Virus record (IMG/VR): IMGVR_UViG_3300007094_000006 | Location: 1 to 64,000 of that record | Direction: 5' to 3' (one strand) | From: a virus | Length of the DNA stretch: 64,000 nt | Position numbers and translations under genes: made by a program | Notes under the pieces: generated by a model | The model's database searches: none | Told to the model about the DNA's origin: nothing | What the model saw: the letters and a program-made list of their open reading frames with translations, nothing else | Part shown: piece by piece, positions 1 to 64,000 of the stretch | Position numbering within the stretch: position 1 is the first letter of the stretch | How the letters are laid out: each line of letters begins with the position of its first letter

Positions 1-1394
1 GGGGGGGGGTAATTTTATTTTTTTTTATCCTTCCCCACTTCAATTAACACACTGAAAAACGCCTAAAATTAGATATTCGTACCTTTCAGGAGCATTTGGA
101 AGCTACGAGTACCTTTGAGTACCCTTAGTTTAGAGGTTTCCCTAATTGTCTTTTTTTGAAAATCTTTGGTTATTCTGGGGGTTCTGGCTTTGTGAACTCT
201 GAGTGATAGGTATAAATACTTAGACCACGGGCTTAACCGTTCTTTCCTAATCTTCCCATTCAGACAATAACACTTCAACAGTTAGGGACTTTTTAGCCAT
301 TTTAGACCATTAAACCCATTTAGGCTATATTCTCACCATTTTAAGGATTTTAAGTTTACAGGGCTATTTTCCACCCCTTCCTCACACTCCATCCCTCCTA
401 GACAATACCACGTTTAACCTATCAGGTTATGGTTTAACCATATTAAGCATAAGGCAAAAAAAAAAAAATTAAAAGTGTTGAAATCCGCTCTGAGAAAGGC
501 TTTGGGGTGGAAAACCTTTTGGGAAATGGAAAACCTAAAAAAAACCTCTTGACATTTCGCTCAAATCATATTATGATGATAAGCATGGATACGAGACTAG
601 GAAACCCTAGGGTCTTGAAACATTTAACCTATCGAAAAAAAGGATATATTATATATATATGCGCGATTTTTGTGCAAAATTGGCTGAAACCTATACGCTG
701 TAAGGGTTTCACGGTTTGGAATAGGTAAGGCTAAACAACAAAACCCTGAAAACACCTCAAAAGGGGATGTCCTATGCCAAAACACAACTTAATGAAAAAC
801 TAAATCTCCAAAGGTACTTAAAGGTACTTGTAGCTCCTGAATACTCGCAAAAGGTACGAATATCTAATTTTTGGGGTTTTTCAGTGTGTTGATTCGATAT
901 ACCCCACATAAAAAAAATAAAGTTACCCCCCCCACTACATAGTACAAAGCAGACCAAACCCATACTGTGACTGAGTTTTATTGATTTTTTAAATGCACTT
1001 TAGGAGTACAAAAAATTTAAAACCCTTGATATGATTGAGTTTTATTGATTTTTAAAAAGTAGTACAGTCTGGGTGTCACATTTTAAAAATTTAAAAGTTG
1101 GCAAAATATGGCATGAAATATTTAAAGGTACTCAAAGGTACTTGTAGCTCCTGAATACTCTTAAAAGGTACGAATATCTAATTTTTGGGGTTTTTCAGTG
1201 TGTCGATTAGATATACCATACATAAAAAAAATAAAGTTACCCCCCCTACTACATAGTACAAAGCAGACCAAACCCATACTGTGACTGAGTTTTATTGATT
1301 TTTAAATGGTACTTTAGGAGTACCAAAAAATTGAAACCCTTGATATGACTGAATCTTATTGATTTTTTAAAAGTAGTACAGGCTGGGTGTCACA
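1..1394. repeat. Non-coding module A: inverted arm (1-~125, cut by window edge), core, then two tandem arms (810-1080, 1124-1394; period ~314 bp)
   Basis: 1-125 is the reverse complement of ~810-930. Arms carry AAAAAAATAAAGTTACCCCCCCYACTACATAGTACAAA, two GAGTTTTATTGATTTT boxes and AGTAGTACAG, all shared with modules B and C. Confidence 0.9.
549..577 (+). promoter_or_regulatory. Sigma70-type promoter in module A core, with the late motif CGCTCAAA inside its spacer
   Basis: TTGACA(549)-17bp-TATGAT(572); CGCTCAAA at 558; no credible ORF downstream. Confidence 0.7.
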
Positions 1395-1544
1395 TTAAGT
1401 AGAGAATAAACAAACGGTAGACACTTCTAAGAACGGTTAACTGAGAAATCTAAAAAACGGTTAACAGAGCGAAAAAAGACAGAATTTGCCATATAAAGTT
1501 ATATGGACTAAAAATTTAGGTGTCACAGTGGGGGCATTATTTCG

Positions 1545-2033
1545 ATGAAAGGAAAAACAAATAAAACCAAAGAAGAAATCAAAACACAAACAGAAACGTT
1601 GTTTGAAATTTACAAGCTAGGCGGGGTATCAGTTAGAAGTTTAGCAGAACGATATGGGATTCCGTGGACAACCTTAAGAGACCGATTCAAAAATAGGTAT
1701 GGAAAAATCTATACCAAATATAGGGCTGATGAGGGGACGATTCACGGAATCGTAAAAGAATACATGACTAAATTAAAAGGTAAACAATTAAAGGTGGTTT
1801 CTGATTGGTACAAAGAACATAAACAGGAACTGTTGTTAATGTCGTTAGATGACCAATTAGACCCAAATAGAACTAAAATCTATACCGAGCATCGCATGGA
1901 TACTGAAACAAAAGCTCAATGCAGATTGCCGTACAGTTTGGGAGATTCGCCATATTTGACGGGCAAGTATGCACCGGTAATCGATGGTGAAGATATTGAT
2001 GGTGATTTGCCGATAACTTGGTGGGATGCTTGA
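1545..2033 (+). CDS. HTH DNA-binding protein
   Basis: SVRSLAERYGIPWTTLRDRF helix-turn-helix; lies right after module A and AACGGTTAAC repeats (1413-1465). Confidence 0.7.
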   Translation: MKGKTNKTKEEIKTQTETLFEIYKLGGVSVRSLAERYGIPWTTLRDRFKNRYGKIYTKYRADEGTIHGIVKEYMTKLKGKQLKVVSDWYKEHKQELLLMSLDDQLDPNRTKIYTEHRMDTETKAQCRLPYSLGDSPYLTGKYAPVIDGEDIDGDLPITWWDA

Positions 2034-2037
2034 AAAT

Positions 2038-2044
2038 CGCCCAA
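2038..2044 (+). promoter_or_regulatory. Putative phage late-promoter motif CGCYCA(A/T), first of many copies
   Basis: Recurs upstream of virion/late genes at 6121, 7179, 8927, 10847, 22375, 32092, 33237, 35425, 36901, 38380, 41300, 41648, 50770, 55844; on minus strand at 22191, 57535 and 63680 (CGCCCAC variant). Confidence 0.75.
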
Positions 2045-2117
2045 ATTAATAGTGAGGTGCGAAACGTTTAGAGTTTCAACCTAAGTCCTTTTTAATAATC
2101 AAAGTAGGTGATCAAAT

Positions 2118-2417
2118 ATGCCTTTAGTATACACTCCCGCAGTCAGAGGGGGAGCAAATCCAGCCAGTGGTAGCTATCTACTAGACCCTCAATATGTAAA
2201 TAGTGGTGTAGATATTCTACAAGCAACCTATGGCTATAATATTAATGGTTCGGCAAATGCTGACCAATTGTTGCAACGAGATGCTATTTTAGCTATTCTT
2301 GAATATGCTCTTAAAGATACAGCTTTTGTAAATGCTATTCAGGCTGTTGCGGCTGGTAGTGGTGTTACTACACCTGCTAGTTTTGTAAGTGCCTGTGTAA
2401 CTAAACTTACAGCTTAG
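2118..2417 (+). CDS. Probable capsid cement/decoration protein
   Basis: 99 aa, Ala/Gly-rich, own late motif, RBS and terminator; recalled resemblance to Mic1 cement protein (unverified). Confidence 0.55.
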   Translation: MPLVYTPAVRGGANPASGSYLLDPQYVNSGVDILQATYGYNINGSANADQLLQRDAILAILEYALKDTAFVNAIQAVAAGSGVTTPASFVSACVTKLTA

Positions 2418-2670
2418 ATTTCTCCTGTGTTTTTCTCTAAAAGCCAATTCTTGAAGGTATTGGCTTTTTTTTAGGAATAAATAAAAATGGAATTAGTTTT
2501 AGTGACTGGCTTGATTTTAGGTTTTTTTATTATTTTGTTCGGAATGTTTTTAGTCACAGTTGTAGCCCTAAACAAAGTTAAAGAAGACTTTGCTCCAACA
2601 ATTGACGATGAGATTGATAATTTTTTAATGATGAGCCAAGCGAACGATAACTGATAAATATTAGCACATC

Positions 2671-2937
2671 CTAATCAGCTTCGCAATCTAGCAGAAAAGA
2701 CCACAGATAATTTTTATGTTTGTTAAAACTATTTAACATCTCGTAAACCTTTTGAGTGTCATAAACATATGGAAAGACACCAGTGTATGGTTGGTGATAA
2801 TATATTTTGCAATAAAGTCCGTCTTCGCTTATTAATAAATGACAGTCTAATTGTTCTAGCTTATTCTCAAGTTTTAAAGCAAATTCTTTTACGGTAGGGG
2901 TAAGAAGGCAAAAATTGAAGGCGTTGTAAAATTCCAT
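2671..2937 (-). CDS. Hypothetical protein (likely start MEFYNAF)
   Basis: The upstream part of the called ORF is translated heptamer repeat; shares a YD..(V/L)(Y/F)..L.SF...LW....CE pattern with the 4290-4943 protein. Confidence 0.6.
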   Translation of the reverse strand: MEFYNAFNFCLLTPTVKEFALKLENKLEQLDCHLLISEDGLYCKIYYHQPYTGVFPYVYDTQKVYEMLNSFNKHKNYLWSFLLDCEAD

Positions 2938-2961
2938 TTGATTTCTCCTGTTAATTTCTTG

Positions 2962-3010
2962 CTGACAACTGATAACCGATAACCGATAACTGATAACTGA
3001 TAACTGATAA
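2962..3010 (+). repeat. Microcystis-type heptamer repeat (CTGATAA)x7; second degenerate array at 3505-3532
   Basis: ctgacaa ctgataa ccgataa ccgataa ctgataa ctgataa ctgataa. Confidence 0.9.
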
Positions 3011-3469
3011 CTAAGTAAATAATTTTGATGCAGTTGCCAACAGATAGACCCACTCTTCTTCAAGCATTAATTCCATTTTAGAAGAGTCAGCTATATCAAA
3101 TAAGCAAAAGTCAACTTCGTCTATACGAACACCGTCGTAATATAACTCAATATCAGTCTCTGGAAATACTGTCATAAAGCCAAATTTAAACGCGGCATTT
3201 TGACGATTTTCGCAGGTTAGTGTAGCTGAATGGTCTGAATTTACTTTTAACTTCCAGTTAATAAGTGAGGGAAAGTCTTCCTTGAAATGAGTTTCATTTA
3301 CCCATTTAGCAATTTCATCTATTATCCTTTCTTGACCTTTTTGAATAAAATAATAGATTCCTTCTGAATATCGAAACGGATAAATTAACTTTGTTTCGTA
3401 CCAGTTTAGCTTAAATTCTTGCGGCTCCGAGTCAATTTTAGGGAATTGTCCTATGTCGATTTTGGTCAT
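3011..3469 (-). CDS. Hypothetical protein (likely start MTKIDIG)
   Basis: ORF track; the N-terminal extension overlaps heptamer repeats. Confidence 0.55.
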   Translation of the reverse strand: MTKIDIGQFPKIDSEPQEFKLNWYETKLIYPFRYSEGIYYFIQKGQERIIDEIAKWVNETHFKEDFPSLINWKLKVNSDHSATLTCENRQNAAFKFGFMTVFPETDIELYYDGVRIDEVDFCLFDIADSSKMELMLEEEWVYLLATASKLFT

Positions 3470-3546
3470 GAAAAATTTTGGGTTTGTTTGCTTGCTTGAT
3501 GAAACTGACAACTGATAACTGAAAACTGAGGACTGTGGAGTGTTGT

Positions 3547-4143
3547 TCACATTTCGCACACGACCCGAAAACCAATAAAATAGTGACTATGGTCATGGAA
3601 GCCAAAATTGTGGTAGCGAACAGCACTTCGACAACTATAAAAATCGCTTAAAAAAGAACCGCCACGATAAAAACCATTTTCGCACCATTCCCAGACGTTC
3701 CCGTGCATATCAAACAAACCCCAAGCATTTGGCTTTTTCTGTCTCACAGGATGAGTTGTATTTTGAGAATTTCGACCATACCACGCAAAATTCTGTAGCT
3801 GAGTGACATCATCACCAAAACAGAAATCAGTAGAAGAACCAGCACGACAAGCGTATTCCCATTCGACATCTGTAGGTAGGCGATAGGTTTTACCTGTTAA
3901 TTGACTCAATTTCTGACAAAAAGCTTGAGCGTCGTCAAAACTAACCATTTCTACTGGATTTTGGGGATTGTTTTGGCGATAAGAGGGGTTGTTTCCCATT
4001 AGTGCTTGATATTGCGCCTGAGTGACTGGATATTTGCCAAAACTCAAATTACCCATTTGACGAATTTGAACTAATTCAATAGAACAGCAATCTTTCTGCT
4101 CTTTTTGAATATTGGCTGGTTGAACTGTCTTTTTACTAGGCAT
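3547..4143 (-). CDS. FGE-sulfatase (C-type lectin fold) domain protein
   Basis: GKYPVTQAQY, YRLPTDVEWEYACRAG, PNAWGLFDMHGNVWEWC, RGGS...GFRV. Confidence 0.92.
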   Translation of the reverse strand: MPSKKTVQPANIQKEQKDCCSIELVQIRQMGNLSFGKYPVTQAQYQALMGNNPSYRQNNPQNPVEMVSFDDAQAFCQKLSQLTGKTYRLPTDVEWEYACRAGSSTDFCFGDDVTQLQNFAWYGRNSQNTTHPVRQKKPNAWGLFDMHGNVWEWCENGFYRGGSFLSDFYSCRSAVRYHNFGFHDHSHYFIGFRVVCEM

Positions 4144-4289
4144 CGTGAATTACTCCCGGTTAACAGAATATTTAGGGTTGTTTTTGAGTTTTCAATTAAT
4201 TAAGCAATTGATTGCTTTTTAGTTGCTTATTTTCCTGTAGGAGTAGATGAATCTCGCATTCCAAGTCGTGAACGCGTTGTTTTAAATTA

Positions 4290-4943
4290 TTAACCCACGC
4301 TTGGCTGTATTCTTTGCTCTGTTCTAATTCTTGATTGCTCTGTTCTAATTCTTGATTTTTTTTTCTCCAGAACTTGATACTCTTCTTGTAGTTGTTTGAT
4401 CCACTTGTTAAAATGTGCTGTTTCTGAAGTGATATATTTTAGGCACTCTTGATACTCCCGTTCTTTTGAGAAAGCTAACGATTTGATTGACTCTTTTAGT
4501 TGCTTATTTTCCCGTTCCAATTCATGGACGTAAGCTGTTAAGTGATGTTCTTGGACAGGTTCACTCAGTAACCAATCAACAAGCGCAACTTGTTGTTTTT
4601 CGGAAAAAGTCAATTCTTCATTGGTCTTTAATTCATTATCGTTTTCCTGATTTCCGGGAATATACTCACAGGACTGAATATAATCCCATAAATCATTAAA
4701 TTTAGCGCAATCGTCTTGATTAAAACTTTCTAGTGCGTCAAAAAGCCTGTGTGGGTCATAATCTGCAATGCGTGACCCTTGCCCTTTGATCGCAACATAA
4801 TCACTGTTGTCGGTAACGGTGATTATCCCGTGTTTTCCTTTAAAATAATCTTTATTGACTTTGTTGAGGGTTTTTTCGATATGTTTAATCAGGGACAGTC
4901 TTTCGCAGTCGTAAACCAGCCAATCATGATTAATGTTAGCCAT
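4290..4943 (-). CDS. Hypothetical coiled-coil protein, probably extending to ~4196 across a homopolymer indel
   Basis: Promoter TTGACT(5006)-17-TAAGAT(4983) puts the start at 4943; removing one T from T9 (4356-4364) continues the coiled coil. Confidence 0.6.
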   Translation of the reverse strand: MANINHDWLVYDCERLSLIKHIEKTLNKVNKDYFKGKHGIITVTDNSDYVAIKGQGSRIADYDPHRLFDALESFNQDDCAKFNDLWDYIQSCEYIPGNQENDNELKTNEELTFSEKQQVALVDWLLSEPVQEHHLTAYVHELERENKQLKESIKSLAFSKEREYQECLKYITSETAHFNKWIKQLQEEYQVLEKKKSRIRTEQSRIRTEQRIQPSVG

Positions 4944-5040
4944 TATTATTACCTCTTGTGTTTGTTTGTCTAGATTTATCTTACAAGATTCTCCCAATAA
5001 AGTCAACTATCGGGGAAAATTATTTTTCTGAACAGATTTA

Positions 5041-5493
5041 CTACTTCTTTGTGTGAAGCGTTGAAGTTGAGATGTTTTGAGTCTTCAAGAAGGCTTCGAT
5101 TGTGTCGATTGCTTTCATTATAGCACTTAAATCCTCAGTAGTGTGCAAAGAGAGATTTTCAGACCATTCGGAAATGGCTTTTACTTGTTTTTTTAGGCGG
5201 AGGATGCAAGAAAAGTTCTCATAGAGCTTTTGAATAGCCTCAGTGACTAAAACAGCATCGACACCACCATAGGAACCCGAAAAATGATAGAAAGCAATGC
5301 CGTCTTGATAATAAGGTGTACGGTCTAGGGTAAACACGACATTTTTAAGTCTTCGGCTATTGACACATAAAGCACGACAGCGTTTAGCAGTTATGTGGTC
5401 GATACGGAATATTCTAAAATATTCGCTCCCGAATGATTCTTCGGCAAAACCAATACTTGCAACTTTGTCACCAATATCTAATATTTTAGTCAT
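5041..5493 (-). CDS. Hypothetical protein, paralog of 5486-6037
   Basis: Both begin L.IGDK and have F....(I/V)T.K.AR-like segments. Confidence 0.65.
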   Translation of the reverse strand: MTKILDIGDKVASIGFAEESFGSEYFRIFRIDHITAKRCRALCVNSRRLKNVVFTLDRTPYYQDGIAFYHFSGSYGGVDAVLVTEAIQKLYENFSCILRLKKQVKAISEWSENLSLHTTEDLSAIMKAIDTIEAFLKTQNISTSTLHTKK

Positions 5494-6037
5494 TGAAAGC
5501 CTCCAAAATTTGACTTAGGGAATTTACTTGCAAAATCGCTAGTTCCGTCTCGGAAAAAACAAGGACTTTAGATTTAGAAAGTGTCAAACTATCCAAATTT
5601 TTAGATAGCTGACTTAAAAACTCGAAAGTTTTTAAATGAAACTGAAGGTTATCAAGGTTTAAAGATTCTAATTGGGTACTCAAACTGTGAATATATCGTT
5701 TGATTTTGAGGTATAAGACTGCTTGAAGGTATTTTCTTTTACAGACTTCATCCCAAAGCCACAGATAATCAAAGCTAGAGGAGAAAGCAGGGTGATGTTG
5801 TCCTCTCCAATTAGCTAAAAATCTAGAGTCACGAGGGACTAAGGTACGATAAACTGTGTAATTAGACGATTGTTTGTAGTCCTTCATGTTAAAAGGTTTG
5901 TAGTCATTTATGTCAAAAGGTTGAATACGAGCAAATTTAGGAGTAACTGAGTGAACTACGAAAACAAAAGGGATGGCTGATAAACTGTATACCTTTTTTT
6001 CGAGACCAAATAATTTATCACCAATATTTAATTCCAT
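5486..6037 (-). CDS. Hypothetical early protein
   Basis: ORF behind minus-strand TTGACA(6103)-17-TATATT(6080). Confidence 0.7.
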   Translation of the reverse strand: MELNIGDKLFGLEKKVYSLSAIPFVFVVHSVTPKFARIQPFDINDYKPFNMKDYKQSSNYTVYRTLVPRDSRFLANWRGQHHPAFSSSFDYLWLWDEVCKRKYLQAVLYLKIKRYIHSLSTQLESLNLDNLQFHLKTFEFLSQLSKNLDSLTLSKSKVLVFSETELAILQVNSLSQILEAFND

Positions 6038-6178
6038 AAAAAATTAGGTGTGGCTGTTGAACTTGGATGAAACTAATATATCAGATTTTGGAAGACTTGT
6101 CAAGGGGTTTTTGAAAAAATCGCTCAAAACATTTCCGGTAATCTAAAATTAAGCTAAAATTAAGCTAAAAATCAAAAT

Positions 6179-6817
6179 ATGACGTTAGAAGAATTAAAGG
6201 CATTATTGGAAGAATCACAAGCCTCGCTATTAGAGCAAGTACAGACCAGTTTAAAGGGAATGAAAGGGGAAATTCTCCAAGAAGTGGACAAGAAAAATTC
6301 TGGCACAGTCAGTAGTATATTAAAAAGTTTAAAACCTAAAGAAGAAAAAGTGCCAGTTTTGGAGGAAAAAGCACCAGTTTTGGAAGAAAAAGCACCAGTA
6401 CAGGAAGAAGAGAAAACTAAATTAAGTTTAAAAGCATTGGAAAGACAAATTGCAGATTTTAAAGCGCAGTTAGAAGAAAAAGACAAGAAATTACTACTAA
6501 AAGAATTGGACGGCAATCTATTAAGTGCTTTAAATGGTAAAAAAGTTTTAAATAGTGGAATTGCTTTGAAGGCTTTTAAATTAGAGAATGAGGGCAATTT
6601 ACAGCAAGAAGACGGTATCTGGTATGTCAAAAACGGAGAATCTGTAGTTTCGTTAGATACGGCAGTAGATAAATTTTTAGAAACCGATTTTGGAAAAACC
6701 CTACTACCTCCTACGTCTAAAGCAAGAGGTAGCGGGTTAAAACCTCAAAACACAATGGTAGCCCCTAAAGAAGATAGTAAAAAGAATAGCCTTGATGATT
6801 TGTTTTTAGAGGACTAA
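6179..6817 (+). CDS. Capsid scaffolding protein
   Basis: Charged coiled coil, GSG near C-terminus, upstream of capsid gene, late motif at 6121. Confidence 0.7.
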   Translation: MTLEELKALLEESQASLLEQVQTSLKGMKGEILQEVDKKNSGTVSSILKSLKPKEEKVPVLEEKAPVLEEKAPVQEEEKTKLSLKALERQIADFKAQLEEKDKKLLLKELDGNLLSALNGKKVLNSGIALKAFKLENEGNLQQEDGIWYVKNGESVVSLDTAVDKFLETDFGKTLLPPTSKARGSGLKPQNTMVAPKEDSKKNSLDDLFLED

Positions 6818-6828
6818 GCCCGAAAAAT

Positions 6829-7113
6829 TCAATAGATAGTTAAACATTGGAGAGCAAGCACAAATTTCACTAAAGTTGCTTGTTCTTTGATGTTTAAGCT
6901 ACGATTTTTAAATTTTTCAAAATCAAAAACCGCCGCTTCAACCATATTGGAAAGAATTAAAGGAAAATCGAAAATAAAAACATCAGAAGTATCAGAATCA
7001 GGTGGTTGAAGGTCTATCCAATAGTCCCAACTGGTGTCTGAAGTTGGATAGACTTCAAAATGAAGATGGATAGAATCGGAATGTTTATTAAATTCTAAAT
7101 TTTTGAGAAACAT
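6829..7113 (-). CDS. Hypothetical protein (likely start MFLKNLEF)
   Basis: Fills the gap between scaffold and capsid genes on the opposite strand. Confidence 0.55.
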   Translation of the reverse strand: MFLKNLEFNKHSDSIHLHFEVYPTSDTSWDYWIDLQPPDSDTSDVFIFDFPLILSNMVEAAVFDFEKFKNRSLNIKEQATLVKFVLALQCLTIY

Positions 7114-7282
7114 TTTGGAAACCTCGTCTGTTTTTTCTATGATAGCACAGGTTAGGAAAATTTTCAAAAAAAAAAATTCGCCCAAGACTAATTTTAGAGT
7201 GCGACTACAGGCATATTTAACTTGTAGATACCGTTGCCCCGGATAAAGTGCAAAAGAAAAATCTACAACAAACACAAAGAAA

Positions 7283-8329
7283 ATGGCAAAGTTAAATTTA
7301 GCTGTACTCAATAACGTTTTTTCGGAGTTATTGACTCAAGAAATTAATCGTAGTGCAACGTTTTTAGGATTATTAAGCAAGTTTCCCGAACGCAAATCAA
7401 ACATCCAATGGGGTGTAGGAATGGGTGGGACTACCGCAACTGGGGTAGCGATTACTGGTTCTGCACCTGCGGCTTCAATGGATGCAACGTTACCTGCTCA
7501 ATTGCCTATTAGTGCGGCAAGTGTGCAATCAACTTTTACGCTAAATCTGAAGGAAATCGAAGAGTCTAAAGAACAAGTGACCAATGAGGAATTGCGTAAT
7601 TTGTTGGAAACTCAAATGCGAAATGCAGTTGAAGAAATTGCGACTACCCTGAACAAAAAATTGTATGAAGGTTCCGGAGCTATTGCAGATGGGGGTCTAA
7701 TTGGGTTATCAATTGCGGCTTCTGGACAAGACTACGCGGGTATTTCCAGTGCAACCTATCCATTATGGAATGTCTCTGAAGTAGATGCGTGGGATGCTAC
7801 TGCAACTGGTACGGATAAGCGTCAAGCATTAAAAACTGATTTTATGTTAGAGCTAGACCGTAAAATCCGTTATCGACCCGGTGCATATGACCTTATCTTG
7901 ACGACTCCTAAAGTGGTAGAGCAGTACAAAAAGGTTTTTGAAGCTAATCGTAGCTATCAAATCATCACTTTTGACGGTCAGCGTGTACCTTTAATTGACT
8001 TAGGATTTAATGTAGCAGGGTACATGGGACGACCTATTATTGATGACGTATTCTGTTCTCGGACTCGGACTGCCGCAGAATCGGCTATCACTACTGCGCT
8101 AGGAACTGCCGTAGATGAAGGTGTAATGTATTTTCTGAAAAAAGACGATTTACGCTTCTATTCTACTCCTGTAGCTGGAGCTTTTTCTGCCAATGGTGTA
8201 TATACCTTAATGCGTCAGTTAGCCCAAACTTCCTTGTATGTTGATAACTTTGTAGTTGGTTGTATTCCTCAATTACAGTTAACTACTCGTAAGAATGTAG
8301 GGGTTATTAAAAATATTAAGGTAGGGTAG
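7283..8329 (+). CDS. Major capsid protein (HK97-type)
   Basis: 348 aa; LYEGSG..GGLIGL, YAGIS..YP.W, GYMGRPIIDD; follows scaffold; terminator after. Confidence 0.85.
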   Translation: MAKLNLAVLNNVFSELLTQEINRSATFLGLLSKFPERKSNIQWGVGMGGTTATGVAITGSAPAASMDATLPAQLPISAASVQSTFTLNLKEIEESKEQVTNEELRNLLETQMRNAVEEIATTLNKKLYEGSGAIADGGLIGLSIAASGQDYAGISSATYPLWNVSEVDAWDATATGTDKRQALKTDFMLELDRKIRYRPGAYDLILTTPKVVEQYKKVFEANRSYQIITFDGQRVPLIDLGFNVAGYMGRPIIDDVFCSRTRTAAESAITTALGTAVDEGVMYFLKKDDLRFYSTPVAGAFSANGVYTLMRQLAQTSLYVDNFVVGCIPQLQLTTRKNVGVIKNIKVG

Positions 8330-8383
8330 ATTCACCTCTAATTCCTAAAATTAAAGCAGGACTGTTTGCCTGCTTTTTTTGTT

Positions 8384-8662
8384 TTAATTAATATCAAAAT
8401 CTCCGGGGTCAAAACAAAAAGTCTTAACTAAAGATTCGGTCAAATCTTGCAAATCTTTTAGAAATTCAAGTTCTAACGTATCCAAAAGTTTTAAATCGTT
8501 AGAGGCTTGTGCTTTGAGAATCTGAAGAATATGACGTTTCAAGATAAGTCTTTCCCTCTTGATTAAGGTATCAGAGTTGATTAATTCTGCTTCAACTTCC
8601 AATATCCTTCTATTTAAGAAATCCTTTATTTTAGTTAAGTTTTTAAAACTATTTGAAGCCAT
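8384..8662 (-). CDS. Hypothetical protein, paralog of 8649-8858
   Basis: Shared I.DFL..I.E...L...ILQ pattern. Confidence 0.65.
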   Translation of the reverse strand: MASNSFKNLTKIKDFLNRRILEVEAELINSDTLIKRERLILKRHILQILKAQASNDLKLLDTLELEFLKDLQDLTESLVKTFCFDPGDFDIN

Positions 8663-8858
8663 GATTTTCTCCTTTTTCTAGCCTTTTCAGATTGTGGAGT
8701 GTCCTTGTTTTGAAACTTTGAAGAATCTTTCTTTGAATTAACAAGCTATTTTGTGTGAACTGACCATTAGGTAGATTCAATTTGCTATCTATTTCTTGAA
8801 TTTTTGTATCAAGAAAGTCTCTTATCCTTTTTAAGCTTTTCAGTCTATTGAGAGACAA
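8649..8858 (-). CDS. Hypothetical early protein
   Basis: Minus-strand TTGACA(8919)-17-TATACT(8896) upstream. Confidence 0.65.
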   Translation of the reverse strand: MSLNRLKSLKRIRDFLDTKIQEIDSKLNLPNGQFTQNSLLIQRKILQSFKTRTLHNLKRLEKGENHGFK

Positions 8859-8962
8859 AGGGAGATTTCCTTTTTCTAAGGGACAAACATAGTATAACAG
8901 AGATTTTAAAATCTGTCAAGGGGTTTCGCCCAAAAAAAAAGATAGAGTTAAAAGTAAAAAAA

Positions 8963-9325
8963 ATGTTATTTAGTCCCGAAGAAGTAGCGAGAATTAGATT
9001 GTTGTTAGGATACGAAGAGTTTCCAAAATACGAACAAGACATTAATATTGCGCTTGAAAAAATTAAAGACGAAATCAGATATGATAGAGTGATTGCACTG
9101 GTAGATAAAATAGAGGAGATTGATGGAAAAATTCAACAATATGTAGAAAAACTCTATGTTGTGGAAGTTGAAGGTATTAAATTGCAATACCAAAGCATCA
9201 TAGATGGACTAAAAAAAGAAGGGACGAGACGATTAAAAGAATTAGCCCACCAAACGGCATTAGATGTACGGTATAACCCTTTTAAAGGCGGTGGGCATGG
9301 ATTTTCCTTCGTCAGTTTTCCTTGA
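8963..9325 (+). CDS. Probable head-tail connector/adaptor
   Basis: 120 aa helical, RIRLLLGY N-terminus, late motif at 8927, near capsid gene. Confidence 0.5.
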   Translation: MLFSPEEVARIRLLLGYEEFPKYEQDINIALEKIKDEIRYDRVIALVDKIEEIDGKIQQYVEKLYVVEVEGIKLQYQSIIDGLKKEGTRRLKELAHQTALDVRYNPFKGGGHGFSFVSFP

Positions 9326-9327
9326 GA

Positions 9328-10269
9328 CTAAATTTTGAATTGTTTACCGAGAGAATCAGCGATGAAAGAATAGCTTAAAGAGAGAAAAGAAGAAACCTCT
9401 TTTATTTGTTTAGGGTTAAGATAGGGAATATCATCCATAGACGAATCGCCAGATTCTCCTTCAAACAATTTACGAACGGGAATCCAACCAAGAAAGTTCC
9501 CAAAAAAGGCAAGCTGATTAGAAGCTATCGCACAGTGTTCAAGTGCTGACCAATGACCGCTTTTGACTAAACGGAGAAAAAGTTTAACATCGGCGGTAAC
9601 GTTAGAATTACCACTGTGATTTAAGTAGGAAACTCTTGCACATCTTGCACTAGAGAAAGCAAATAGAACCAAAAAGTCGTCTTTGTATTTTTCTTTTTCT
9701 TCAGGAAGGACATAGGGTAGATGAAGAAAAACATCGTCGGAAGTAATTTGAGAATCTGGAAAATCATTAATAGCTTTTTTCATTTTTAAAGCTATTTCAC
9801 GAATTTCAGGTTGAGCGGCGAGATTAGTGCGTAGATTGAAAAAGTTTTCCCATTGAGTGCCGGTGATAACAACATCGACTAATTGGAAAGGTTCGGTTAA
9901 GCGATTGACAATTTCTTTATGAACACCTAATCGATTTAATAGATTAGCGTAAAATCGCTGAGAATGCAAAGACAAAAACCAAATTAAGTTAGCCAAATGG
10001 TGCTTGAAACCCTGTAATGGGACACCAGACTGCATCCCTTTTTGGTTAGTACCCCAAGAGATGGGAAAATAAGGGTTGGCAAGAAGTTTTGCGTCTTTTT
10101 TAGCAATAGGAACAGCACGATTAGATTCTGTATTAGAAGACAAAATGCGATGTTTGTTCAATTGTGCCAGAACAAAACGTGGCATGGTGATTTGAAAAGT
10201 GGTAATAGTCGACTTTGTACGGTGATTGAAAGTTTGAGCTATTACTGAGACTTTAAGAGTAGTAGGCAT
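9328..10269 (-). CDS. thyX: FAD-dependent thymidylate synthase
   Basis: PRFVLAQLNKHRILSSNTESNR motif, HKEIVNRL.EPF, W.NFF.LR...AQPEIR, SARCARVSY, H.S.LEH. Confidence 0.9.
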   Translation of the reverse strand: MPTTLKVSVIAQTFNHRTKSTITTFQITMPRFVLAQLNKHRILSSNTESNRAVPIAKKDAKLLANPYFPISWGTNQKGMQSGVPLQGFKHHLANLIWFLSLHSQRFYANLLNRLGVHKEIVNRLTEPFQLVDVVITGTQWENFFNLRTNLAAQPEIREIALKMKKAINDFPDSQITSDDVFLHLPYVLPEEKEKYKDDFLVLFAFSSARCARVSYLNHSGNSNVTADVKLFLRLVKSGHWSALEHCAIASNQLAFFGNFLGWIPVRKLFEGESGDSSMDDIPYLNPKQIKEVSSFLSLSYSFIADSLGKQFKI

Positions 10270-10275
10270 ATTTAC

Positions 10276-10827
10276 TTAGGGGTTAAATCCTGCTAAAGTT
10301 AATTTATCTTTTATCAATTTAACATGATTTTTCAATTTCTGCAAGGATATTTTCAGTTCGGAGCAAATTAGTGCATAATTACTATTTCTCGACCATCGCA
10401 AAGCAACAATCTGTTTTTCTAGAGGCGTTAAGGATTCTAAAAAACTAGCCAAAATTAGCCTGTGTTCTTCAGAATCAGTATAAAAGGCGGAAAATTTCAG
10501 AGAATTAGAAATTAAATATTGCTGAGTCTGACGGTGTTTTAACCTATTAAATTTACACCTCAAATCTAACCAACAATGGGTAGTTAGGGAACCTTTAGAG
10601 GGATTCCAAGTTTTCAATTTTTTCAAAACGACAAGAATACCTTCTTGGAGATAATCTTCACCAGATACATCGCAGTCAGACATAGCACGTTTAATGGCTT
10701 GCAATTGTGATTGAATCAAACTTAAAGTTTGATTGTTAAAAAAAGCTTCTATTTGTTGTTGGTGGGTTAAATTTAGGTGTTTCATGGCGGGGTAAGTTAA
10801 AATGGTAGTATAAACTAATTGTATCAC
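10276..10827 (-). CDS. Phage-encoded sigma70-family sigma factor
   Basis: Region 2 EDYLQEG...WNPSKGSLTTH.W; region 4 LTPLEKQIV.LRW...HTH. Confidence 0.8.
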   Translation of the reverse strand: MIQLVYTTILTYPAMKHLNLTHQQQIEAFFNNQTLSLIQSQLQAIKRAMSDCDVSGEDYLQEGILVVLKKLKTWNPSKGSLTTHCWLDLRCKFNRLKHRQTQQYLISNSLKFSAFYTDSEEHRLILASFLESLTPLEKQIVALRWSRNSNYALICSELKISLQKLKNHVKLIKDKLTLAGFNP

Positions 10828-10893
10828 ACTAAGTGAGGTTTAGCAACGCCCATCTCTTGAATAGAAGCAAAAAAAAAATAAAAATAAAAAAAA

Positions 10894-13800
10894 ATGAGTC
10901 AAGATACTTACAATGTTAGTTCTTTAATGGTGTCAATAGGTTTAAATACAAAACCTGCTGAAAACACATTGTTAAAATTTGAAAATATGCTAGAAGGTTC
11001 AGCGAATCGTATAGCATTTATGTTCAATGAGCGAGTATCGACGATGGTGGGAGATGCTTTTGGAAAATTAGGGAGAGAGGGGGGTGATGCACTAGGAGGG
11101 AAGATAGATAAAACAATCAGTGGCATGGTTGTAAATTTTAAACAATTGGATAAAGCTTCAAGTGATGCGTTAAAAAACCTGAAAACTGCGGCACTTGAAG
11201 CGAATGCGGAGTTAGCAAATAGCTCTAAACAAACATTAGGGGCTATGCGTCAAACGATGCAAACATTAGAAGCAGAAGGAAGATTAGCATTAGAAAACGC
11301 TAAACAAGCGGCAAAACAACAAGCGGAAACAATAGCACAAAACTTAATAAACAATGCTAGGACAGGTAATACGAGAGAAGCGGCAACGTTAGCAAATAAA
11401 ACAAGAGAAATAGCTAAAACATTTGATGCAATGAATCTAAATCAAATAGATTCTGCACTTCAAAATTTACAAAAACAGGCATTACTATTAGGAGTGAATG
11501 GTCAAAATGCGGCAGACAGTTTTAAAGAATTAAGAAGCACAATAGTTCAAGCGGGAATGGAATTAGAAAAGACCGTTAATGGACAATTAAAAAATTTGCA
11601 AATAAACAATAGCATAGCTGATAAAAATTTAGAAGAAGCAGGAAATAAATTTAGAAATCAGATAGAAAAAGCCTATGAAAAAGCTGGAAAAATTCTAGAA
11701 ACACAAGGGGTGGAAGGAACTAAAGAGGCATTAGCAGTAATGTCGAAAGGAGTAGAGGCATCGATTAAAAATTATGAAAAACAAATAGAGAGAACAGCCA
11801 ATAGTTTAGCACAACAAGCAAAAAAATTACAAGAATTAGGTGCTAATAATAATGAAGCAGATAGACTGTTTGGATTAGCGCAAAACATAAGAGACCAAGC
11901 AACACAAACAATACAAGGAATAAGAGAATCAACAGCAAAAGCCAGTGAACAGATTGAAAAAGATATGTATCAGGCTGGTGATAAAGCGGCTAAAGGATTT
12001 GGAGGGGGATTTGGGTCGGCTCTAGGTGGTGCAATAGGTGGGGCGGCATTAGGAGTATTGGGAACTGCTGTTGGGTCAATCGTGGGGGAAGCAATCTCTA
12101 ATTCTTTGATGTTTGCGTTTAATAGTCGTATGGAAATCATCAAAGGGACTATTGGGGGATTTATGTCCACAACAGTCAAGGGGATGATGGATTATGGTGA
12201 AGAAGAAAGACGATTAAATATGGCGACGTTTGTGACGGGGCGTAAGTCTGGTTTCAGGCAAGATAGTCCTGAATTTCGCCAAAATTTTGAAGGAGCGCAA
12301 AAAGCTATTACAGTGGCGGGAACAGACTATTCGTATAGTAGAATAGAAACTGCGGAATTAGTGCAAGAAATGGTAAAAGCTGGTTTAGATTTAAAAGATA
12401 TAGTAGGGGGAGCAACGAGAGAGGAGATTAAAAGAGGGATACTATATCAAGGTATGGGCTTAGGGGAAGCTATGGGGCTACAGGGTAACGAGTTAAAAGA
12501 GGTAGCTATCTTATTAAAACAAATAATGACTTCTTTTCCCGGTACAAGTCCTTCAACGGCTGTAAGAGAATTAGCGGCATTAGGGTTATCGACCCCTGCG
12601 GAATTTCGTAGATTTAAATATGCGACACAAGATTCACTATCTGCGGCATCTGTGGCGGGAATACCATTAAGAGACGTAATGCAAGGTTACGCCACGATGT
12701 TTAATATGTCCACACCTGAAGTTGCGGGTACTTTGTTAAAAAATCTGTACAATGGATTAAATAACCCGAATCAAACAAATAGACAACTTTATGGAACTTT
12801 TTCAAAATATTTTGACGGGGATTTAGCTAGTTCATTGAGAGAACCCGGAGACTTTAACGCTAAATTAGCTTATTTAGATACCGTAGCTGAAACCATCATT
12901 AAAAGAGGCGAAGCAAGTCAAGTTGCGGGAATGGGTAACTTAAATGCCAAATATTACGAGACTTTAAACTTACAAGGTCAAGCCAATCTGAGAAGTCAAC
13001 TGGTAGGAGCCTTGATGGGAGGGGGGGATACTTTCACAGTTGCTTATCGAAATTTGACATTACAAGGAAGGGAAGGGTTACAAAAGCAAAAAGAAGAATT
13101 TGAGAAATTCAATCAAAAAAATCCTGACGGCACAGGGTTGATGGAAGATTTTGTAAAAATGAGACAATCAGGTTTAAAGGGTGCTTTAGACCTTGTAGAA
13201 TCATCGATTGAAAACATCACAACTTTGTTTGGTAGTAAATTAGCACCGGGGTTTACCCAATTTGTTTTATTCATGAGACAAGCGGCAGATGCTTTAACTG
13301 ATAATGTTGAAAAGTTTTCTGGAGCGATTGAAAGAATGTCTGAGAGAATTGGTAAGGCTTTTGGTAATTTAGGTGACAATAAGTTACTAGACCAATTTGT
13401 AGATGGAATAATTCAAACTGCTGGTAACTTGGGCAAAATGTTTGAAAATTGGTTAGATAGAAGTTTAAATTTTCTCGAAACTGGTGACAATGTAACCAAT
13501 ATGTTTGAAAATTTAAATAACTTATTGGCTGATTTTGTGGGCGGTTTAGAAGGACTTTTTCAATTACTGAAAGGTCTAATTCCTTTAATAAATGAATCAG
13601 GAGGGGGACTGAGAGTATTAGGTGTTGATGCTGAAGTAAGAAGAGAAGCAGAAGCATTAACAACTAGAGGTGAAATAGGTGGTACAAGTGAAAGAGTCTT
13701 TAATTATGCAGTAGAAACAGGAAAAATTGGAAATTTAACAGTTAGAGACCCTAGTGTTATTCAGAAGGTGTCCGAGATGGAAGCCGCAAAACTAGAAGCC

Positions 13801-16800
13801 GCAATTCAAGCTAAGGATGTAAACAGATTTGTTATTAAAACTGGTAGAGAAAGATTATCAAAAGATAATTGGAATACACGGACAAGAGCAGAAACCTTTA
13901 AGGATTTAGAAGGGGCTAGTCAAGAAGAAAGATTGTCAGTAATACAACAAGGTTTTAGAAAAGTACAAGGGCTAGATAAGACAGATTATTTTATATCTGG
14001 GGGTACTGGTAAAAACCAAAGTTTGGTTTTAAAATTGAAAGATAATAGATTTGAACAAGTAGATGTTAAAGAAGGTTCGGAAGATGCAAAAAATCTAGGA
14101 GCTATTTTAGCCCCAAGAGGAAGAAAACCAGTTCCCACAGTAGACCCAACTGCCGCAGGTTTAGGTTCATTTTTACCCCAGAAGCAGATGGAGACACTGA
14201 CAACCACCTACAAGGATTTGGAGAGTAGAAAGAAAGCCATTAATGATGCTCAAGATTTAAGAGCTAAAGAATTATTTGGAGCAACAGCTATGTTTAATGA
14301 GGACACAGCTAGAGTGACAGATATTGATAAAAACGCACTTACTGCTAGTGCTTTAATGGAAAATAGAGAAAGATTAAATGCGTTAATAAGAACGGCATCT
14401 GGTAAAGAAGGTGCAAATGCCGCTCAAGCTTTGGCTCAAACAGCCAAAGAAAACAAAGATATAAAAAATATACAAGCATTAGTCAATTTGTCTACAGGTG
14501 CTGTTAAGGGTACAAAGGGGGAAACTCCATTATTAACACAACAACAACTTGTAGCCACATTAGAAAGAACTGAAAAGGGTGCGGATATAGCAAGAACTGC
14601 TAATGAATATACCCAATTTACCATTAATGAGTTAGAACAAGCCGCTAAACAAAAGGGAAAACTCAAACCAGCTTGGGATAGAATTAAAAAACAATTAGAA
14701 AGTGGGGAAATGGTGGGAGATTTTACCTCTTTCTTAGAGCAATTTGTCGCTAAACAGTTAGAAATTGTAAACAATAAAAATACATCTGAAACTGATAGAT
14801 TAACGATAAATGAAAATTTAAGAGCCATAACTCAAGAGGGTCAAATTGACCAACCTAAAAAATTAGATAAAAAAAGTGCAGTAGCTGAAGGTGTAACTGT
14901 TGATTTAGATAAATACCGTAAACTGATTGATGATACTCATAAAACAAGAATAGAACAAGAAAATCAGATTTTTCAGTTACGTCAAAAAGGTTTTGAGCTT
15001 GAGAGACAGTCTTACACTTTAGCGACTGCCTATAAAGGACAAGTCAATAATAATTTAGAATCCTTTTTTGGGATTTTAGCACAAGCAGAAAACACTTTAT
15101 TAAGTAATAAAACAAGATTACAAGGAATTGACCAATATTTTATTGATAACAGAAATAATCTAACAACCAAATATAAAGATGTTAATCCTCAAATTGGAGG
15201 GGGCATTCAAGAAAATTATGGTGGGACTGGTCAACCTGTTTTTGTTCCTAAAGGTTCACCGGATAAAGAAGTAAATGCTTTATCTGCTGAGATTATTAAA
15301 CAGCAAGTAGATGATATAAACCTTAAGAACCAAGAAAAAGCTGAGATTCTTAAACAAAGTGGGCTAGTTCAAGAAAATTTAGCGTTACAGGTTAAAAATG
15401 CAATAGCGTCAGGCATACAACAAGCTACAGGAACCCTTTCTAATTTAGGAAACACGCTAGGGGCAAGTTCTCCAGCAATGAATCAAGCAAATCAAATGTT
15501 TGATGCTGTAAAGACACAAGGACTTCAATTAGCCCAACAGATGCAAACTTTAAAAGTTATTCAAGCTATGAGTCCGGGGGAATTTACGCAACAAGACGCT
15601 AAGGCTTTGGGAGGATTAGAAAAAATCTTTAATTCGATTCCTAAATTGTTGAAAGAAGCTTTACAGGATGTGGTTAACTCAATGGTTCGTGAGTTAAACG
15701 GGTTTTTTCAGAATTTATCTGAGAATGCTACACGAAGAGCAGAAGAAGCAGTAGGAATGTTAGGCATTGGTGGTTCTGTCACTAAATTATTAAGTTTAGC
15801 TAATGATGTAAGTTCTAGTATCTTTAAAAATAAAGAAGAACAATTAGGATTACAACAAGAAACTTCTGGAATCAGAAGACAGGTAGGACTTAATCGGGCA
15901 TTAGGACAATATTTTCCAGATGAGTTTTTTAGTCAAAAAGTTGCCTTTGGTGAAGCCTCAATTCGTGTTAATCAGGCAAAAATTGAAGGGTTAAAATTAG
16001 ATGCTCAAAATATTTTAGATATGTCTAGAATAAAAGCTAATTTAACCTTTTTTGAAAGTTTCTTAGAGATATTCAAAGAAACAAGAGAATTGGGACGAGG
16101 ATTTTCACAAATAGCCGATGATATTTTAGATTTTGAAAAGAAACAAGAAGGCTATGACAAAAGTGTTGCTGATTTAGAGTTAAGAATTAAGCTAATGACT
16201 TCTCAATTATCTACTGTGACAGAAGTGTTTGGGGAATTATCCTTAGTAAGTAAAGACAGCTTAGAACAATCCAAATTATACTTAGAACAACAAAAGAAAG
16301 CATTAGAAATGCTTTTGGAGATTGAAAGAAAGTATAGAGTGGAAAAAGCTACTGATGACTTTAATAAATCAGTAGGAAATAACGCAATTGGTAACTATCA
16401 AGCGCAAAGCGAGGCTAATAATGCTCGTTTAGAAATCCTGAAAATGGGTCAAAGCAGAAATAGTAGAAGGGCTGGTGCTGAATTAGAGCTTAAAAATGCC
16501 CAAACAGAATATGAAAAAAGCATATTAAATGCCACATTAAATGCTAATTCTAGAAGATTAGAAGAACAAAAAGCTAAAGAAGCTTTAGAACAAAGAGCAA
16601 TATCTGGAGCTTTCACGACTCCTGAAGGACAACAAGAAGCGGCTTTAAGATACGCAGAAATTCAATCAAAAATAGTAGGTATTGACACAGAGTTAGCCAA
16701 TACTAAAAATGTAGCGTACAATAAATTAAAAGTGGCAATGGAAAAATCTGCCACAGAATTAGATGATTTGTATAGAATCAATTCTCAAATCGCAGAAGTC

Positions 16801-18621
16801 GTTGACGGTGCTTTTACAGGACTCTATGATATATTAACGGATGCTAGTAAAACTTTTGAGCAAAAAATGAAATCGTTTTCAGATAATTTACTCAAAGAAA
16901 TAGGTAAAATTGGATGGAATTATCTGAAAGATTTTATGTTAGCCCCCTTTAAGGATGCGTTAACTAAACGGGATGACAAAGGTATTCAAGACGCTGTAAG
17001 CCCTAACTACTCACAATTAAAAGGTTTAGATTTTGGGAAACCAGCAATGGAAAACCCTGAAAACAGCATTAACCGAGAAAAGATTTTTGCTGAAATTATG
17101 GCTTTAGACGCTAAACAACAAGAAAATCTGAAAGCACTTAATGCTAGAATGCGTACCAGTATTTTGGAAGTTGCTAATATTGAAGAAGCTGGTAAAGCCG
17201 CAGAAAGCATATTCAAAAAATTTAGCGAAACCATTAATGCAAACGTAGGCGATGGAGCATTAGCTAAACTTATAGCCGTCAACTCAGCTAATGGGGAACA
17301 AGGTATGGCTATCAATATAGGTGTTCAGACTTCAATCCAAGAAAAAATTAAAAACACTTTATTAACCTCTAAGGATATTTTAAGTGAAGTTCGAGACGGC
17401 ATAAAGAGACTATCTAATGATTTGTTAAAGAACACAGATAAATCTGTAGCACAGGGGAAAAAGCCAGAGACGACAGCTAGTCCTAATGGTCAAGAATCTA
17501 CACCGGCTATCCCTAAAATTACTGAGACTCCTACAACGCCTCTTACCCCTGTTATCCCTAAAATTACTGAGACTCCTACAACGCCTCTTACTCCTGCCCC
17601 TATCAAAACCCCCGCACGTCATTCAGTGAAAGAGCAACTGGATATGTATCCTGAGAATCATCAGTTGCGAGACATGATTAAACAGCAAAAAGAAACAGAG
17701 TATTTACAAATGGAAAACGATTTACTAAATGGTAAATACCAAGGTTCAACATCAAGTTTCTTTAAGCCACAAGAAGCTGTAGTTGCTTCTGGGATATCAG
17801 ACTTGGGTATAGATTTAGGTTTTAGTAAGCCTAATTATAGTTTAGGGTTTGGTCACAATTTGAATCTTCAAGATATGTCAGAATTTTCACCCCTTAACGG
17901 TCAACCATTCCCTTTAGGATTAAAATCTGACTTTAATCTGAGTAGTCCTTTTACTTTTGGGGCAACTCCTCAATTCCAAATGCCAATGAATATTTTAGAA
18001 CCTTTGACACAAGCCACAGGAGCAGGTAGTGGTGGGGGCTTTTTTAGCCAATTGTTAGGAGGTATGGGTGGAGTAGAAGGTATATTAGGATTGTTAATGA
18101 CTTCTTTACCTTTTATAACTTCATTATTTGGTAGTAACCGAAGACCAAAAAGATATAATTCTGGAGGTTTAGTGAAAGGGTTTGGTAACTCAGATATTAT
18201 ACCAGCAATGTTAACACCGGGAGAGGGTGTAATAACAAATAAAGGAATGTCCTATCTTGGTGGTGAAGGTAAGCTAAATGCTTTAAATGCTGGTTCTTTA
18301 CAATTAGCTGACATACAATCCCCTCAAAATTTAGGTTTGGACGATATACCGTCTAGTGAAAGATTTAGAGGTAAAAGTGCTATGTTGCCTGAACCCAAAT
18401 CTGAGTCTGAAAAAGCCATTTCAGAGTTTATGGGTCAAAGCGAGGAACTTAGTTTACCTAAAATAGAGTTAAACTACGCAACCACTGCCTTTAATGGGCA
18501 AAACTTTGTGACTGAAGAAGTATTTAAACAAGCTATTGAACAAACAGTAGAAACAGCTAAAAACTCAGTTTATGAGGCAATTCGTTATTCACCCGCCGCT
18601 AGAAGAAAACTAGGAATTTAA
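10894..18621 (+). CDS. Tail tape measure protein
   Basis: 2575 aa, Ala/Gln/Gly-rich helical; C-terminal GGLV.G..SD.IPAMLTPGE.VI motif; followed by tail tip genes. Confidence 0.9.
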   Translation: MSQDTYNVSSLMVSIGLNTKPAENTLLKFENMLEGSANRIAFMFNERVSTMVGDAFGKLGREGGDALGGKIDKTISGMVVNFKQLDKASSDALKNLKTAALEANAELANSSKQTLGAMRQTMQTLEAEGRLALENAKQAAKQQAETIAQNLINNARTGNTREAATLANKTREIAKTFDAMNLNQIDSALQNLQKQALLLGVNGQNAADSFKELRSTIVQAGMELEKTVNGQLKNLQINNSIADKNLEEAGNKFRNQIEKAYEKAGKILETQGVEGTKEALAVMSKGVEASIKNYEKQIERTANSLAQQAKKLQELGANNNEADRLFGLAQNIRDQATQTIQGIRESTAKASEQIEKDMYQAGDKAAKGFGGGFGSALGGAIGGAALGVLGTAVGSIVGEAISNSLMFAFNSRMEIIKGTIGGFMSTTVKGMMDYGEEERRLNMATFVTGRKSGFRQDSPEFRQNFEGAQKAITVAGTDYSYSRIETAELVQEMVKAGLDLKDIVGGATREEIKRGILYQGMGLGEAMGLQGNELKEVAILLKQIMTSFPGTSPSTAVRELAALGLSTPAEFRRFKYATQDSLSAASVAGIPLRDVMQGYATMFNMSTPEVAGTLLKNLYNGLNNPNQTNRQLYGTFSKYFDGDLASSLREPGDFNAKLAYLDTVAETIIKRGEASQVAGMGNLNAKYYETLNLQGQANLRSQLVGALMGGGDTFTVAYRNLTLQGREGLQKQKEEFEKFNQKNPDGTGLMEDFVKMRQSGLKGALDLVESSIENITTLFGSKLAPGFTQFVLFMRQAADALTDNVEKFSGAIERMSERIGKAFGNLGDNKLLDQFVDGIIQTAGNLGKMFENWLDRSLNFLETGDNVTNMFENLNNLLADFVGGLEGLFQLLKGLIPLINESGGGLRVLGVDAEVRREAEALTTRGEIGGTSERVFNYAVETGKIGNLTVRDPSVIQKVSEMEAAKLEAAIQAKDVNRFVIKTGRERLSKDNWNTRTRAETFKDLEGASQEERLSVIQQGFRKVQGLDKTDYFISGGTGKNQSLVLKLKDNRFEQVDVKEGSEDAKNLGAILAPRGRKPVPTVDPTAAGLGSFLPQKQMETLTTTYKDLESRKKAINDAQDLRAKELFGATAMFNEDTARVTDIDKNALTASALMENRERLNALIRTASGKEGANAAQALAQTAKENKDIKNIQALVNLSTGAVKGTKGETPLLTQQQLVATLERTEKGADIARTANEYTQFTINELEQAAKQKGKLKPAWDRIKKQLESGEMVGDFTSFLEQFVAKQLEIVNNKNTSETDRLTINENLRAITQEGQIDQPKKLDKKSAVAEGVTVDLDKYRKLIDDTHKTRIEQENQIFQLRQKGFELERQSYTLATAYKGQVNNNLESFFGILAQAENTLLSNKTRLQGIDQYFIDNRNNLTTKYKDVNPQIGGGIQENYGGTGQPVFVPKGSPDKEVNALSAEIIKQQVDDINLKNQEKAEILKQSGLVQENLALQVKNAIASGIQQATGTLSNLGNTLGASSPAMNQANQMFDAVKTQGLQLAQQMQTLKVIQAMSPGEFTQQDAKALGGLEKIFNSIPKLLKEALQDVVNSMVRELNGFFQNLSENATRRAEEAVGMLGIGGSVTKLLSLANDVSSSIFKNKEEQLGLQQETSGIRRQVGLNRALGQYFPDEFFSQKVAFGEASIRVNQAKIEGLKLDAQNILDMSRIKANLTFFESFLEIFKETRELGRGFSQIADDILDFEKKQEGYDKSVADLELRIKLMTSQLSTVTEVFGELSLVSKDSLEQSKLYLEQQKKALEMLLEIERKYRVEKATDDFNKSVGNNAIGNYQAQSEANNARLEILKMGQSRNSRRAGAELELKNAQTEYEKSILNATLNANSRRLEEQKAKEALEQRAISGAFTTPEGQQEAALRYAEIQSKIVGIDTELANTKNVAYNKLKVAMEKSATELDDLYRINSQIAEVVDGAFTGLYDILTDASKTFEQKMKSFSDNLLKEIGKIGWNYLKDFMLAPFKDALTKRDDKGIQDAVSPNYSQLKGLDFGKPAMENPENSINREKIFAEIMALDAKQQENLKALNARMRTSILEVANIEEAGKAAESIFKKFSETINANVGDGALAKLIAVNSANGEQGMAINIGVQTSIQEKIKNTLLTSKDILSEVRDGIKRLSNDLLKNTDKSVAQGKKPETTASPNGQESTPAIPKITETPTTPLTPVIPKITETPTTPLTPAPIKTPARHSVKEQLDMYPENHQLRDMIKQQKETEYLQMENDLLNGKYQGSTSSFFKPQEAVVASGISDLGIDLGFSKPNYSLGFGHNLNLQDMSEFSPLNGQPFPLGLKSDFNLSSPFTFGATPQFQMPMNILEPLTQATGAGSGGGFFSQLLGGMGGVEGILGLLMTSLPFITSLFGSNRRPKRYNSGGLVKGFGNSDIIPAMLTPGEGVITNKGMSYLGGEGKLNALNAGSLQLADIQSPQNLGLDDIPSSERFRGKSAMLPEPKSESEKAISEFMGQSEELSLPKIELNYATTAFNGQNFVTEEVFKQAIEQTVETAKNSVYEAIRYSPAARRKLGI

Positions 18622-18626
18622 TTGCG

Positions 18627-20738
18627 ATGACTAATATTTTTCCTGAAACTCTTGCTCCTAATTTTTTCCACGTTGATAAATTACCAGATTATGGTTTAAA
18701 AATCTTTGAGAATGAATTAGGACGGGAAATTCGCAGATATACTGAAGACACGGGCTACAAAACTGAGTTAAAAATACAATATAACGGGCTTAGAAGTGAT
18801 GAGGTTAAAGCTTTAACGGCATTTTATCTCCAAGTTAAGGGAACATTTGATAAGTTTACTTTGCCAATAAATTTTTATCGCAGTCCTTCTAGCATTACAA
18901 ATTCTTTAACTGATTTAGCTGATACGACCGAATGGCGATTTATGAACCCGCCTATAATTCAGACAGTTATTAGCAATATTTACACAGTAGAGATAAGATT
19001 ATTATCACTAAAAGAATCGTTAAATCCTGATAGTTCTAAAATTATAGGGTTTGTAGATAATGTAAATGTAGATTTTATTTTACCAACTATATTAATTCCA
19101 CAACAAAATCAAGTTACGGAATTAGTTCCTATAGCTTTAGAATTTATTGTATCTTCAATAGATTTAAACCAGAGTGTAAGTGTCAATTCTATAGATTTGA
19201 CATTAGAAACTTCAGAACTAACTTTTACTACTTCTAGTGGTACTGTAGATAGTCGCTCAATCCAAAGTTTAAGCCTTTATTTTGTGGCTTCACAAACAAG
19301 CTTTGGAACATTAAACAGTTTTGAACAAATGCCTAGTATCATTGTTTCAGGAACATTCACAAGTTTAGAACGTTATACACACTTAGTTAATACAGCTTCT
19401 GGTGTGGCATCCACAACATTGCCCTCAAATGCACCTGATGATACAACTATTATTTATTCTGATTATGCTGGAACTTCTACTAGCTCACCTACAGGTTTTG
19501 GTTTAAATGCTTTTACTTTAAATGCACCAGTAGGACAAACAATACAAGGTCAAAGCAGCAGAGTGTTAAATGTTGAAAACACTTCTATTCAAGTAATTAA
19601 AAAAGGAAATAGATGGACAATTGTTGGAACAGAATTAGCTACAGTTAGTGGTGGTGGTGGTTCCGCTATCCCTACTGTTGTCATTAACTCTAATACTACG
19701 GGTGCTTCAAATACCCGCTATCTGTGCAATACCAGTGGCGGTTCATTCACCCTTACCCTACCTGCTTCTCCTAGTAACAACGATGTAATAGAAGTTGCTG
19801 ATTTTAGTAACTCCTCCCTAGTCACAGGATTTGGTATTTATCCACTTATTGTTGTGGCTAATACTGGTCATACCATCTCTGGACAAACCCAAGTGGTATT
19901 GGATAGAGGGGGTCAAGGGCTTGAGTTAGTCTTCCACTCTAATCGATGGAGTATCACGTCTGGGATTGGGGAAAATAATGCAGTAGGGCTTGAAACTAAT
20001 ACGTTAAAATATAATGGATTTCTCTATTATTGGAATTACGACAAAGAGGTAACTACCAATAAGACTGACGAAATATCCCTACTCACAATGACTGGTTCAG
20101 CAATGACCCGCTTCGGATTTAATCTCTCAAATAAAATATTATATGGTTTAAGGGTGAATGGTTCGGAGTCAGTATCCGTACCTAATAATTCCAATTTTCA
20201 GTTAACTGGTGACTTTGAAATAATGATGGGAGTTTATTGTTTCAATACGTCTAACTCCGCTACAGGGTTTGCTGGTAATTTTTCTACGTCGGGAAACTGG
20301 AACGGTTGGATGTTAAATCATTTTGCTGGTCAGGGATTCAGGTTGAGTTCTGGTCACACGGGGAATGCACAAGGATTAGATGCTGTACAAAATGTTAATT
20401 TAGTAGCAAACACTCCTTATTTGTTAAATGGATTTTATAGACATAGTGATAGAACAATAGGGATGAGCGTTAACCGGAGTGCCTTTAACACAAGACAATT
20501 ACTTGGCGACGCTCGTACCAATAATAATGACTTTCGTATTGGTAATGTTTTTGGTTGGTCGTTGGCAAATAATTGGGGGATAGTATTCTGTGGTATCAGT
20601 AGAAGATTATTAACAGACAATGAAAGAGACTATATTTACAATTCTGGTGTATGGAATATGCGTGGTGAAAGTAAAATAGTTGAAATATTACCAGTTTATT
20701 TGGCTGATATTCAGGCAATGCTTGTAGCGAGTTTTTAG
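18627..20738 (+). CDS. Tail protein: Dit/gpM-like N-domain, fibre repeats and LamG-like C-domain
   Basis: N-terminus paralogous to 22851, 27639, 28061; repeated NTSGG.FTLTLPA.P motifs. Confidence 0.7.
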   Translation: MTNIFPETLAPNFFHVDKLPDYGLKIFENELGREIRRYTEDTGYKTELKIQYNGLRSDEVKALTAFYLQVKGTFDKFTLPINFYRSPSSITNSLTDLADTTEWRFMNPPIIQTVISNIYTVEIRLLSLKESLNPDSSKIIGFVDNVNVDFILPTILIPQQNQVTELVPIALEFIVSSIDLNQSVSVNSIDLTLETSELTFTTSSGTVDSRSIQSLSLYFVASQTSFGTLNSFEQMPSIIVSGTFTSLERYTHLVNTASGVASTTLPSNAPDDTTIIYSDYAGTSTSSPTGFGLNAFTLNAPVGQTIQGQSSRVLNVENTSIQVIKKGNRWTIVGTELATVSGGGGSAIPTVVINSNTTGASNTRYLCNTSGGSFTLTLPASPSNNDVIEVADFSNSSLVTGFGIYPLIVVANTGHTISGQTQVVLDRGGQGLELVFHSNRWSITSGIGENNAVGLETNTLKYNGFLYYWNYDKEVTTNKTDEISLLTMTGSAMTRFGFNLSNKILYGLRVNGSESVSVPNNSNFQLTGDFEIMMGVYCFNTSNSATGFAGNFSTSGNWNGWMLNHFAGQGFRLSSGHTGNAQGLDAVQNVNLVANTPYLLNGFYRHSDRTIGMSVNRSAFNTRQLLGDARTNNNDFRIGNVFGWSLANNWGIVFCGISRRLLTDNERDYIYNSGVWNMRGESKIVEILPVYLADIQAMLVASF

Positions 20739-20832
20739 AAAGAAATTGTGTCACTACTTTGAGAGTAGTTCAATCTAATCCACCCAATTTTAAATCTGGT
20801 CTCACCTCAAGAACTTTAAGCTCTAACTAACA

Positions 20833-21249
20833 ATGCCTAAAATTTACACCTGTCCATTTACCCAGAACGTCAACCCCCAAGTTCCACAAACATTCAACAA
20901 TGCTGATGGAACTACAGTTAAGACGTGCTATACCGCAGGAGCCGATGATTCCGTAATCAAGGCTATCATCGTATCCTCTACCGATACAGTCGCTAGAGAC
21001 ATCCAATTCCATATTTCGGATGGTACTACCAATTTTCAATTGAGACGGGTAAATATCCCAGCCAGTGCGGGAAATTCTACCTCTGTTGCACCAGTGGATT
21101 GTCTGTCTGGTTTTGTTGGATTACCACTGGACGAACATGGCAATCGAGTTTTGAGACTCAGACGGAACTTTCAGCTAAGAGCCAATATGGTTGTAGCCGT
21201 TACTGCCTCTACAGATATTGATGTGATTGTATTAGGAGAGGATTATTAA
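20833..21249 (+). CDS. Probable tail fibre-associated structural protein
   Basis: Beta-rich 138 aa inside the tail cluster. Confidence 0.55.
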   Translation: MPKIYTCPFTQNVNPQVPQTFNNADGTTVKTCYTAGADDSVIKAIIVSSTDTVARDIQFHISDGTTNFQLRRVNIPASAGNSTSVAPVDCLSGFVGLPLDEHGNRVLRLRRNFQLRANMVVAVTASTDIDVIVLGEDY

Positions 21250-21253
21250 ATCG

Positions 21254-22003
21254 ATGATTGGAATGCGTGGGATGGGGTTAAGAAAAAGAACTGGGGGTTC
21301 CTCAATTATGAGCTTAGACCCTATCTTGAATATACCGTCATGCCAAATGGTTCTTGACCCACAATATAGTCGGGTTAATAGAGATAATCTAGTAATGCTT
21401 TTGGACTTAAGCGGGACTTATCACTTTCTAGCTAATTCTACTACTAATATTTCTTTAGGTCAGTTTAGAGGAAATAAGTCAATTAACTTTAATCGACAGT
21501 TTAATACAAGGTTAACAAATCGACTCTCTTCAGGAATTGATTTCGGGTCGAACTTTACTCTGTATATAGTAGGTAACTTTTTGAACGATGTAACAAATGA
21601 TTGGGCGTGGATTTTCTCGGTATTGAGTTCTAGCGGACTTAGAAATCCATCCTTTTATATCACTTATTTTTTAAACAAGTTACGGGTTAGTTACGGGGAC
21701 TACTTTACCGAAGTCGGTTTGGCATCTTATAACGGAGTAGGTCTAGATACTGTAATAAGAGTGAGTAGAGAATCAAATGTAATTAGAGTTTGGGAAAGAT
21801 TTTCTCGTATTAACAGTGACATAAGTGTTGGAACCGTTAATATCGGTAATAGTTCAAATGTTTGCATAGGAAGTTTAGCAGATGCCAACAACACTGGACT
21901 AGGTGGAGATTTAGGTTTGGTTCTTGGATTTAGCGGAGTTTTGTCAAACCACGAAACCGCCACAGTCGAAAATTACATCCGCACTAGATTTGGTGGATTT
22001 TAG
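21254..22003 (+). CDS. Probable receptor-binding / lectin-like tail protein
   Basis: DLSG N-terminal motif; C-terminal GD...V..FS.VLS..E...VENY...RFG. Confidence 0.6.
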   Translation: MIGMRGMGLRKRTGGSSIMSLDPILNIPSCQMVLDPQYSRVNRDNLVMLLDLSGTYHFLANSTTNISLGQFRGNKSINFNRQFNTRLTNRLSSGIDFGSNFTLYIVGNFLNDVTNDWAWIFSVLSSSGLRNPSFYITYFLNKLRVSYGDYFTEVGLASYNGVGLDTVIRVSRESNVIRVWERFSRINSDISVGTVNIGNSSNVCIGSLADANNTGLGGDLGLVLGFSGVLSNHETATVENYIRTRFGGF

Positions 22004-22013
22004 AGTAGTTCAG

Positions 22014-22363
22014 TTGACACTCTCCGCCCTAAAAGTGCGGAGATTCTTGGGCTGAATCTTGCCGCTACTAGCAAAGCTAATTTTGGTCTTACAGTTTCAT
22101 GTCTAGTCCGACTACACCTACAAGGCAAGCACTCTTAAAGACTACTCCCCAAGCGTAAATTTCTGTGTGTCCCACAGTATTAACCTAAATTTGAGCGGAA
22201 TTTTAACATGTGGACTTACGATGAAAACTTTTGTACCAGTGATGGTTAGAGATTTAGGGATGACGGAGTGTCGCTTGTTTCCTGCGTTCCCAAAGTCAAC
22301 GACTCAATTTAATGCTAACTTAAAGTCGCCCTAAAGGGCGAGGTTTTCAACCCAAATTATTCG
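22014..22363 (-). mobile_element. Non-autonomous IS200/IS605-family mini-element retaining an omegaRNA-like 3' end
   Basis: Minus strand: TTAT|CGAATAATTTGGGTTGAAAACCTCGCCCTTTAGGGCGAC left end (matches 61783 element); right end GAATCTCCGCACTTTTAGGGCGGAGAGTGTCAA; internal tnpB-tail-like ACTGTGGGACACACAGAAATTTACGCTTGGGGAG. Confidence 0.85.
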
Positions 22364-22412
22364 ATAAGTGGAAACGCTCAATTTAACACTATTGAACCCT
22401 AAAAAAAAACCT

Positions 22413-22841
22413 ATGCCCTCATTTGTTTTTAATTCTGCAAAAATCGCAATTTTAAATGCCACAATAGACCTAGACAGTGATACGTTTTATGCCTGTTTGG
22501 TGACTTCTATACCAGCCGCAACAGTAACCACTCGCACAGGGTTAGCGGAAGCTTCAGGGGGAACTTACGCACCACAATTATTGTCTGGAACAACTTTAAA
22601 CGCTCCTACGACTGCCACAGTCAGATGGACGTTTACCAATCCTAGTTGGACTAATTTAACGACTGGTACATCGACACCCTTGTTAGGAATGGTAATTTGT
22701 AAAAGAGTTGGTAGCAGTTTCGCAACATCCGACCCTGTGATTGCTTTTTTAGAATTTAATAATAGTTTTACCCCTAGTGGGGTAACTTTTCAAGTAGATA
22801 TACCCAATAATACTGGTGTACTAACGGCAACTTTTAGCTAG
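22413..22841 (+). CDS. Structural tail protein (likely start MPSFVFN)
   Basis: IDLDSDTF..CLVT, GG.YA..L patterns typical of virion proteins; late motif at 22375. Confidence 0.65.
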   Translation: MPSFVFNSAKIAILNATIDLDSDTFYACLVTSIPAATVTTRTGLAEASGGTYAPQLLSGTTLNAPTTATVRWTFTNPSWTNLTTGTSTPLLGMVICKRVGSSFATSDPVIAFLEFNNSFTPSGVTFQVDIPNNTGVLTATFS

Positions 22842-22850
22842 GTCAATATT

Positions 22851-23243
22851 ATGTCAGGATTTACATACCCTTCAATTATTCCAAATTCAATCGACAATTT
22901 TGAGCTTCCAGATTTCGGTGTAAAGATTTTTGAAAATGATGACGGGTCGGAAACAAGACGTTATGTTCATCAACAAGGCAACCATACTAAAATTATGCTA
23001 AAATATCAGGGAAGAACGGAAACAGAAGTAGCAACTATTATTAATTTTTGGGGACAAGTTAGAGGGTTAAAGGAAGCTTTTTCATTACCACCTGGCATTA
23101 ATAGACACCCAACGGACTATAAAGATAGTATTATCTCATTGGGTGATACTACATTATGGCGATTTGTTTCTCCTATAAAATTTATTACTGTTTATACTAA
23201 GATTTATAATTTTGATGTCCCTTTAATATCGGTAATTAGCTAA
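22851..23243 (+). CDS. Distal tail (Dit/gpM-like) protein
   Basis: 130 aa; G.E.R, F...V.G...F.LP, WRF motifs; precedes gpL/gpK-like genes. Confidence 0.65.
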   Translation: MSGFTYPSIIPNSIDNFELPDFGVKIFENDDGSETRRYVHQQGNHTKIMLKYQGRTETEVATIINFWGQVRGLKEAFSLPPGINRHPTDYKDSIISLGDTTLWRFVSPIKFITVYTKIYNFDVPLISVIS

Positions 23244-23245
23244 TT

Positions 23246-23734
23246 ATGTCTAGTTTAGCCCCACATTTAAATCCACAGCATTTTTACGGAAGATTAATTT
23301 TCTTAAAACTTCCGACTAATGAAGTTTACAGGTTTCAAAATTTTCAAATTGCGCCTTATAGTTTTGAAGGTTCAGATTATATTTATTTACCTTTTGTTTT
23401 GACAACTTTTGTTGAAGATTTAGAGATTTCCTCAACTTCTATGTCGTTAAAATTAGCAAATACTGAAGCTTTAAGGGCTATATTAAAGGAAAAAGAATTG
23501 AGGGGAAGTTTAATGAAAGTATATACTGTGTTTCCAGAGGACGAAGACGCTATTTACGAAACGCAAAACACTAGAATTTCCTCGTATGTTTTACAAAAAG
23601 GAGCAGTAGTTTTTTCCTGTCGTTCTCCTGTAGATGCTGTTTTTAATCAAATTCCTTCTAAAGTGTTTGAACCTGACATATTCCCAGAGTTGCCCTATGT
23701 GAATAGAGTTAAAACTAATTATAGACCTTTATGA
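23246..23734 (+). CDS. Minor tail protein (lambda gpL-like hub)
   Basis: YLPF..., F.P..FP.LP C-terminus; lies between Dit-like and NlpC/P60 genes. Confidence 0.55.
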   Translation: MSSLAPHLNPQHFYGRLIFLKLPTNEVYRFQNFQIAPYSFEGSDYIYLPFVLTTFVEDLEISSTSMSLKLANTEALRAILKEKELRGSLMKVYTVFPEDEDAIYETQNTRISSYVLQKGAVVFSCRSPVDAVFNQIPSKVFEPDIFPELPYVNRVKTNYRPL

Positions 23735-24180
23735 TAATTACAACAGATATAGAACCCTCGATTTTTGATTTTAAAGATATTCCTTATCTTTGGGGTGGTA
23801 AAAACCCTAAAGAAGGATTAGATTGTTTTGGCTTAGTAAATTATGTATATTTTAAACTTAAAGGAAAAAAATTTTTAGGGTTTGATTGGGTATATGAAAA
23901 ATACAATGCTGATTCTGAACTCCCAAATTCCGAATTGGAAAGATTAAGTGTTGATTTATTGGGTGAGGGAAAACAAACAAACGAACCCTTAGATATGCTT
24001 CTTTTAAACTGGTATGGAAAATACGGATTAGGTATAATTGTACCCCATTTAAACGTTAATTATGTGGTATATACGGGTAGCGGTGGTAGTTCTAGAAGTA
24101 CATTTAAACCTTTGAAGAAGATGAACCCGCTCATTCTTAAAACTTGGAATATTTGGGAAAAAACAGAGGCAGTAGTGTAG
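23731..24180 (+). CDS. NlpC/P60-family tail assembly protein (gpK-like)
   Basis: IPYLWGG...GLDCFGLV. Confidence 0.8.
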   Translation: MIITTDIEPSIFDFKDIPYLWGGKNPKEGLDCFGLVNYVYFKLKGKKFLGFDWVYEKYNADSELPNSELERLSVDLLGEGKQTNEPLDMLLLNWYGKYGLGIIVPHLNVNYVVYTGSGGSSRSTFKPLKKMNPLILKTWNIWEKTEAVV

Positions 24181-24181
24181 A

Positions 24182-25777
24182 ATGTTAAAAACTCCCGAAC
24201 AAAACTTTCAAGACTTTTTCTTTCAGGTTTGCCTAAAAGAGGATAGAAGATTAGCTGAAGTTCCCTTAACTGAAAGTACGGATAAATTTGTTATACAAAA
24301 TGGAAAATTAGAGGGAGGAATTGGTCTAGGAATAGTAGGAGGAATTGTAGGTTTTGCTTTAGGTGGTGTACCTGCTATTTTGACAGGAATTACAATGGGA
24401 TTTGCACTTGGTTCTTCTTTGTTTGGTGGTGATAGTGGGAAAAAATCTAAAAAACCTAAAGCTCCTACTTTTTCTTTTGACGGAATGTCTGGTGATAATA
24501 TTGCTACTCAAGGAACAGCAATTCCTATTATTTATACTTCTATTTTAAAAAATCCTTTAGGAGGTATAAGAACTGGTGGTAAGTTAATCGCTTGTAGAGT
24601 AGAAAATAGAGGGGATTCTGGAAATTTATATGTAGTTTTGGCTTTGAGCTTAGGGGAAATAGGGTACATTGATGATTCTAAATTGTTAATAGATAATCAA
24701 TCTATTGAGAGATACTATGAAGAAGATTTAGATTTTCAATACTTGTCAGGAACTCCTACTTTTTACAATAATCAAGGTCAAAACAATTTAACAACAGACT
24801 TTAACTTTTTTGGTCAATGTATTTCTCCAAATTCCTATAATCTTTTGGGAACTTCAAAAAGAGCGCAAGCTAAAAACTCAGTGTTAGCTCCTTCAACAAG
24901 GTCAATAAATGGTAGTTGGGGAGTGACAAATTGTTACATATCGTCTAGTGGTAGCTCAGGACAAACCTTTACTAAAAATGCTGGTTCTAATGAGACTAAC
25001 GTAGCTGATTCTTTTGCCGTTACAAACGAAATCCCGGGTGAAGGAGGCGGCAATATTTCATGGCAAGTCTTTGATTATGCTCCTAAGATAGTTGGTTATG
25101 GTACAAGAGGAAGTAATAACATTACTTTTGGGATTAAAACTGAATCTGTTTTAAATCCTCAAACTGGAATTACAACATATCCCCTATCTATTATTGCCAA
25201 TGGTAGCACCATAAACACTAGCGTTTGGACTATCAATGATACTTTTCAAGTGGAATTAGGTTTTTCAGGTGCTAATAAAGTCGTAAGATATAAAAAGAAT
25301 AATGAATTAATTTTAGCTGTTTCGGGTGTAAATTGGAGTGGTATACCAGCTAAAGTTGTTATTCAAGGTATGAACACAAGTATTAGGGTTAACTCAGTGT
25401 CCAGCGTAGCTTTTCCAACTGGGGAATTTGGAGTAGGGGTGGTTTCAACATCTACAGATACCGCAACATTAGTCGTTTATGAGGACGAAAAAGATTCGAT
25501 TGAAAATTGGAGTCGGTTTACCCCTGCTGAAATTTATGAGGTTAACAATAGTGGAACAAACAATCGTTTTAGAGTGACTAAGAAAAAAGATTCAGACAGG
25601 ACTATAATCATTAAACCGCCTGTAACTATTACAGAGGATGATGATATATTTGCTATATGGGAAGCTTTTTATGAAACAAGTAAAAAAGTAAACAAAATAG
25701 TGATTAATTTTGAAGGGGTCTTATTTTCCAGACGTAAGCCGCTCGAAAATGAGACAGGAAAATCAGGTAAAATATAG
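24182..25777 (+). CDS. Tail tip protein, N-terminal part (gpI/gpJ-like)
   Basis: Gly-rich hydrophobic segment, FSFDG..N...QG..IPIIY, LSLGEI. Confidence 0.7.
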   Translation: MLKTPEQNFQDFFFQVCLKEDRRLAEVPLTESTDKFVIQNGKLEGGIGLGIVGGIVGFALGGVPAILTGITMGFALGSSLFGGDSGKKSKKPKAPTFSFDGMSGDNIATQGTAIPIIYTSILKNPLGGIRTGGKLIACRVENRGDSGNLYVVLALSLGEIGYIDDSKLLIDNQSIERYYEEDLDFQYLSGTPTFYNNQGQNNLTTDFNFFGQCISPNSYNLLGTSKRAQAKNSVLAPSTRSINGSWGVTNCYISSSGSSGQTFTKNAGSNETNVADSFAVTNEIPGEGGGNISWQVFDYAPKIVGYGTRGSNNITFGIKTESVLNPQTGITTYPLSIIANGSTINTSVWTINDTFQVELGFSGANKVVRYKKNNELILAVSGVNWSGIPAKVVIQGMNTSIRVNSVSSVAFPTGEFGVGVVSTSTDTATLVVYEDEKDSIENWSRFTPAEIYEVNNSGTNNRFRVTKKKDSDRTIIIKPPVTITEDDDIFAIWEAFYETSKKVNKIVINFEGVLFSRRKPLENETGKSGKI

Positions 25778-25788
25778 AGGTTAAAGGA

Positions 25789-27642
25789 ATGGGTGGTAAA
25801 AATCACGCAGATTTAGGAAACTTTGAGGATATTTATCCTTATGGAGTATGTTTTGATGTTTTTATACAACCTTTGACCGATATTGATGGCGACCCTATTC
25901 CTTATTCTGAAAACAATTGGGTTTTTCTTAAACGGATATTTATTCGTGAAAAATCTGAAAACGCTAAACAATTTAGAATAGAGATAGAAAATCTTAAATA
26001 TGGACGGTATTATGTCAAATTAAAACCTTTTTCAACGGCTCCTGATTCTACTTCAGATACTCTGAAATTAGATTGTAGTGGTGAAGATGCTGTTTATTCT
26101 ACTTCAGCCAATATTAACGGCAATATTGTGCGTTTAAAGGGGGAATTTTCAGGACAACCAACTAATAAAATGATGAGAGATTCTATAAATTATGATGAGT
26201 TCAAAAGAATAGTCTCATCTGAAAGTGGCGCACCACTTAGAATTACTACTATATCAGAAGTTGTAAATCCTGATACTATCTCAAAGCCTAGTAACTATGC
26301 TGGTGTGGCTGTTGTTGGAGTTAGAGTGAAAGCTTCTGACAGAATTTCAACAGCCCCTGAAATGTCTTTTTTTGTTAGTGAAGGAAGAAAAATTAGAAAC
26401 TTATTACATTATGGAGTACAACAAGCAACTACTACTCAAAGCACCATTATTGACACAACTATCGATTATTCTACAATAAACGAAATAGTGAATGGGACAA
26501 CTAATGTTAGAAATCTAGACACTAAATTGGAAGGTACAGTGACAGGTATATCTAATAATAGACCTACTACGACTATATCTTTTAGCCCTAAAGACCGTTT
26601 TATTATCTATAATTATGAGGCATCTAATTATTTTCCCGATATTTATGTTGATTGGTTAATTAATCCAGAAGGTGGGTTAGGGGCAGTTATTGATGGCGAT
26701 AATGATATTGATTATGATTCGATTGTTAAAGCCCGTAGATTCGTTAAAGAAAATGAATTTTATTGGGATGGTGTTTTATCAGAGGTAGAAAATTTTTCAG
26801 CTAAAGTAACAAAAGATGCTAGTCTTTCTCTTTTATATCCTTTTAGTCCTAATGGATTATTTGGACTCACTACCGAAGATGAAAATAGATTGCCAATTGC
26901 AGTTTTCAATGCTTCTAACATTTTAAAAGATTCGTTTGAAGAAAGTGTATTACCATGGCAAGAATCACAAATTAATCAAGTTGTTGTGGTCTTTACAGAT
27001 GGTACTGATAATCAAAAACCTTTAACGGCAGTAGTAGCTAGAACTGATGCGTTAGTAGCTAAACAAGTTAAATTAAATTCTATCACAATTGAAGCTCCTA
27101 GCATTTCTAATCCTGAACAAGCCAGAAAGGTAGCTGGTGTGACTCTTAACTCAAAGAGATACCAAGATAAAATAGTCAAGTTTAAGACTGCTACTCAAGG
27201 ACTTTTTTTAGCACCGGGTGAAGCAATTCTAGTTCAGCATACGGCTACCGAATATGATTATGACATTTCTGGATATGTTACCGAAGTTGGAGTCTATGAT
27301 TTAACAACTCAAACCCAAAGAATTTTGCTATCTAGACAACCTTCTAATTTAATTACATCTGACTATAAAGCTACTATTCAACTTCAGGAAACCAATACGG
27401 TACTAGAGAACTTAACTTTTACGTTAGTTCAGGAAAATGGTTTTTACTACTTGAACATTGAAAATTTACCTTCACCCATTTCCTTGTATGACCCTGTAGT
27501 TATTGGTAGAGCCGTTATTGAAGATAAAGTTTACAGGATTCAAAATCTTGCAATTTCTGAAAATGGTGAAATATCTATAAGTGCTGTTTTATGGTCTAAC
27601 AAATTATTTGATTTTTCTGACCTCGACTTCCAATTTCAATGA
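25789..27642 (+). CDS. Tail tip/host-specificity protein J, C-terminal part (probably one ORF with 24182)
   Basis: GJ-like SNYAGVAVVG.RV.A, FN..NI..DSF, F.T...G..L.PG; one extra A at 25769-25772 fuses the two frames. Confidence 0.75.
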   Translation: MGGKNHADLGNFEDIYPYGVCFDVFIQPLTDIDGDPIPYSENNWVFLKRIFIREKSENAKQFRIEIENLKYGRYYVKLKPFSTAPDSTSDTLKLDCSGEDAVYSTSANINGNIVRLKGEFSGQPTNKMMRDSINYDEFKRIVSSESGAPLRITTISEVVNPDTISKPSNYAGVAVVGVRVKASDRISTAPEMSFFVSEGRKIRNLLHYGVQQATTTQSTIIDTTIDYSTINEIVNGTTNVRNLDTKLEGTVTGISNNRPTTTISFSPKDRFIIYNYEASNYFPDIYVDWLINPEGGLGAVIDGDNDIDYDSIVKARRFVKENEFYWDGVLSEVENFSAKVTKDASLSLLYPFSPNGLFGLTTEDENRLPIAVFNASNILKDSFEESVLPWQESQINQVVVVFTDGTDNQKPLTAVVARTDALVAKQVKLNSITIEAPSISNPEQARKVAGVTLNSKRYQDKIVKFKTATQGLFLAPGEAILVQHTATEYDYDISGYVTEVGVYDLTTQTQRILLSRQPSNLITSDYKATIQLQETNTVLENLTFTLVQENGFYYLNIENLPSPISLYDPVVIGRAVIEDKVYRIQNLAISENGEISISAVLWSNKLFDFSDLDFQFQ

Positions 27643-28064
27643 TATATCCTGATTTGGTTCCAGATTTCATGAGGGAGCTAGAGCTTCCAACTTATGCGTC
27701 ATCTATTACTGAGTTTCCAGATGGGGCAGAAATTCGCTTATCTTTGACCAATAATGGTACAGGGACTAAAATTAAATTAGAGTATGTTAATCGTATTGCT
27801 GAGGAAGTTTTAGAAATTGTTGGCTTTTATAATAGTGCCAAAGGTACTTTTAAGGGGTTTTTGGTTCCTATTTCGGTCTGGAGACATCCTTTATCACTTA
27901 AAAATGCTTTAGAATCTCTTACAAAAGGGGTTATTTGGAGATTTGCTGACAAAATAGAAATAACGACAGTTAAACAAAATGTTTATAATTTTACTGTGAA
28001 TTTAGTTACTACCAGTACGATTGTAATTCTGTCTCCTAACCCTTATCCTGACGACATTTTATGA
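27639..28064 (+). CDS. Dit/gpM-like paralog
   Basis: Same motifs as 22851-23243. Confidence 0.6.
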   Translation: MIYPDLVPDFMRELELPTYASSITEFPDGAEIRLSLTNNGTGTKIKLEYVNRIAEEVLEIVGFYNSAKGTFKGFLVPISVWRHPLSLKNALESLTKGVIWRFADKIEITTVKQNVYNFTVNLVTTSTIVILSPNPYPDDIL

Positions 28065-29368
28065 GTTTTCCTAATTTTAAGCCTACAAAAATTGAATACA
28101 TTGAGTTATCTGATTTTGGTAGTATAATTACTGAAGACCAAGAAGGAATAGAACATCGAACAAATGCTTTTACTCAAGGTAGAAGTGCAAAAGTATCAGC
28201 CAAATTTGAAGGTTTAAATAGCACACAAGTTTTAGAGTTTATAGACTTTTATAAAAATTTAAATGTTACTGGGCGGGGATTTGGCATTCCAGAATCCTTT
28301 AAGACAAATCAGTTTATTTTTTATGAAAGTGTTATTAAATCTTTTGGACAAGTCATTTTATATTTTGAAAAACGACCAAATATAGAAACTGAGATTTCTG
28401 ATATTTATTCTGTAACTCTTTACATGATTGCTTCCATAGCAACTATTTCAGCCCCTGAAAAGATTTATGTGACTTTACAAACAGAAGTTGTAATAAGTGC
28501 TAGTTCTTCGACCTCATTTGTTCAATGGTCACAAATTTCAGGAAATCCTGTTACTTTTTCTAACCCTAATGATTTAGTTACTAACGTTATTTCTCAAGGG
28601 GGTGTTTTTAACTCTACAGGTGGTAAAATATTTTTTAAAGTAGCTCTTTTAGATAATCCCGATGTATTTGCTACAATAGAACTTGTGCCTGCCCCTTCAA
28701 GTTTTGATGTTTTAAAAGGACTTAGTGCTTATTCTTATTTTACTGAGTTTTCCTCTCTACAAAAAGTTTTAGCACCTTTAATTTATGATTTACCTTATTC
28801 TTTAACTGCCTCTTATAAAAAAAATTTAGATATTAACACTGTGTATTTTAGATGGAGTCTTCCGTCTACAACTTTTGGATTAGTTAACTATAAAATTGAA
28901 ACTTATAACAATGGGTGGATTAACTTAGGTTCTACGGTCTTAAATAAGTTTAATGTTCCTGCTAAAACCCCTTTTAGAATAATTTCTTGTTATACTTTAG
29001 ATAACAATAATTTTGAAATTCCTTCAGATTTATTTTACATTGACCCGCAGTTTCACTTAGAGAGTTATGCCTATGCTCCTAGTGAATTTAAAAATCTTAG
29101 AGTTTCTAGTGCTTTGTCTGAAACATTTTTAGACTTAAATAATTCTACCCTGTTAGCTTTTTCAACTGTACAAACAAATTGGTCTACGGCTTCTTCTGTT
29201 GACGTAACTGACCTACCATTGCTATCTTCTAATTTTAATGCTTATGAACTAATCCCAAATAATTTTCTTAACCGTGTACGATTAAGTTCTTTAAACGCTC
29301 AATTAAATGTAGTAGGACAATTATTGTCTGTAACAGACTTAGAATTAGGCGGGGTAATAATCGGTTAA
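28061..29368 (+). CDS. Tail protein with Dit-like N-domain and Ig/FN3-like domains
   Basis: Paralogous N-terminus; WSQISG.PVTFSNP PKD-like motif. Confidence 0.6.
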   Translation: MSFPNFKPTKIEYIELSDFGSIITEDQEGIEHRTNAFTQGRSAKVSAKFEGLNSTQVLEFIDFYKNLNVTGRGFGIPESFKTNQFIFYESVIKSFGQVILYFEKRPNIETEISDIYSVTLYMIASIATISAPEKIYVTLQTEVVISASSSTSFVQWSQISGNPVTFSNPNDLVTNVISQGGVFNSTGGKIFFKVALLDNPDVFATIELVPAPSSFDVLKGLSAYSYFTEFSSLQKVLAPLIYDLPYSLTASYKKNLDINTVYFRWSLPSTTFGLVNYKIETYNNGWINLGSTVLNKFNVPAKTPFRIISCYTLDNNNFEIPSDLFYIDPQFHLESYAYAPSEFKNLRVSSALSETFLDLNNSTLLAFSTVQTNWSTASSVDVTDLPLLSSNFNAYELIPNNFLNRVRLSSLNAQLNVVGQLLSVTDLELGGVIIG

Positions 29369-31764
29369 TGTTTAAACCTATAGGGCAAGTCACTCTTTTG
29401 ATAACGGATGAGAAAACAGGACAATCACGTTCTATTACAGAATATAACACTTTTACAGAAAGAGGTTATCAAACTGCTTTAAATCTCTCAAATGTGTCTG
29501 GTACTAACCTACAATACTCACCTTTTAAAGAAGCAGAAAGACTATATATCTCTTCTTCTACACAGACCCCTGATAGATATGTTACAACTGTCAGTGGTTT
29601 AATTGCACGCTGTGAGCCTCCGACTAGTGCTACAGAGGTATCATGGGTAGAGGCTACTGATGAATCACCCATGTACGGTGAATTACGAGGACGGTTGGTT
29701 TATACAGGGGCTTCCAGAACTTTCCGTACTGTTGTGGTTGGTGAGAATGCACCAAATGCTAATGCGGTAGGTACTACATATCTTTCAACTTCTGCATATG
29801 CTTATGTTCTTTTTGAAAATAACGTCACACAAGGTGCTTTTGAAACTATTGACATTTTTTACAGAGTCTATTTTGTTAATGAGGTTGGCTTAGGATTGCC
29901 TAAAGGTGGTGATTTAATCCGACATATTGGTAGAGTTCTTTTTGGATTTGATGTAAAGTTTATAACTTCAAGTACTTTTGAGTCTAGTCCTCGTCAAACC
30001 CCTAGTTTAACTTTTTTACCTAACCCAAATAACTATAATTTTTGGGTGTCAGATACTTCTACAAATATTTCGGCAAATCTAATTGGCTCACATAATGGGC
30101 TATCTGTTAATAGAGACATTTCACGACTGTTATCGAATTTAGAGTTTAAATTGGGTGGTAATTCAATAGGATTAGATGCTTTTACAGGTAGAGTTATAAA
30201 TACATTAGCTGTTGGTGACTTGGATTTATCTGGATTAACGGCTGTTGCAATTCAATTAGTGAATCCCTCTCGCAATCCTATTCAAACTTCTTGGGGTAAA
30301 AAAAATAATGCCGTCTCTGCTTTTTATGATGCTACATGGTCAGCTAATGGTTCAGGAAAAATGATACCTTCAGGTTCATGGACTGGCTATTATCCTGATA
30401 TGTATAGAATACGAATTGTAGATTCTGGGAATATTGGAGTTGCTACTTATCGTTTAGAACGTCAACGTTTTACCCATTATCAAGGTAATTCTTGGTCGCA
30501 AATACGAGATGTAATTCCCTTTTTAGGTTATAGGTATTCTAGGATACCTTTTACTCATTCTCACGGACATCAAAATCATCTTAACTACAAAGTTTTTAAT
30601 GATAGAACATTAATACGTTGGGATTCTACAGGAGTCACAATGATTGACATTTTAAATGGAGTTTACAAAAATTTTGATGTCAATAATGATATTACTGTTT
30701 CTAATGCTAATCTTCCTGTTACCAATATTAGACAGGTAGAAATATTTAATGGAAAAATTTATGTGGCTTGTTCTGACACAGGATTGTGGGAAATTAACCC
30801 AGCAGGGGGTACTAATTCTATTGTTAGACTGGTAACTACACCTGTTTATGCTGTGGCTTCTGCTTTTAATCAAACAGCTTTAGACCTATTTATCGTTACT
30901 AATAACGGAATTACAAATTTATCCTCTAACTGGTCAACTTTTTTTAACCCCTCTAATGCTAATATTACATCTATGGGTTGGGCTAACGTTTTCGCATTAG
31001 TAGGTTGTACTTCTTCTAATAGACCAAATGCTGAATTTGTAATTCATTTGCGTAATGGTAACAATTTTGCGTTAGTTTGGTGGTCTAGGTCTATAGGGAA
31101 TGGTAGCGCAAATTCTGTTACGTTCAATACAACTGTCATAGGTGGTATTCTACCTCAAGAAAAAGCTGTTCAAGTTTCTACTTTTGGAGATTTTTGGATT
31201 TTCCATGCTGTTAATACTTCTTCTTTTCGTGCTAATTCTTTTGGTTCTCAGGCTATACAAAATGGTAATTATTCTCCGTCTGACCCGCTTGGGGTAGAAG
31301 TCAAGCGTATTGGGTTTTTTGACGAAAATAATTTTTATTATGCCAGACAGGAATTTAAAAATGGGGCTAATGTTTCTGTTTCTGTAAGAAATAATTCCGT
31401 GGTTGAGGTTGGAAGTGCCAATAAATTAACTCAAGGGCTTCCTGATACCTCATTGTATTTAGGCAGAAATCTTTTTTTTGTTGGGGGAACTATTGGTGTT
31501 TGTTCTCTTGAGTGGGAATCTTGGGGTTGGAATGGTTCTGCTTGGGTTAAAGACCATAGTGGCGTTAAAACAACCCACGCCGATTCTCAACCTATTCTTG
31601 ATGGTCTATCAATTAGTTTTCAAAATGGTCAAGCTGGTGTTTCTTTTCAATCTCAAGATTTTTATACAATCCCTGTTTGTCATGGTGTTTTAGGAGATAA
31701 TGCCCGTCTAATAGAACACTATGTTACTTTTTCAGCTTCTGAAATTTCTCAAGGTAATCTTTAG
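29368..31764 (+). CDS. Large virion structural protein (tail fibre/propeller-like)
   Basis: 798 aa, beta-rich, IYVA...GLW repeats, in tail operon. Confidence 0.55.
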   Translation: MFKPIGQVTLLITDEKTGQSRSITEYNTFTERGYQTALNLSNVSGTNLQYSPFKEAERLYISSSTQTPDRYVTTVSGLIARCEPPTSATEVSWVEATDESPMYGELRGRLVYTGASRTFRTVVVGENAPNANAVGTTYLSTSAYAYVLFENNVTQGAFETIDIFYRVYFVNEVGLGLPKGGDLIRHIGRVLFGFDVKFITSSTFESSPRQTPSLTFLPNPNNYNFWVSDTSTNISANLIGSHNGLSVNRDISRLLSNLEFKLGGNSIGLDAFTGRVINTLAVGDLDLSGLTAVAIQLVNPSRNPIQTSWGKKNNAVSAFYDATWSANGSGKMIPSGSWTGYYPDMYRIRIVDSGNIGVATYRLERQRFTHYQGNSWSQIRDVIPFLGYRYSRIPFTHSHGHQNHLNYKVFNDRTLIRWDSTGVTMIDILNGVYKNFDVNNDITVSNANLPVTNIRQVEIFNGKIYVACSDTGLWEINPAGGTNSIVRLVTTPVYAVASAFNQTALDLFIVTNNGITNLSSNWSTFFNPSNANITSMGWANVFALVGCTSSNRPNAEFVIHLRNGNNFALVWWSRSIGNGSANSVTFNTTVIGGILPQEKAVQVSTFGDFWIFHAVNTSSFRANSFGSQAIQNGNYSPSDPLGVEVKRIGFFDENNFYYARQEFKNGANVSVSVRNNSVVEVGSANKLTQGLPDTSLYLGRNLFFVGGTIGVCSLEWESWGWNGSAWVKDHSGVKTTHADSQPILDGLSISFQNGQAGVSFQSQDFYTIPVCHGVLGDNARLIEHYVTFSASEISQGNL

Positions 31765-31812
31765 ACCCGCCTTTGTTAACGTTCATTAACATTTTTTTAA
31801 TGGTAATCTGTA

Positions 31813-32088
31813 ATGCCTATTTTAATACCTGATTATCTCGTCGTACCTTTTCCTTTAGCTTCTTCAAAATCAGGTTTTGAAGAAATTGTTGGTGCTGACT
31901 TAAATTATCTCAAGTTAAGCATCAATAACGAATTAATACCTACAGAACGTATTTTGTTTAATGGGGCATTTCCACCTGTTGGGGGTTTCATTTCAATTAA
32001 TCGAACTCTTGGCACAATGCTTTTTCACGCTTCTGATGTTGGAAAATTTGTTTCTGGTACTTATTTTTTCAGAAGACGAGCTAACTAA
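31813..32088 (+). CDS. Small structural protein
   Basis: G...FHASDVGK.V motif, in tail operon. Confidence 0.5.
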   Translation: MPILIPDYLVVPFPLASSKSGFEEIVGADLNYLKLSINNELIPTERILFNGAFPPVGGFISINRTLGTMLFHASDVGKFVSGTYFFRRRAN

Positions 32089-32150
32089 TTCCGCTCAAAT
32101 TAAGGTTAAGATATTATCGCTAAAGGACGGGGTTTCAAACCCATTTTTCC

Positions 32151-32579
32151 ATGAGTTTAAATTTATCTGACTTAGGATTACAGGACGTAGTTAGGGAGAT
32201 TGTGAACACATTAAATGCGGGGTATGTTCACATTGTTCGTCCTTCTAACATTGCCTCTAATCCTTTTAACGCACCAAATCTAAACCCACCTTTGTTGGTT
32301 AATAGTTATCCTATTATCTCTTTTGAAGATGGTACTTTTCACGAAAGACTTCAATTTAGTTCAAATTCTGGAGGAATTTTCAGGTTTAAAATGGCTATAC
32401 CCCAAGCTGAAATTCTAATGGGTGACTATGCCTTTATTGATTGGTCAGAAAACACCAGAATTGTATCAGCAGTAGTTAAGAACGTTAAATACAATTTATC
32501 TGCTTTATCTACCGTTGTGGTTAATGCCAATGAAGGGGTTCCGTATAGTTGGTCTGATGTTCAAGCTTTGTTACAATAG
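32151..32579 (+). CDS. Probable neck/head-closure protein
   Basis: Upstream of tail completion and tail tube genes; late motif at 32092. Confidence 0.4.
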   Translation: MSLNLSDLGLQDVVREIVNTLNAGYVHIVRPSNIASNPFNAPNLNPPLLVNSYPIISFEDGTFHERLQFSSNSGGIFRFKMAIPQAEILMGDYAFIDWSENTRIVSAVVKNVKYNLSALSTVVVNANEGVPYSWSDVQALLQ

Positions 32580-32589
32580 GATTAATTTT

Positions 32590-32817
32590 ATGGCTGTCAA
32601 TCGTAATCATAGTGAATTAGCTAGATTTAAACAAGACAAAAACATTTCTTTGTTAAATAAAGTTGAATTTCTTACTCAACAGTTGGAGAATGCTAAAGTT
32701 ACCCAAGAAAAAAACGAAGTTAAGGTAATTATTAAAAAAGATATAACAGATGAATTACTTAACCCTGAAGTAAGACCTTATATTGACAAACTTTCTCAAG
32801 AACTTCGGAGCGTTTAA
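32590..32817 (+). CDS. Hypothetical neck-region protein (start MAVNRN)
   Basis: Coupled to the next gene by TAATG. Confidence 0.5.
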   Translation: MAVNRNHSELARFKQDKNISLLNKVEFLTQQLENAKVTQEKNEVKVIIKKDITDELLNPEVRPYIDKLSQELRSV

Positions 32818-33233
32818 TGTTAAGTGTATCTAAACTAGAATCAGCATTATTTACTCTATTAACTGAATTTTTTGTAGATAGTAATATTACTTTTTCAGTT
32901 AATTACCCAACAACAAAGAATATGTTAGATAATGGAAAAACTGTTATTACTTTCTCTGCTATATCTGATGACATTGAAGGTTCCATTATTTCTAGAGAGA
33001 TTATTCATCCTTTAGTTTCTTTTTTAGTTTTTAATGCTAATTATGCTAAAAACCGTCAAATTCAAGAATCTTTGATTCAATATTTGCAGTCTTTAAATCC
33101 TTTTAACCTTATTATGCTAAATCAGGAGTCTAATCATAGCTACTTAGCTCGTCGCATCCCTCCTACATTTGATAAATCCCGTGAAATTTTTATTAGTGGC
33201 GTTGATTATCGATTTCATATACGAAATGTCTAA
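32817..33233 (+). CDS. Probable tail terminator/completion protein
   Basis: 138 aa, directly before tail tube, C-terminal beta strand VDYRF.I. Confidence 0.5.
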   Translation: MLSVSKLESALFTLLTEFFVDSNITFSVNYPTTKNMLDNGKTVITFSAISDDIEGSIISREIIHPLVSFLVFNANYAKNRQIQESLIQYLQSLNPFNLIMLNQESNHSYLARRIPPTFDKSREIFISGVDYRFHIRNV

Positions 33234-33287
33234 AAACGCTCATTACCTTAAATAAGTCTGCTAGTAAAAAAAGGATAAATTAAAAAA

Positions 33288-33926
33288 ATGGCAAAACGTT
33301 CCGGCCCATCTCTAATTGAAATTGGTACAGGTGCGGATAAAATTACTATCACCAATGACCAACAAATGAATGATGCCACGCTGAGGATTGAAAGGGATGA
33401 GTTTACCCTTAGAGACCAAAGTTCCTCTAAACCGGTTGGCTATATTAAAACAGGTATTGAAGGTAAATTGGAAATCTCTATTTCCGACATTTCTGCTCAA
33501 CAAATTTCTCTTCTTTTTGGTGTGGCTCTCGAATCTAACACTGATACTGTTAATGGTGTTAACTACACTATGCGAAAAGTAGCAGTTACAGACCAAGCAG
33601 GTACTCTGATTACTGGTCAAAAAGTTGTATTAAAACCTTATCCCATTCTTACTGACCCCGGTACTACTGCTCCCACTACTACCACTTATAAGGGTAAAAC
33701 TTATGGTTCTGTCGCATTAGCCGAAGATGCTTTTGATGCTGATGTAGCCGCTTATAAAGCTTGGGTTAATAATTGGGTAACTTTTCCTAACGGTGCATTA
33801 ACCTCTATCAATGGTACTAACTTGGCTTTTGGGTTACAAACTCAACAAGAACTTAAAGTAACTCTAACATCTTTGCCTGATACAGATGGTGTTCGGATTA
33901 TTTTTGGTGATGAAACCGTAGTTTAA
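33288..33926 (+). CDS. Major tail tube protein
   Basis: 212 aa, GP..I.IG start, Thr-rich, own late motif and terminator. Confidence 0.7.
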   Translation: MAKRSGPSLIEIGTGADKITITNDQQMNDATLRIERDEFTLRDQSSSKPVGYIKTGIEGKLEISISDISAQQISLLFGVALESNTDTVNGVNYTMRKVAVTDQAGTLITGQKVVLKPYPILTDPGTTAPTTTTYKGKTYGSVALAEDAFDADVAAYKAWVNNWVTFPNGALTSINGTNLAFGLQTQQELKVTLTSLPDTDGVRIIFGDETVV

Positions 33927-34026
33927 CCTAATTTTGAAACTGAAAAACCCCCCTCCCTTATCGAAAATTTTGGGGAAGGGGGGAATTTTTAGCACTATTT
34001 GAAAGCTTTTGTACTCTTTAGCTAAC

Positions 34027-34317
34027 TCAAATTAGCCCAGAACGCTGAGGTTTAAACTCTAAATTTTTCAATTTTTGAAGTTTTTTCTTAGCAGAGCGAA
34101 TGGCAGAAGTTTTTCGTTTTTCAAAATTTGCTTTTGCTTTTTTAGCGGTAAAAAAAGCTGATTTTCCTAAAATATACACTGCGTCGACTCCTATCAGATT
34201 TTTTACGACCGCAAAACGTCCACAGTCTGAAATTTCTGCTTCAGCTTTGAAAACTCCAGATGTTAAGGAGTTCTCGGTTACAAATACTTTGACCAGTTTT
34301 GGTTGTGGATTATTCAT
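34027..34317 (-). CDS. Hypothetical basic protein
   Basis: Start MNNPQ; minus-strand TTGACA at 34380-34385. Confidence 0.6.
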   Translation of the reverse strand: MNNPQPKLVKVFVTENSLTSGVFKAEAEISDCGRFAVVKNLIGVDAVYILGKSAFFTAKKAKANFEKRKTSAIRSAKKKLQKLKNLEFKPQRSGLI

Positions 34318-34390
34318 CGAAAAAAAAAAAAAGAGAAGGTTCACTTAGTTGTTCCCACCCTATCAAAAAAAATTTTTTTTGTCAACACTC

Positions 34391-35372
34391 AAAAACTGTA
34401 CTACCCATACCAAAATCAATAAAACTCAGTCGTATCAAGGGTTTTAACGATTTAAACTTTAAAAAATACCATTTTAAAATCAATAAAACTCAGTCGTAGT
34501 ATGGCTTAGACCCGTTTGTACTATGTAGTAGGGGGGATAACTTTATTTTTTTTGTCCCTACCCATTTGAATCATTGCATTGGGGGTTTAAACACAGGCAT
34601 TCCTTTCTGTTCCTTTTGAGGTGGACAGACACTACAGACGCCAAAAACAGCCTTTTCTTGCACTTCGGAGCGGATAATGATACTTTTACCATTAAACGAA
34701 CTTTTAATGGCTAAAAATAGCTAAAAATGGGCAAAATGGCTAAAAATGCCTAAATGGGTAAATATGGGCTAAATATTTAAAATATATATTTAATTTTTTG
34801 ATAGGTTGATTTGTGAATACCCTAGGAATAAAGTATCCTAGTATCCTATCCCCCATTCTATTTTTTTTTCGCTATGTATAGCATAGCATGGGAATAAACA
34901 AAATGTCAAGTGGTAGTGGAAAAATATTTTAGGGGGGTGGGGGTAGGCGGGAGTAAGCAAGCAAAAAGTATTAGAGCTTTTGAACTGCGATGATTCAAAT
35001 AGGTAGAGACAAAAAAAAAGTTACCCCCCCCCTACTACATAGTACAAACGGGTCTAAGCCATAGCCTGATTGAGTTTTATTGATTTTAAAATGGTGTTTT
35101 TTATACTCTAAAATGTTAAAACCCTTGATATGATTGAGTTTTATTGATTTTGGAATGAGTAGTACAGTTTTTTAGTCCCAAAAATGCGATGATTCAAATG
35201 GGTAGATACAAAAAAAATAAAGTTACCCCCCCTACTACATAGTACAAACGGGTCAAAGCTATACCCTGATTGAGTTTTATTGATTTTAAAATGGTGTTTT
35301 TTAAATCTTAAAACGCTAAAACCCTTGATATGATTGAGTTTTATTGATTTTGGTATAAGTAGTACAGTTTTT
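34391..35372. repeat. Non-coding module B: inverted arm 34391-34573, core with minus-strand promoter, two tandem arms 34987-35172 and 35186-35372
   Basis: Arms match module A/C arms; TTGACA(34909)-18-TATGCT(34885) on minus strand; 34391-35172 is an inverted copy of module C. Confidence 0.92.
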
Positions 35373-35469
35373 TGATAATCAAAAAAGTAGTTCAAATTAG
35401 AGATTCTAAAGTTGCAGTATTTTTCGCTCAAATTAAGATTGACTTTCCACTTAAAGATTTGATTTAATT

Positions 35470-35952
35470 ATGCCCGAAACTTTGCCTAAGACTTCTATAA
35501 TTGCCCAATTTTTAGATGAAGGGGAACCATTAGGTACTTTAATGCTAGATGGGACAGAATATAAAATCACAGCCCCTGAAGATTTATCTGAAGCCGAATA
35601 TATTGAATATTTTCAAGCTAGAGCAGAAGCTATGGATGTTTTGCTTAGTGTTTACGGTGTTGAAAATGAAGATGGAGAACTAATACTTGAAAAAAGTGTA
35701 GGTGCTTCGGATTCAGTAAAAAAAGCTAAATTAGAAGCTTTAATGTATAAACCTGCCCGTCGAATGGTAGAAGCATTATTAGGAGTACCGGCTGGGACAT
35801 TTAAACGAAAAAGAAGTAAAACAGTGATGTCATTATACAATCATTGTCAACAACTTTTAGAAGAAAAACAAACTGTCGAACCAGTCATCAAAAAAGAAGG
35901 TGTAGAGGAAGATTTAGAAGTCCCTTTGGGTGGGAAAATCGAGCAAGAGTAG
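35470..35952 (+). CDS. Tail assembly chaperone (G-like)
   Basis: Acidic 160 aa after tail tube; slippery C CCT TTG at 35922-35928. Confidence 0.7.
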   Translation: MPETLPKTSIIAQFLDEGEPLGTLMLDGTEYKITAPEDLSEAEYIEYFQARAEAMDVLLSVYGVENEDGELILEKSVGASDSVKKAKLEALMYKPARRMVEALLGVPAGTFKRKRSKTVMSLYNHCQQLLEEKQTVEPVIKKEGVEEDLEVPLGGKIEQE

Positions 35953-36263
35953 TGAGATATGTTAACACTCTTATCGATTGTCTACCAATATTTTATAGTT
36001 TTGGTATTTCTAGATTAGAACTTTTAAAAATGCGCCATTGGGAAGTTCTAGAAATCATATCAGGACACTATAAACATCGTGCTAGATTAGTGCTTGATTT
36101 GACCGATGCTGTAGCTTTAGGGGCTGGATGGGGTGATGCAGAATCTAAAGAACAAATGCAACGTAATTTAGTGGATAAAGCTGGATTCCCTCGTCGTAAA
36201 ACGAAAGTACCTAAAAAGTTCACAGGAAAATCTTGGACTTCTGATTTGATGACTATGGTTTAA
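35922..36263 (+). CDS. Tail assembly chaperone -1 frameshift extension (GT-like)
   Basis: Overlapping -1 frame with no good start of its own; YSFGISRLELLKM..WEV pattern. Confidence 0.65.
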   Translation, partial: PFGWENRARVVRYVNTLIDCLPIFYSFGISRLELLKMRHWEVLEIISGHYKHRARLVLDLTDAVALGAGWGDAESKEQMQRNLVDKAGFPRRKTKVPKKFTGKSWTSDLMTMV

Positions 36264-36315
36264 AGTTCAAGCCCAGCCCTTTTAGAACGGTCAATATGCC
36301 AATGATGTTCACCCT

Positions 36316-36891
36316 TTGAAAACAAATAGCCAAATTAAGCAAAATGGAATGTCTAAACTAATTAAATTAACGAATCCTGAAGAAGTTCCTGAGTTAATAA
36401 AAGAGGCTATTTGTTATTATAGGGGTTGTTTTCCTCAATATTCAGATGCTGAAATAGCCAGACGAGTGAATAAAAATCTTGATTGTATATCTATAGACGA
36501 AAAACTTGTTTTAGAAATTTTAGAATTAGAGCCAGACCGTCTTTTTAAACATAAATTTGGCGGTGCAGAATCTGTAAAATTGGGGATACTTTTAGGGGAA
36601 CTAAAATTTTCAACGTTACACTCTAGAGTCAAATTTTTAACCGATATAATGATAATGGGTAAAGAAGGATATGAAGAACAAAGAGCCACTAACAGAGGTG
36701 ATATTGTAACTTTAACAGCTAAAAACCTAAATGCCTCATTAGAAGCACATAAACAATTAGGAATGATTCTAGAAAAAGTTGAAGCTCTGACTGAACGAGA
36801 GGAAGAAGTCTTTTTAGAAGTTGATGTTTACCCACAATTTTTACCCACATCGAACCTAGCTTCTAATGAAGAAGACGAAGTTTTGAACTAA
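36316..36891 (+). CDS. Probable terminase small subunit
   Basis: HTH-like YSDAEIARRVN, A.LEA.KQLG coiled segment, upstream of TerL. Confidence 0.5.
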   Translation: MKTNSQIKQNGMSKLIKLTNPEEVPELIKEAICYYRGCFPQYSDAEIARRVNKNLDCISIDEKLVLEILELEPDRLFKHKFGGAESVKLGILLGELKFSTLHSRVKFLTDIMIMGKEGYEEQRATNRGDIVTLTAKNLNASLEAHKQLGMILEKVEALTEREEEVFLEVDVYPQFLPTSNLASNEEDEVLN

Positions 36892-36940
36892 AACACACCT
36901 CGCCCATTTCAAGATTAATCCTTCTATTAAAACCTACCAA

Positions 36941-37579
36941 ATGGTCAACATTGCAAAAGGTCTTAAACCCAAGAACCACTCGCAAGCAAAATTCTTACAG
37001 TCCATTCGAGAAAATACCATAACTTTAGGGATTGGTGAAGCTGGTACAGGAAAAACGTTATTAGCCATGTATGCGGCTATTTTAGCTATAAATAATCCTG
37101 AATCGCCTATTGATTCTATTCTTTATGTCAGACCATTTGTTAATGAACCAGATGAACAAGATATTGGGGCTTTGCCAGGAGAATACGAGGAAAAAATTGA
37201 TTTATTAGGACTTCCTCTTTGGACTAATTTATCTGAAATTTGTTCCCCTGATGAGCTTAGAAAGTTTAAATCCAGATTAGAAATTTCACATATTGGAAAA
37301 CTTAAAGGGGCATCACTATCTAACACATTTATTATTTTTGATGAAGCAGAAGATGCGACTCAAAGACTATTTAATTGTGTAATCACTAGAATATCACACG
37401 GTTCAAAACTTGTTATTATCGGCGACCCATCCCAAAGTAGTCTTCAATGTGGAGGCTTTTTTCATATTGCGGCACATAGACTATTTAATATTCCAGATGT
37501 TGGCATTGTTTGGTTTCCTAAAGGTTCGTGCGTAAGACACCCTATAATTCCTCATGTTTTATCTGCTTTAGCGGCTTAA
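36941..37579 (+). CDS. phoH: PhoH-family ATPase
   Basis: GEAGTGKTLLA, GALPG, FDEAED, TRI..GSK.V..GD..Q, VRHP. Confidence 0.93.
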   Translation: MVNIAKGLKPKNHSQAKFLQSIRENTITLGIGEAGTGKTLLAMYAAILAINNPESPIDSILYVRPFVNEPDEQDIGALPGEYEEKIDLLGLPLWTNLSEICSPDELRKFKSRLEISHIGKLKGASLSNTFIIFDEAEDATQRLFNCVITRISHGSKLVIIGDPSQSSLQCGGFFHIAAHRLFNIPDVGIVWFPKGSCVRHPIIPHVLSALAA

Positions 37580-37648
37580 CCCAAAAAAAAGGTTGCCAAC
37601 TTTTGTTGGCAACAGTTCACCTTAGTTTAGGGTAGAAAATGAAAAAAC

Positions 37649-38281
37649 TTAACGGAAATCGCCGTCTCCTCGAATAGTACCCGCATTTTTGCGTTTTGTC
37701 AACTTATTAGTATTATCGTCCATGACAGTTTTCAAATCACTATTCATGTCATAGGCGAGTTCATCAATTATCAAAAACATAATGAATAGGTAGGATTCAC
37801 AAAAAACTTGTAAAAGAGACAAGTCTTGATAATTAGAATCACCACGAACATATTTTTTGATAAGTCCTGCTAATGTTCCCGACGCAAAATTAAGAGCCAT
37901 ATAAGTCCTGAACAAATCAGATTCTTCAAGACTTTTAGTTGACACAGAATCTAGATAATTTTGAACATTAACTATAAAACCTTCGACAGAGCGATAACCA
38001 AGGTGAATACACAAACGACTTACATAGTAAAGAATATCGCCTAGTTCTAAAAGCAACTTGGTTCGTTCTAAGTCTAAAACACTTTCTTCGATTTCTAACA
38101 CACCTTCTTGAAAACCAACAAGCAAGGCAAAAGAGTCGTTAGCAAATTCGTTAATCTCACTAATTAAACCGAGAGTGACGTATTCCAGTGATTTGTCTGA
38201 AGGATATACGACGGTGGTATTTGTGAACTCCCAGTAAGAAGTTAGTGCATTAACAAAGCCATTGTCGATAGATTGACGCAT
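37649..38281 (-). CDS. mazG: MazG-like nucleotide pyrophosphohydrolase (duplicated domain)
   Basis: LGL.SE..E, ELGDILYY, N..KL.KR...G...G.GD.R; promoter TTGACA(38341)-17-TATACT(38318). Confidence 0.85.
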   Translation of the reverse strand: MRQSIDNGFVNALTSYWEFTNTTVVYPSDKSLEYVTLGLISEINEFANDSFALLVGFQEGVLEIEESVLDLERTKLLLELGDILYYVSRLCIHLGYRSVEGFIVNVQNYLDSVSTKSLEESDLFRTYMALNFASGTLAGLIKKYVRGDSNYQDLSLLQVFCESYLFIMFLIIDELAYDMNSDLKTVMDDNTNKLTKRKNAGTIRGDGDFR

Positions 38282-38428
38282 AATTTAATGGAGTCTAAAT
38301 TTAGTTAGACCTAGTATAGCACCTAAAAAAAAATTTGTCAAGGGGGGTTTGAGAATCTGTGAGATTAGGCTCAAAGTTTCGCCCATTATTTAGCTGAGAG
38401 TTTCGATTAACTTTGAATTAAGTTTTGG

Positions 38429-41287
38429 ATGTTAAAAAAGGATAAAACATTAAAGTTATATTTGCACCCCGGTCAACAAACAGTATTTGTTAGTCCTAAA
38501 AGATTTAAAGTATTGGTGAGTTCCCGTAGATACGGTAAATCGAGACTCATGTTGACAATGATTATCGATAAGGCACTCAATTATAAAGGGGCGTATGATA
38601 AAGCATCACCGCCGGTAGTTTTATTAGGAATGCCATCTTTAAAACAAGCCAAACAAATTCATTGGAATCCTTTAGTAAAATTATTAGAGGGGCATCCTGG
38701 AATCGAAAGAATCTATAAATCTGAATGTAGAATTTCCTTTAAAGGAAACAAACCAGATATAATTTTAAGGGGTTTAAATGAGGACAATGGGGACAATTGT
38801 AGAGGGTTAAAAATTTATTTCGCAGGATTAGATGAAATGCAAGACATTAAACCTATAGCATGGACGGAAGTAATTATGCCAGCATTAATTGATACAAAAG
38901 GGTCATGTGCTTTATTGACAGGTTGTGTGGCTCCTAACACCTTTGTCTTACCAAGACAAGGCATGACAGAAATTGTTGAATTTAATCAGGATAGTTGTGC
39001 AAAAGAGTATCAACCGCTACAAGACGTTGAGCTTTATGGACTCAATAATGAATTTCATAAAGCAGATTCTTTTTTTAATAATGGATATAGCGATACCAAA
39101 ATCATCACATCTTCTTTTGGATTCACATTAGAAGCTACTTTAAACCATCCTATTTGGACAAAAAATGGCTGGAAAAAAATGGAAGAACTGAAAGAGGGTG
39201 ACACAGTGGCTATAGCACATGGTATGAACATTTGGGGTAATAAAGACCCTATAGATGGTTTCAAAATCAAAAGACAATATGTGCCTAAAACAAAAGGTTG
39301 GCTACAACCTAATCAAGGGATGACCAAAGATTTTGCCTATTTTCTTGGTCTATGGTCATTTCAAGGAACCAACAAAAAACAAAATGGTAAGTCTTACATT
39401 AGCGTAAAAACTACTACTCAACAAATAAGAGAGTTTTTAGAAAGTGGTAAGATTTTAGGGGCTATATTTAAACAAGATGAAGGAAATGTTTGGTCGTATG
39501 TAGATAATGATTTAGTAGAGTTACTAAAGCATATAGGGATGTCCACTGTAAGCCGAAGAAGAAGAACCTTACCATTATGGTTGTTTCAAGGGCGTAAATC
39601 TTGGGCTATCTCTTTTATTCAAGGGTTTATGGACATTGCTGGTTCAATTGGTACTACAGGTAACAGAGTATCAAAAATTATTCATTTCACTTGTAATAAA
39701 ACATTAGCTCAACAATTTCAATTGTTACTTTCTAACTTAGGTGTAATTGCAAAAGTTTTTTCATTACCGCATGACCCTGAAATGGCTCAATTAGAACTAA
39801 CTGGTTCACATTTTGATACTTATTGTGAATTAATTGGTTTTGGGTCTGATAACAAAAAAACAAGTAGTCTAGGAGTACAAAAGTTAAACCCACCCGATGA
39901 ACCTTTTAATTCTGATGACTATTTTTGGGACACTATAGAATCAATTAGTGACTCTGAAAATCAGACTTACGATTTTACAGTACCGAATACAAATTCTTTC
40001 TGGAGTAACGGGTTTATTAGTCATAATACACCTAAAGGTTATGGAACGTTCTTTCACAGTTTGTACGAAAATGGTGATAAATACAAAGATTGGGGTGCTT
40101 TTCATCGTACAATTTATGACAACCCCTTTATTCCTCGTGAAGAAATTGAACGTATAAAAGAATCTTTACCAGAAAAAGTATTTAGACAAGAATGTTTGGC
40201 TTCTTGGGAAAATTTTGATGGTCAGATTTTTTCTTCCTTATCTACTGACAATATTATTCCTGATGAGAATTTACCTACTTACTTTGAACAAGTATATTTA
40301 GGTGTTGACTGGGGTGATGTCAATCCTGCTTTAGTTGTGGTGGGTAAAATGGGTAACACTTACTTTATTATTGATTTCTGGGAAAATCCTAACCCTAATA
40401 CTGCCATTGAACAACGAGTTCATAACGACAAAGCTCTTCAGTTTGTGAGTGAACACAATGTGAGCCGTGCATTTGCTGACCCATCACAACCCGGTCGAAT
40501 TTTAACTATGAGAAAGTCTGGGATTCCTAAACTTATGGGGGGTTATAATCGTGTTAATGAAGGTAATGGTATTGTAAACACTTTACTTTATCAAAAACGC
40601 TTAATGATAGCCGAATCTTGCAGAAGGGTTTATGAAGATATGGGGGCATATCATCGGACAACCAAAGAAGGATTGATTAAAGAAGAAGTCGCTGAAGCTC
40701 AACAAGACCATCTTTGTTTTGTGGCTGGCACACAGGTTTTAACAGAAACTGGTTGGCAAAATATAGAAAGCCTGAAAGTTAAAGACAAAGTGTGGTCTTC
40801 TAAAGGATTACAAAATATTACTTTCACTGGTTCTCGATTAGCAGAAACGGTAGAAGTTAAAGATTACAATTCTTCTGGTATTGTGCGCTGTACTCCAGAC
40901 CACCCTTTTTACACGAATAATGGTTTGATAAGTGCTGAAAATCTTAGTGTTATAAACCATTTAAACTATCTTGACCAATCTCAATGGGTGTCACTTTTAG
41001 GGAGCGTCAATAATTTAACGGATTCCCTATGGTCAAGCCCAGCCCTAGAATGTGTAGGTAAATACTCAATAAACCGAGTCTATAACATAGAAGTCGAAGA
41101 GTCACACAATTACTACATCAAAATTGGCTCAAACGCAGTATTAGTTAGTAATTGCGATGCTTTAAGATATGTGTTAGCAACTTTAGAACATAAAAACATC
41201 GAAAACATTATTCCAGAGGGTTCTGTCATAACCACACCAGAAAGACCCGTTCCAAAGTCTAACTCTTTATTTGCGGGCTTAATTTAA
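38429..41287 (+). CDS. terL: Terminase large subunit with two inteins (spliced ~438 aa)
   Basis: SRRYGKS Walker A, LDE Walker B, TG|TPKG, GVDWG, DHL|CDALRY. Confidence 0.93.
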   Translation: MLKKDKTLKLYLHPGQQTVFVSPKRFKVLVSSRRYGKSRLMLTMIIDKALNYKGAYDKASPPVVLLGMPSLKQAKQIHWNPLVKLLEGHPGIERIYKSECRISFKGNKPDIILRGLNEDNGDNCRGLKIYFAGLDEMQDIKPIAWTEVIMPALIDTKGSCALLTGCVAPNTFVLPRQGMTEIVEFNQDSCAKEYQPLQDVELYGLNNEFHKADSFFNNGYSDTKIITSSFGFTLEATLNHPIWTKNGWKKMEELKEGDTVAIAHGMNIWGNKDPIDGFKIKRQYVPKTKGWLQPNQGMTKDFAYFLGLWSFQGTNKKQNGKSYISVKTTTQQIREFLESGKILGAIFKQDEGNVWSYVDNDLVELLKHIGMSTVSRRRRTLPLWLFQGRKSWAISFIQGFMDIAGSIGTTGNRVSKIIHFTCNKTLAQQFQLLLSNLGVIAKVFSLPHDPEMAQLELTGSHFDTYCELIGFGSDNKKTSSLGVQKLNPPDEPFNSDDYFWDTIESISDSENQTYDFTVPNTNSFWSNGFISHNTPKGYGTFFHSLYENGDKYKDWGAFHRTIYDNPFIPREEIERIKESLPEKVFRQECLASWENFDGQIFSSLSTDNIIPDENLPTYFEQVYLGVDWGDVNPALVVVGKMGNTYFIIDFWENPNPNTAIEQRVHNDKALQFVSEHNVSRAFADPSQPGRILTMRKSGIPKLMGGYNRVNEGNGIVNTLLYQKRLMIAESCRRVYEDMGAYHRTTKEGLIKEEVAEAQQDHLCFVAGTQVLTETGWQNIESLKVKDKVWSSKGLQNITFTGSRLAETVEVKDYNSSGIVRCTPDHPFYTNNGLISAENLSVINHLNYLDQSQWVSLLGSVNNLTDSLWSSPALECVGKYSINRVYNIEVEESHNYYIKIGSNAVLVSNCDALRYVLATLEHKNIENIIPEGSVITTPERPVPKSNSLFAGLI
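38924..40027 (+). mobile_element. Intein 1 (368 aa) with degenerate LAGLIDADG endonuclease
   Basis: C1 CVAPNT..., TLNHP block B, YFLGLWSFQG / FIQGFMDIAG, ends YDFTV...SHN|T. Confidence 0.9.
40715..41152 (+). mobile_element. Mini-intein 2 (146 aa)
   Basis: CFVAGTQV..., TPDHPF, VYNIEVE..HNY...LVSN|C. Confidence 0.9.
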
Positions 41288-41367
41288 TCAAAGTGGGTAC
41301 GCTCAACACTCTAGTAGCGTTATAATAATTTCATTCAAGTTGGAAAAAATAAAAGTTGGAGATAAAA

Positions 41368-41613
41368 ATGAAGTTTAGGAAAAAACCCCTTGTTATTGAA
41401 GCAGTTCAGTTTATAGGCAACGATGCAGAATGTTTGGCATTCTGTCCTATTGCGAAAGACCCCGTTGATAATAAGGACAACCTGATAATCCCTACACTTG
41501 AAGGAGAAATGCGTGTTTCATTTGGCGATTGGATTATCAAGGGGGTGAACGGCGAGTTCTATCCGTGCAAGCCTGACATCTTTGAAAAGACTTATGACAA
41601 AGTTAAAGTCTAA
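41368..41613 (+). CDS. Widespread small phage protein (KKP.VIEA...[11 protein letters not shown] family), inserted as a moron
   Basis: Motifs; flanked by ~65-bp direct repeats 41254-41321 and 41605-41669. Confidence 0.8.
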
Positions 41614-41679
41614 CTCTTTATTTGCTGGTTTAATTTAATCCTAAAATCGCCCAACACTCTAGTAGCGTTGGGTTTTTAA

Positions 41680-43605
41680 ATGAAATATCCAAAAAAAGTA
41701 GCATTTGAAATTTTAGAATCTGTCCATCCTGAAGTTGAACAAAATCAGGAACTTTTTGACATGACTGACGACTTGTTAGGGGGTGGTCCAAGATTAAAAG
41801 ATAATTTAGAAAAATATTTAGTTAAAAAACCAGATGAAGATGCTGAAATTTACAAATACCGTAAAAAACTCTTTACTTATGTTCCTATTTTAGGGCAATG
41901 TTTAGCTCAATTATTGAATAGGATGACTGCCTCTAATCATACTATTAATGGTTTTTCAGAAAGTCCTAAACACAAAGAATTTTGGTTTAAATTTAGAGAA
42001 TCTGTTAACGGTAATCATCAAAAAGAAAAAGCTTTTATTAAAGATGTTTTCTTTAAACTTTTAAAATATGGAAAAGTATACGCAGTAATAGAAAAAGATT
42101 ATTCAGACATTTTACCTACTAATAAAAAAGAAGAAGAAGAATTAGGTTTAATGCCTTATATTGCGTTGTATGACCCTCGTTCTGTTATCCACTATCAAGA
42201 ACTTGATGGAAAGCTAAAATGGATAAAAATTAGAGAATTAGAAACCAATTATAGCCCTGTAGGTGAAACGCAATATTTTCTGAAATGGACATTTATCGAC
42301 GATAGTTTTATTACTAGCTATCGTTGTCCAATGATTTATAGTAATACAGGAAAACTTGAACCCGATGTCCAATCGGAGTTTAATTCAAGTTCTTATATGA
42401 TTCCTTTGTATAAACAAGTTGCCCATGAAAGAGGCACTATTCCTGTTGTAAATATTAAAATTCCTGAAAATCTTTGGGTCACTAAAGAAGCTATATTTTT
42501 AGTTTTGGAACATATTAGGGTTCATAATAATTTGACATATACCGCAAATGTTGCTGGTCAAATTCAAAGATTATTTACTCCTATGTCTGAATCCGCAGAT
42601 AAAATGGTTGACTTGGAAGAAGCCAGAGGTCAAACAGGAAACCATCGAGTATTAATTGGACAAGGATTTACTTTTAATGAAACTACTGGTACTGCCATTA
42701 ATACCATTGCTGGCTATCTAGGAAAACTAGAAAGTAGAATTAAAGATTTAATTTTTTCTAATGGTATTTCTGCTGGTGATGATAGACCAATGCAAGAATC
42801 TGGCGTAGCTAAGAGTATGGACTTTATTAGTCAAGAACAAGCTCTTGCCGCTTACGGTGAACAATTATTGTTTTTTCTTGAAGAATGTTATAAATTAGTT
42901 GCTTTAACTCAGGGCTTTAGTAAAGAGGAAATTTCTCAAATTTCAGTTTCTGGTCTTAATGAATTTGTTTTAGATACTGTTGACACAAAAGTAAATAGAA
43001 TTTCCCTTTTAGAGGCTTTAGACACTCCTATTTCCAATACTGCTATGCGCCTAGTGGTTGAAGACCTACAACGAGCTTTAACTCCTAACGCTTCAATTCT
43101 TGAACAAGAAATTATCCATAACGAAACTTTACAAGACTTCTCAGATGTCAACCATCCTAAACTTGGTTTAGAAGAACTTACGTCTTTAGTATTGAACCAA
43201 ATCGTTTCTGTTTCTACTGCTCAAGAATTATTAGGCTTTGACCCTTCAGTAGAATGGGACAGAATTAAAGAACAAATGCTTGAAATGCAAGCTATTCAAA
43301 ACCCTGAAAATAAAAACTCACCTACAACTGAAACTGAAGAAACTGAAAAACCTGAAGAACCTGAAGAACCTGAAGAACCTGAAGAAAATGTTGACCCTCT
43401 TGAAACTGTGGTAAATCTAGCTAATGCTTTAGCTACTCTTTCTAATGATAAAACTGAAGATATTCTTGCTTCTGTTAATTTTAATGAAAATATTTCACCT
43501 GACGAAGCAAAACCAATAATTATGATATTAGCTGAAAAATTAGGTAAATTAATTGACGCTACGCCAGAAGAAGTTTTAGAGGGGGTTGGTTATGAGGAGG
43601 ATTAG
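41680..43605 (+). CDS. Portal protein
   Basis: After TerL; YL.K...E....Y..R, ESGVAK.MD motif; acidic (EEP)n tail. Confidence 0.85.
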   Translation: MKYPKKVAFEILESVHPEVEQNQELFDMTDDLLGGGPRLKDNLEKYLVKKPDEDAEIYKYRKKLFTYVPILGQCLAQLLNRMTASNHTINGFSESPKHKEFWFKFRESVNGNHQKEKAFIKDVFFKLLKYGKVYAVIEKDYSDILPTNKKEEEELGLMPYIALYDPRSVIHYQELDGKLKWIKIRELETNYSPVGETQYFLKWTFIDDSFITSYRCPMIYSNTGKLEPDVQSEFNSSSYMIPLYKQVAHERGTIPVVNIKIPENLWVTKEAIFLVLEHIRVHNNLTYTANVAGQIQRLFTPMSESADKMVDLEEARGQTGNHRVLIGQGFTFNETTGTAINTIAGYLGKLESRIKDLIFSNGISAGDDRPMQESGVAKSMDFISQEQALAAYGEQLLFFLEECYKLVALTQGFSKEEISQISVSGLNEFVLDTVDTKVNRISLLEALDTPISNTAMRLVVEDLQRALTPNASILEQEIIHNETLQDFSDVNHPKLGLEELTSLVLNQIVSVSTAQELLGFDPSVEWDRIKEQMLEMQAIQNPENKNSPTTETEETEKPEEPEEPEEPEENVDPLETVVNLANALATLSNDKTEDILASVNFNENISPDEAKPIIMILAEKLGKLIDATPEEVLEGVGYEED

Positions 43606-46132
43606 AAAATCTAAAGGCTTAAAAATAAATACCAAAGCCAAAATTAAAGGGTCAATTGCTTATCGCACAAAAGCTTTTGGTAAGTTTAACATATACAGAA
43701 TCTTTAAAGAATCTGATGTTAAAAGAGATGCTAGTGGAAAATTTACCTTTGAGGGAGCCGTAAGTAAGGCTTATGGTAAATTTAATCGTCAACAAAGTAA
43801 GGAAAAGATAGCTAATGATAAAAAATCTCAACTTAAAAATCAAAATCAGGAGTCTCAATCTAATCCTATAACTCAAGATTCCAAAAGTGCCAAAAAAAAT
43901 CAACCTAACTCAAAATTGATTCGCATATCTTTGGCTAAAAAGATTCAGCCTCTTTTAGAAAAAATTGAAGAAATAGTTACTCAAAAAAGTAAACCCTTAA
44001 GTGCCAAAGGTACAGCTTTACCTAAAGATTCTAGAGGTAAAATAAAACCAGCCGGTATTATGCAAAAATCGGGTGAGCGAAACTTTTCTGTTATGGTAAA
44101 CAACCTTAAAGAATTTAGAGAGGCTTTTGGAGAATTTTCAACAAAACAAATTTTATTGACTTATAACATTAGTCTGCTTACTGCTGAAAATAGAAAAAAA
44201 CTCTTAGATGAATATCGAAGATTTCTGAATTTTAAGGCTCCTGAACTTTTTGCTGACGGTCAAGTTTACAATTCTTTAAAAGATATTAGAGCGGCATTAG
44301 TTAAACAAAACGACGTTGACGCATTAAACAAAGAATTTTTTGAAAATAGATTAGTTGCTTCTTTTTTAAGTTCTACGACTTGGGCAAATTTAAGCACTGT
44401 TCCAGAATATAAAGTTAATGAACTATTTAAAGATATTAAATCTATCTATGATTCTGCAAATTCAAAACGAAAAAACTTTAAAGCCGCAAAAGAAGCTGGT
44501 AGATATAAAGTCGAAAAAGTTGCTGACAAAGAGCAAATAGCACAGTTCTTGAAATCAGCTATAGACTCCATTAACATTCAAAAAGAAGAACTTATACGAA
44601 ATGCTTTAATTGCTAACGAATCCGCAAAAGTACCCAAATCAGATAAAGAAATAATAAAAGAAATAGAAACAGAAACAAAACTATTAATTGAGTATGTTAC
44701 AAAACTTGGTAGAAATGCTGAGGTCGTAGGTGATAGAACTATTCTTAGTAATAAACTCCAAATTAAAGATACGTTTTTAAGAAAATTACCAATTTTAGAA
44801 TTAATGCAATTACAAGAACAATTACGTTTTGAGATTGGTAATAATGTTGATAAGGCAAAAATTCAACTTTTTCTTTTTAACTTGGAAAAAGATGATATTT
44901 ATAAAGTCCCTATTACTAAAATTAAACAGGGCTATCAACTCCATCATGTAAACCAATTTGCATCTTTTGATGTTAATGGTAATCCTTATTTTGCTATTGA
45001 AAAAGCTTATGGTAGTAGTAATAAAGATTCACTTAAAGCTATTTCCGAAGAAGATTTGTTAGGTTTAACCGTAAACTATGATGAAAATGGTAATATCTCT
45101 TATTTTTCTAAAGATTATTTCTCAGAAAAAGGCGCAAAATTAAAAGGTTCTGTTTTTTTAAAAGATTTACCATTAAGTTATTATCGCAATAATTGGGAGT
45201 TAATTGTAGACAAAATCGACAACACTATCATTGGGTTTAAAAATCCTGAATCCGGAGAAACTGTTTCTTGGGACAAAGCTATTTCTGAAATGAACCACTC
45301 GCCTAAGTTATATCTGGATTTACCCATTGCTTATCATGAAAAGTCTAGAGTCAACAGTTTATATGGTTTATTACACCCTGTCGAAAATTATACTATAAAA
45401 TCTGATAATGATATTCAAAAATCTCAACTATCAAATCTTTCTGAATTAGCTTCTAAATTAAACGTCTCTAAAAAACTTCAGACAGAATTAGAAGAAGGAC
45501 TCAAAACAGGAAAGTTAAAAGCTGGTAAAGGTCAAGTAGAGTCTGAAAGACATGATGAGGTTCGTGATAATTTAAACTTGTATCGTCGTCTTGAACTTTT
45601 GGAACAAGTAGAAAAAGCTATAATATCTCAATTTGAAGAAATACCCTCAGCAAGAGATAAAGCTGTTATTTCTAATTCCGCTAAGTATAATTACTATAAA
45701 AATGGAATCAGACCTTCTTATGTTAATAATTTGACTAAATTAGAGGAAAGATTAGCTTTTTTAACCCAGTCTGCGGCTTCAATAAATGATTTATTACCTT
45801 CAGACCAAAATTCTGCCCAAATTGAGGCTATTAAAAATCTTCAAGAAAAAATAAAAAACACAAAAAACGTGATTAAAGAAATTGATAAGGTGACTAATTC
45901 TATCATCAATCAAGGACTTAACGCTGATTATATTAGAAATCACACACCAAGCCAATTCTTTGACTCTGCTATTAAAAATCCTAGAATTTGGGGACTTCCT
46001 GCTAATGCTACCCCCAAAATGGTGATGAATGCTATAATGAATGAACTTAATGGCTCGACTTTAACCGACAACTTCCCTAATTTAGACGACCAATTAAAAC
46101 CTTTGCCTAAAGACTCAAAAAACGATGATTAA
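43586..46132 (+). CDS. Portal-adjacent large protein with RD.SGKF motif and possible HNH/LHH nuclease domain
   Basis: KRDASGKFT; YQLHHVNQ...LDLPIAYH...LLHP. Confidence 0.45.
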   Translation: MVMRRIRKSKGLKINTKAKIKGSIAYRTKAFGKFNIYRIFKESDVKRDASGKFTFEGAVSKAYGKFNRQQSKEKIANDKKSQLKNQNQESQSNPITQDSKSAKKNQPNSKLIRISLAKKIQPLLEKIEEIVTQKSKPLSAKGTALPKDSRGKIKPAGIMQKSGERNFSVMVNNLKEFREAFGEFSTKQILLTYNISLLTAENRKKLLDEYRRFLNFKAPELFADGQVYNSLKDIRAALVKQNDVDALNKEFFENRLVASFLSSTTWANLSTVPEYKVNELFKDIKSIYDSANSKRKNFKAAKEAGRYKVEKVADKEQIAQFLKSAIDSINIQKEELIRNALIANESAKVPKSDKEIIKEIETETKLLIEYVTKLGRNAEVVGDRTILSNKLQIKDTFLRKLPILELMQLQEQLRFEIGNNVDKAKIQLFLFNLEKDDIYKVPITKIKQGYQLHHVNQFASFDVNGNPYFAIEKAYGSSNKDSLKAISEEDLLGLTVNYDENGNISYFSKDYFSEKGAKLKGSVFLKDLPLSYYRNNWELIVDKIDNTIIGFKNPESGETVSWDKAISEMNHSPKLYLDLPIAYHEKSRVNSLYGLLHPVENYTIKSDNDIQKSQLSNLSELASKLNVSKKLQTELEEGLKTGKLKAGKGQVESERHDEVRDNLNLYRRLELLEQVEKAIISQFEEIPSARDKAVISNSAKYNYYKNGIRPSYVNNLTKLEERLAFLTQSAASINDLLPSDQNSAQIEAIKNLQEKIKNTKNVIKEIDKVTNSIINQGLNADYIRNHTPSQFFDSAIKNPRIWGLPANATPKMVMNAIMNELNGSTLTDNFPNLDDQLKPLPKDSKNDD

Positions 46133-46556
46133 CAATATCGATTTAACCATCTACTCCCCCTATAATGCTTCACTTATGCTGGCTGTTAATAATCTTTCTG
46201 AAGCTTTTTGGCTTAATGTGAAGGATTACTCCGACAATCCAAATTATTCCTTTTTTGGGTATGCTTTTGGTGGTGGTTCTGCTAAAGATATTCAAAATCC
46301 TGATAAGTGGATTTTGATTAAAGACACTGATTTGCTCTCTATACGCCCTTCTGAAAATCCTAACGCCACTTCTGATTCTGTCTACGAATGGGATGTTTAT
46401 AACGGTTTAGTTATTGGTTTAAAAGATGACCAATTTGAATTATTTGATTATCATAAAATTCCTTTTATTCATCCTGATATTTTGTATGCTAATTACTATT
46501 TTTGGATTAACCTTCAGGACAAAATCTTTTTTCGACAAATAAGCTCAAAAGACTAA
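46125..46556 (+). CDS. Hypothetical acidic/aromatic protein overlapping the previous gene
   Basis: 8-bp overlap, 143 aa. Confidence 0.6.
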   Translation: MINNIDLTIYSPYNASLMLAVNNLSEAFWLNVKDYSDNPNYSFFGYAFGGGSAKDIQNPDKWILIKDTDLLSIRPSENPNATSDSVYEWDVYNGLVIGLKDDQFELFDYHKIPFIHPDILYANYYFWINLQDKIFFRQISSKD

Positions 46557-46663
46557 TTTGAATTATCTTAATTGACAGGAAAAAAGTTTTTAGGCATTAA
46601 CCCCTTGACAGAATTAAAAACCTGTGATATGATAGAGGGGTTTAAGTTTCAAACCCATTATTT

Positions 46664-47122
46664 TTGATGAACAAACAAGAAACAGCCACAGAAATATTAG
46701 ATTTCTGCCAAAAAACTTACCCAGAGCTAAAGTGGTCATTTACGTCTTTAACTAAAACTGAAGACATGATTTACGGGTATCGCACTATTCTTAATTCTAT
46801 AAATGGAATACAAATAGATATAAGAGTCAATAGTAACAACTCTTATAGTAGTGACGGTTTACCTAGTGATTTTAAAAATTACATAGAAGGTCGATCTACT
46901 ATTTCTAATTTAGAGTGGGAAGGGAGTTTTCTTGTATGGATAAATGATAGAAAAAACAGTACAATTTCATTCAAGAAAAGTGGAACCGCTAAACATAAAG
47001 AATTAAATCTATGGCGTGAAAAAGGAACACAAATTATGATTAATATTCTTTCGTTTATTGAACATGAAATACAAACCGAGGCAACACTGTCACAACAGCA
47101 AAAGAGTTTTTTGAAAAGCTAG
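46664..47122 (+). CDS. Hypothetical early protein
   Basis: TTGACA(46605)-17-TATGAT(46628) upstream. Confidence 0.7.
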   Translation: MMNKQETATEILDFCQKTYPELKWSFTSLTKTEDMIYGYRTILNSINGIQIDIRVNSNNSYSSDGLPSDFKNYIEGRSTISNLEWEGSFLVWINDRKNSTISFKKSGTAKHKELNLWREKGTQIMINILSFIEHEIQTEATLSQQQKSFLKS

Positions 47123-47201
47123 AAGCTATAGAACGCTCAAAAGAGATAGATATACTTAAAAAAATTGCGGCTTTTGGTCATAAATTTCAGAAAAAAAGTT
47201 G

Positions 47202-47296
47202 TTGACAGATTTAAACCAATCGGCTATAATGAAATTGTAACTCCTTAGTAATTAAGCCCTCTATTTAACCCTCTACAAATTAGAGGGCTTTTTTTT
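47202..47296 (+). ncRNA. Candidate ~60-nt small RNA: consensus promoter followed directly by a terminator
   Basis: TTGACA-17-TATAAT (47202-47230); hairpin AAGCCCTCTA/TAGAGGGCTT + T run; no ORF. Confidence 0.45.
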
Positions 47297-47307
47297 GACC
47301 TTAAATA

Positions 47308-47383
47308 ATAAGTTTTTCTTATGTGTACTATAAGAATCCTTAATATCAAACCAGTAGCATCTTTCAACCACATCTGCTATATT
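47308..47383 (+). promoter_or_regulatory. ATAAG-N5-CTTAT palindrome plus promoter; second copy at 58395-58470
   Basis: Both copies have the same 63-bp spacing from box centre to the -10 hexamer. Confidence 0.6.
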
Positions 47384-47422
47384 GTACTTTAAAACCTTTG
47401 TCAGCACAAGTACTTTAAAAAC

Positions 47423-48055
47423 ATGGATATTAATTTTCAAAATAAACTACCAGTGGCAATTTCTATTGGTGAGGATGTGGCTAAAAAAACCTTTAGTTTT
47501 GTTCAGCTATCTCGCCTACAGTCTAGTGAAAATATTTTGATGTTTCCTTTACTGGAATCCCAAAATTTAGAGGGTGGTTTCAAAAATATTCTTGAGCAAG
47601 CACGGCAAAAGGTAAACAATGCACTCAATCTAAATTGTCAATTTTCCATATCGGATTTAAAAGACAGAATAACGCAGTCACTATCTAATCAAGGTTGGAA
47701 CGAGGTTGATTGGGCAAATTTTTGGGTTAAAGAATTTTCGAGAGCTTTGGGGTATAATCAGTGGTTGAATCGGTCTTGTTATTCATTCTCTATTTTGGAT
47801 AAATACCTTAAACAAAAAAACTCGAAGATTATTATTTTGATAGATGGACTAGAAAATATTTTTCCGGATTTAGCCCATGATAACCTTCAACAAACAGCTT
47901 TGAAAGCATTGATAGAAAATTTGCCAAATAAATTGTCCGAAATTCGGCAATCTAATCTAGGATTGATCGTTTTTCTGCATAGAGATTCCATGAGAAAAAC
48001 AATTAGGCAAAACTCAGGACAATTTGAAAGCTTGTACAGTGAATACCTTTTTTAG
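47423..48055 (+). CDS. Host-derived fragment of a P-loop ATPase with broken Walker A
   Basis: SIGEDVAKKTF in place of GxxxxGKT; IIILIDGLE Walker B; QQ.AL.AL, RD....I.QN.GQF...Y; contains a rare GATC. Confidence 0.6.
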   Translation: MDINFQNKLPVAISIGEDVAKKTFSFVQLSRLQSSENILMFPLLESQNLEGGFKNILEQARQKVNNALNLNCQFSISDLKDRITQSLSNQGWNEVDWANFWVKEFSRALGYNQWLNRSCYSFSILDKYLKQKNSKIIILIDGLENIFPDLAHDNLQQTALKALIENLPNKLSEIRQSNLGLIVFLHRDSMRKTIRQNSGQFESLYSEYLF

Positions 48056-48163
48056 TGTGTGGTCAAACGACTAAGCCACTAAATTATCCTAAAATCACCT
48101 AGCTTTAGGTGATTTTTTTTTGAAACCCAGACATATACTAATTAACTTTACCAGTCTTTAATT

Positions 48164-49066
48164 ATGTCTGATGTGTCAAATGCCCCTTTAGTGGTGGTAG
48201 ATTTTCGAGTAGCTGTCTATCAAATATATTCTGAGTTTAAATTTATCAAAGCAAACTGTCCTCCTGAGATTGTGAAATCATGGTTAAAAGCGGCATGGGC
48301 TTTAAAATTAAACAGGGGTTTTACTGGATTGCCTTATTTTCCACATACTGTGGTGGTAGTCGACGACAGTTCACCTTATTGGAGAAACGATTATTTAAGA
48401 GAACGAGGATTTCCAGAGTATAAGGGCGGAAGACCCACTAAAACAGACGAATGGTATGAAGTCAATCAAGCTGGTATTGACTACATTCACGCACCCAACT
48501 CCCCCTTGCATTACCTTAAATTTGAAAAATTTGAAGCAGATGACATAGCTTCGGCACTTGTCCGCACAAGTCCTAAACGTTTAATCTTTCTTCACACTAT
48601 TGACTCGGATTGGATGGGGTTAGTCAAGGATGGTTGTCTCAATGCGAATTTTTCTTTAGACGAGGCAATTAAGGAACCATGGGTCGATACAACTGTTCTA
48701 TGGGTCAGCATGGATAAATGGACACCTCGTTTTAGAAATGTGGAAGGAGTAATAGCTCACACACTCAAAAGGGAAAAAACCCAAATTACTAACCCCGCTC
48801 AAGTCTGGGATATTAAGGCTGAAAAAGGCGATAAATCTGACAATTTAACCAAAGGTAGCCCTCTAGAGGTGATTAATCTATTAAATCCGCCACTTCAATA
48901 CGATTTGCTCAATATCCCTAAATGTAAAACCCAAATAGTGCAAGTAGCAAATGCTGGCACACCTAACTCAAGTTTAAAGCATATCAAAAAAGCTCATCAA
49001 TGGTTTGTCAATGCTGGACACCGTGTACCATTCTGGGGGTACTACGACTTTGTTCCAGACTTTTGA
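48164..49066 (+). CDS. 5'-3' exonuclease / flap endonuclease (T4 RNase H-like)
   Basis: VVD..., YWR...EYKGGR, EADDI, T.DSDW, GD.SDNL. Confidence 0.88.
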   Translation: MSDVSNAPLVVVDFRVAVYQIYSEFKFIKANCPPEIVKSWLKAAWALKLNRGFTGLPYFPHTVVVVDDSSPYWRNDYLRERGFPEYKGGRPTKTDEWYEVNQAGIDYIHAPNSPLHYLKFEKFEADDIASALVRTSPKRLIFLHTIDSDWMGLVKDGCLNANFSLDEAIKEPWVDTTVLWVSMDKWTPRFRNVEGVIAHTLKREKTQITNPAQVWDIKAEKGDKSDNLTKGSPLEVINLLNPPLQYDLLNIPKCKTQIVQVANAGTPNSSLKHIKKAHQWFVNAGHRVPFWGYYDFVPDF

Positions 49067-49249
49067 AAAATATTTTGAAAAAGGGGTTGACATCTTCAAA
49101 AAAACCAGCTAATATAGAAAACATAGACAAAGCAACAAGGTTCTAGTTCACACGCAGTCACTAACCCCGCCCAAGTCTAGGTTTGCAACTTTTGCTAAAT
49201 CAAAAATCAAACCTCAAAATCAACCAAACTCTCTCAAAACCTACGAATT

Positions 49250-50227
49250 ATGTCCTACAACTCTGTCGTTTCTTATGATAAACTTGAATCCGTTCTTTCC
49301 TCGAAAAATTGGGATAAAGCCTACGTCAACCTTCCAAACTCGTCAATCGGAAATGTTCTTAAGTCCCAATTTAAATACATTTTCGAGTCCGTTGGGGAGA
49401 CCTTCTCCGATAACGAATCAGTATTAACCGTACAAGCAGATAACGGAAACTTAAAACGCTTATACAGCCCTACTGTTTACCTCGTATCCAACGAGAAAAT
49501 TCGTGAATCTGCCTACGCTAAAGCAAATCCTAGCCTATTTGAATGTGATAGCACCCCTGTTTCTGACGAAGAAAAAACCAAAGCAAAAACTCCTGAAGCC
49601 ATCAAAGCTTATGAAGATTTATTGCTGAAAGGGCGGAATGTCGCTGTCCGTATGGGAGCTAAACTTTTTGTTCCTTTATTAGCTTTTAAAGCCATCGAAG
49701 GTTGCGATATTGCTTTAGATAACGGTGACATTGAAATTACCTTGCCAGAAACAGAACAGTTTCCTGAAGGTTTAACTGTAAAATTCAGTGTTCGTTACTC
49801 TGAATCTGACCTAGATAAGCGGAAATCTCAAGAAGCATCTTTTAAACGGGCGTTTTCACGGTATCTCAAAAACTCCGAAAACAACTTTGGTGCTTTTCTA
49901 TGTGAACCCCCTACCGGTGGTGGTAGCGGTATTCCTCTCCGTGACTTGGACGAAAATTCTGTTCATACCGTCATCGGTTATGAATTTAAAGAGTCGGAAA
50001 ATGGAGGTTTTTATATTCTTTCCTTAGACTCTGGTATTCATGTCATGAGCAACAAGGCTTTAGCTACTACCTTGCGTGGAAACCCTATCATTACTCCTGA
50101 CAAACCCGGTATTCTGCGAATTGCCGACAAGAAAAAAATGGCTAATGGCAACATGAAAGTAAATGCCGCTCTTTTAGTTCCTGTGGAAAACTATCCCAAT
50201 GATGATGGGTTTAACCTAGACTGGTAG
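49250..50227 (+). CDS. Possible ssDNA-binding/replication protein
   Basis: Strong promoter at 49087-49115, replication context, acidic-aromatic tail NDDGFNLDW. Confidence 0.4.
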   Translation: MSYNSVVSYDKLESVLSSKNWDKAYVNLPNSSIGNVLKSQFKYIFESVGETFSDNESVLTVQADNGNLKRLYSPTVYLVSNEKIRESAYAKANPSLFECDSTPVSDEEKTKAKTPEAIKAYEDLLLKGRNVAVRMGAKLFVPLLAFKAIEGCDIALDNGDIEITLPETEQFPEGLTVKFSVRYSESDLDKRKSQEASFKRAFSRYLKNSENNFGAFLCEPPTGGGSGIPLRDLDENSVHTVIGYEFKESENGGFYILSLDSGIHVMSNKALATTLRGNPIITPDKPGILRIADKKKMANGNMKVNAALLVPVENYPNDDGFNLDW

Positions 50228-50242
50228 TTCTAATGCGGTAGG

Positions 50243-50476
50243 TTGTCGACTGGCAGTGCCAACACTGCCAGAATCCAGCAAGAAGATAACATCTATACAA
50301 TATCGCAGATGGAACAACAGAGACAAACACCTAATTTCAGGTTAATTGAAGTAATAGAAGATGATAGTGCCAAAACTTTTATTTACGAAGACCCTGAAAA
50401 AAACATTAACTCCAGCTTTTTTGCTCGATTAAAAGCTAAAATTCAACAAATACTCAGACTATTTCATCGGAAATAG
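50243..50476 (+). CDS. Hypothetical protein
   Basis: ORF track; true start may be MEQQRQ. Confidence 0.45.
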   Translation: MSTGSANTARIQQEDNIYTISQMEQQRQTPNFRLIEVIEDDSAKTFIYEDPEKNINSSFFARLKAKIQQILRLFHRK

Positions 50477-50525
50477 AAAAAAAAGCAAACCCCCCCATTA
50501 ACCCCCCCTAAAAATTTGAGGTCTT

Positions 50526-50753
50526 ATGTCTGATAACTTTGACTTTTCCGAATACGATGGTGAGCTTGAAAACGAATGTACTCTATTAACTCGAAGCATC
50601 ATTAACACTCGTCGCCGCATTCAAAAACATACAGACAGTAACAAATTTAGTTTGGCTTCTCGTGCCAGATTATTAAACGCTATTACTCATCTGAATTTGC
50701 TTCTAGAAGATATATTTGACACCTACGAAGAACTATTCTTCGACAAAGAGTAA
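50526..50753 (+). CDS. Hypothetical protein
   Basis: GAGG RBS, 75 aa. Confidence 0.6.
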   Translation: MSDNFDFSEYDGELENECTLLTRSIINTRRRIQKHTDSNKFSLASRARLLNAITHLNLLLEDIFDTYEELFFDKE

Positions 50754-50808
50754 TAATTTTCTGCTTGAACGCTCAAACCCTAGATTAGTATATCTTGGGT
50801 TTTTTTAA

Positions 50809-51642
50809 ATGTTATCTGAAATTAGTAAGCCGCTTACTTTTAATCAACTAAAATCAAACTCTGAAATCCTTGCAGAATTGCAAACTTTGCTCAAAGAAAA
50901 AGGATTTTATCACTTAAAAATTGACGGAGTTTGGGGTCAAGGAACTGAAACAGCTATTGAGTCTGTCGCTAATTTATTAAATTTAAATAATTTCGATAAA
51001 AAATTAATTGGTAAAACTTTTATCAGCAAATTAACAAGTTACAATCCTGAAAAAGATACTGAAACTGAATTGGATGTTAGCCCTATCACAGAAGCTGACA
51101 TTTTAGCATTATCCAAATCTTTAGTCTTAGAATTAGCAACCATTAAAGCAGTTATAGAAGTAGAATCTTCTGGTTCTTGGGTACAAAAAGATGGAAAACC
51201 TATTATTCGCTTTGAATCTCATATTTTTAGTAGCCTAACTAATCATTTGTACGATAAAGATTATCCCAATATTTCCAGCAAAAAATACAATCCAAGTATA
51301 AATTTATCTACTTCTGAAAAAGAATATTGCCGATTAGATATTGCTAAAGATTTAAATGAAACAGCCGCTTTGAAATCTGCTTCTTATGGTGCTTTTCAGA
51401 TTATGGGCTTCAATCATGCTCTTGTTGGATTTAAAACTGTACAAGATTTCTACCAAGCCATGTTTAGCCCTAAAGAGCAATTAAAAGCTTTTGGTCAATT
51501 TTTAATCAAAAACTCGTTAGTAAAAACTTTAAGCAATAAAGATTGGAAAGGGTTTGCGTATTCCTATAATGGGTCTAGTTATCATTTGCACAAACCGCCC
51601 TATGATGTTCGTTTAGAGAATGCCTATCAAAAATACAATTAG
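50809..51642 (+). CDS. Endolysin: peptidoglycan-binding domain plus N-acetylmuramidase (DUF3380-like)
   Basis: LQ..L...G....IDG.WG..T; AV.EVES, I.FE.H.F, S.S.G.FQIMGFN, FA..YNG. Confidence 0.9.
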   Translation: MLSEISKPLTFNQLKSNSEILAELQTLLKEKGFYHLKIDGVWGQGTETAIESVANLLNLNNFDKKLIGKTFISKLTSYNPEKDTETELDVSPITEADILALSKSLVLELATIKAVIEVESSGSWVQKDGKPIIRFESHIFSSLTNHLYDKDYPNISSKKYNPSINLSTSEKEYCRLDIAKDLNETAALKSASYGAFQIMGFNHALVGFKTVQDFYQAMFSPKEQLKAFGQFLIKNSLVKTLSNKDWKGFAYSYNGSSYHLHKPPYDVRLENAYQKYN

Positions 51643-51704
51643 GTTGACAAATATCCTTTTACGTCCTAAAATAGGATACATAACGAGTTAAGGAGTTTGT
51701 TTCC

Positions 51705-53654
51705 ATGCCCAGAAAAAAGGCATCATCTAACAACGTGGACAAATTTAACCACCCAGAGTATAATAGCCAAAATCACTTAAAAGATGTCGAAGATACAGAA
51801 GATTTAGGGGATAACTATCTCAGTGACTACGATAAATATGCCGAAGGTATTCGGGTATTAAGTTCTTTAGGTTATACTTTCATTCCCCATTTTAACCCAG
51901 ACTGTCTTGGACACAGGGTTTATGTCGATACGCCTTTCACCCTGATTTCTAAAGATGGTAAAACAATTACTGATGTTAACCCTCCAAAAAATTTAAAATG
52001 GCGTAAAAGAATTAGCCTTGGTGATGATTTACCTTTATTGTCTAGTGCTTATTGTGCTATTCGTTCTCAATGTGGTAAATCAGTTGGTGATTTTTGGAAA
52101 CCTATGGTAGAGTTAGGTGGTGATAAACGTAAAGCCATTTTTAATATGGCATCCCTTTTTCTTGATGCTGAAAAGTTTAATTCTCGTCAAAAGTCTGATA
52201 ATCTAATCAGTCTTACAGGGGGCGATGGTGGTTTATATGTTGTCCCCCAAAAGTCTTGGTTTGACTCACGTTTTGATTCCATTTCTATTGACGACCTTTT
52301 ATACCTTTTTCCCTCTGCTGAATCTAAAATGCTTCAGTACATCATTGGGCGGATTTTTGTCGGGCGTGGAGGTACAAAATCCATTGAGGGTATTGTCGTT
52401 GAACATAAAGCCCGTTATATGGGTATAATTACAGGCGAACCTCGTTTAGGCAAATCAACCTTTTTAGACGCTATATCCGAAGCTATTCAATCTTTAGGCT
52501 TTGAAACTACTACCATTTCTGAGTCTAGCGGTCGTTTTGGTTGGGCTGAAATTGCCAGCAGTCATTTTACGTTTATCGATGACTTAACCAAAGAAACCCA
52601 ACGTCGTATTATTTCTTCTGGCAAAATTAAACAGATTGTTTCTAACAATGTTCTCAAAACTGAAAATAAGGGTGAAAGTGCTGTTAACACCCAATCCCAG
52701 ACCGTAATTATTGCCAGTAGCAATTCTTTCAATCTTCGTGATTTCTATAACGCTGACTCTGGTATTCAAGACAGAATAAAAATCTTAGAAATTAAAACTA
52801 AGGCTGAACTTTGTAAAGACAAATCTTTACCTTATCAGGTTGACGAAACTTGTCCTTTTAACCTTCATCGACATTGGCAATTTATTGCTGATAAGAACAA
52901 TGTTTCTTATGAGTCTCTCATTTATTGGTTGATTTACCTTTGTGTTCAAGAATTTTTGTCTGTTGTGGGCTATACTGAGGAAATTCCTCTTTTTCAACCT
53001 GAGAAATTTCCAGATATTGATGAAGAGACTTATAAACATCTTATGCGCTCTATAGCTCCTACTTTGAAAAAGACTAAGCCTTGTTCTCTTTATAAGACTG
53101 TCGAAGACTTAGAACGCAATTTCCGAATCCAAACTATGACTAATTCTACTCAAGCTTTAGTTTACTTTTGGCGATTTTGTCTCATTCTTTTCACTTATAA
53201 CGTCGAAAAGAAACCTTCTTTACCACCTCCTGTTTTTGACGTTAATTTTCTTATTCACTTTTTAAAGGCTCATCAAGCTTTTTATTCCCCAGAATTTGAA
53301 CCCTTACGCACTTTTCTAGAGGCTGATTATCTCTCTAATAACTCTCCTAAATGGCATCCTTATTCCGTGTTTTTAGAGGTTAACGGCTCTTGTATCTCTC
53401 AAGCTATTTTGAAATGTCTTGAGGCTGAAAATCTTTATTACCCTCCCGCTAAAATGGTCGAAATTTGTTTAAACTTTTTTACTTCTTCTAAAGGGTTTGA
53501 ACTTCGTAAAGATTTACCTATCATTATGGAATCTTATTCCTTAGCTTCTGCTCATGATTCCTTTTTTGTTGAATTAACTTCTCATCTTTTTTATGAACAA
53601 CCAGCCCTCTTTGAATTAGTTCAAAAGGCTAAAAGACAAGTCCAATCTCGATAG
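51705..53654 (+). CDS. SF3 (D5-like) helicase
   Basis: GEPRLGKST, FIDD, E.KG, motif C SSN, R finger; promoter at 51644-51672. Confidence 0.8.
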   Translation: MPRKKASSNNVDKFNHPEYNSQNHLKDVEDTEDLGDNYLSDYDKYAEGIRVLSSLGYTFIPHFNPDCLGHRVYVDTPFTLISKDGKTITDVNPPKNLKWRKRISLGDDLPLLSSAYCAIRSQCGKSVGDFWKPMVELGGDKRKAIFNMASLFLDAEKFNSRQKSDNLISLTGGDGGLYVVPQKSWFDSRFDSISIDDLLYLFPSAESKMLQYIIGRIFVGRGGTKSIEGIVVEHKARYMGIITGEPRLGKSTFLDAISEAIQSLGFETTTISESSGRFGWAEIASSHFTFIDDLTKETQRRIISSGKIKQIVSNNVLKTENKGESAVNTQSQTVIIASSNSFNLRDFYNADSGIQDRIKILEIKTKAELCKDKSLPYQVDETCPFNLHRHWQFIADKNNVSYESLIYWLIYLCVQEFLSVVGYTEEIPLFQPEKFPDIDEETYKHLMRSIAPTLKKTKPCSLYKTVEDLERNFRIQTMTNSTQALVYFWRFCLILFTYNVEKKPSLPPPVFDVNFLIHFLKAHQAFYSPEFEPLRTFLEADYLSNNSPKWHPYSVFLEVNGSCISQAILKCLEAENLYYPPAKMVEICLNFFTSSKGFELRKDLPIIMESYSLASAHDSFFVELTSHLFYEQPALFELVQKAKRQVQSR

Positions 53655-53668
53655 GTACGGAGGTTTTT

Positions 53669-54715
53669 ATGCGTTCCAGAGGCTTTGGTAAAAAAGTCAC
53701 AGCTAACTCTTTTAAGTTTCGAGATTTTGATAACTTGTCCCTTTCTGCCATTCAATCCGAAATTACCGACAAATCCTCTTTCATTAAAGTTCATAAAGAA
53801 TTTGAACTTTTTGTCTTAACCAATGTCCTTCCCGTTGGTTATACTTGCTCTCATCATCTCCAAATCTACAATCTTTTAAAATCCCTTCTTCCTCTCTTCA
53901 ATCCTCCCAAATCTAACGCTACTTCTGCTCAAGGTCTTAATAGAGCTATTCTCCTCGCTTTAGGTAGTACCTTGACCAGTCTCAAAAACCTTCCTTTTTC
54001 TGATAAGGCTCCTAATTCTTTTTTAAAGGTTGAATCAATGGCATTATCTCAGAAATTAGTCTCCAAACTTGACTATTCTCTTAAATACTCTATCTTTTTT
54101 CTGAATCAATACGACTCTTGTTATCAGGCTTCTCAGTCTTTTGATTTGCTCTCTTATTCCCCCTTTTGGCATCTTTTCAACTCTGAACTTTCTCTCTCTC
54201 GTTCTGCCTATCTTGACCATTCTTTATCTCTTTGGTCTTCACTTTCTCATTTTTATCTCCAATGTTTCAACTCTGTTATTTCTTTTTCCCAGTCAAAATT
54301 TAATCTTCCTTGCCCTCTCGAAGGTTTATTTTCTCATTTTGCACACAATCTCAATCAGGGTAATTCTCTTTCCTTTTTGATTGAAGCTTGGCAAGTCCAT
54401 TTGAATCTGGTTTCCCAAACTTCCTTTTTCTATAAGTCTCCTAATCTTAACAAATGGTCTTCTTATATTGAAACTGACTCTTGGGGTTCCTATTTTTATG
54501 ATGGACATAACATTTCGGATTTGCTATCTGAAGCTTTTCCTTGGTTCATCAACAAATCCTATGCCCCTAGTGCTATTGTTTCCCTAAAACCCGCTCGTAC
54601 TCAAAAATATATCAGGGAATGGGCTAACTCAAATTCTTTTTCAACTTGCTCTTTGCCCCATTTTGAACCCTGTCCCTATCTTTCTGGCTTGATTTCCCCC
54701 ACTTTGGATTTTTAA
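53669..54715 (+). CDS. Hypothetical protein
   Basis: GGAGG RBS; 348 aa, Ser/Leu/Phe-rich. Confidence 0.65.
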   Translation: MRSRGFGKKVTANSFKFRDFDNLSLSAIQSEITDKSSFIKVHKEFELFVLTNVLPVGYTCSHHLQIYNLLKSLLPLFNPPKSNATSAQGLNRAILLALGSTLTSLKNLPFSDKAPNSFLKVESMALSQKLVSKLDYSLKYSIFFLNQYDSCYQASQSFDLLSYSPFWHLFNSELSLSRSAYLDHSLSLWSSLSHFYLQCFNSVISFSQSKFNLPCPLEGLFSHFAHNLNQGNSLSFLIEAWQVHLNLVSQTSFFYKSPNLNKWSSYIETDSWGSYFYDGHNISDLLSEAFPWFINKSYAPSAIVSLKPARTQKYIREWANSNSFSTCSLPHFEPCPYLSGLISPTLDF

Positions 54716-54742
54716 CTTTTCTCCCCCCCCCCCTAAAAATTT

Positions 54743-55762
54743 ATGGAACGTAAACTTGCAACCTTAGAAGTCATCAAAGACCTTCAACCTATCCTCGGTG
54801 CTGACAATATTGAAGTGGCTACTGTCCGTGGTTGGAAAGTCGTAGTTAAAAAAGGAGAATTTCAAATTGGTAGCCTTTGTGTTTTTTTTGAAATTGATTC
54901 TTTTCTACCTGAAATTCCAGAATTTGAATTTTTGCGGAAGTCTTGTTTTGCTACCTTAAACACTGGTGAAACTGGTTTTCGTATCAAAACCATTAAGCTG
55001 AAAAAACAATTAAGTCAGGGTCTAGCTTTGCCTTTATCTCTTTTTTCCTTGACTTCTAATACCTTTACACTAGGTACAGACCTCACTGATTTCTTAGGTG
55101 TCAAAAAATGGGAACACTCTGTCTCTGCTTCTTTAGGCGGTAATGTTTTAGGCAATTTTCCCTCTTTTGTTCCTAAAACTAACGAAGAACGCATTCAAAA
55201 TTTAAGTGACCTATACCCTTTACTTTGTCAAAAATCCTTCAATGTTACCGAAAAACTAGACGGCACTAGCTTTACTGCTTTCTACTACAATGATACTTTT
55301 GGTGTCTGCTCTCGAAATCAGGAATTAATGGAATCATCTACCAACATTTATTGGCAAATTTTTCACCAGTATAAAATTGGTGATTTCCTAAAATCTTTAC
55401 CTTTCTTCTCCGCTATTCAAGGTGAAATTGTTGGTGGTAAAATTCAAGGCAATCCTTACAAACTTCCAAACTATCGGCTTTGTGTTTTCAATTTGATTAA
55501 CCTTGACAATCAAGAAAGATTAGACATTTTTTCCCCTTCTAACCTCTCCCTCTTGTCCAATGCTGGGCTTGATACTGTTCCTCTACTATTTCGTGACTTT
55601 TCTCTACCTTCTTCCCTTGATTCTTTAATTGCTTTTTCCTCTGGTAATTCCCTTCTTAATCCCAATACTATTCGTGAAGGTCTGGTTTTCAGAAACTTTG
55701 AAAATTCCTACACCAGTTTTAAAGTTATCAGCAACAATTTTTTGCTAAAACAAAAGATTTGA
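54743..55762 (+). CDS. RNA ligase, Rnl2/DRB0094 family
   Basis: N-terminal OB domain (I.GAD.IE...V.GW.VVVKKGEF), TEKLDGTS motif I, QGE..G, REGLVF, FKVISN.FL. Confidence 0.92.
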   Translation: MERKLATLEVIKDLQPILGADNIEVATVRGWKVVVKKGEFQIGSLCVFFEIDSFLPEIPEFEFLRKSCFATLNTGETGFRIKTIKLKKQLSQGLALPLSLFSLTSNTFTLGTDLTDFLGVKKWEHSVSASLGGNVLGNFPSFVPKTNEERIQNLSDLYPLLCQKSFNVTEKLDGTSFTAFYYNDTFGVCSRNQELMESSTNIYWQIFHQYKIGDFLKSLPFFSAIQGEIVGGKIQGNPYKLPNYRLCVFNLINLDNQERLDIFSPSNLSLLSNAGLDTVPLLFRDFSLPSSLDSLIAFSSGNSLLNPNTIREGLVFRNFENSYTSFKVISNNFLLKQKI

Positions 55763-55866
55763 ACTTAGGATAGTTGATTCTAGCTAGTCTTCTTAAATTC
55801 TAGGAAGACTTTTTTGCCTTCTTTAATTTAGAAGGCTTTTTTTCGCCCAAATTATAGTTAAAGCAA

Positions 55867-55940
55867 CGTGGGATAGAGCAGTCTGGTAGCTCATCAGCCT
55901 CATAAGCTGAAGGTCGTAGGTTCAAATCCTGCTCCCGCCA
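55867..55940 (+). tRNA. trnM: tRNA-Met(CAT), initiator-like body with atypical anticodon stem
   Basis: Full cloverleaf; anticodon 55901-55903; C1xC72 mismatch; A11-U24; stem TCAGC/GCTGA; CCA not encoded. Confidence 0.92.
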
Positions 55941-56021
55941 TTAAACTTAAATAGTCCTAATCGTTTGGCTTTTAGCTTCAATTGTGCTATAATTGGTTTG
56001 TATATTTTTAATAGAGAAAAA

Positions 56022-56750
56022 ATGTCTAAAAGTAATCTGATTGTATTCGATTTAGATGATACTTTGCTAAATACTAGCCATGTTTATTGGCTTGCAAAAA
56101 AGCTTTTTGTGGAAACTTTATCTGAAGAATTAAAAATTAACGAAAATAAATTAATTGAAGAATTTGAAAAAATTGATAGTATTCAAATGCAAATACTAAA
56201 GCATTCTCCTTATCGTTATACTTTAAGTATGATAGAAACTTATAAATTGGTTTCTCATAAGATAAATCATCAAATATCTGAGGAAACTTTAAAGGCTATT
56301 AAAGAGTTTGGACGTTTAATTTTAAAAATTACACCAAATACTATTAAGGGGGCTAAAGAAATTCTTGCTTGGTCATCTCAAAACTATTCCCTTGCATTAT
56401 TGACAAGAGGTGAAAATTCATTTCAAAAAAAGAAATTACACAAAAATAAACTGTATAAATACTTTGATTTTATAAGAGTTGTACCTCACAAAAACGCCGA
56501 AGTTTTAAAAAATTTTATCACAGATATAGGCTTTGATTGTCAAGATGTTTGGGTTATTGGTGACTCATTAAAATCAGATACTAATCCGGGCATTGAAATT
56601 GGAGCAAAGTGTATCTTGTACACCTATCATCATCCTCATTATCATTGGATACAAGATACTGAAAGTGTTGCATTAGGCTCTTTTTACAAAGTTGATAATT
56701 TATCAGATATTAGAGAAATTCTTGAATCAGATTCTATTTCTATTTCATAG
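56022..56750 (+). CDS. HAD-superfamily hydrolase/phosphatase
   Basis: FDLDDTL, LTRG, K, IGDSLKSD. Confidence 0.9.
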   Translation: MSKSNLIVFDLDDTLLNTSHVYWLAKKLFVETLSEELKINENKLIEEFEKIDSIQMQILKHSPYRYTLSMIETYKLVSHKINHQISEETLKAIKEFGRLILKITPNTIKGAKEILAWSSQNYSLALLTRGENSFQKKKLHKNKLYKYFDFIRVVPHKNAEVLKNFITDIGFDCQDVWVIGDSLKSDTNPGIEIGAKCILYTYHHPHYHWIQDTESVALGSFYKVDNLSDIREILESDSISIS

Positions 56751-56840
56751 TCGATGAGTTGAAAAATCCAATATTTTGCAATTTTGCCTCAACAACTTTC
56801 CATCTTTTAGTAGTTCACCTTTTCAGTGTGTGAACTACTC

Positions 56841-57035
56841 TCAAGTTTCTAAGGGATTGGGATAATAAATTATTTCGTTAGCACTTGGTATTGTTTGTCC
56901 AATTTCAAGCTCTGATACATAAAATATGTCTTTCAAACTTGTTACTGTTTGCACAACAACCCCCTCTGTATTAACGATATAAATTATATTTTCCACCTTT
57001 GAGGCTAATATTTCCCCTAATATCTCAATTGCCAT
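56841..57035 (-). CDS. Small hypothetical protein (start MAIEILG)
   Basis: The upstream part of the called ORF is the 12-bp repeat read off-frame. Confidence 0.55.
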   Translation of the reverse strand: MAIEILGEILASKVENIIYIVNTEGVVVQTVTSLKDIFYVSELEIGQTIPSANEIIYYPNPLET

Positions 57036-57036
57036 T

Positions 57037-57502
57037 TTAATTACCCTCATCATTATCTTCATTATTACCCTCATTTTCATCATTATCTTCATTATTATCT
57101 TCATTATTATCTTCATTATTATCTTCATCTAAAGTCACTTCTGGAGTAACATTCACTAAACCTTCAAATATTCTATACACTGTATTTCCATCTGGCGATT
57201 TCATTTCTAAATCATAAACCCACGCATTTTGCCCTATTTTATTTCCTAATGCCGGCGGTATTGTTTTCGATACTAAATGTCCTAGCACTGGTCTTATTAA
57301 TGTGTGATTTTCGTATGTGTTTTCCTCTATTACAATGTCATCAAATACTACTTCCACTTCTCCTTCTGCTAATAATGCCCCTTTAAATCTTTTTCTGATT
57401 TGCCACTTAAATTCCCACCCACTATAATCACCCGGTAAAAGTAATGATTTCCCTTTAAAATTGGCTCCTTGTCTTATTAATATGTTTTGTTTTATCGTTT
57501 CC
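57037..57502 (-). CDS. Probable accessory virion protein with (EDNN)n acidic tail
   Basis: I.I.QGA.F, QIR, VYDLE...G...R..EG.V.V.PEVT; late motif at 57535 on minus strand. Confidence 0.65.
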
Positions 57503-57612
57503 ATTTCTTTTTTCCCTTTTCTTTTAATTTTAACTTGAGCGACAAAAAACAGGGTTGACATTTTTTTTCTTTGTGCTATGATAGCTTTGTAGTCTTAGCA
57601 ATCAAGAAAAAA

Positions 57613-58332
57613 ATGCCTAATCTCACGATTTTAGATTTTGAATCCTCTAACATCCGATTTGAAAACCGTGATGGACGAGTTTGGGTGAGTCTAACTGATA
57701 TGGCAAACGCTAGTGGAAAACTCATTGGTCATTGGAACCGGCTAGACTCCACAAAGGAATTTCTGTCAGCCTTAGAGTCCGATATCCATCAACGGATATC
57801 GGAAACCATAAAAGGTGGTGTCCCTTCAAAACAAGGAACTTGGGCTATCGAAGAAGTTGCCATCGAATTTGCTGGCTGGTGTTCTGTTCATTTCAAAATT
57901 TGGATGCTACGCCAGATTAAAACTTTGATGACTCAAGGCTATGTTGCATTGCCGCAAACTCAACAGCCTAAACTTCCCGCTCACAAACTCGCTGAAGAAA
58001 TTACGGAATCTATTTTCCAAATTCAAAACAAAATTTCTGAAAACAATCCCCGATTGGCACAATTTCTCATCGATTTAGCAATTTCCGAAGTTATGCCCGC
58101 AGGTAACAGCTTAACAGGTGTTAAACTAAAAGGGGTCGCCGAAATTGCAGAATCTTTGGGTTTGCCAGTTAATTTTCAAAACCGTTCTTCTTTAGGCAAG
58201 TTTGTTAAAAAAACTTGTGGACATCTTGCTCAACAAGAAGAACGCTTGGTTAATGGACAGCAACGATTTGTTGCTTGCTACCCAGAGGATGAACCTGAAG
58301 TTATTCAAGCTATCAGAAATTTTTTTAGCTAG
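57613..58332 (+). CDS. KilA-N domain protein 1 (antirepressor-like)
   Basis: VSLTDMA...W.RL.STKEF...QGTWA..EVAI.FA.W; promoter at 57555-57582. Confidence 0.88.
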   Translation: MPNLTILDFESSNIRFENRDGRVWVSLTDMANASGKLIGHWNRLDSTKEFLSALESDIHQRISETIKGGVPSKQGTWAIEEVAIEFAGWCSVHFKIWMLRQIKTLMTQGYVALPQTQQPKLPAHKLAEEITESIFQIQNKISENNPRLAQFLIDLAISEVMPAGNSLTGVKLKGVAEIAESLGLPVNFQNRSSLGKFVKKTCGHLAQQEERLVNGQQRFVACYPEDEPEVIQAIRNFFS

Positions 58333-58631
58333 TTAGTTTGAATTTTTAATCTTTTGCCTTCTTCAATTAGAGGGCTTTTTTATGACCTTAAGCTATAAGT
58401 TTTTCTTATGAGTAATATAAGAATTAATAATCCTAGACCACTTGCCATTTTTCATCGTGTTTGCTATACTTAGATTGGTGATTCAATTTCTTAAAATCTA
58501 AGGATTAATTTTTCAGCCCGTCTTCCTACCTAAAATTGGAAGACTTTTTTTTTGTTTAAATTTTAATTTTTAGTTGACAACTTTTTTTATTTGTGTGATA
58601 CTAGAATTTGTACCTTAACAATGCGAAAAAA

Positions 58632-59249
58632 ATGCCTACTCTAACAATTTTAGATTTTCAGTCCTCTAACATCCGATTTGAAAACCGTGATGGACGAGTT
58701 TGGGTGAGTCTGACTGATATGGCGAAAGCTAGTGGAAAACGCCTTAGTCATTGGAACCAGCTAAACTCCACGAAAAAATTACTGTCTGCATTAGAGTCCG
58801 TGGTCGGGAAAACGGCCACGGAAACAATTCAAGGTAGTGTTCCGTCAAAGCAAGGAACTTGGGCTATTGAAGAAGTTGCCATTGAGTTTGCCGGGTGGTG
58901 TTCTATCCATTTCAAGATTTGGATGCTACAGCAAATCAAAACCCTGATGACCCAAGGCTATGTTGCATTGCCGCAAACTCAACAGCCTCAAACACCCAAA
59001 TTATCTGCCAACAAACAGGCATTGGAAATCAGCCGTGATGTTCGAGAAATCACTGATGTTCAACCAGAAAGTTTACACTTCTTGGAACAAACAGAAATGG
59101 GAATAAAAGTTCATCCCGTGCAGGAGTCTTACGGCAAAAATGTTGACCAAATTTTGGAAGATTTGATGGGGTTAGAAACAACTCGTCCCAAAGAAATCGC
59201 TGAAGCTTGGAAAGATATATATATGAACAAATTTCTCAAAATCAATTAG
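58632..59249 (+). CDS. KilA-N protein 2 fused to a PtuA-like C-terminal domain (frame broken at (AT)5)
   Basis: KilA-N nearly identical to gene 1, then ITDVQPESL...SYGKN.D.ILEDLMG...RP. Confidence 0.8.
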   Translation: MPTLTILDFQSSNIRFENRDGRVWVSLTDMAKASGKRLSHWNQLNSTKKLLSALESVVGKTATETIQGSVPSKQGTWAIEEVAIEFAGWCSIHFKIWMLQQIKTLMTQGYVALPQTQQPQTPKLSANKQALEISRDVREITDVQPESLHFLEQTEMGIKVHPVQESYGKNVDQILEDLMGLETTRPKEIAEAWKDIYMNKFLKIN

Positions 59250-59418
59250 AGACTTCTAAAAATAAAATCAATGACCTCAGAGCTAAAATTCAAAATGACC
59301 CAGAATTAATTAAAGCTGAAGTTGTTATTCGACGCAAGGAAATTATCGGAAAATGAAGTATATTAGAAAAAGACAAGAACCACCAGAGTTTAAGAATTGG
59401 AAAGAGCAAGCTAACCAA
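59049..59418 (+). pseudogene. Captured host ptuA 3' end and ptuB (TIGR02646-type HNH) 5' end
   Basis: ...DPELIKAEVVIRRKEIIGK* overlapping ATGA MKYIRKRQEPPEFKNWKEQAN. Confidence 0.75.
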
Positions 59419-59737
59419 GTGAAGTCCTTCCTTCTATCCACAAAACTGGTAGCTATTCCTTACCTCAACAGCCTCAACTTCTTAGTGAAGAAAAAGCGCA
59501 GTTTAAAGACTTGGAAAAGACAAAATTAAAGGTCTATGTACCGCCCACACACCCAGTGAAGTCCAAGAAGCTATAGAAGAAAAATTGTTCCCTTGCCAAA
59601 ATGGAAACGGAAACCGCAAATCAGTCTAAAAGTCTTCCAATTGAATGTTGGAAGATTTTTTTTTGTTTAAACTTTAATTTTAGTTTTGAGTAGACAACTT
59701 TTTTTTTGTGCTATACTAAAAATGTCCAATTAAATAA

Positions 59738-60127
59738 ATGTGTGTAAACTCTATGTCTCAATCTTCATTTTTAGAATCCTACCCTAACGCTGGTGGGATT
59801 CGTATTGAAAATCGTGATGGTGTGATTTGGGTTAGCCTAACCGATATTGGTCGTGCGTGTGGAAAATTTTTTTGGGAATGGAAAGAACTGGAATCCACAA
59901 AAAAGTTCCTGAACAGCTTAGGGTATGATAGAGGATTCAAACTCTTTGAAACTAAACAAGGTGGTGAAACTTCAAAACGGGGTACTTGGGCTATTGAAGA
60001 AGTAGCCATTGAGTTTGCTAACTGGTGTTATCCTAGCTTAAAAGATGTGGCGGTAGCTAAAGCGGTCGCTGAAATCCAAAATTTGCTTTCTGACGACAAC
60101 CCCCGATTTGCACAAGGAATTTTCTAA
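59738..60127 (+). CDS. KilA-N protein 3 (truncated)
   Basis: Same motifs; ends just after the NPR.AQ segment seen in gene 1; promoter at 59691-59717. Confidence 0.8.
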   Translation: MCVNSMSQSSFLESYPNAGGIRIENRDGVIWVSLTDIGRACGKFFWEWKELESTKKFLNSLGYDRGFKLFETKQGGETSKRGTWAIEEVAIEFANWCYPSLKDVAVAKAVAEIQNLLSDDNPRFAQGIF

Positions 60128-60325
60128 TGTCACTGAATTAACGACACTCAGTAGAGTCCAAAAAGGTATGGTTTTGAAAAAGGGAGTAACTATTAGTTAA
60201 ACCCTTGGTGGAAACCAAAAAAGGCATGGAAAAAATCGTTCCCTTGACTGGAAAGCAACGGAAGCCAAAAAACAGTCTCATAGTCTTCCAATGAAATGTT
60301 GGAAGATTTTTTTAGGTCTTAACCA

Positions 60326-61103
60326 TGTACTACCTATTCCAAAATCAATAAAACCCAATCATATCAAAGGTTTTAGCGTTTTAATCTTTAAAAAACACCA
60401 TTTTAAAATCAATAAAACTCAGTCGTAGTATAGCTTTGACCCATTTGTACTATGTAGTAGGGGGGGGGGTAACTTTATTTTTTTTTTGTCTCTACCCATT
60501 TGAATCATCGCCGTTTAACGAAAAAAAAGTCCCACCTCACCACCCCACACCCCAAAAATATTTTTCCACTACCACTTGACATTTTGTTTATTTCTATGCT
60601 ATGCTATACATATAGCGAAAAAAAAAAAATAGAATGGGGGATAGGATACTAGGATACTTTAATCCTAGGGTATTCACAAATTAACCTATCAAAAAATTAA
60701 ATATATATTTTAAATATTTAGCCCATATTTACCCATTTTACCCATTTTGCCTATTTTTAGCCATTTTTAGCCATTTTTAGCCATTAAGAATCCGTTTAAC
60801 GGTAAAAGTATTGTTACCCGCCCCGAAGTGCAAGGAATGGCTGTTTTTTGCCATCTGTAGTGTTTTTGTCCACCTCAAAAGAAACAGAAAGGAATGCCAG
60901 TGTTTTGAACTCCGATGCAATGATTCAAATGGGTAGTGACAAAAAAAATAAAGTTATCCCCCCTACTACATAGTACAAACAGGTCAAAGCCATACCCAGA
61001 CTGAGTTTTATTGATTTTAAAATGGTGTTTTTTAAACTCTAAATCCTTAAAACCCTTGATATGATTGGGTTTTATTGATTTCCGACCAAGTAGTACAGTT
61101 TTT
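60326..61103. repeat. Non-coding module C: inverted arm 60326-60511, core, arm 60917-61103
   Basis: Reverse complement of module B; TTGACA(60576)-18-TATGCT(60600); AT-rich tract and TTTTAGCCAT repeats. Confidence 0.92.
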
Positions 61104-61185
61104 AGTGGCTCAAATAGTTCACCTTTCCCCTCAACCATGCTAAAATAGATGCTAGACGCAAAACAAAATACAGACCCGATTCCCG

Positions 61186-61452
61186 ATGAACTCAATCAAT
61201 GCCACGCTAATCCTCAAATTCATTGTTAAAACCAAAATCGTTGGTGACACTAAGCAGTTTGCCGTGTTTGTCAACGTCGTCATCACTACGGAACCTCACC
61301 CTAGTCTAAAGGAGGCAATGGACGAATATTCTTCTCTAATATCTGATATGTTTGAAAAAATAAAAACAGATTTGGAAAAAGAATACTGCGAACGTTCGAT
61401 TGCTTTTTTGGACTCGGTAACGCCTACTTTCTTTCAGTCTAGCAAGTCCTAA
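61186..61452 (+). CDS. Hypothetical protein
   Basis: 88-aa ORF convergent with HNH gene. Confidence 0.55.
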   Translation: MNSINATLILKFIVKTKIVGDTKQFAVFVNVVITTEPHPSLKEAMDEYSSLISDMFEKIKTDLEKEYCERSIAFLDSVTPTFFQSSKS

Positions 61453-61730
61453 TCGTCAAATCGGGTATCAATCTTATTCCCTTGTGCCAAATTGCAACTA
61501 GGACAAAGCAAAACTAAATTTTTTAAGTCAATGGCTAAAGATTTCGTTTGCTCTTCTAATTTTGATATGGGTATCAAATGGTGTACATGATACCCATTGT
61601 TCAAATTATTAAAACAGTTTGGACACAGAAACCGTTGTTTTTTTTTCAGGAAATCGATTCCTGTTTTACCTACACTTGATTTTTTCCAATTGTTAAATAA
61701 TTTGCGATAATCGTTTTGCTTCTTATACAT
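61449..61730 (-). CDS. HNH endonuclease
   Basis: CPNC...HVHHLIP...NLVLLCPSCNL.QG.K. Confidence 0.85.
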   Translation of the reverse strand: MYKKQNDYRKLFNNWKKSSVGKTGIDFLKKKQRFLCPNCFNNLNNGYHVHHLIPISKLEEQTKSLAIDLKNLVLLCPSCNLAQGNKIDTRFDD

Positions 61731-61782
61731 TGGTTTAGATTTTTGAAGACTACCCTATATATGTCCTAAATGCCTTTATTAT

Positions 61783-63177
61783 CGCAAAAAGGGGGTTTAA
61801 AACCTCGCTCTTTAGGGCGACCACTTGGAATTAGTCTTCATGCTTTAAATTTAATTTAAAAAAGTGTTGACAACTTTTTTTCTTGTGCTATACTAAAGTA
61901 AAGACACACTCATCTGAGAATTTCATGAAAGCAAGGTATCAATTCCGTATTTACCCAACAGACCAACAAAAAAGGCTTTTGTCTCAGTTGTTCGGATGTG
62001 TGCGTGTTGTATGGAACGATACCTTAGCTTATTGCCAAGAACTCTATCAACAAGGAGAGAAAAAGCCAAAATATACCGAGTTGTCTAAAAGACTAACTCA
62101 AGTTAAAAATCTGAAGAAAAACGGTGGTTGACTGAGGTTTCTTCTATTCCTTTACAACAGTCTTTGAGAGACTTGGAGACTGCCTACTCTAACTTTTTCG
62201 CATCTTGTAAAGGAAAAAGGAAAGGAAAAAAAGTCAAACCTCCCAAGTTTAAAAAACGTAAATCTAAACAATCAGCGAGATTTACTGAAAACGGTTTTAT
62301 CGTTAAGCAACACTGCGTCTATTTAACAAAAATCGGTGATTTAAAAATAGTTTGGAGTCGTCCATTACCCTCTAAACCTTCTAGTGTCACCGTGATTAAA
62401 GACGCATCAGACCGCTATTTTCTTAGCTTTGTTGTCGAAGTTCAGCCCGAAATACTTCCTGATAATGGGGAGTCCGTGGGAATGGATTTAGGAATTGCTA
62501 CCTTTGCTACCCTTTCAACGGGGGAAAAGATAGACGCACCGAAACCGTTAAAGAAACGATTGAAAAGGCTTAAAAAAGCACAGAGAAACCTTTCCAGAAA
62601 ACAAAAAGGGAGTAAACGACGGGAAAAAGCCAGAAAACGAGTGGCTAAAATCCACGCAAAAATTAAGGACACTCGTACTGATTTCTTGCATAAACTATCC
62701 ACTAGAATTGTTCGTGAAAATCAAACAATAATTTTAGAGGATTTAAACACATCGGGAATGCTTAAGAATCGTAAGCTATCCCGTGCTATATCAGACTTAG
62801 GATGGCGTTCTTTTCGAGATATGCTATCAGCAAAATCTGATAAATATGGACGTGATTTTCGGATAATTTCCAGATGGGAGCCAACGTCTCAAAGGTGTTC
62901 TTGTTGTGGGAATATCGGAGGTAAGAAAGCGTTAAATATTCGTGAGTGGGAATGTCTTTTCTGTGGGACTTTTCATGATAGGGATGTAAACGCCGCAATT
63001 AATATAAAGGTCGCCGGTGGACAATCGGAGACCTCAAAAAACGGACGTGGAGGACAGCGTAAGACTTCTGTTAAAGAAGCAGTATCCTGTGAAGCGTCAA
63101 CCCAACCGAAGATTGAACAATTAAGTTTGTTTGATTTGCCGGGAATCACCGTCCGTTAACGACGGTGAGGATGTCAA
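61783..63177 (+). mobile_element. IS200/IS605-family element with tnpB and no tnpA
   Basis: TTAT target at 61779-61782; left-end hairpin CTCGCTCTTTAGGGCGA; right-end hairpin TCACCGTC/GACGGTGA ending TCAA. Confidence 0.9.
61925..63159 (+). CDS. tnpB: TnpB RNA-guided nuclease, split by a 1-bp deletion in the A run at 62105-62109
   Basis: RIYPT..Q...FGC.R.VWN; RuvC GMDLG, ILEDL, HDRD.NAA; CxxC zinc finger; ~411 aa if repaired. Confidence 0.9.
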
Positions 63178-63402
63178 GCTAGTAGGTTTAGCGGTAGTGT
63201 CAAAACTTTGAGGAAGTTTAAACCCTAGACCGCTAGTAGAATCAGATACTGCTAACCCTGGTTCCATTAAATTGATTAAATCTCTCAAAGCTGGAGCATT
63301 ATTTCCATTAACAAGTCTAGTATCGTAAGCAAATAAATTAGACCGAAAACCCATATAATAATTACCGACATTATCTGTGTTTTGTAAGTTTGGTGTAGTC
63401 AT
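63121..63402 (-). CDS. Hypothetical protein with its 3' end interrupted by the IS605 element
   Basis: Removing 61783-63177 restores ...KPTS-IIKAFRTYIG* ending ~20 bp before the HNH gene. Confidence 0.65.
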   Translation of the reverse strand: MTTPNLQNTDNVGNYYMGFRSNLFAYDTRLVNGNNAPALRDLINLMEPGLAVSDSTSGLGFKLPQSFDTTAKPTSLTSSPSLTDGDSRQIKQT

Positions 63403-63435
63403 TAGGGAATCCTGTAAAATAAAGAAATGTTTTGA

Positions 63436-63614
63436 GAACAATAAATAAAACTACCATCAGAAGCACTGGTAGATGGTCGCCATGTCGTATTTATTAATGA
63501 ATTTTGTAAAGAACAATAAATAAAACTACCATCAGAAGCACTGGTAGATGGTCGCCATGTCGTATTTATTAATGAATTTTGTAAAGAACAATAAACAAAA
63601 CTGCCATCAGAAGG
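63436..63614 (-). repeat. 75-bp tandem repeat (~2.4 copies) inside ORF 63402-63647
   Basis: Units start at 63436, 63511, 63586; encode SDGSF.YCSLQNSLINTTWRPSTSA. Confidence 0.9.
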
Positions 63615-63793
63615 ATTTGTTTGGGTAGAAAAAAATAACCAAAGCACAAAACAATCTTAAATATTTAACAAAATCAAAGTGGGCGGTTTTTTTATGAGAG
63701 TCCCTAGTACAGATATATTATGAGTAAAATGCTTGACAAAATCAAAAAAATATGTTTAAATAAAGAAAAGTTTGCAAATCCATCATATTTGTT

Positions 63794-64000
63794 ATGACAA
63801 AAAAAGCTTTTGTTGATATGGGTAATTTAGTCACTCCAAGCTTGTTACAATTGTACAAAGAGTTCACCCTTGATAAGTCAGTCTATAGTTTTGCATCAAA
63901 AATCGACTTAGGAGATATTCAGTGTTTTGATTTTAAGAATTTGCCGATGCTATCTTGCCTAGAGGTTGACTGGCACAGAGACTGGGAAGGGCATACTCTT
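63794..64000 (+). CDS. 5' end of an unidentified early gene, truncated by the window
   Basis: Open frame MTKKAFVD... to the edge; TTGACA at 63733. Confidence 0.55.
   Translation, partial: MTKKAFVDMGNLVTPSLLQLYKEFTLDKSVYSFASKIDLGDIQCFDFKNLPMLSCLEVDWHRDWEGHTL

Follow-up and report, generated by a model that had tools for sequence, protein, structure and literature searches.

Dispersed palindromic modules in a Mic1-like phage genome as possible hr-like cis elements, one of them at the GC-skew minimum

The 96.8-kb circular genome of a relative of Microcystis phage Mic1 carries four non-coding palindromic modules (A, B, C, and D) with 13 arms altogether. We tentatively read them as lineage-specific hr-like cis elements, module A lying at or next to the main replication origin and B–D being auxiliary; we regard this as possible, although short of probable. 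The window, i.e., the whole stretch of DNA analysed, was the first 64 kb of the genome. Modules A, B, and C were all present where the preliminary description had placed them, and its count of three holds for the window, whereas the whole genome has a fourth module (D, at 78773-79985 of the record, beyond the window), and module A continues across the record ends, with further arms at 96339-96523 and 96655-96794. The record end was joined to its start by a metagenome contig with 100% identity. The anatomy within the window was established directly:

1-~50, minus strand: partial arm of module A
1..127, minus strand: inner part of the proximal inverted arm of module A; the G-run at 1-9 is the C-tract of the arm
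128..809, plus strand: core of module A, with promoter, hairpin, AT tract, and periodic words
291-340, plus strand: TTAGCCAT-like 9-10-bp periodic words of core A
549-577, plus strand: promoter of core A, with a second promoter-like site (TTAACC-17-TATTAT) at 624-652
~592-617, plus strand: RNA hairpin of core A, with the AT tract at ~641-662
810..1394, plus strand: two direct arms of module A, each with two boxes and a GTAGTACAG terminus
910-1068 (810-1068 including the A-type extension), plus strand: direct arm 1 of module A
1224-1381 (1123-1382 including the A-type extension), plus strand: direct arm 2 of module A
1545..2033, plus strand: small protein with a weak HTH_psq / transposase-type HTH match, adjoining module A
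34391..34580 (BLAST arm 34391-34579), minus strand: inverted arm of module B
34581..34985, minus strand: core of module B, with its promoter on the minus strand
34909-34904 (–35) and 34885-34880 (–10), minus strand: promoter of core B
~34846-34816, minus strand: hairpin of core B, followed by the AT tract (~34800-34776) and seven 9-11-bp units (34775-34706)
34986-35173 and 35184-35383, plus strand: two tandem direct arms of module B
35384..60325, no strand: 25-kb segment between modules B and C, with terminase, portal, FEN, SF3 primase-helicase, RNA ligase, and KilA-N genes
51705..53654, plus strand: primase with an SF3 helicase core (DUF5906 / RNA_helicase profile matches)
60326..60511, minus strand: inverted arm of module C
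60512..60914, plus strand: core of module C
60576-60605, plus strand: promoter of core C (TTGACA-18-TGnTATGCT), with a second promoter-like site at 60681-60709
~60644-60676, plus strand: hairpin of core C, followed by the AT tract (~60693-60718) and seven 9-11-bp units (60717-60785)
60915..61103, plus strand: direct arm of module C

The remainder of the proximal inverted arm of module A was found at 96655-96794 of the record, and the A-type arm extension with its AAGGTAC words occupies positions 42-127. Module A lies within 3.2 kb of gene-free repeat DNA, and a tandem-repeat panel lies to its left (95.0-96.3 kb). A terminator-like hairpin (60282-60308) immediately precedes the inverted arm of module C. 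The number of arms varies from 1+1 to 2+2 over four to five loci; the fifth module, E, occurs in some relatives, is missing from this genome, and has left a solo arm remnant in Mic1.

The eight arm copies previously claimed, one of them partial, were recovered with 80-93% identity (BLAST E 1e-33 to 1e-102). The inverted arms are 190 bp long and sharp-ended, so that terminal inverted repeats are present; the boundary lies at GTAGTACAG, and the outer ends of the modules read CTGTAC...GTACAG. Every arm has two non-palindromic 17-bp boxes, spaced 64 bp start to start. The genome holds 26 such boxes, all inside modules and none elsewhere. Alignment of 34 arms from 7 phages gave a mean pairwise identity of 0.95-0.97 for the two boxes and of 0.96 for the terminal GTAGTACAG, compared with 0.49-0.82 between the motifs and 0.34 just beyond the arm. 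Each arm motif named in the preliminary description was present, and conservation peaks at these motifs by direct observation. The arms fall into two deep, separate clades (A-type and B/C/D-type), which indicates that the module copies are old and stable.

The cores have near-consensus sigma-70 promoters, TTGACA-17-TATGAT in A and TTGACA-18-(TGn)TATGCT in B and C. The promoter did not vary among 14 B/C/D-type cores and was also conserved in the A type, and in all cores it is followed within about 80 nt by a ~30-bp tract of almost pure A+T. The features described earlier were all found, in the order promoter, CCTAGGGT...AACCTATC block, AT tract, and TTAGCCAT-like units; the 9-11-bp units number three to seven in B/C/D-type cores and are weak in the A types. 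The cores contained no conserved ORF, as had been stated, and core A is indeed diverged otherwise, since A and C could be aligned only over the ~72 nt of the promoter–hairpin–AT block. This block occurs in exactly four copies per genome, each within a module. Of the cells in the 11-pair hairpin, 97.6% are paired, and three pairs show compensatory changes; the covariation, a direct observation, had a score reached by 0 of 500 shuffles, and the G-U wobbles are compatible with the promoter-sense strand only. RNAalifold enclosed the AT tract in a three-helix RNA fold of ~100 nt (97.9% of cells paired), the closing helix of which showed one compensatory pair and wobble changes. At B and D, the promoters are antisense and point at the 3' ends of the adjacent genes, and therefore they are not mRNA promoters.

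The same module loci were present in Mic1 and in about 15 uncultivated relatives, with identical junctions for A–D in all of them. We found no module outside Mic1-like phages in 185,579 prokaryote species genomes, 17 Microcystis species, plasmids, and other phages. The lineage restriction is thus directly observed, and the objection that the modules are ordinary MITEs scattered in host chromosomes fails, because the copies are confined to these phages. A comparison of the flanks of all module ends revealed no direct target-site duplication. The earlier view of the modules as cis elements that are under selection, specific to phages, and built like the T4 and T7 origins from a promoter plus an AT tract is supported. 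Neither of two Mic1 papers, one being PMC7156551, mentions them.

The cumulative GC skew (detrended, circular) had a single minimum at 965, inside module A. The maximum was located at 48,755, i.e., 49% of the circle from the minimum and close to the antipode of the module A centre (48,867). The amplitude was 1588 compared with 563 ± 126 in block shuffles, none of 2000 being as high. For third-codon (GC3) skew, replichore, with limits taken from the same data, gave an R2 of 0.37, and gene strand an R2 of 0.001. Such a division into two replichores, irrespective of gene strand, suggests that replication has long proceeded in both directions from a single site; to our knowledge, no other tailed lytic phage is documented with such a clean, strand-independent pattern. 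The skew step at module A fell in the 99th-100th percentile, while the steps at B, C, and D were not significant (combined P about 0.15-0.2). Four origins firing equally would yield a sawtooth skew. The multi-origin system proposed earlier was not supported; what stood was the place of module A at the single minimum, with the maximum at its antipode. Module A could thus lie at or next to the main bidirectional origin, a suggestion in which the position of the minimum is computed and initiation would follow from it. The skew curve has a flat bottom between about 96.0 kb and 1.0 kb, and therefore the origin could be the tandem-repeat panel at 95.0-96.3 kb rather than module A. The B–C segment has its midpoint at 47.7 kb, 1 kb short of the skew maximum.

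The neighbours of the modules are the HTH protein, a tail tube protein, KilA-N proteins, an HNH protein, and hypothetical proteins; none of their genes encodes an initiator. Iteron-type origins (lambda, P1, P4, plasmids), in contrast, have the initiator gene beside or around the origin, together with a cluster of direct repeats in helical phase at an AT-rich region; in the modules, the 9-11-bp units after the AT tract would be the candidate for such a cluster. The HTH protein (1545-2033) had been proposed to bind the arms. This proposal was not supported, given the weak HTH_psq match, its adjacency to module A alone, and no paralogue beside the other modules. The phage encodes the SF3 primase-helicase and a family-A (Pol-gamma-type) polymerase, and no Rep protein was recognisable among its proteins. 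By analogy with the alpha protein of phage P4, the SF3 primase-helicase is a candidate origin-binding initiator; its gene lies 8-16 kb from the nearest module.

In the hr-like reading, the modules most resemble in design the homologous regions (hrs) of large eukaryotic DNA viruses; the steps from the binding of a protein through transcription to priming, and whatever part B–D take in replication, are inferred as follows. A module forms one large imperfect palindrome with one or two 190-bp arms per side, the two boxes of an arm lying on the same helical face. A putative sequence-specific protein would bind the boxes, and since these are found nowhere else in the genome, it should assemble on the modules only. 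Host sigma-70 RNA polymerase would start at the arm-bracketed core promoter and transcribe through the hairpin into the ~30-bp A+T tract. The transcript would open this tract and prime the Pol-gamma-type polymerase, and the SF3 primase-helicase would be loaded there. Module A, of the diverged type, would be at or beside the principal bidirectional origin, and B, C, and D (with E in some relatives) may serve as weak or stage-specific origins or as initiator-holding sites. Recombination between modules would be a by-product, leaving variants common within a genome and possibly the B–C inversion. A more far-reaching version, which we consider rather unlikely, is a bacteriophage hr system. Here, the modules would be four to five RNA-primed origins or replication enhancers, with the 26 boxes bound by a dedicated phage protein (e.g., the SF3 primase-helicase or KilA-N). 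A single master origin would define the replichores, with the rest firing during lytic growth, and the modules would drive segment inversion, producing genome isomers.

The modules could instead be multi-copy genes for a structured non-coding RNA of ~100 nt or more (e.g., a regulator or an anti-defence decoy), with the arms as bound regulating or insulating flanks and no part in replication. The strand-specific hairpin covariation, the invariant promoter, and the exact four copies, all in modules, agree with this, and the three-helix fold around the AT tract is as compatible with an RNA gene as with an unwinding element. We nevertheless consider it unlikely: no intrinsic terminator followed, and the Rfam 15 covariance models gave nothing at gathering score (best E within modules 0.11, far below threshold), nor any match when E was relaxed to 5. 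Between the A type and the B/C/D type, only about 72 nt are conserved, and an RNA gene leaves the 26 conserved boxes, the palindromic layout, and the place of A at the skew minimum unaccounted for. A phage-restricted selfish repeat, i.e., a non-autonomous foldback or IR-DR-type element with two transposase-binding boxes per long inverted repeat that spread to four or five sites, appears distinctly unlikely. Its attraction lies in the sharp CTGTAC...GTACAG ends and the two subterminal direct repeats in each arm, which recall IR-DR elements and the ends of Tn7 and Mu, together with the transposase-type HTH next to module A and the module E that some relatives carry and of which Mic1 keeps a solo arm. 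Such an element is difficult to reconcile with ends lacking target-site duplications, with hosts, plasmids, and other phages free of copies, and with A–D at the same junctions in all relatives, the deep arm clades marking old, stable copies. The core promoter and hairpin are under selection, and no DDE transposase was recognised, the sole transposases being TnpB types.

Recombination, another alternative raised earlier, gained some support. The B–C segment is inverted in the Mic1 GenBank record, with crossovers within the modules that can be placed anywhere in ~500 bp of shared sequence, and among the arrangements tested, only the observed inversion kept the skew amplitude. Derived variants are common to modules B and C here, and likewise to modules X and Y in Mic1, a pattern suggestive of intermodule conversion within a genome; module D lies within a 3-kb tract of 100% identity, compared with about 94% elsewhere. 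All of this would suit dedicated platforms that invert or exchange segments to give isomers, as in herpesviruses and the yeast 2-micron plasmid. Such a function is very doubtful, as about eleven or more natural junctions in independent contigs keep the order of this genome, with Mic1 as the sole exception. For Mic1, 12 Velvet contigs were put in order with PCR and Sanger sequencing (PMC7156551), and therefore the inversion could be artefactual or reflect a mixture of isomers. Neither the Mic1 annotation nor the 40 proteins scanned contained a recognisable recombinase, and any inverted repeats of 200-800 bp recombine passively in a phage. A Hin/Gin-type invertible segment was rejected, as there is no adjoining recombinase and the crossovers are spread over ~500 bp instead of short sites. 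Centromere-like or genome-organising sites, dispersed as in the plasmid-prophage N15, would account for scattered clusters of repeated boxes, and Mic1 is reported to encode ParA and ParB (PMC7156551), which might bind them. The partition alternative weakened, and we consider it highly improbable: the homologues of Mic1 ‘ParA’ and ‘ParB’ (47423-48055 and 72804-73436 of the record) matched no Pfam or PHROG family, the boxes are non-palindromic, and the parS proposed by the Mic1 authors is a different site.

The baculovirus hrs are several dispersed non-coding loci of repeated imperfect palindromes with copy numbers varying by locus. They are proposed origins and enhancers as well as recombination sites between genomes, and similar repeats occur in other large DNA viruses. 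The modules are likewise dispersed loci of common imperfect palindromes with variable copy number, and multi-copy KilA-N genes adjoin module C; the baculovirus bro genes, frequent hr neighbours, encode a domain, Bro-N, to which KilA-N is related. There is, however, no sequence relation, the phage host is bacterial, and the likeness would be one of functional class. Moreover, hrs are tandem 30-bp palindromes, whereas a module is a single giant palindrome with 190-bp arms and a unique promoter-bearing core. The T7 primary origin and T4 oriF/oriG share the strong promoter, the tandem second promoter-like site, and the AT tract that follows, and T7 also has a replisome with a family-A polymerase and a fused primase-helicase. 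In contrast, the module promoter is of the host sigma-70 type, a conserved hairpin separates it from the AT tract, and the 190-bp box arms are without counterpart. Phage P4 ori/crr and SPP1 oriL/oriR similarly place the same repeated binding words at more than one locus per genome, and the P4 initiator alpha is a primase–SF3 helicase like the protein at 51705-53654. The modules differ in forming four to five loci of much larger, palindromic units with 17-bp boxes 64 bp apart, instead of the clustered octamers of P4, and no binding domain was identified. HSV-1 oriS/oriL have inverted initiator boxes in a palindrome around an AT-rich centre, copies in inverted repeats, and inverting segments; they measure 45-144 bp compared with about 1 kb here, the module has an internal promoter and RNA, and there is no homology.

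Phages of the Mic1 lineage infect bloom-forming Microcystis, and their use in bloom control and engineering is under consideration. The modules explain the fixed break points in assemblies of these phages, as well as a possible difference in gene order between the published Mic1 genome and its wild relatives. If they are origins or replication enhancers, they would provide a defined cis element for shuttle replicons and for the engineering of Mic1-like phages, and they would show how replication begins in a phage that combines a Pol-gamma-type polymerase with an SF3 primase-helicase. A bacteriophage hr system, if true, would be a prokaryotic counterpart of the baculovirus hrs and of the origin palindromes of herpesviruses, and this in a phage whose polymerase is of the mitochondrial type.

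The dispersed non-coding modules A, B, and C, which the preliminary description had reported with eight arm copies in the window, proved to be built of real repeats, and the observation could be extended. With a 200-bp arm as the query, 13 arm copies were detected genome-wide in the full 96,796-bp IMG/VR virus record (E = 1e-33 to 1e-102), of which the window is bases 1–64000. Eight copies fall in the window, in agreement with the preliminary description; outside it are the following:

96339–96523 and 96655–96794 of the full record: two further arms, completing module A across the record ends
78773–79985 of the full record: module D, a fourth module with four arms, outside the window

Every module has the same layout, with one or two arms on the minus strand, then the promoter-bearing core, and then one or two arms on the plus strand. 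Arm conservation was measured by aligning 34 arms drawn from seven phages. The two TGAGTTTTATTGATTTT boxes of each arm, spaced 64 bp start to start, had mean pairwise identities of 0.95–0.97, and the terminal GTAGTACAG reached 0.96. The A8-TAAAGTTA-C7-ACTACATAGTACAAA block was nearly invariant, homopolymer length excepted. Identity was 0.49–0.82 between the motifs and 0.34 just beyond the terminus. This pattern shows selection on the arms at the level of motifs. At up to two mismatches there are 26 box occurrences per genome, every one within an arm. A role of the boxes as operators or late promoters at other loci was also considered and rejected, as the genome-wide scan found none outside the modules.

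The metagenome contig L181 bridges the end of the record (last 1,361 bases, 100% identity) and its start (first 3,129 bases, 99.97%), so the genome is circular or circularly permuted. The record ends are a cut placed in the G-run of one arm. The Microcystis siphophage Mic1 (GenBank MN013189, 92,627 bp) is about 85–95% identical to the window genome, segment by segment. Another relative, contig L177 (Ga0315899_10025370), has 3.6 kb extra (933–4542), without a match in the window genome, separating its module B from the tail tube gene.

The modules are confined to Mic1-like phages, namely Mic1 and about 15 IMG/VR and metagenome contigs otherwise syntenic with the window genome; close relatives of the tail tube protein were likewise found only in Mic1-like contigs. 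Mic1 itself has four modules (22.2–22.6, 54.1–54.9, 72.6–73.1, and 89.0–89.4 kb) and one solo arm. The modules are described in neither Mic1 paper, and a literature search for equivalents returned nothing relevant. Ordinary MITEs, scattered in host chromosomes with target duplications, had been named among the observations that would refute the proposed role as origins or partition/recombination platforms. We searched for them and reject the MITE reading. The strict arm pattern had no match in 185,579 prokaryote species (one genome each), and the ten matches of a loose two-box pattern in the same set came from unrelated MAGs, none being arm-like by BLAST. The sole BLAST match of module C in 17 Microcystis species genomes was a 33-nt chance hit inside rplK, the L11 ribosomal protein gene. 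No target duplication was found at any module end. Searches of plasmids and of other phages returned no relatives of the modules, and A-HIS1, the nearest phage by replication genes, has no comparable repeats.

Modules A–D keep to one set of four junctions across all relatives, and the A-type arms form a separate clade (support 100/100); the copies are therefore old residents. Some turnover was seen. Several relatives (contigs L018, L182, and L185) carry a fifth module, E, between window positions 57541 and 57972, which is absent from the window genome and has left only the solo arm in Mic1. A direct repeat flanking that arm was not accepted as a target duplication, since it is part of a local hairpin-bearing tandem repeat family and so gives no evidence of insertion. 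Mic1 also carries, beside its solo arm, an array of ~100-bp units (19800–20500) that the window genome lacks; each unit combines a conserved AAATTGGAACGTTCTAAACCCCACAAAGCAGTCTCTGTATGG segment with a GTGTTGCCATTTTGGAAACAC-type hairpin that varies. The surroundings of module C contain the following:

61777–63696: 1.9-kb insertion that is not in Mic1, 0.7 kb right of module C
62128–63159: TnpB gene within this insertion (OrfB_IS605 and Cas12f1-like TNB)
57571–60323: three KilA-N gene cassettes at ~1.0–1.1-kb intervals, directly left of module C

In Mic1, it is module A that has a TnpB insertion (gp49) beside it; therefore, two different IS605-type insertions adjoin modules. Terminator-like hairpin units and TTGACA promoter units (repeat families D4–D6, D9, and D13) recur between the KilA-N cassettes. 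In relatives, the KilA-N block is flanked by modules E and C.

The B/C/D-type cores contain an invariant promoter, TTGACA-18-TGnTATGCT, and core A contains TTGACA-17-TATGAT. The cores also have a hairpin 30–40 nt downstream of the promoter, a second promoter-like site (TTAACC-17-TATATT), and ~30 bp of nearly pure A+T, and the B/C/D types have three to seven 9–11-bp units (TTTTAGCCAT / TTTACCCAT). Core A is well conserved across the A-type cores of four phages. The alignable part of cores A and C is limited to ~72 nt, exactly the promoter–hairpin–AT block. Across 15 distinct promoter-proximal sequences, the 11-pair hairpin had 97.6% of cells paired, and slid control alignments fell to 31–58%. 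Three pairs are compensatory, with G-C/C-G and U-A/G-C between the A and B/C/D types and G-C/A-U within B/C/D. The covariation score was 0.296 vs. 0.146 ± 0.025 in shuffles, none of 500 being as high. Where only one partner of a pair has changed, the promoter-sense strand retains a G-U wobble and the complementary strand would have an A-C mismatch; this points to an RNA, or single-stranded DNA, of promoter-sense polarity. For 14 B/C/D-type cores, RNAalifold predicted a three-helix unit of ~100 nt (97.9% of cells paired), adding a closing helix with one compensatory and three wobble pairs, and an A-U hairpin formed by the AT tract; the support for both predicted helices is modest. The promoters of modules B and D face the 3' ends of neighboring genes and are therefore not mRNA promoters. 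No intrinsic terminator was found downstream.

Two other helices were discarded. A second hairpin deeper in the core (UAAUGG...CAUUA) was broken in several sequences, judged by eye on alignment A2, and was not predicted by RNAalifold, and an outer GAUAGG/CCUAUC helix was broken by U-to-C changes on the promoter-sense strand. A DnaA-box-like word, TTTTCCAC(T/C), occurs at 34924–34932 (minus strand), 60562–60570 (plus strand), and also 368–376. In every one of the 14 B/C/D-type cores it precedes the –35 hexamer by ~5 nt; its conservation is lower in the A types. The word fits the box at eight of nine positions, which could be chance.

The detrended circular cumulative GC skew had a single minimum at 965, inside module A, and a single maximum at 48,755; the antipode of the center of module A is at 48,867. 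The amplitude of 1588 was not reached in any of 2000 shuffles of 1-kb blocks (563 ± 126). For the plus-strand third-codon skew of 90 ORFs, the side of the circle, with replichore limits derived from the same data, gave an R2 of 0.37, and the gene strand gave 0.001. Mean GC3 skew was –0.19 on one side in both gene orientations, and +0.05 and +0.15 on the other. Mic1 behaves likewise, its minimum lying at the edge of the TnpB insertion beside its A module. Such a pattern is characteristic of a genome replicated bidirectionally over the long term, here from a site at or beside module A. The skew minimum is broad, staying level from about 96.0 kb through to 1.0 kb. Beside module A lies this DNA:

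95000–96300 of the full record (160–1240 of L010): 1.3 kb of gene-free tandem repeats left of module A, outside the window

These repeats (4 x 51, 7 x 11, 3.6 x 11, 8 x 38, and 3 x 11 bp, the 38-bp unit being a Fur-box-like palindrome) are poorly conserved relative to Mic1 (23–58% identity). The true origin could lie in them rather than in module A. The left-to-right skew step was in the 99th–100th percentile for A and in the 37th–88th for B, C, and D (combined P about 0.15–0.2). Since the latter steps are unremarkable, the proposed multi-origin system, taken as four equal origins, is not supported. The Mic1 early genes are gp49–gp73 (PMC11237433). They fill its segment between modules A and D, only gp49 lying just outside A; thus, module A is also where the early region starts. 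The FEN gene contains the skew maximum, a putative terminus. The corresponding maximum in Mic1 (9,491) is about 650 bp from the authors' parS-like 23-bp palindrome (8828–8850), of which the window genome has no exact copy.

Two candidate proteins and, apart from these, a tRNA gene were noted:

51705–53654: 'primase' with an SF3 helicase core (DUF5906, RNA_helicase)
1545–2033: HTH protein (only Atlas leads under 0.9 and a weak match to HTH_psq, E = 3.6e-5)
55867–55940: tRNA gene between the RNA ligase and HAD hydrolase genes (Rfam, 61 bits)

SF3 primase-helicases such as P4 alpha bind origins, which makes the first protein a reasonable candidate origin binder. A PDB sequence search gave no relative for it or for the HTH protein. 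The genes right of A and right of B showed no paralogy, and module B has no neighboring paralogue of the HTH protein.

The 25-kb segment between B and C is inverted relative to Mic1, the other three segments being collinear, and flank similarity changes partner inside the modules. The segment is centered at 47.7 kb, 1 kb away from the skew maximum. Four inversions between adjacent modules are possible, and B–C alone keeps the skew amplitude (1560 vs. 852–1336 for the others); bacterial inversions symmetric about the terminus likewise keep skew. About eleven or more junctions in independent natural contigs all have the order of the window genome. The Velvet assembly of Mic1 consisted of 12 contigs, which were ordered and oriented by PCR and Sanger sequencing (PMC7156551), so the inversion may be genuine, a mixture of isomers, or the result of PCR jumping inside the repeat. 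Independently, two modules of Mic1, those at 22 and 89 kb, have derived variants in common, e.g., ATCTTAGG in the hairpin, and B and C of the window genome have others; such sharing within one genome suggests conversion between modules. The 3 kb around D (77100–80150 of the full record) is 100% identical to Mic1 vs. about 94% in neighboring DNA, which suggests a recent exchange there. Core D of the window genome has a 48-bp deletion.

Several readings were weighed against these data. Multi-copy RNA genes would have the covarying hairpin; no Rfam family matches the module RNA, at the gathering score or at a permissive E-value, and we consider this reading unlikely. A phage-restricted selfish repeat would fit the turnover of module E; set beside the constant junctions and the selection on the core promoter and hairpin, it is an improbable account. 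Dedicated inversion platforms would be in line with the B–C inversion; with one order in the natural contigs, we think this quite improbable. Centromere-like sites would suit dispersed, box-bearing arms, and partition had been an alternative offered in the preliminary description. It is rejected here: the homologues of Mic1 'ParA' and 'ParB' (window 47423–48055; full record 72804–73436) had no hit to a family in Pfam or PHROG, which makes the partition annotation published for Mic1 look weak, and a centromere-like role is very doubtful.

The original interpretation is thus supported in part. The modules are selected, lineage-specific cis elements with an origin-like grammar. One of them coincides with the inferred origin, and B, C, and D carry no replication signature. 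The modules have two further properties, a structured RNA and recombination with one another. The best reading, offered tentatively, is that they are replication and recombination elements resembling the homologous regions (hr) of baculoviruses.

Follow-up and report, generated by a model that had tools for sequence, protein, structure and literature searches.

Septu and retron PtuAB systems work by cleaving tRNA-Tyr. In solved structures, the C-terminal domain (CTD) of PtuB is clamped by the pair of CTDs of a PtuA dimer, giving a nine-helix bundle (PMC12819146), and deletion of the PtuA CTD weakens defence (PMC12673091). Several escapes from PtuAB have been described, namely phage tRNA-Tyr and T5 Rad (PMC11555353; bioRxiv 10.1101/2023.03.15.532788), and amplification driven by SegB (PMC13096335). 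No protein inhibitor of Septu derived from PtuA itself is described in this PtuAB-escape literature (PMC11555353; bioRxiv 10.1101/2023.03.15.532788; PMC13096335).

Here we report on a piece of ptuA that is carried by a phage and is fused to an antirepressor gene of the KilA-N type. The analysed window covers positions 1 to 64,000 of the IMG/VR virus record IMGVR_UViG_3300007094_000006, a sequence of 96.8 kb rated complete by CheckV, and the nearest named relative of the record is Microcystis phage Mic1, with ~80% nucleotide identity in the region of the KilA-N array. A first-pass annotation, made from the letters of the window, had read the fusion as an early-expressed decoy that sequesters PtuB or poisons PtuAB and is possibly phase-variable through an AT repeat. 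We compared the locus with its phage relatives, with the Septu operons of Microcystis and with the known structures of PtuA, in terms of its joints, its reading frame, its distribution and its divergence.

Results

The KilA-N array

Three tandem KilA-N antirepressor paralogues lie at 57.5-60.3 kb, each with a similar TTGACA-type promoter 5' and a similar hairpin terminator 3', and the chimera is the second of them (copy 2; Table 1). Its KilA-N domain is recognised by PF04383 (E 2e-15, aa 21-107) and phrog_129 (E 3.7e-22), and the protein is 81% identical to P0189 over aa 1-139 of the chimera. The closest KilA-N relatives (P0189, P0199 and P0201) are full length, reading ...ALEISRDVREITDNLTDNPRLAQFLID... 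through to ...FFS, and the uninterrupted KilA-N sequence is confirmed in the DNA of IMG/VR loci L025-L029. This C-terminal domain of the Mic1-like relatives is missing from copy 2, where it is replaced from residue 143 on (alignment with P0189, P0122 and others). Mic1 itself carries one intact KilA-N copy plus stumps, and nothing in it corresponds to 58991-59627.

Table 1. Coordinates of the features of the KilA-N array and the captured Septu piece, as positions in the 64-kb window
Feature	Position	Strand	Description
KilA-N copy 1	57613..58332	+	Full length, 239 aa; orthologue of Mic1 antirepressor Mic1_17
Chimeric-gene promoter	58574..58602	+	Sigma-70-like: TTGACA, 17 nt, GATACT, with TG; repeat family D6
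KilA-N copy 2, chimeric ORF	58632..59249	+	205 aa: KilA-N aa 1-139, PtuA 326-383, 8 out-of-frame residues (MNKFLKIN)
Native antirepressor part, KilA-N domain and linker	58632..59048	+	81% identity to the uninterrupted 241-aa relative P0189
Left joint	59049..59057	+	9-nt near-identity ATCACT(G/C)AT; phage parent I-T-D, host ptuA I-T-H, same codon phase
Host-derived ptuA 3' end	59058..59356	+	PtuA aa 329-426 and stop; last ATPase strand, linker domain, three-helix CTD; 13 phage-specific substitutions
Frame +2 ORF	59207..59356	+	49 codons, from TTG at 59207: severed end of CTD helix 1 and CTD helices 2-3 (PtuA 384-426); P0183
(AT)5 run	59215..59224	+	Holds the sole indel (+2 bp) in 367 nt against 8 hosts; run created by C-to-A at 59221
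Host ptuB start	59353..59415	+	21 codons, host ATGA overlap with ptuA kept; ORF continues into unrelated sequence (58 aa total)
Antirepressor-paralogue remnant	59415..59577	+	End of N-domain and linker, motif DVLPSIHKTGSYS...SEEKA; open in the KilA-N frame
Intrinsic terminator	59628..59660	+	Common to neighbouring copies; repeat family D5
KilA-N copy 3	59738..60127	+	Truncated, 129 aa vs 255 aa in related locus L035 (2650-3414)

The array is a high-turnover zone, as seen in its paralogues, its repeated promoters and terminators, the truncated third copy, the stumps in Mic1 and a host insertion sequence 2.5 kb away. It looks to have been permuted by several rearrangements. Copy 3 is without the FQDWVVQDVLPSIHKTGSYS segment, a version of which sits upstream, in the stump beside the Septu insert.

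Further features were observed around the array. The stretch 54743-56750, 2 kb upstream, holds an RNA ligase, a HAD hydrolase and a tRNA-Met (55867-55940) with ~86% similarity to tRNA genes of the host, and the presence of this RNA-repair and tRNA cassette beside a Septu-derived fragment may be no coincidence. On the minus strand, the 3' end of an ORF at 57037-57561 is a tandem array with a 9- to 12-nt period that codes for an acidic tail of N/E/D repeats, and the 5' end and upstream region of the same ORF (57400-57554) are 96% identical to Mic1 at and just upstream of the start of Mic1_16, annotated as a receptor-binding protein gene.

Other stretches of the window also match Microcystis. An IS-like element with tnpB at 61894-63183, 2.5 kb downstream of the Septu fragment, has 89-90% identity to multiple Microcystis copies and shows that mobile DNA of the host reached this region of the phage genome. 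An intergenic patch of 355 nt that holds no ORF (22012-22367) is 93-94% identical to a Microcystis intergenic element, which is present as one full and one partial copy per genome and lies in genome G001 between a small ORF and a metallophosphoesterase gene. A search of this patch against Rfam returned no match; it could represent another insertion from the host, of an age similar to that of the Septu piece, or else a small element with a mobile or regulatory role. Positions 2944-3040 match a highly repeated Microcystis tandem repeat at up to 96%, with successive host matches beginning 28 nt apart, and a 360-nt stretch at 3679-4040 is 69-81% similar to a multi-copy host element.

A piece of the Microcystis Septu operon

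The first-pass annotation had expected a match to Microcystis ptuAB loci, and this was found: 59049-59415 aligns with the ptuA-ptuB junction of eight Microcystis genomes at 91.6-94.3% nucleotide identity, with a single 2-nt gap at the AT run, and the homology ends abruptly on both sides. The captured piece of ~360 nt spans PtuA residues 326-426 plus 21 codons of ptuB. From 59049 onwards the chimera (aa 140-197) matches positions 322-375 of the 421 of the PADLOC PtuA profile PDLC00271 (E 5e-8), the ORF in the +2 frame matches the end of the PtuA profile in PADLOC (379-423 of 423, E 5e-8), and the ORF at 59353-59529 matches positions 1-22 of the PADLOC PtuB profile (E 3e-5). Pfam and NCBIfam gave no match for the fragment itself, and it was detected only by the PADLOC profiles and direct homology searches. 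Reading through the frame gives a stretch of 101 aa that aligns over its whole length, at 86-92% identity, with the C-termini of ~76 Microcystis clusters of 426-aa PtuA; the next best group is from other phyla, at ~60% identity.

The ATPase core is not in the piece, as neither Walker A, the signature, Walker B nor the H-loop is included and the homology begins past the H-loop ISTHSP and the end of AAA_21. The profiles and the alignment to host DNA thus bear out the proposal that a C-terminal, post-H-loop part of PtuA is fused in frame to a KilA-N gene. The start of a PtuB is likewise present, and the ~22 codons proposed for it agree with the extent of the profile match, although homology at the DNA level covers 21 codons and stops at 59415. 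With ptuB reduced to these 21 codons, no full-length PtuB HNH is adjacent, and the 93-aa HNH at 61449-61730 on the minus strand is a separate small HNH gene. No further PtuA or PtuB sequence was found anywhere in the 96.8-kb phage genome. An antisense RNA against host ptuAB was considered and rejected: on the minus strand of the insert, the one site that resembles a promoter scores 9/12, and such sites are just as numerous as expected from shuffled sequence.

In the host, the locus encodes a PtuA of 426 aa (PDLC00271, E 1.6e-161) and a PtuB of 210 aa (PDLC00320, E 2.6e-98) which overlap at ATGA and are flanked by a methyltransferase and ALAD. Stand-alone Septu of the same subtype was present in 8/9 of the Microcystis loci recovered; a retron origin of the piece was rejected, there being no reverse transcriptase near the host loci. 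In the host PtuA, the H-loop reads ISTHSP and residue 326 is the last one covered by Pfam AAA_21. Modelled with AlphaFold (pLDDT 80), the protein matched the PtuA chains of Retron-Eco7, Ec83 and E. coli Septu with a Foldseek probability of 1.0. Past residue 325, the model predicts strands at 325-328, 334-340 and 343-348, and helices at 357-364, 373-387, 391-405 and 409-425. The last three helices are the CTD by sequence alignment to the Eco7 PtuA, and that this domain recruits PtuB, as had been stated in the first-pass annotation, agrees with the published work, in which the three-helix CTD holds the PtuB CTD and its deletion weakens defence (PMC12819146; PMC12673091).

Microcystis assemblies also hold short PtuA ORFs that consist of the CTD only (62-90 aa), a 174-aa form with an unrelated N-terminus (P0123-P0130, P0158) and, at locus L016, one divergent, shortened ptuA. 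Together these suggest that ptuA is frequently disrupted or rearranged in the host.

Two joints within antirepressor genes

At the left joint, uninterrupted KilA-N relatives read REITDNLTD and the hosts read NIITHVQPES, while the hybrid reads REITD and then VQPES. Since REITD is found in the uninterrupted relatives it is phage sequence, and host-only DNA begins at 59058. The switch from KilA-N to PtuA had been placed at the ITD at 59049, and homology to ptuA does start there, although the ITD itself belongs to the phage. An exchange of H328 for D, which could be taken for a catalytic-histidine mutation, was rejected on the same grounds, as the D comes from the phage parent and the actual H-loop is encoded in the part of ptuA upstream of what was captured. 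Because the nine nucleotides of near-identity stand in the same codon phase in both parents, an in-frame fusion arises mechanically, without a need for selection.

Beyond 59415, on the right, a further 53 codons are open in the KilA-N frame, and they match antirepressor PHROGs (phrog_130, E 1.2e-5; phrog_463, positions 98-139) and annotated antirepressors in 59 GenBank phages. The motif DVLPSIHKTGSYS ... QPQLPSEEKA, which occurs in the related viral loci L035, L030 and L034, belongs there to KilA-N and Bro-type antirepressors and falls at the N-domain's end and in the linker. The possibility that the right flank is the original 3' end of copy 2 was rejected, since its match is to a different paralogue, over the last part of the N-domain and the linker. 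The host DNA thus connects two distinct paralogues, both truncated, with a stub of copy 2 to its left and a stump of the other to its right. Gone from the site are the C-terminal domain that copy 2 once had, the signals between the genes and the 5' portion of the gene that followed. This is the pattern expected when a deletion in a rearrangement-prone array is closed by captured filler DNA.

The AT run and the reading frame

All eight hosts read GATATCTATGAA (D-I-Y-E) at the place of the AT run and have no such run, whereas the phage reads GATATATATATGAA, which differs by a C-to-A change at 59221 and two extra bases. The extra 2 bp shift the frame after Y383 of PtuA, within CTD helix 1, and the 205-aa product ends 8 residues later. 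It retains the KilA-N domain, the PtuA linker domain and ~11/15 residues of CTD helix 1; CTD helices 2 and 3 are missing from it and are encoded in a separate frame of 49 codons. The frameshift therefore leaves the encoded protein without two helices that are needed to complete the bundle that holds PtuB. The position of the (AT)5 run, the length of 240 aa for a fusion with the frame repaired and the ATGA overlap had all been given correctly in the first-pass annotation.

The exact 205-aa protein (P0078) occurs on 3 contigs, which come from two sources, JGI/IMG and ENA, and three member sequences represent the 49-aa frame. No intact 240-aa fusion was found among 5.8 billion protein clusters, in a search in which the read-through protein was compared with proteins of 178-2000 aa and an intact 240-aa fusion would have ranked first. 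Among architectures other than PtuA, this search gave the 205-aa form alone, and a search of shorter proteins returned no other PtuA CTD fused to a foreign domain. In the 64 kb of the window, (AT)5 occurs twice and no longer AT run is present. The assembly keeps an ORF of 2575 aa and many ORFs of 600-950 aa intact, some of them across A8 runs.

Phase variation through the AT repeat, as had been proposed, thus finds little in its favour: five units are a short run, the run has no counterpart in the hosts and its length does not vary on the 3 contigs.

Distribution

The PtuA piece is absent from Mic1, from 15 related IMG/VR loci, from GenBank phages and from >80 related KilA-N proteins. The 205-aa protein gave no match in scans of IMG/VR and JGI metagenomes, a degenerate pattern of the left joint was not found in IMG/VR or metagenomes, and a pattern of conserved CTD motifs was not found in IMG/VR; as these scans mask records near-identical to this genome, the absences hold for more distant relatives. 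With tblastn against GenBank phages, the read-through CTD had no match, and the full PtuA gave full or ATPase-core matches with no capture of the CTD only. As far as these data reach, (AT)5 is fixed on the 3 contigs and no relative carries the fusion, two of the three parts (the third being a lack of protection) of an outcome that had been named in advance as evidence against a working decoy; the view of (AT)n variation is through those 3 contigs, with near-identical records masked in the scans.

Divergence from the host

Leaving out the joint, the ptuA part carries 13 substitutions found in the phage alone, of which 6 are non-synonymous and 7 synonymous, against the ~3-4:1 expected under neutrality (binomial P 0.007-0.06). 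This 6:7 ratio hints at purifying selection somewhere on the branch, which may include time in an unsampled host donor. In a tree, the phage copy nests within the diversity of Microcystis, on a long branch of 0.057, similar to that of one divergent host (0.049). None of the six replacements is present in 76 host clusters. Three of them (R359Q, L379W and A394S) fall on columns that are at least 90% conserved in 22 PtuAs, 57-95% identical to the host protein, and this share of 3/6 is what is expected without constraint. The signals of selection are thus in conflict, and the counts are small.

Discussion

The most likely explanation, which we hold with some reserve, is that host Septu DNA was captured by illegitimate recombination and is now inactive. 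A Mic1-like Microcystis phage would have acquired ~360 nt of the stand-alone Septu operon of its host, with the left crossover at the nine-nucleotide near-identity ATCACT(G/C)AT, where the two parents share a codon phase (REITD and IITH), giving an in-frame fusion. On the right, the host DNA abuts the stump of a different antirepressor paralogue, and the piece probably served as filler which sealed a deletion that took away the C-terminal domain from copy 2 and the 5' portion from the gene after it. A later gain of 2 bp in the newly formed AT run truncated the chimera after Y383 of PtuA, and the present gene would be an inactive relic with regard to Septu, tolerated presumably because copy 1 supplies the antirepressor function. 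The near-identity at the joint, the ptuB stub, the paralogue stump, the singleton distribution and the frameshift that removes two docking helices all argue for an accidental capture that is now inactive; in particular, 63 nt of ptuB would be of no use to a decoy and fit a raw chunk of DNA.

Some observations count against this reading. The 6:7 ratio of substitutions hints that purifying selection has acted somewhere on the branch. The divergence of ~5% from all sampled hosts implies that the piece persisted for some time in a compact phage genome. Furthermore, a whole docking module in frame, a strong early-type promoter and a defence system that is common in the host genus are what one would look for in a decoy.

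A decoy that was recently inactivated, or that is switchable, is accordingly the alternative to be weighed most closely, although we think it rather improbable. In this reading, a 240-aa fusion of KilA-N to PtuA(326-426), made early from its own promoter, would titrate PtuB away from PtuA; the stolen three-helix CTD might bind the PtuB CTD or cap PtuA dimers, and (AT)5 would represent either the off state or a fresh loss of function. The entire CTD and the linker domain were indeed captured in frame, with their own promoter 5' and terminator 3', the CTD is the dock of PtuB and is required for defence (PMC12819146; PMC12673091), the subtype is the one in 8/9 of the recovered Microcystis loci, the 6:7 ratio suggests some constraint, and virus-borne copies of defence subunits are known to act as inhibitors in the case of viral cas genes (bioRxiv 10.1101/2023.06.24.545427). 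However, the gene is frameshifted on all 3 recorded contigs and no intact form exists among the 5.8 billion clusters, the fusion is unique to this genome, half of the replacements lie on near-invariant PtuA positions, and the ptuB stub and near-identity joint fit an accident. In addition, PtuB is clamped by the pair of CTDs of a PtuA dimer (PMC12819146), so that one CTD by itself, attached to a foreign protein, may be a poor binder, and (AT)5 is short for slippage and one of two such runs in 64 kb. The boldest form of the decoy reading, in which the chimera sequesters PtuB now or did so until very recently, on a KilA-N scaffold, driven by an early promoter and perhaps toggled by the AT run, we regard as unlikely; for the gene as it stands it finds no support, as the frame is lost after Y383, two of three CTD helices go with it and no intact 240-aa form was found.

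It is very unlikely that either the truncated 205-aa protein or the separate ORF of 49 codons has an activity of its own, such as poisoning of PtuA assembly by the linker domain and last ATPase strand, or binding of PtuB by the 49-aa helical hairpin, translated alone. Each of the two ORFs is intact as such and a PtuA C-terminus is still recognised in the 49-aa frame (E 5e-8), yet neither is conserved elsewhere and, by the structural model, the retained strands normally lie within the ATPase sheet and would be exposed out of context. The record being a metagenome-assembled viral contig with an indel in a simple repeat, the host-like patch could also be a mis-assembly, or the 2-bp insertion a sequencing error over a real 240-aa fusion. 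We give such an artefact slightly less credence still: phage DNA on both flanks together with 13 private substitutions rules against a join to co-assembled host reads, the identical truncated protein is found on 3 contigs from two sources, and the 2575-aa ORF and many ORFs of 600-950 aa are unbroken in the same assembly, some across A8 runs. Finally, as whole PtuA homologues are carried by phages and prophages (tblastn, GenBank phages), the piece could be what is left of a complete phage-borne Septu, later deleted down to the ptuA-ptuB junction. This seems the least credible of all, given that no other PtuA or PtuB sequence is left in the 96.8-kb genome, none occurs in Mic1 or the 15 related loci, the piece nests inside the chromosomal diversity of Microcystis and both joints lie within antirepressor coding sequence.

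If the capture reading is true, the locus is a clean, datable scar of DNA transfer from host to phage in a bloom-forming cyanobacterium, with both joints resolved. The Septu fragment also identifies the host as Microcystis and names one Septu subtype that the phage has met. Were the chimera to function as a decoy, Septu would for the first time have yielded a protein inhibitor of its own. A decoy ancestor would mean that a defence operon can give rise to an anti-defence gene in a single step, and that a PtuA CTD on a carrier could make a simple reagent for turning Septu off.

Among the phage relatives, the chimera resembles most closely the KilA-N antirepressors of Mic1-like cyanophages (Mic1_17, QDB71386.1; P0189, P0199, P0201), to which its N-terminal 139 aa are 75-81% identical and with which it shares the same cassette of promoter and terminator; the relatives have a conserved C-terminal domain of ~100 aa (...NPRLAQFLID...FFS) where the chimera has host DNA. 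The donor type is the stand-alone Septu of Microcystis (M. aeruginosa Ma_QC_C_20070703_M131, SFCA01000025.1), with 92-94% nucleotide identity across the 3' end of ptuA, the ATGA and the start of ptuB, while the phage copy differs by its +2 bp indel and 13 private substitutions and has nothing past 59415. The captured linker domain and three-helix CTD are homologous to those of the PtuA proteins of Septu and type I-A retrons (8EEA; Retron-Eco7/Ec78 9KJX; Ec83 9E90), although the phage piece is reduced to residues 326-426, without the ATPase core or a partner nuclease, is fused to KilA-N and is frameshifted in CTD helix 1. The closest parallel in concept is with viral cas genes (bioRxiv 10.1101/2023.06.24.545427), the idea being that part of an immune complex, once stolen, could have a dominant-negative effect. 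The cas genes are intact, recur and were shown to inhibit, whereas the chimera is broken, unique and known from sequence alone. The escapes through phage tRNA-Tyr, T5 Rad and SegB are directed at the defence module that the chimera would target, and these routes differ from it in that they work by replacement of the substrate, by an unrelated inhibitor or by gene amplification.
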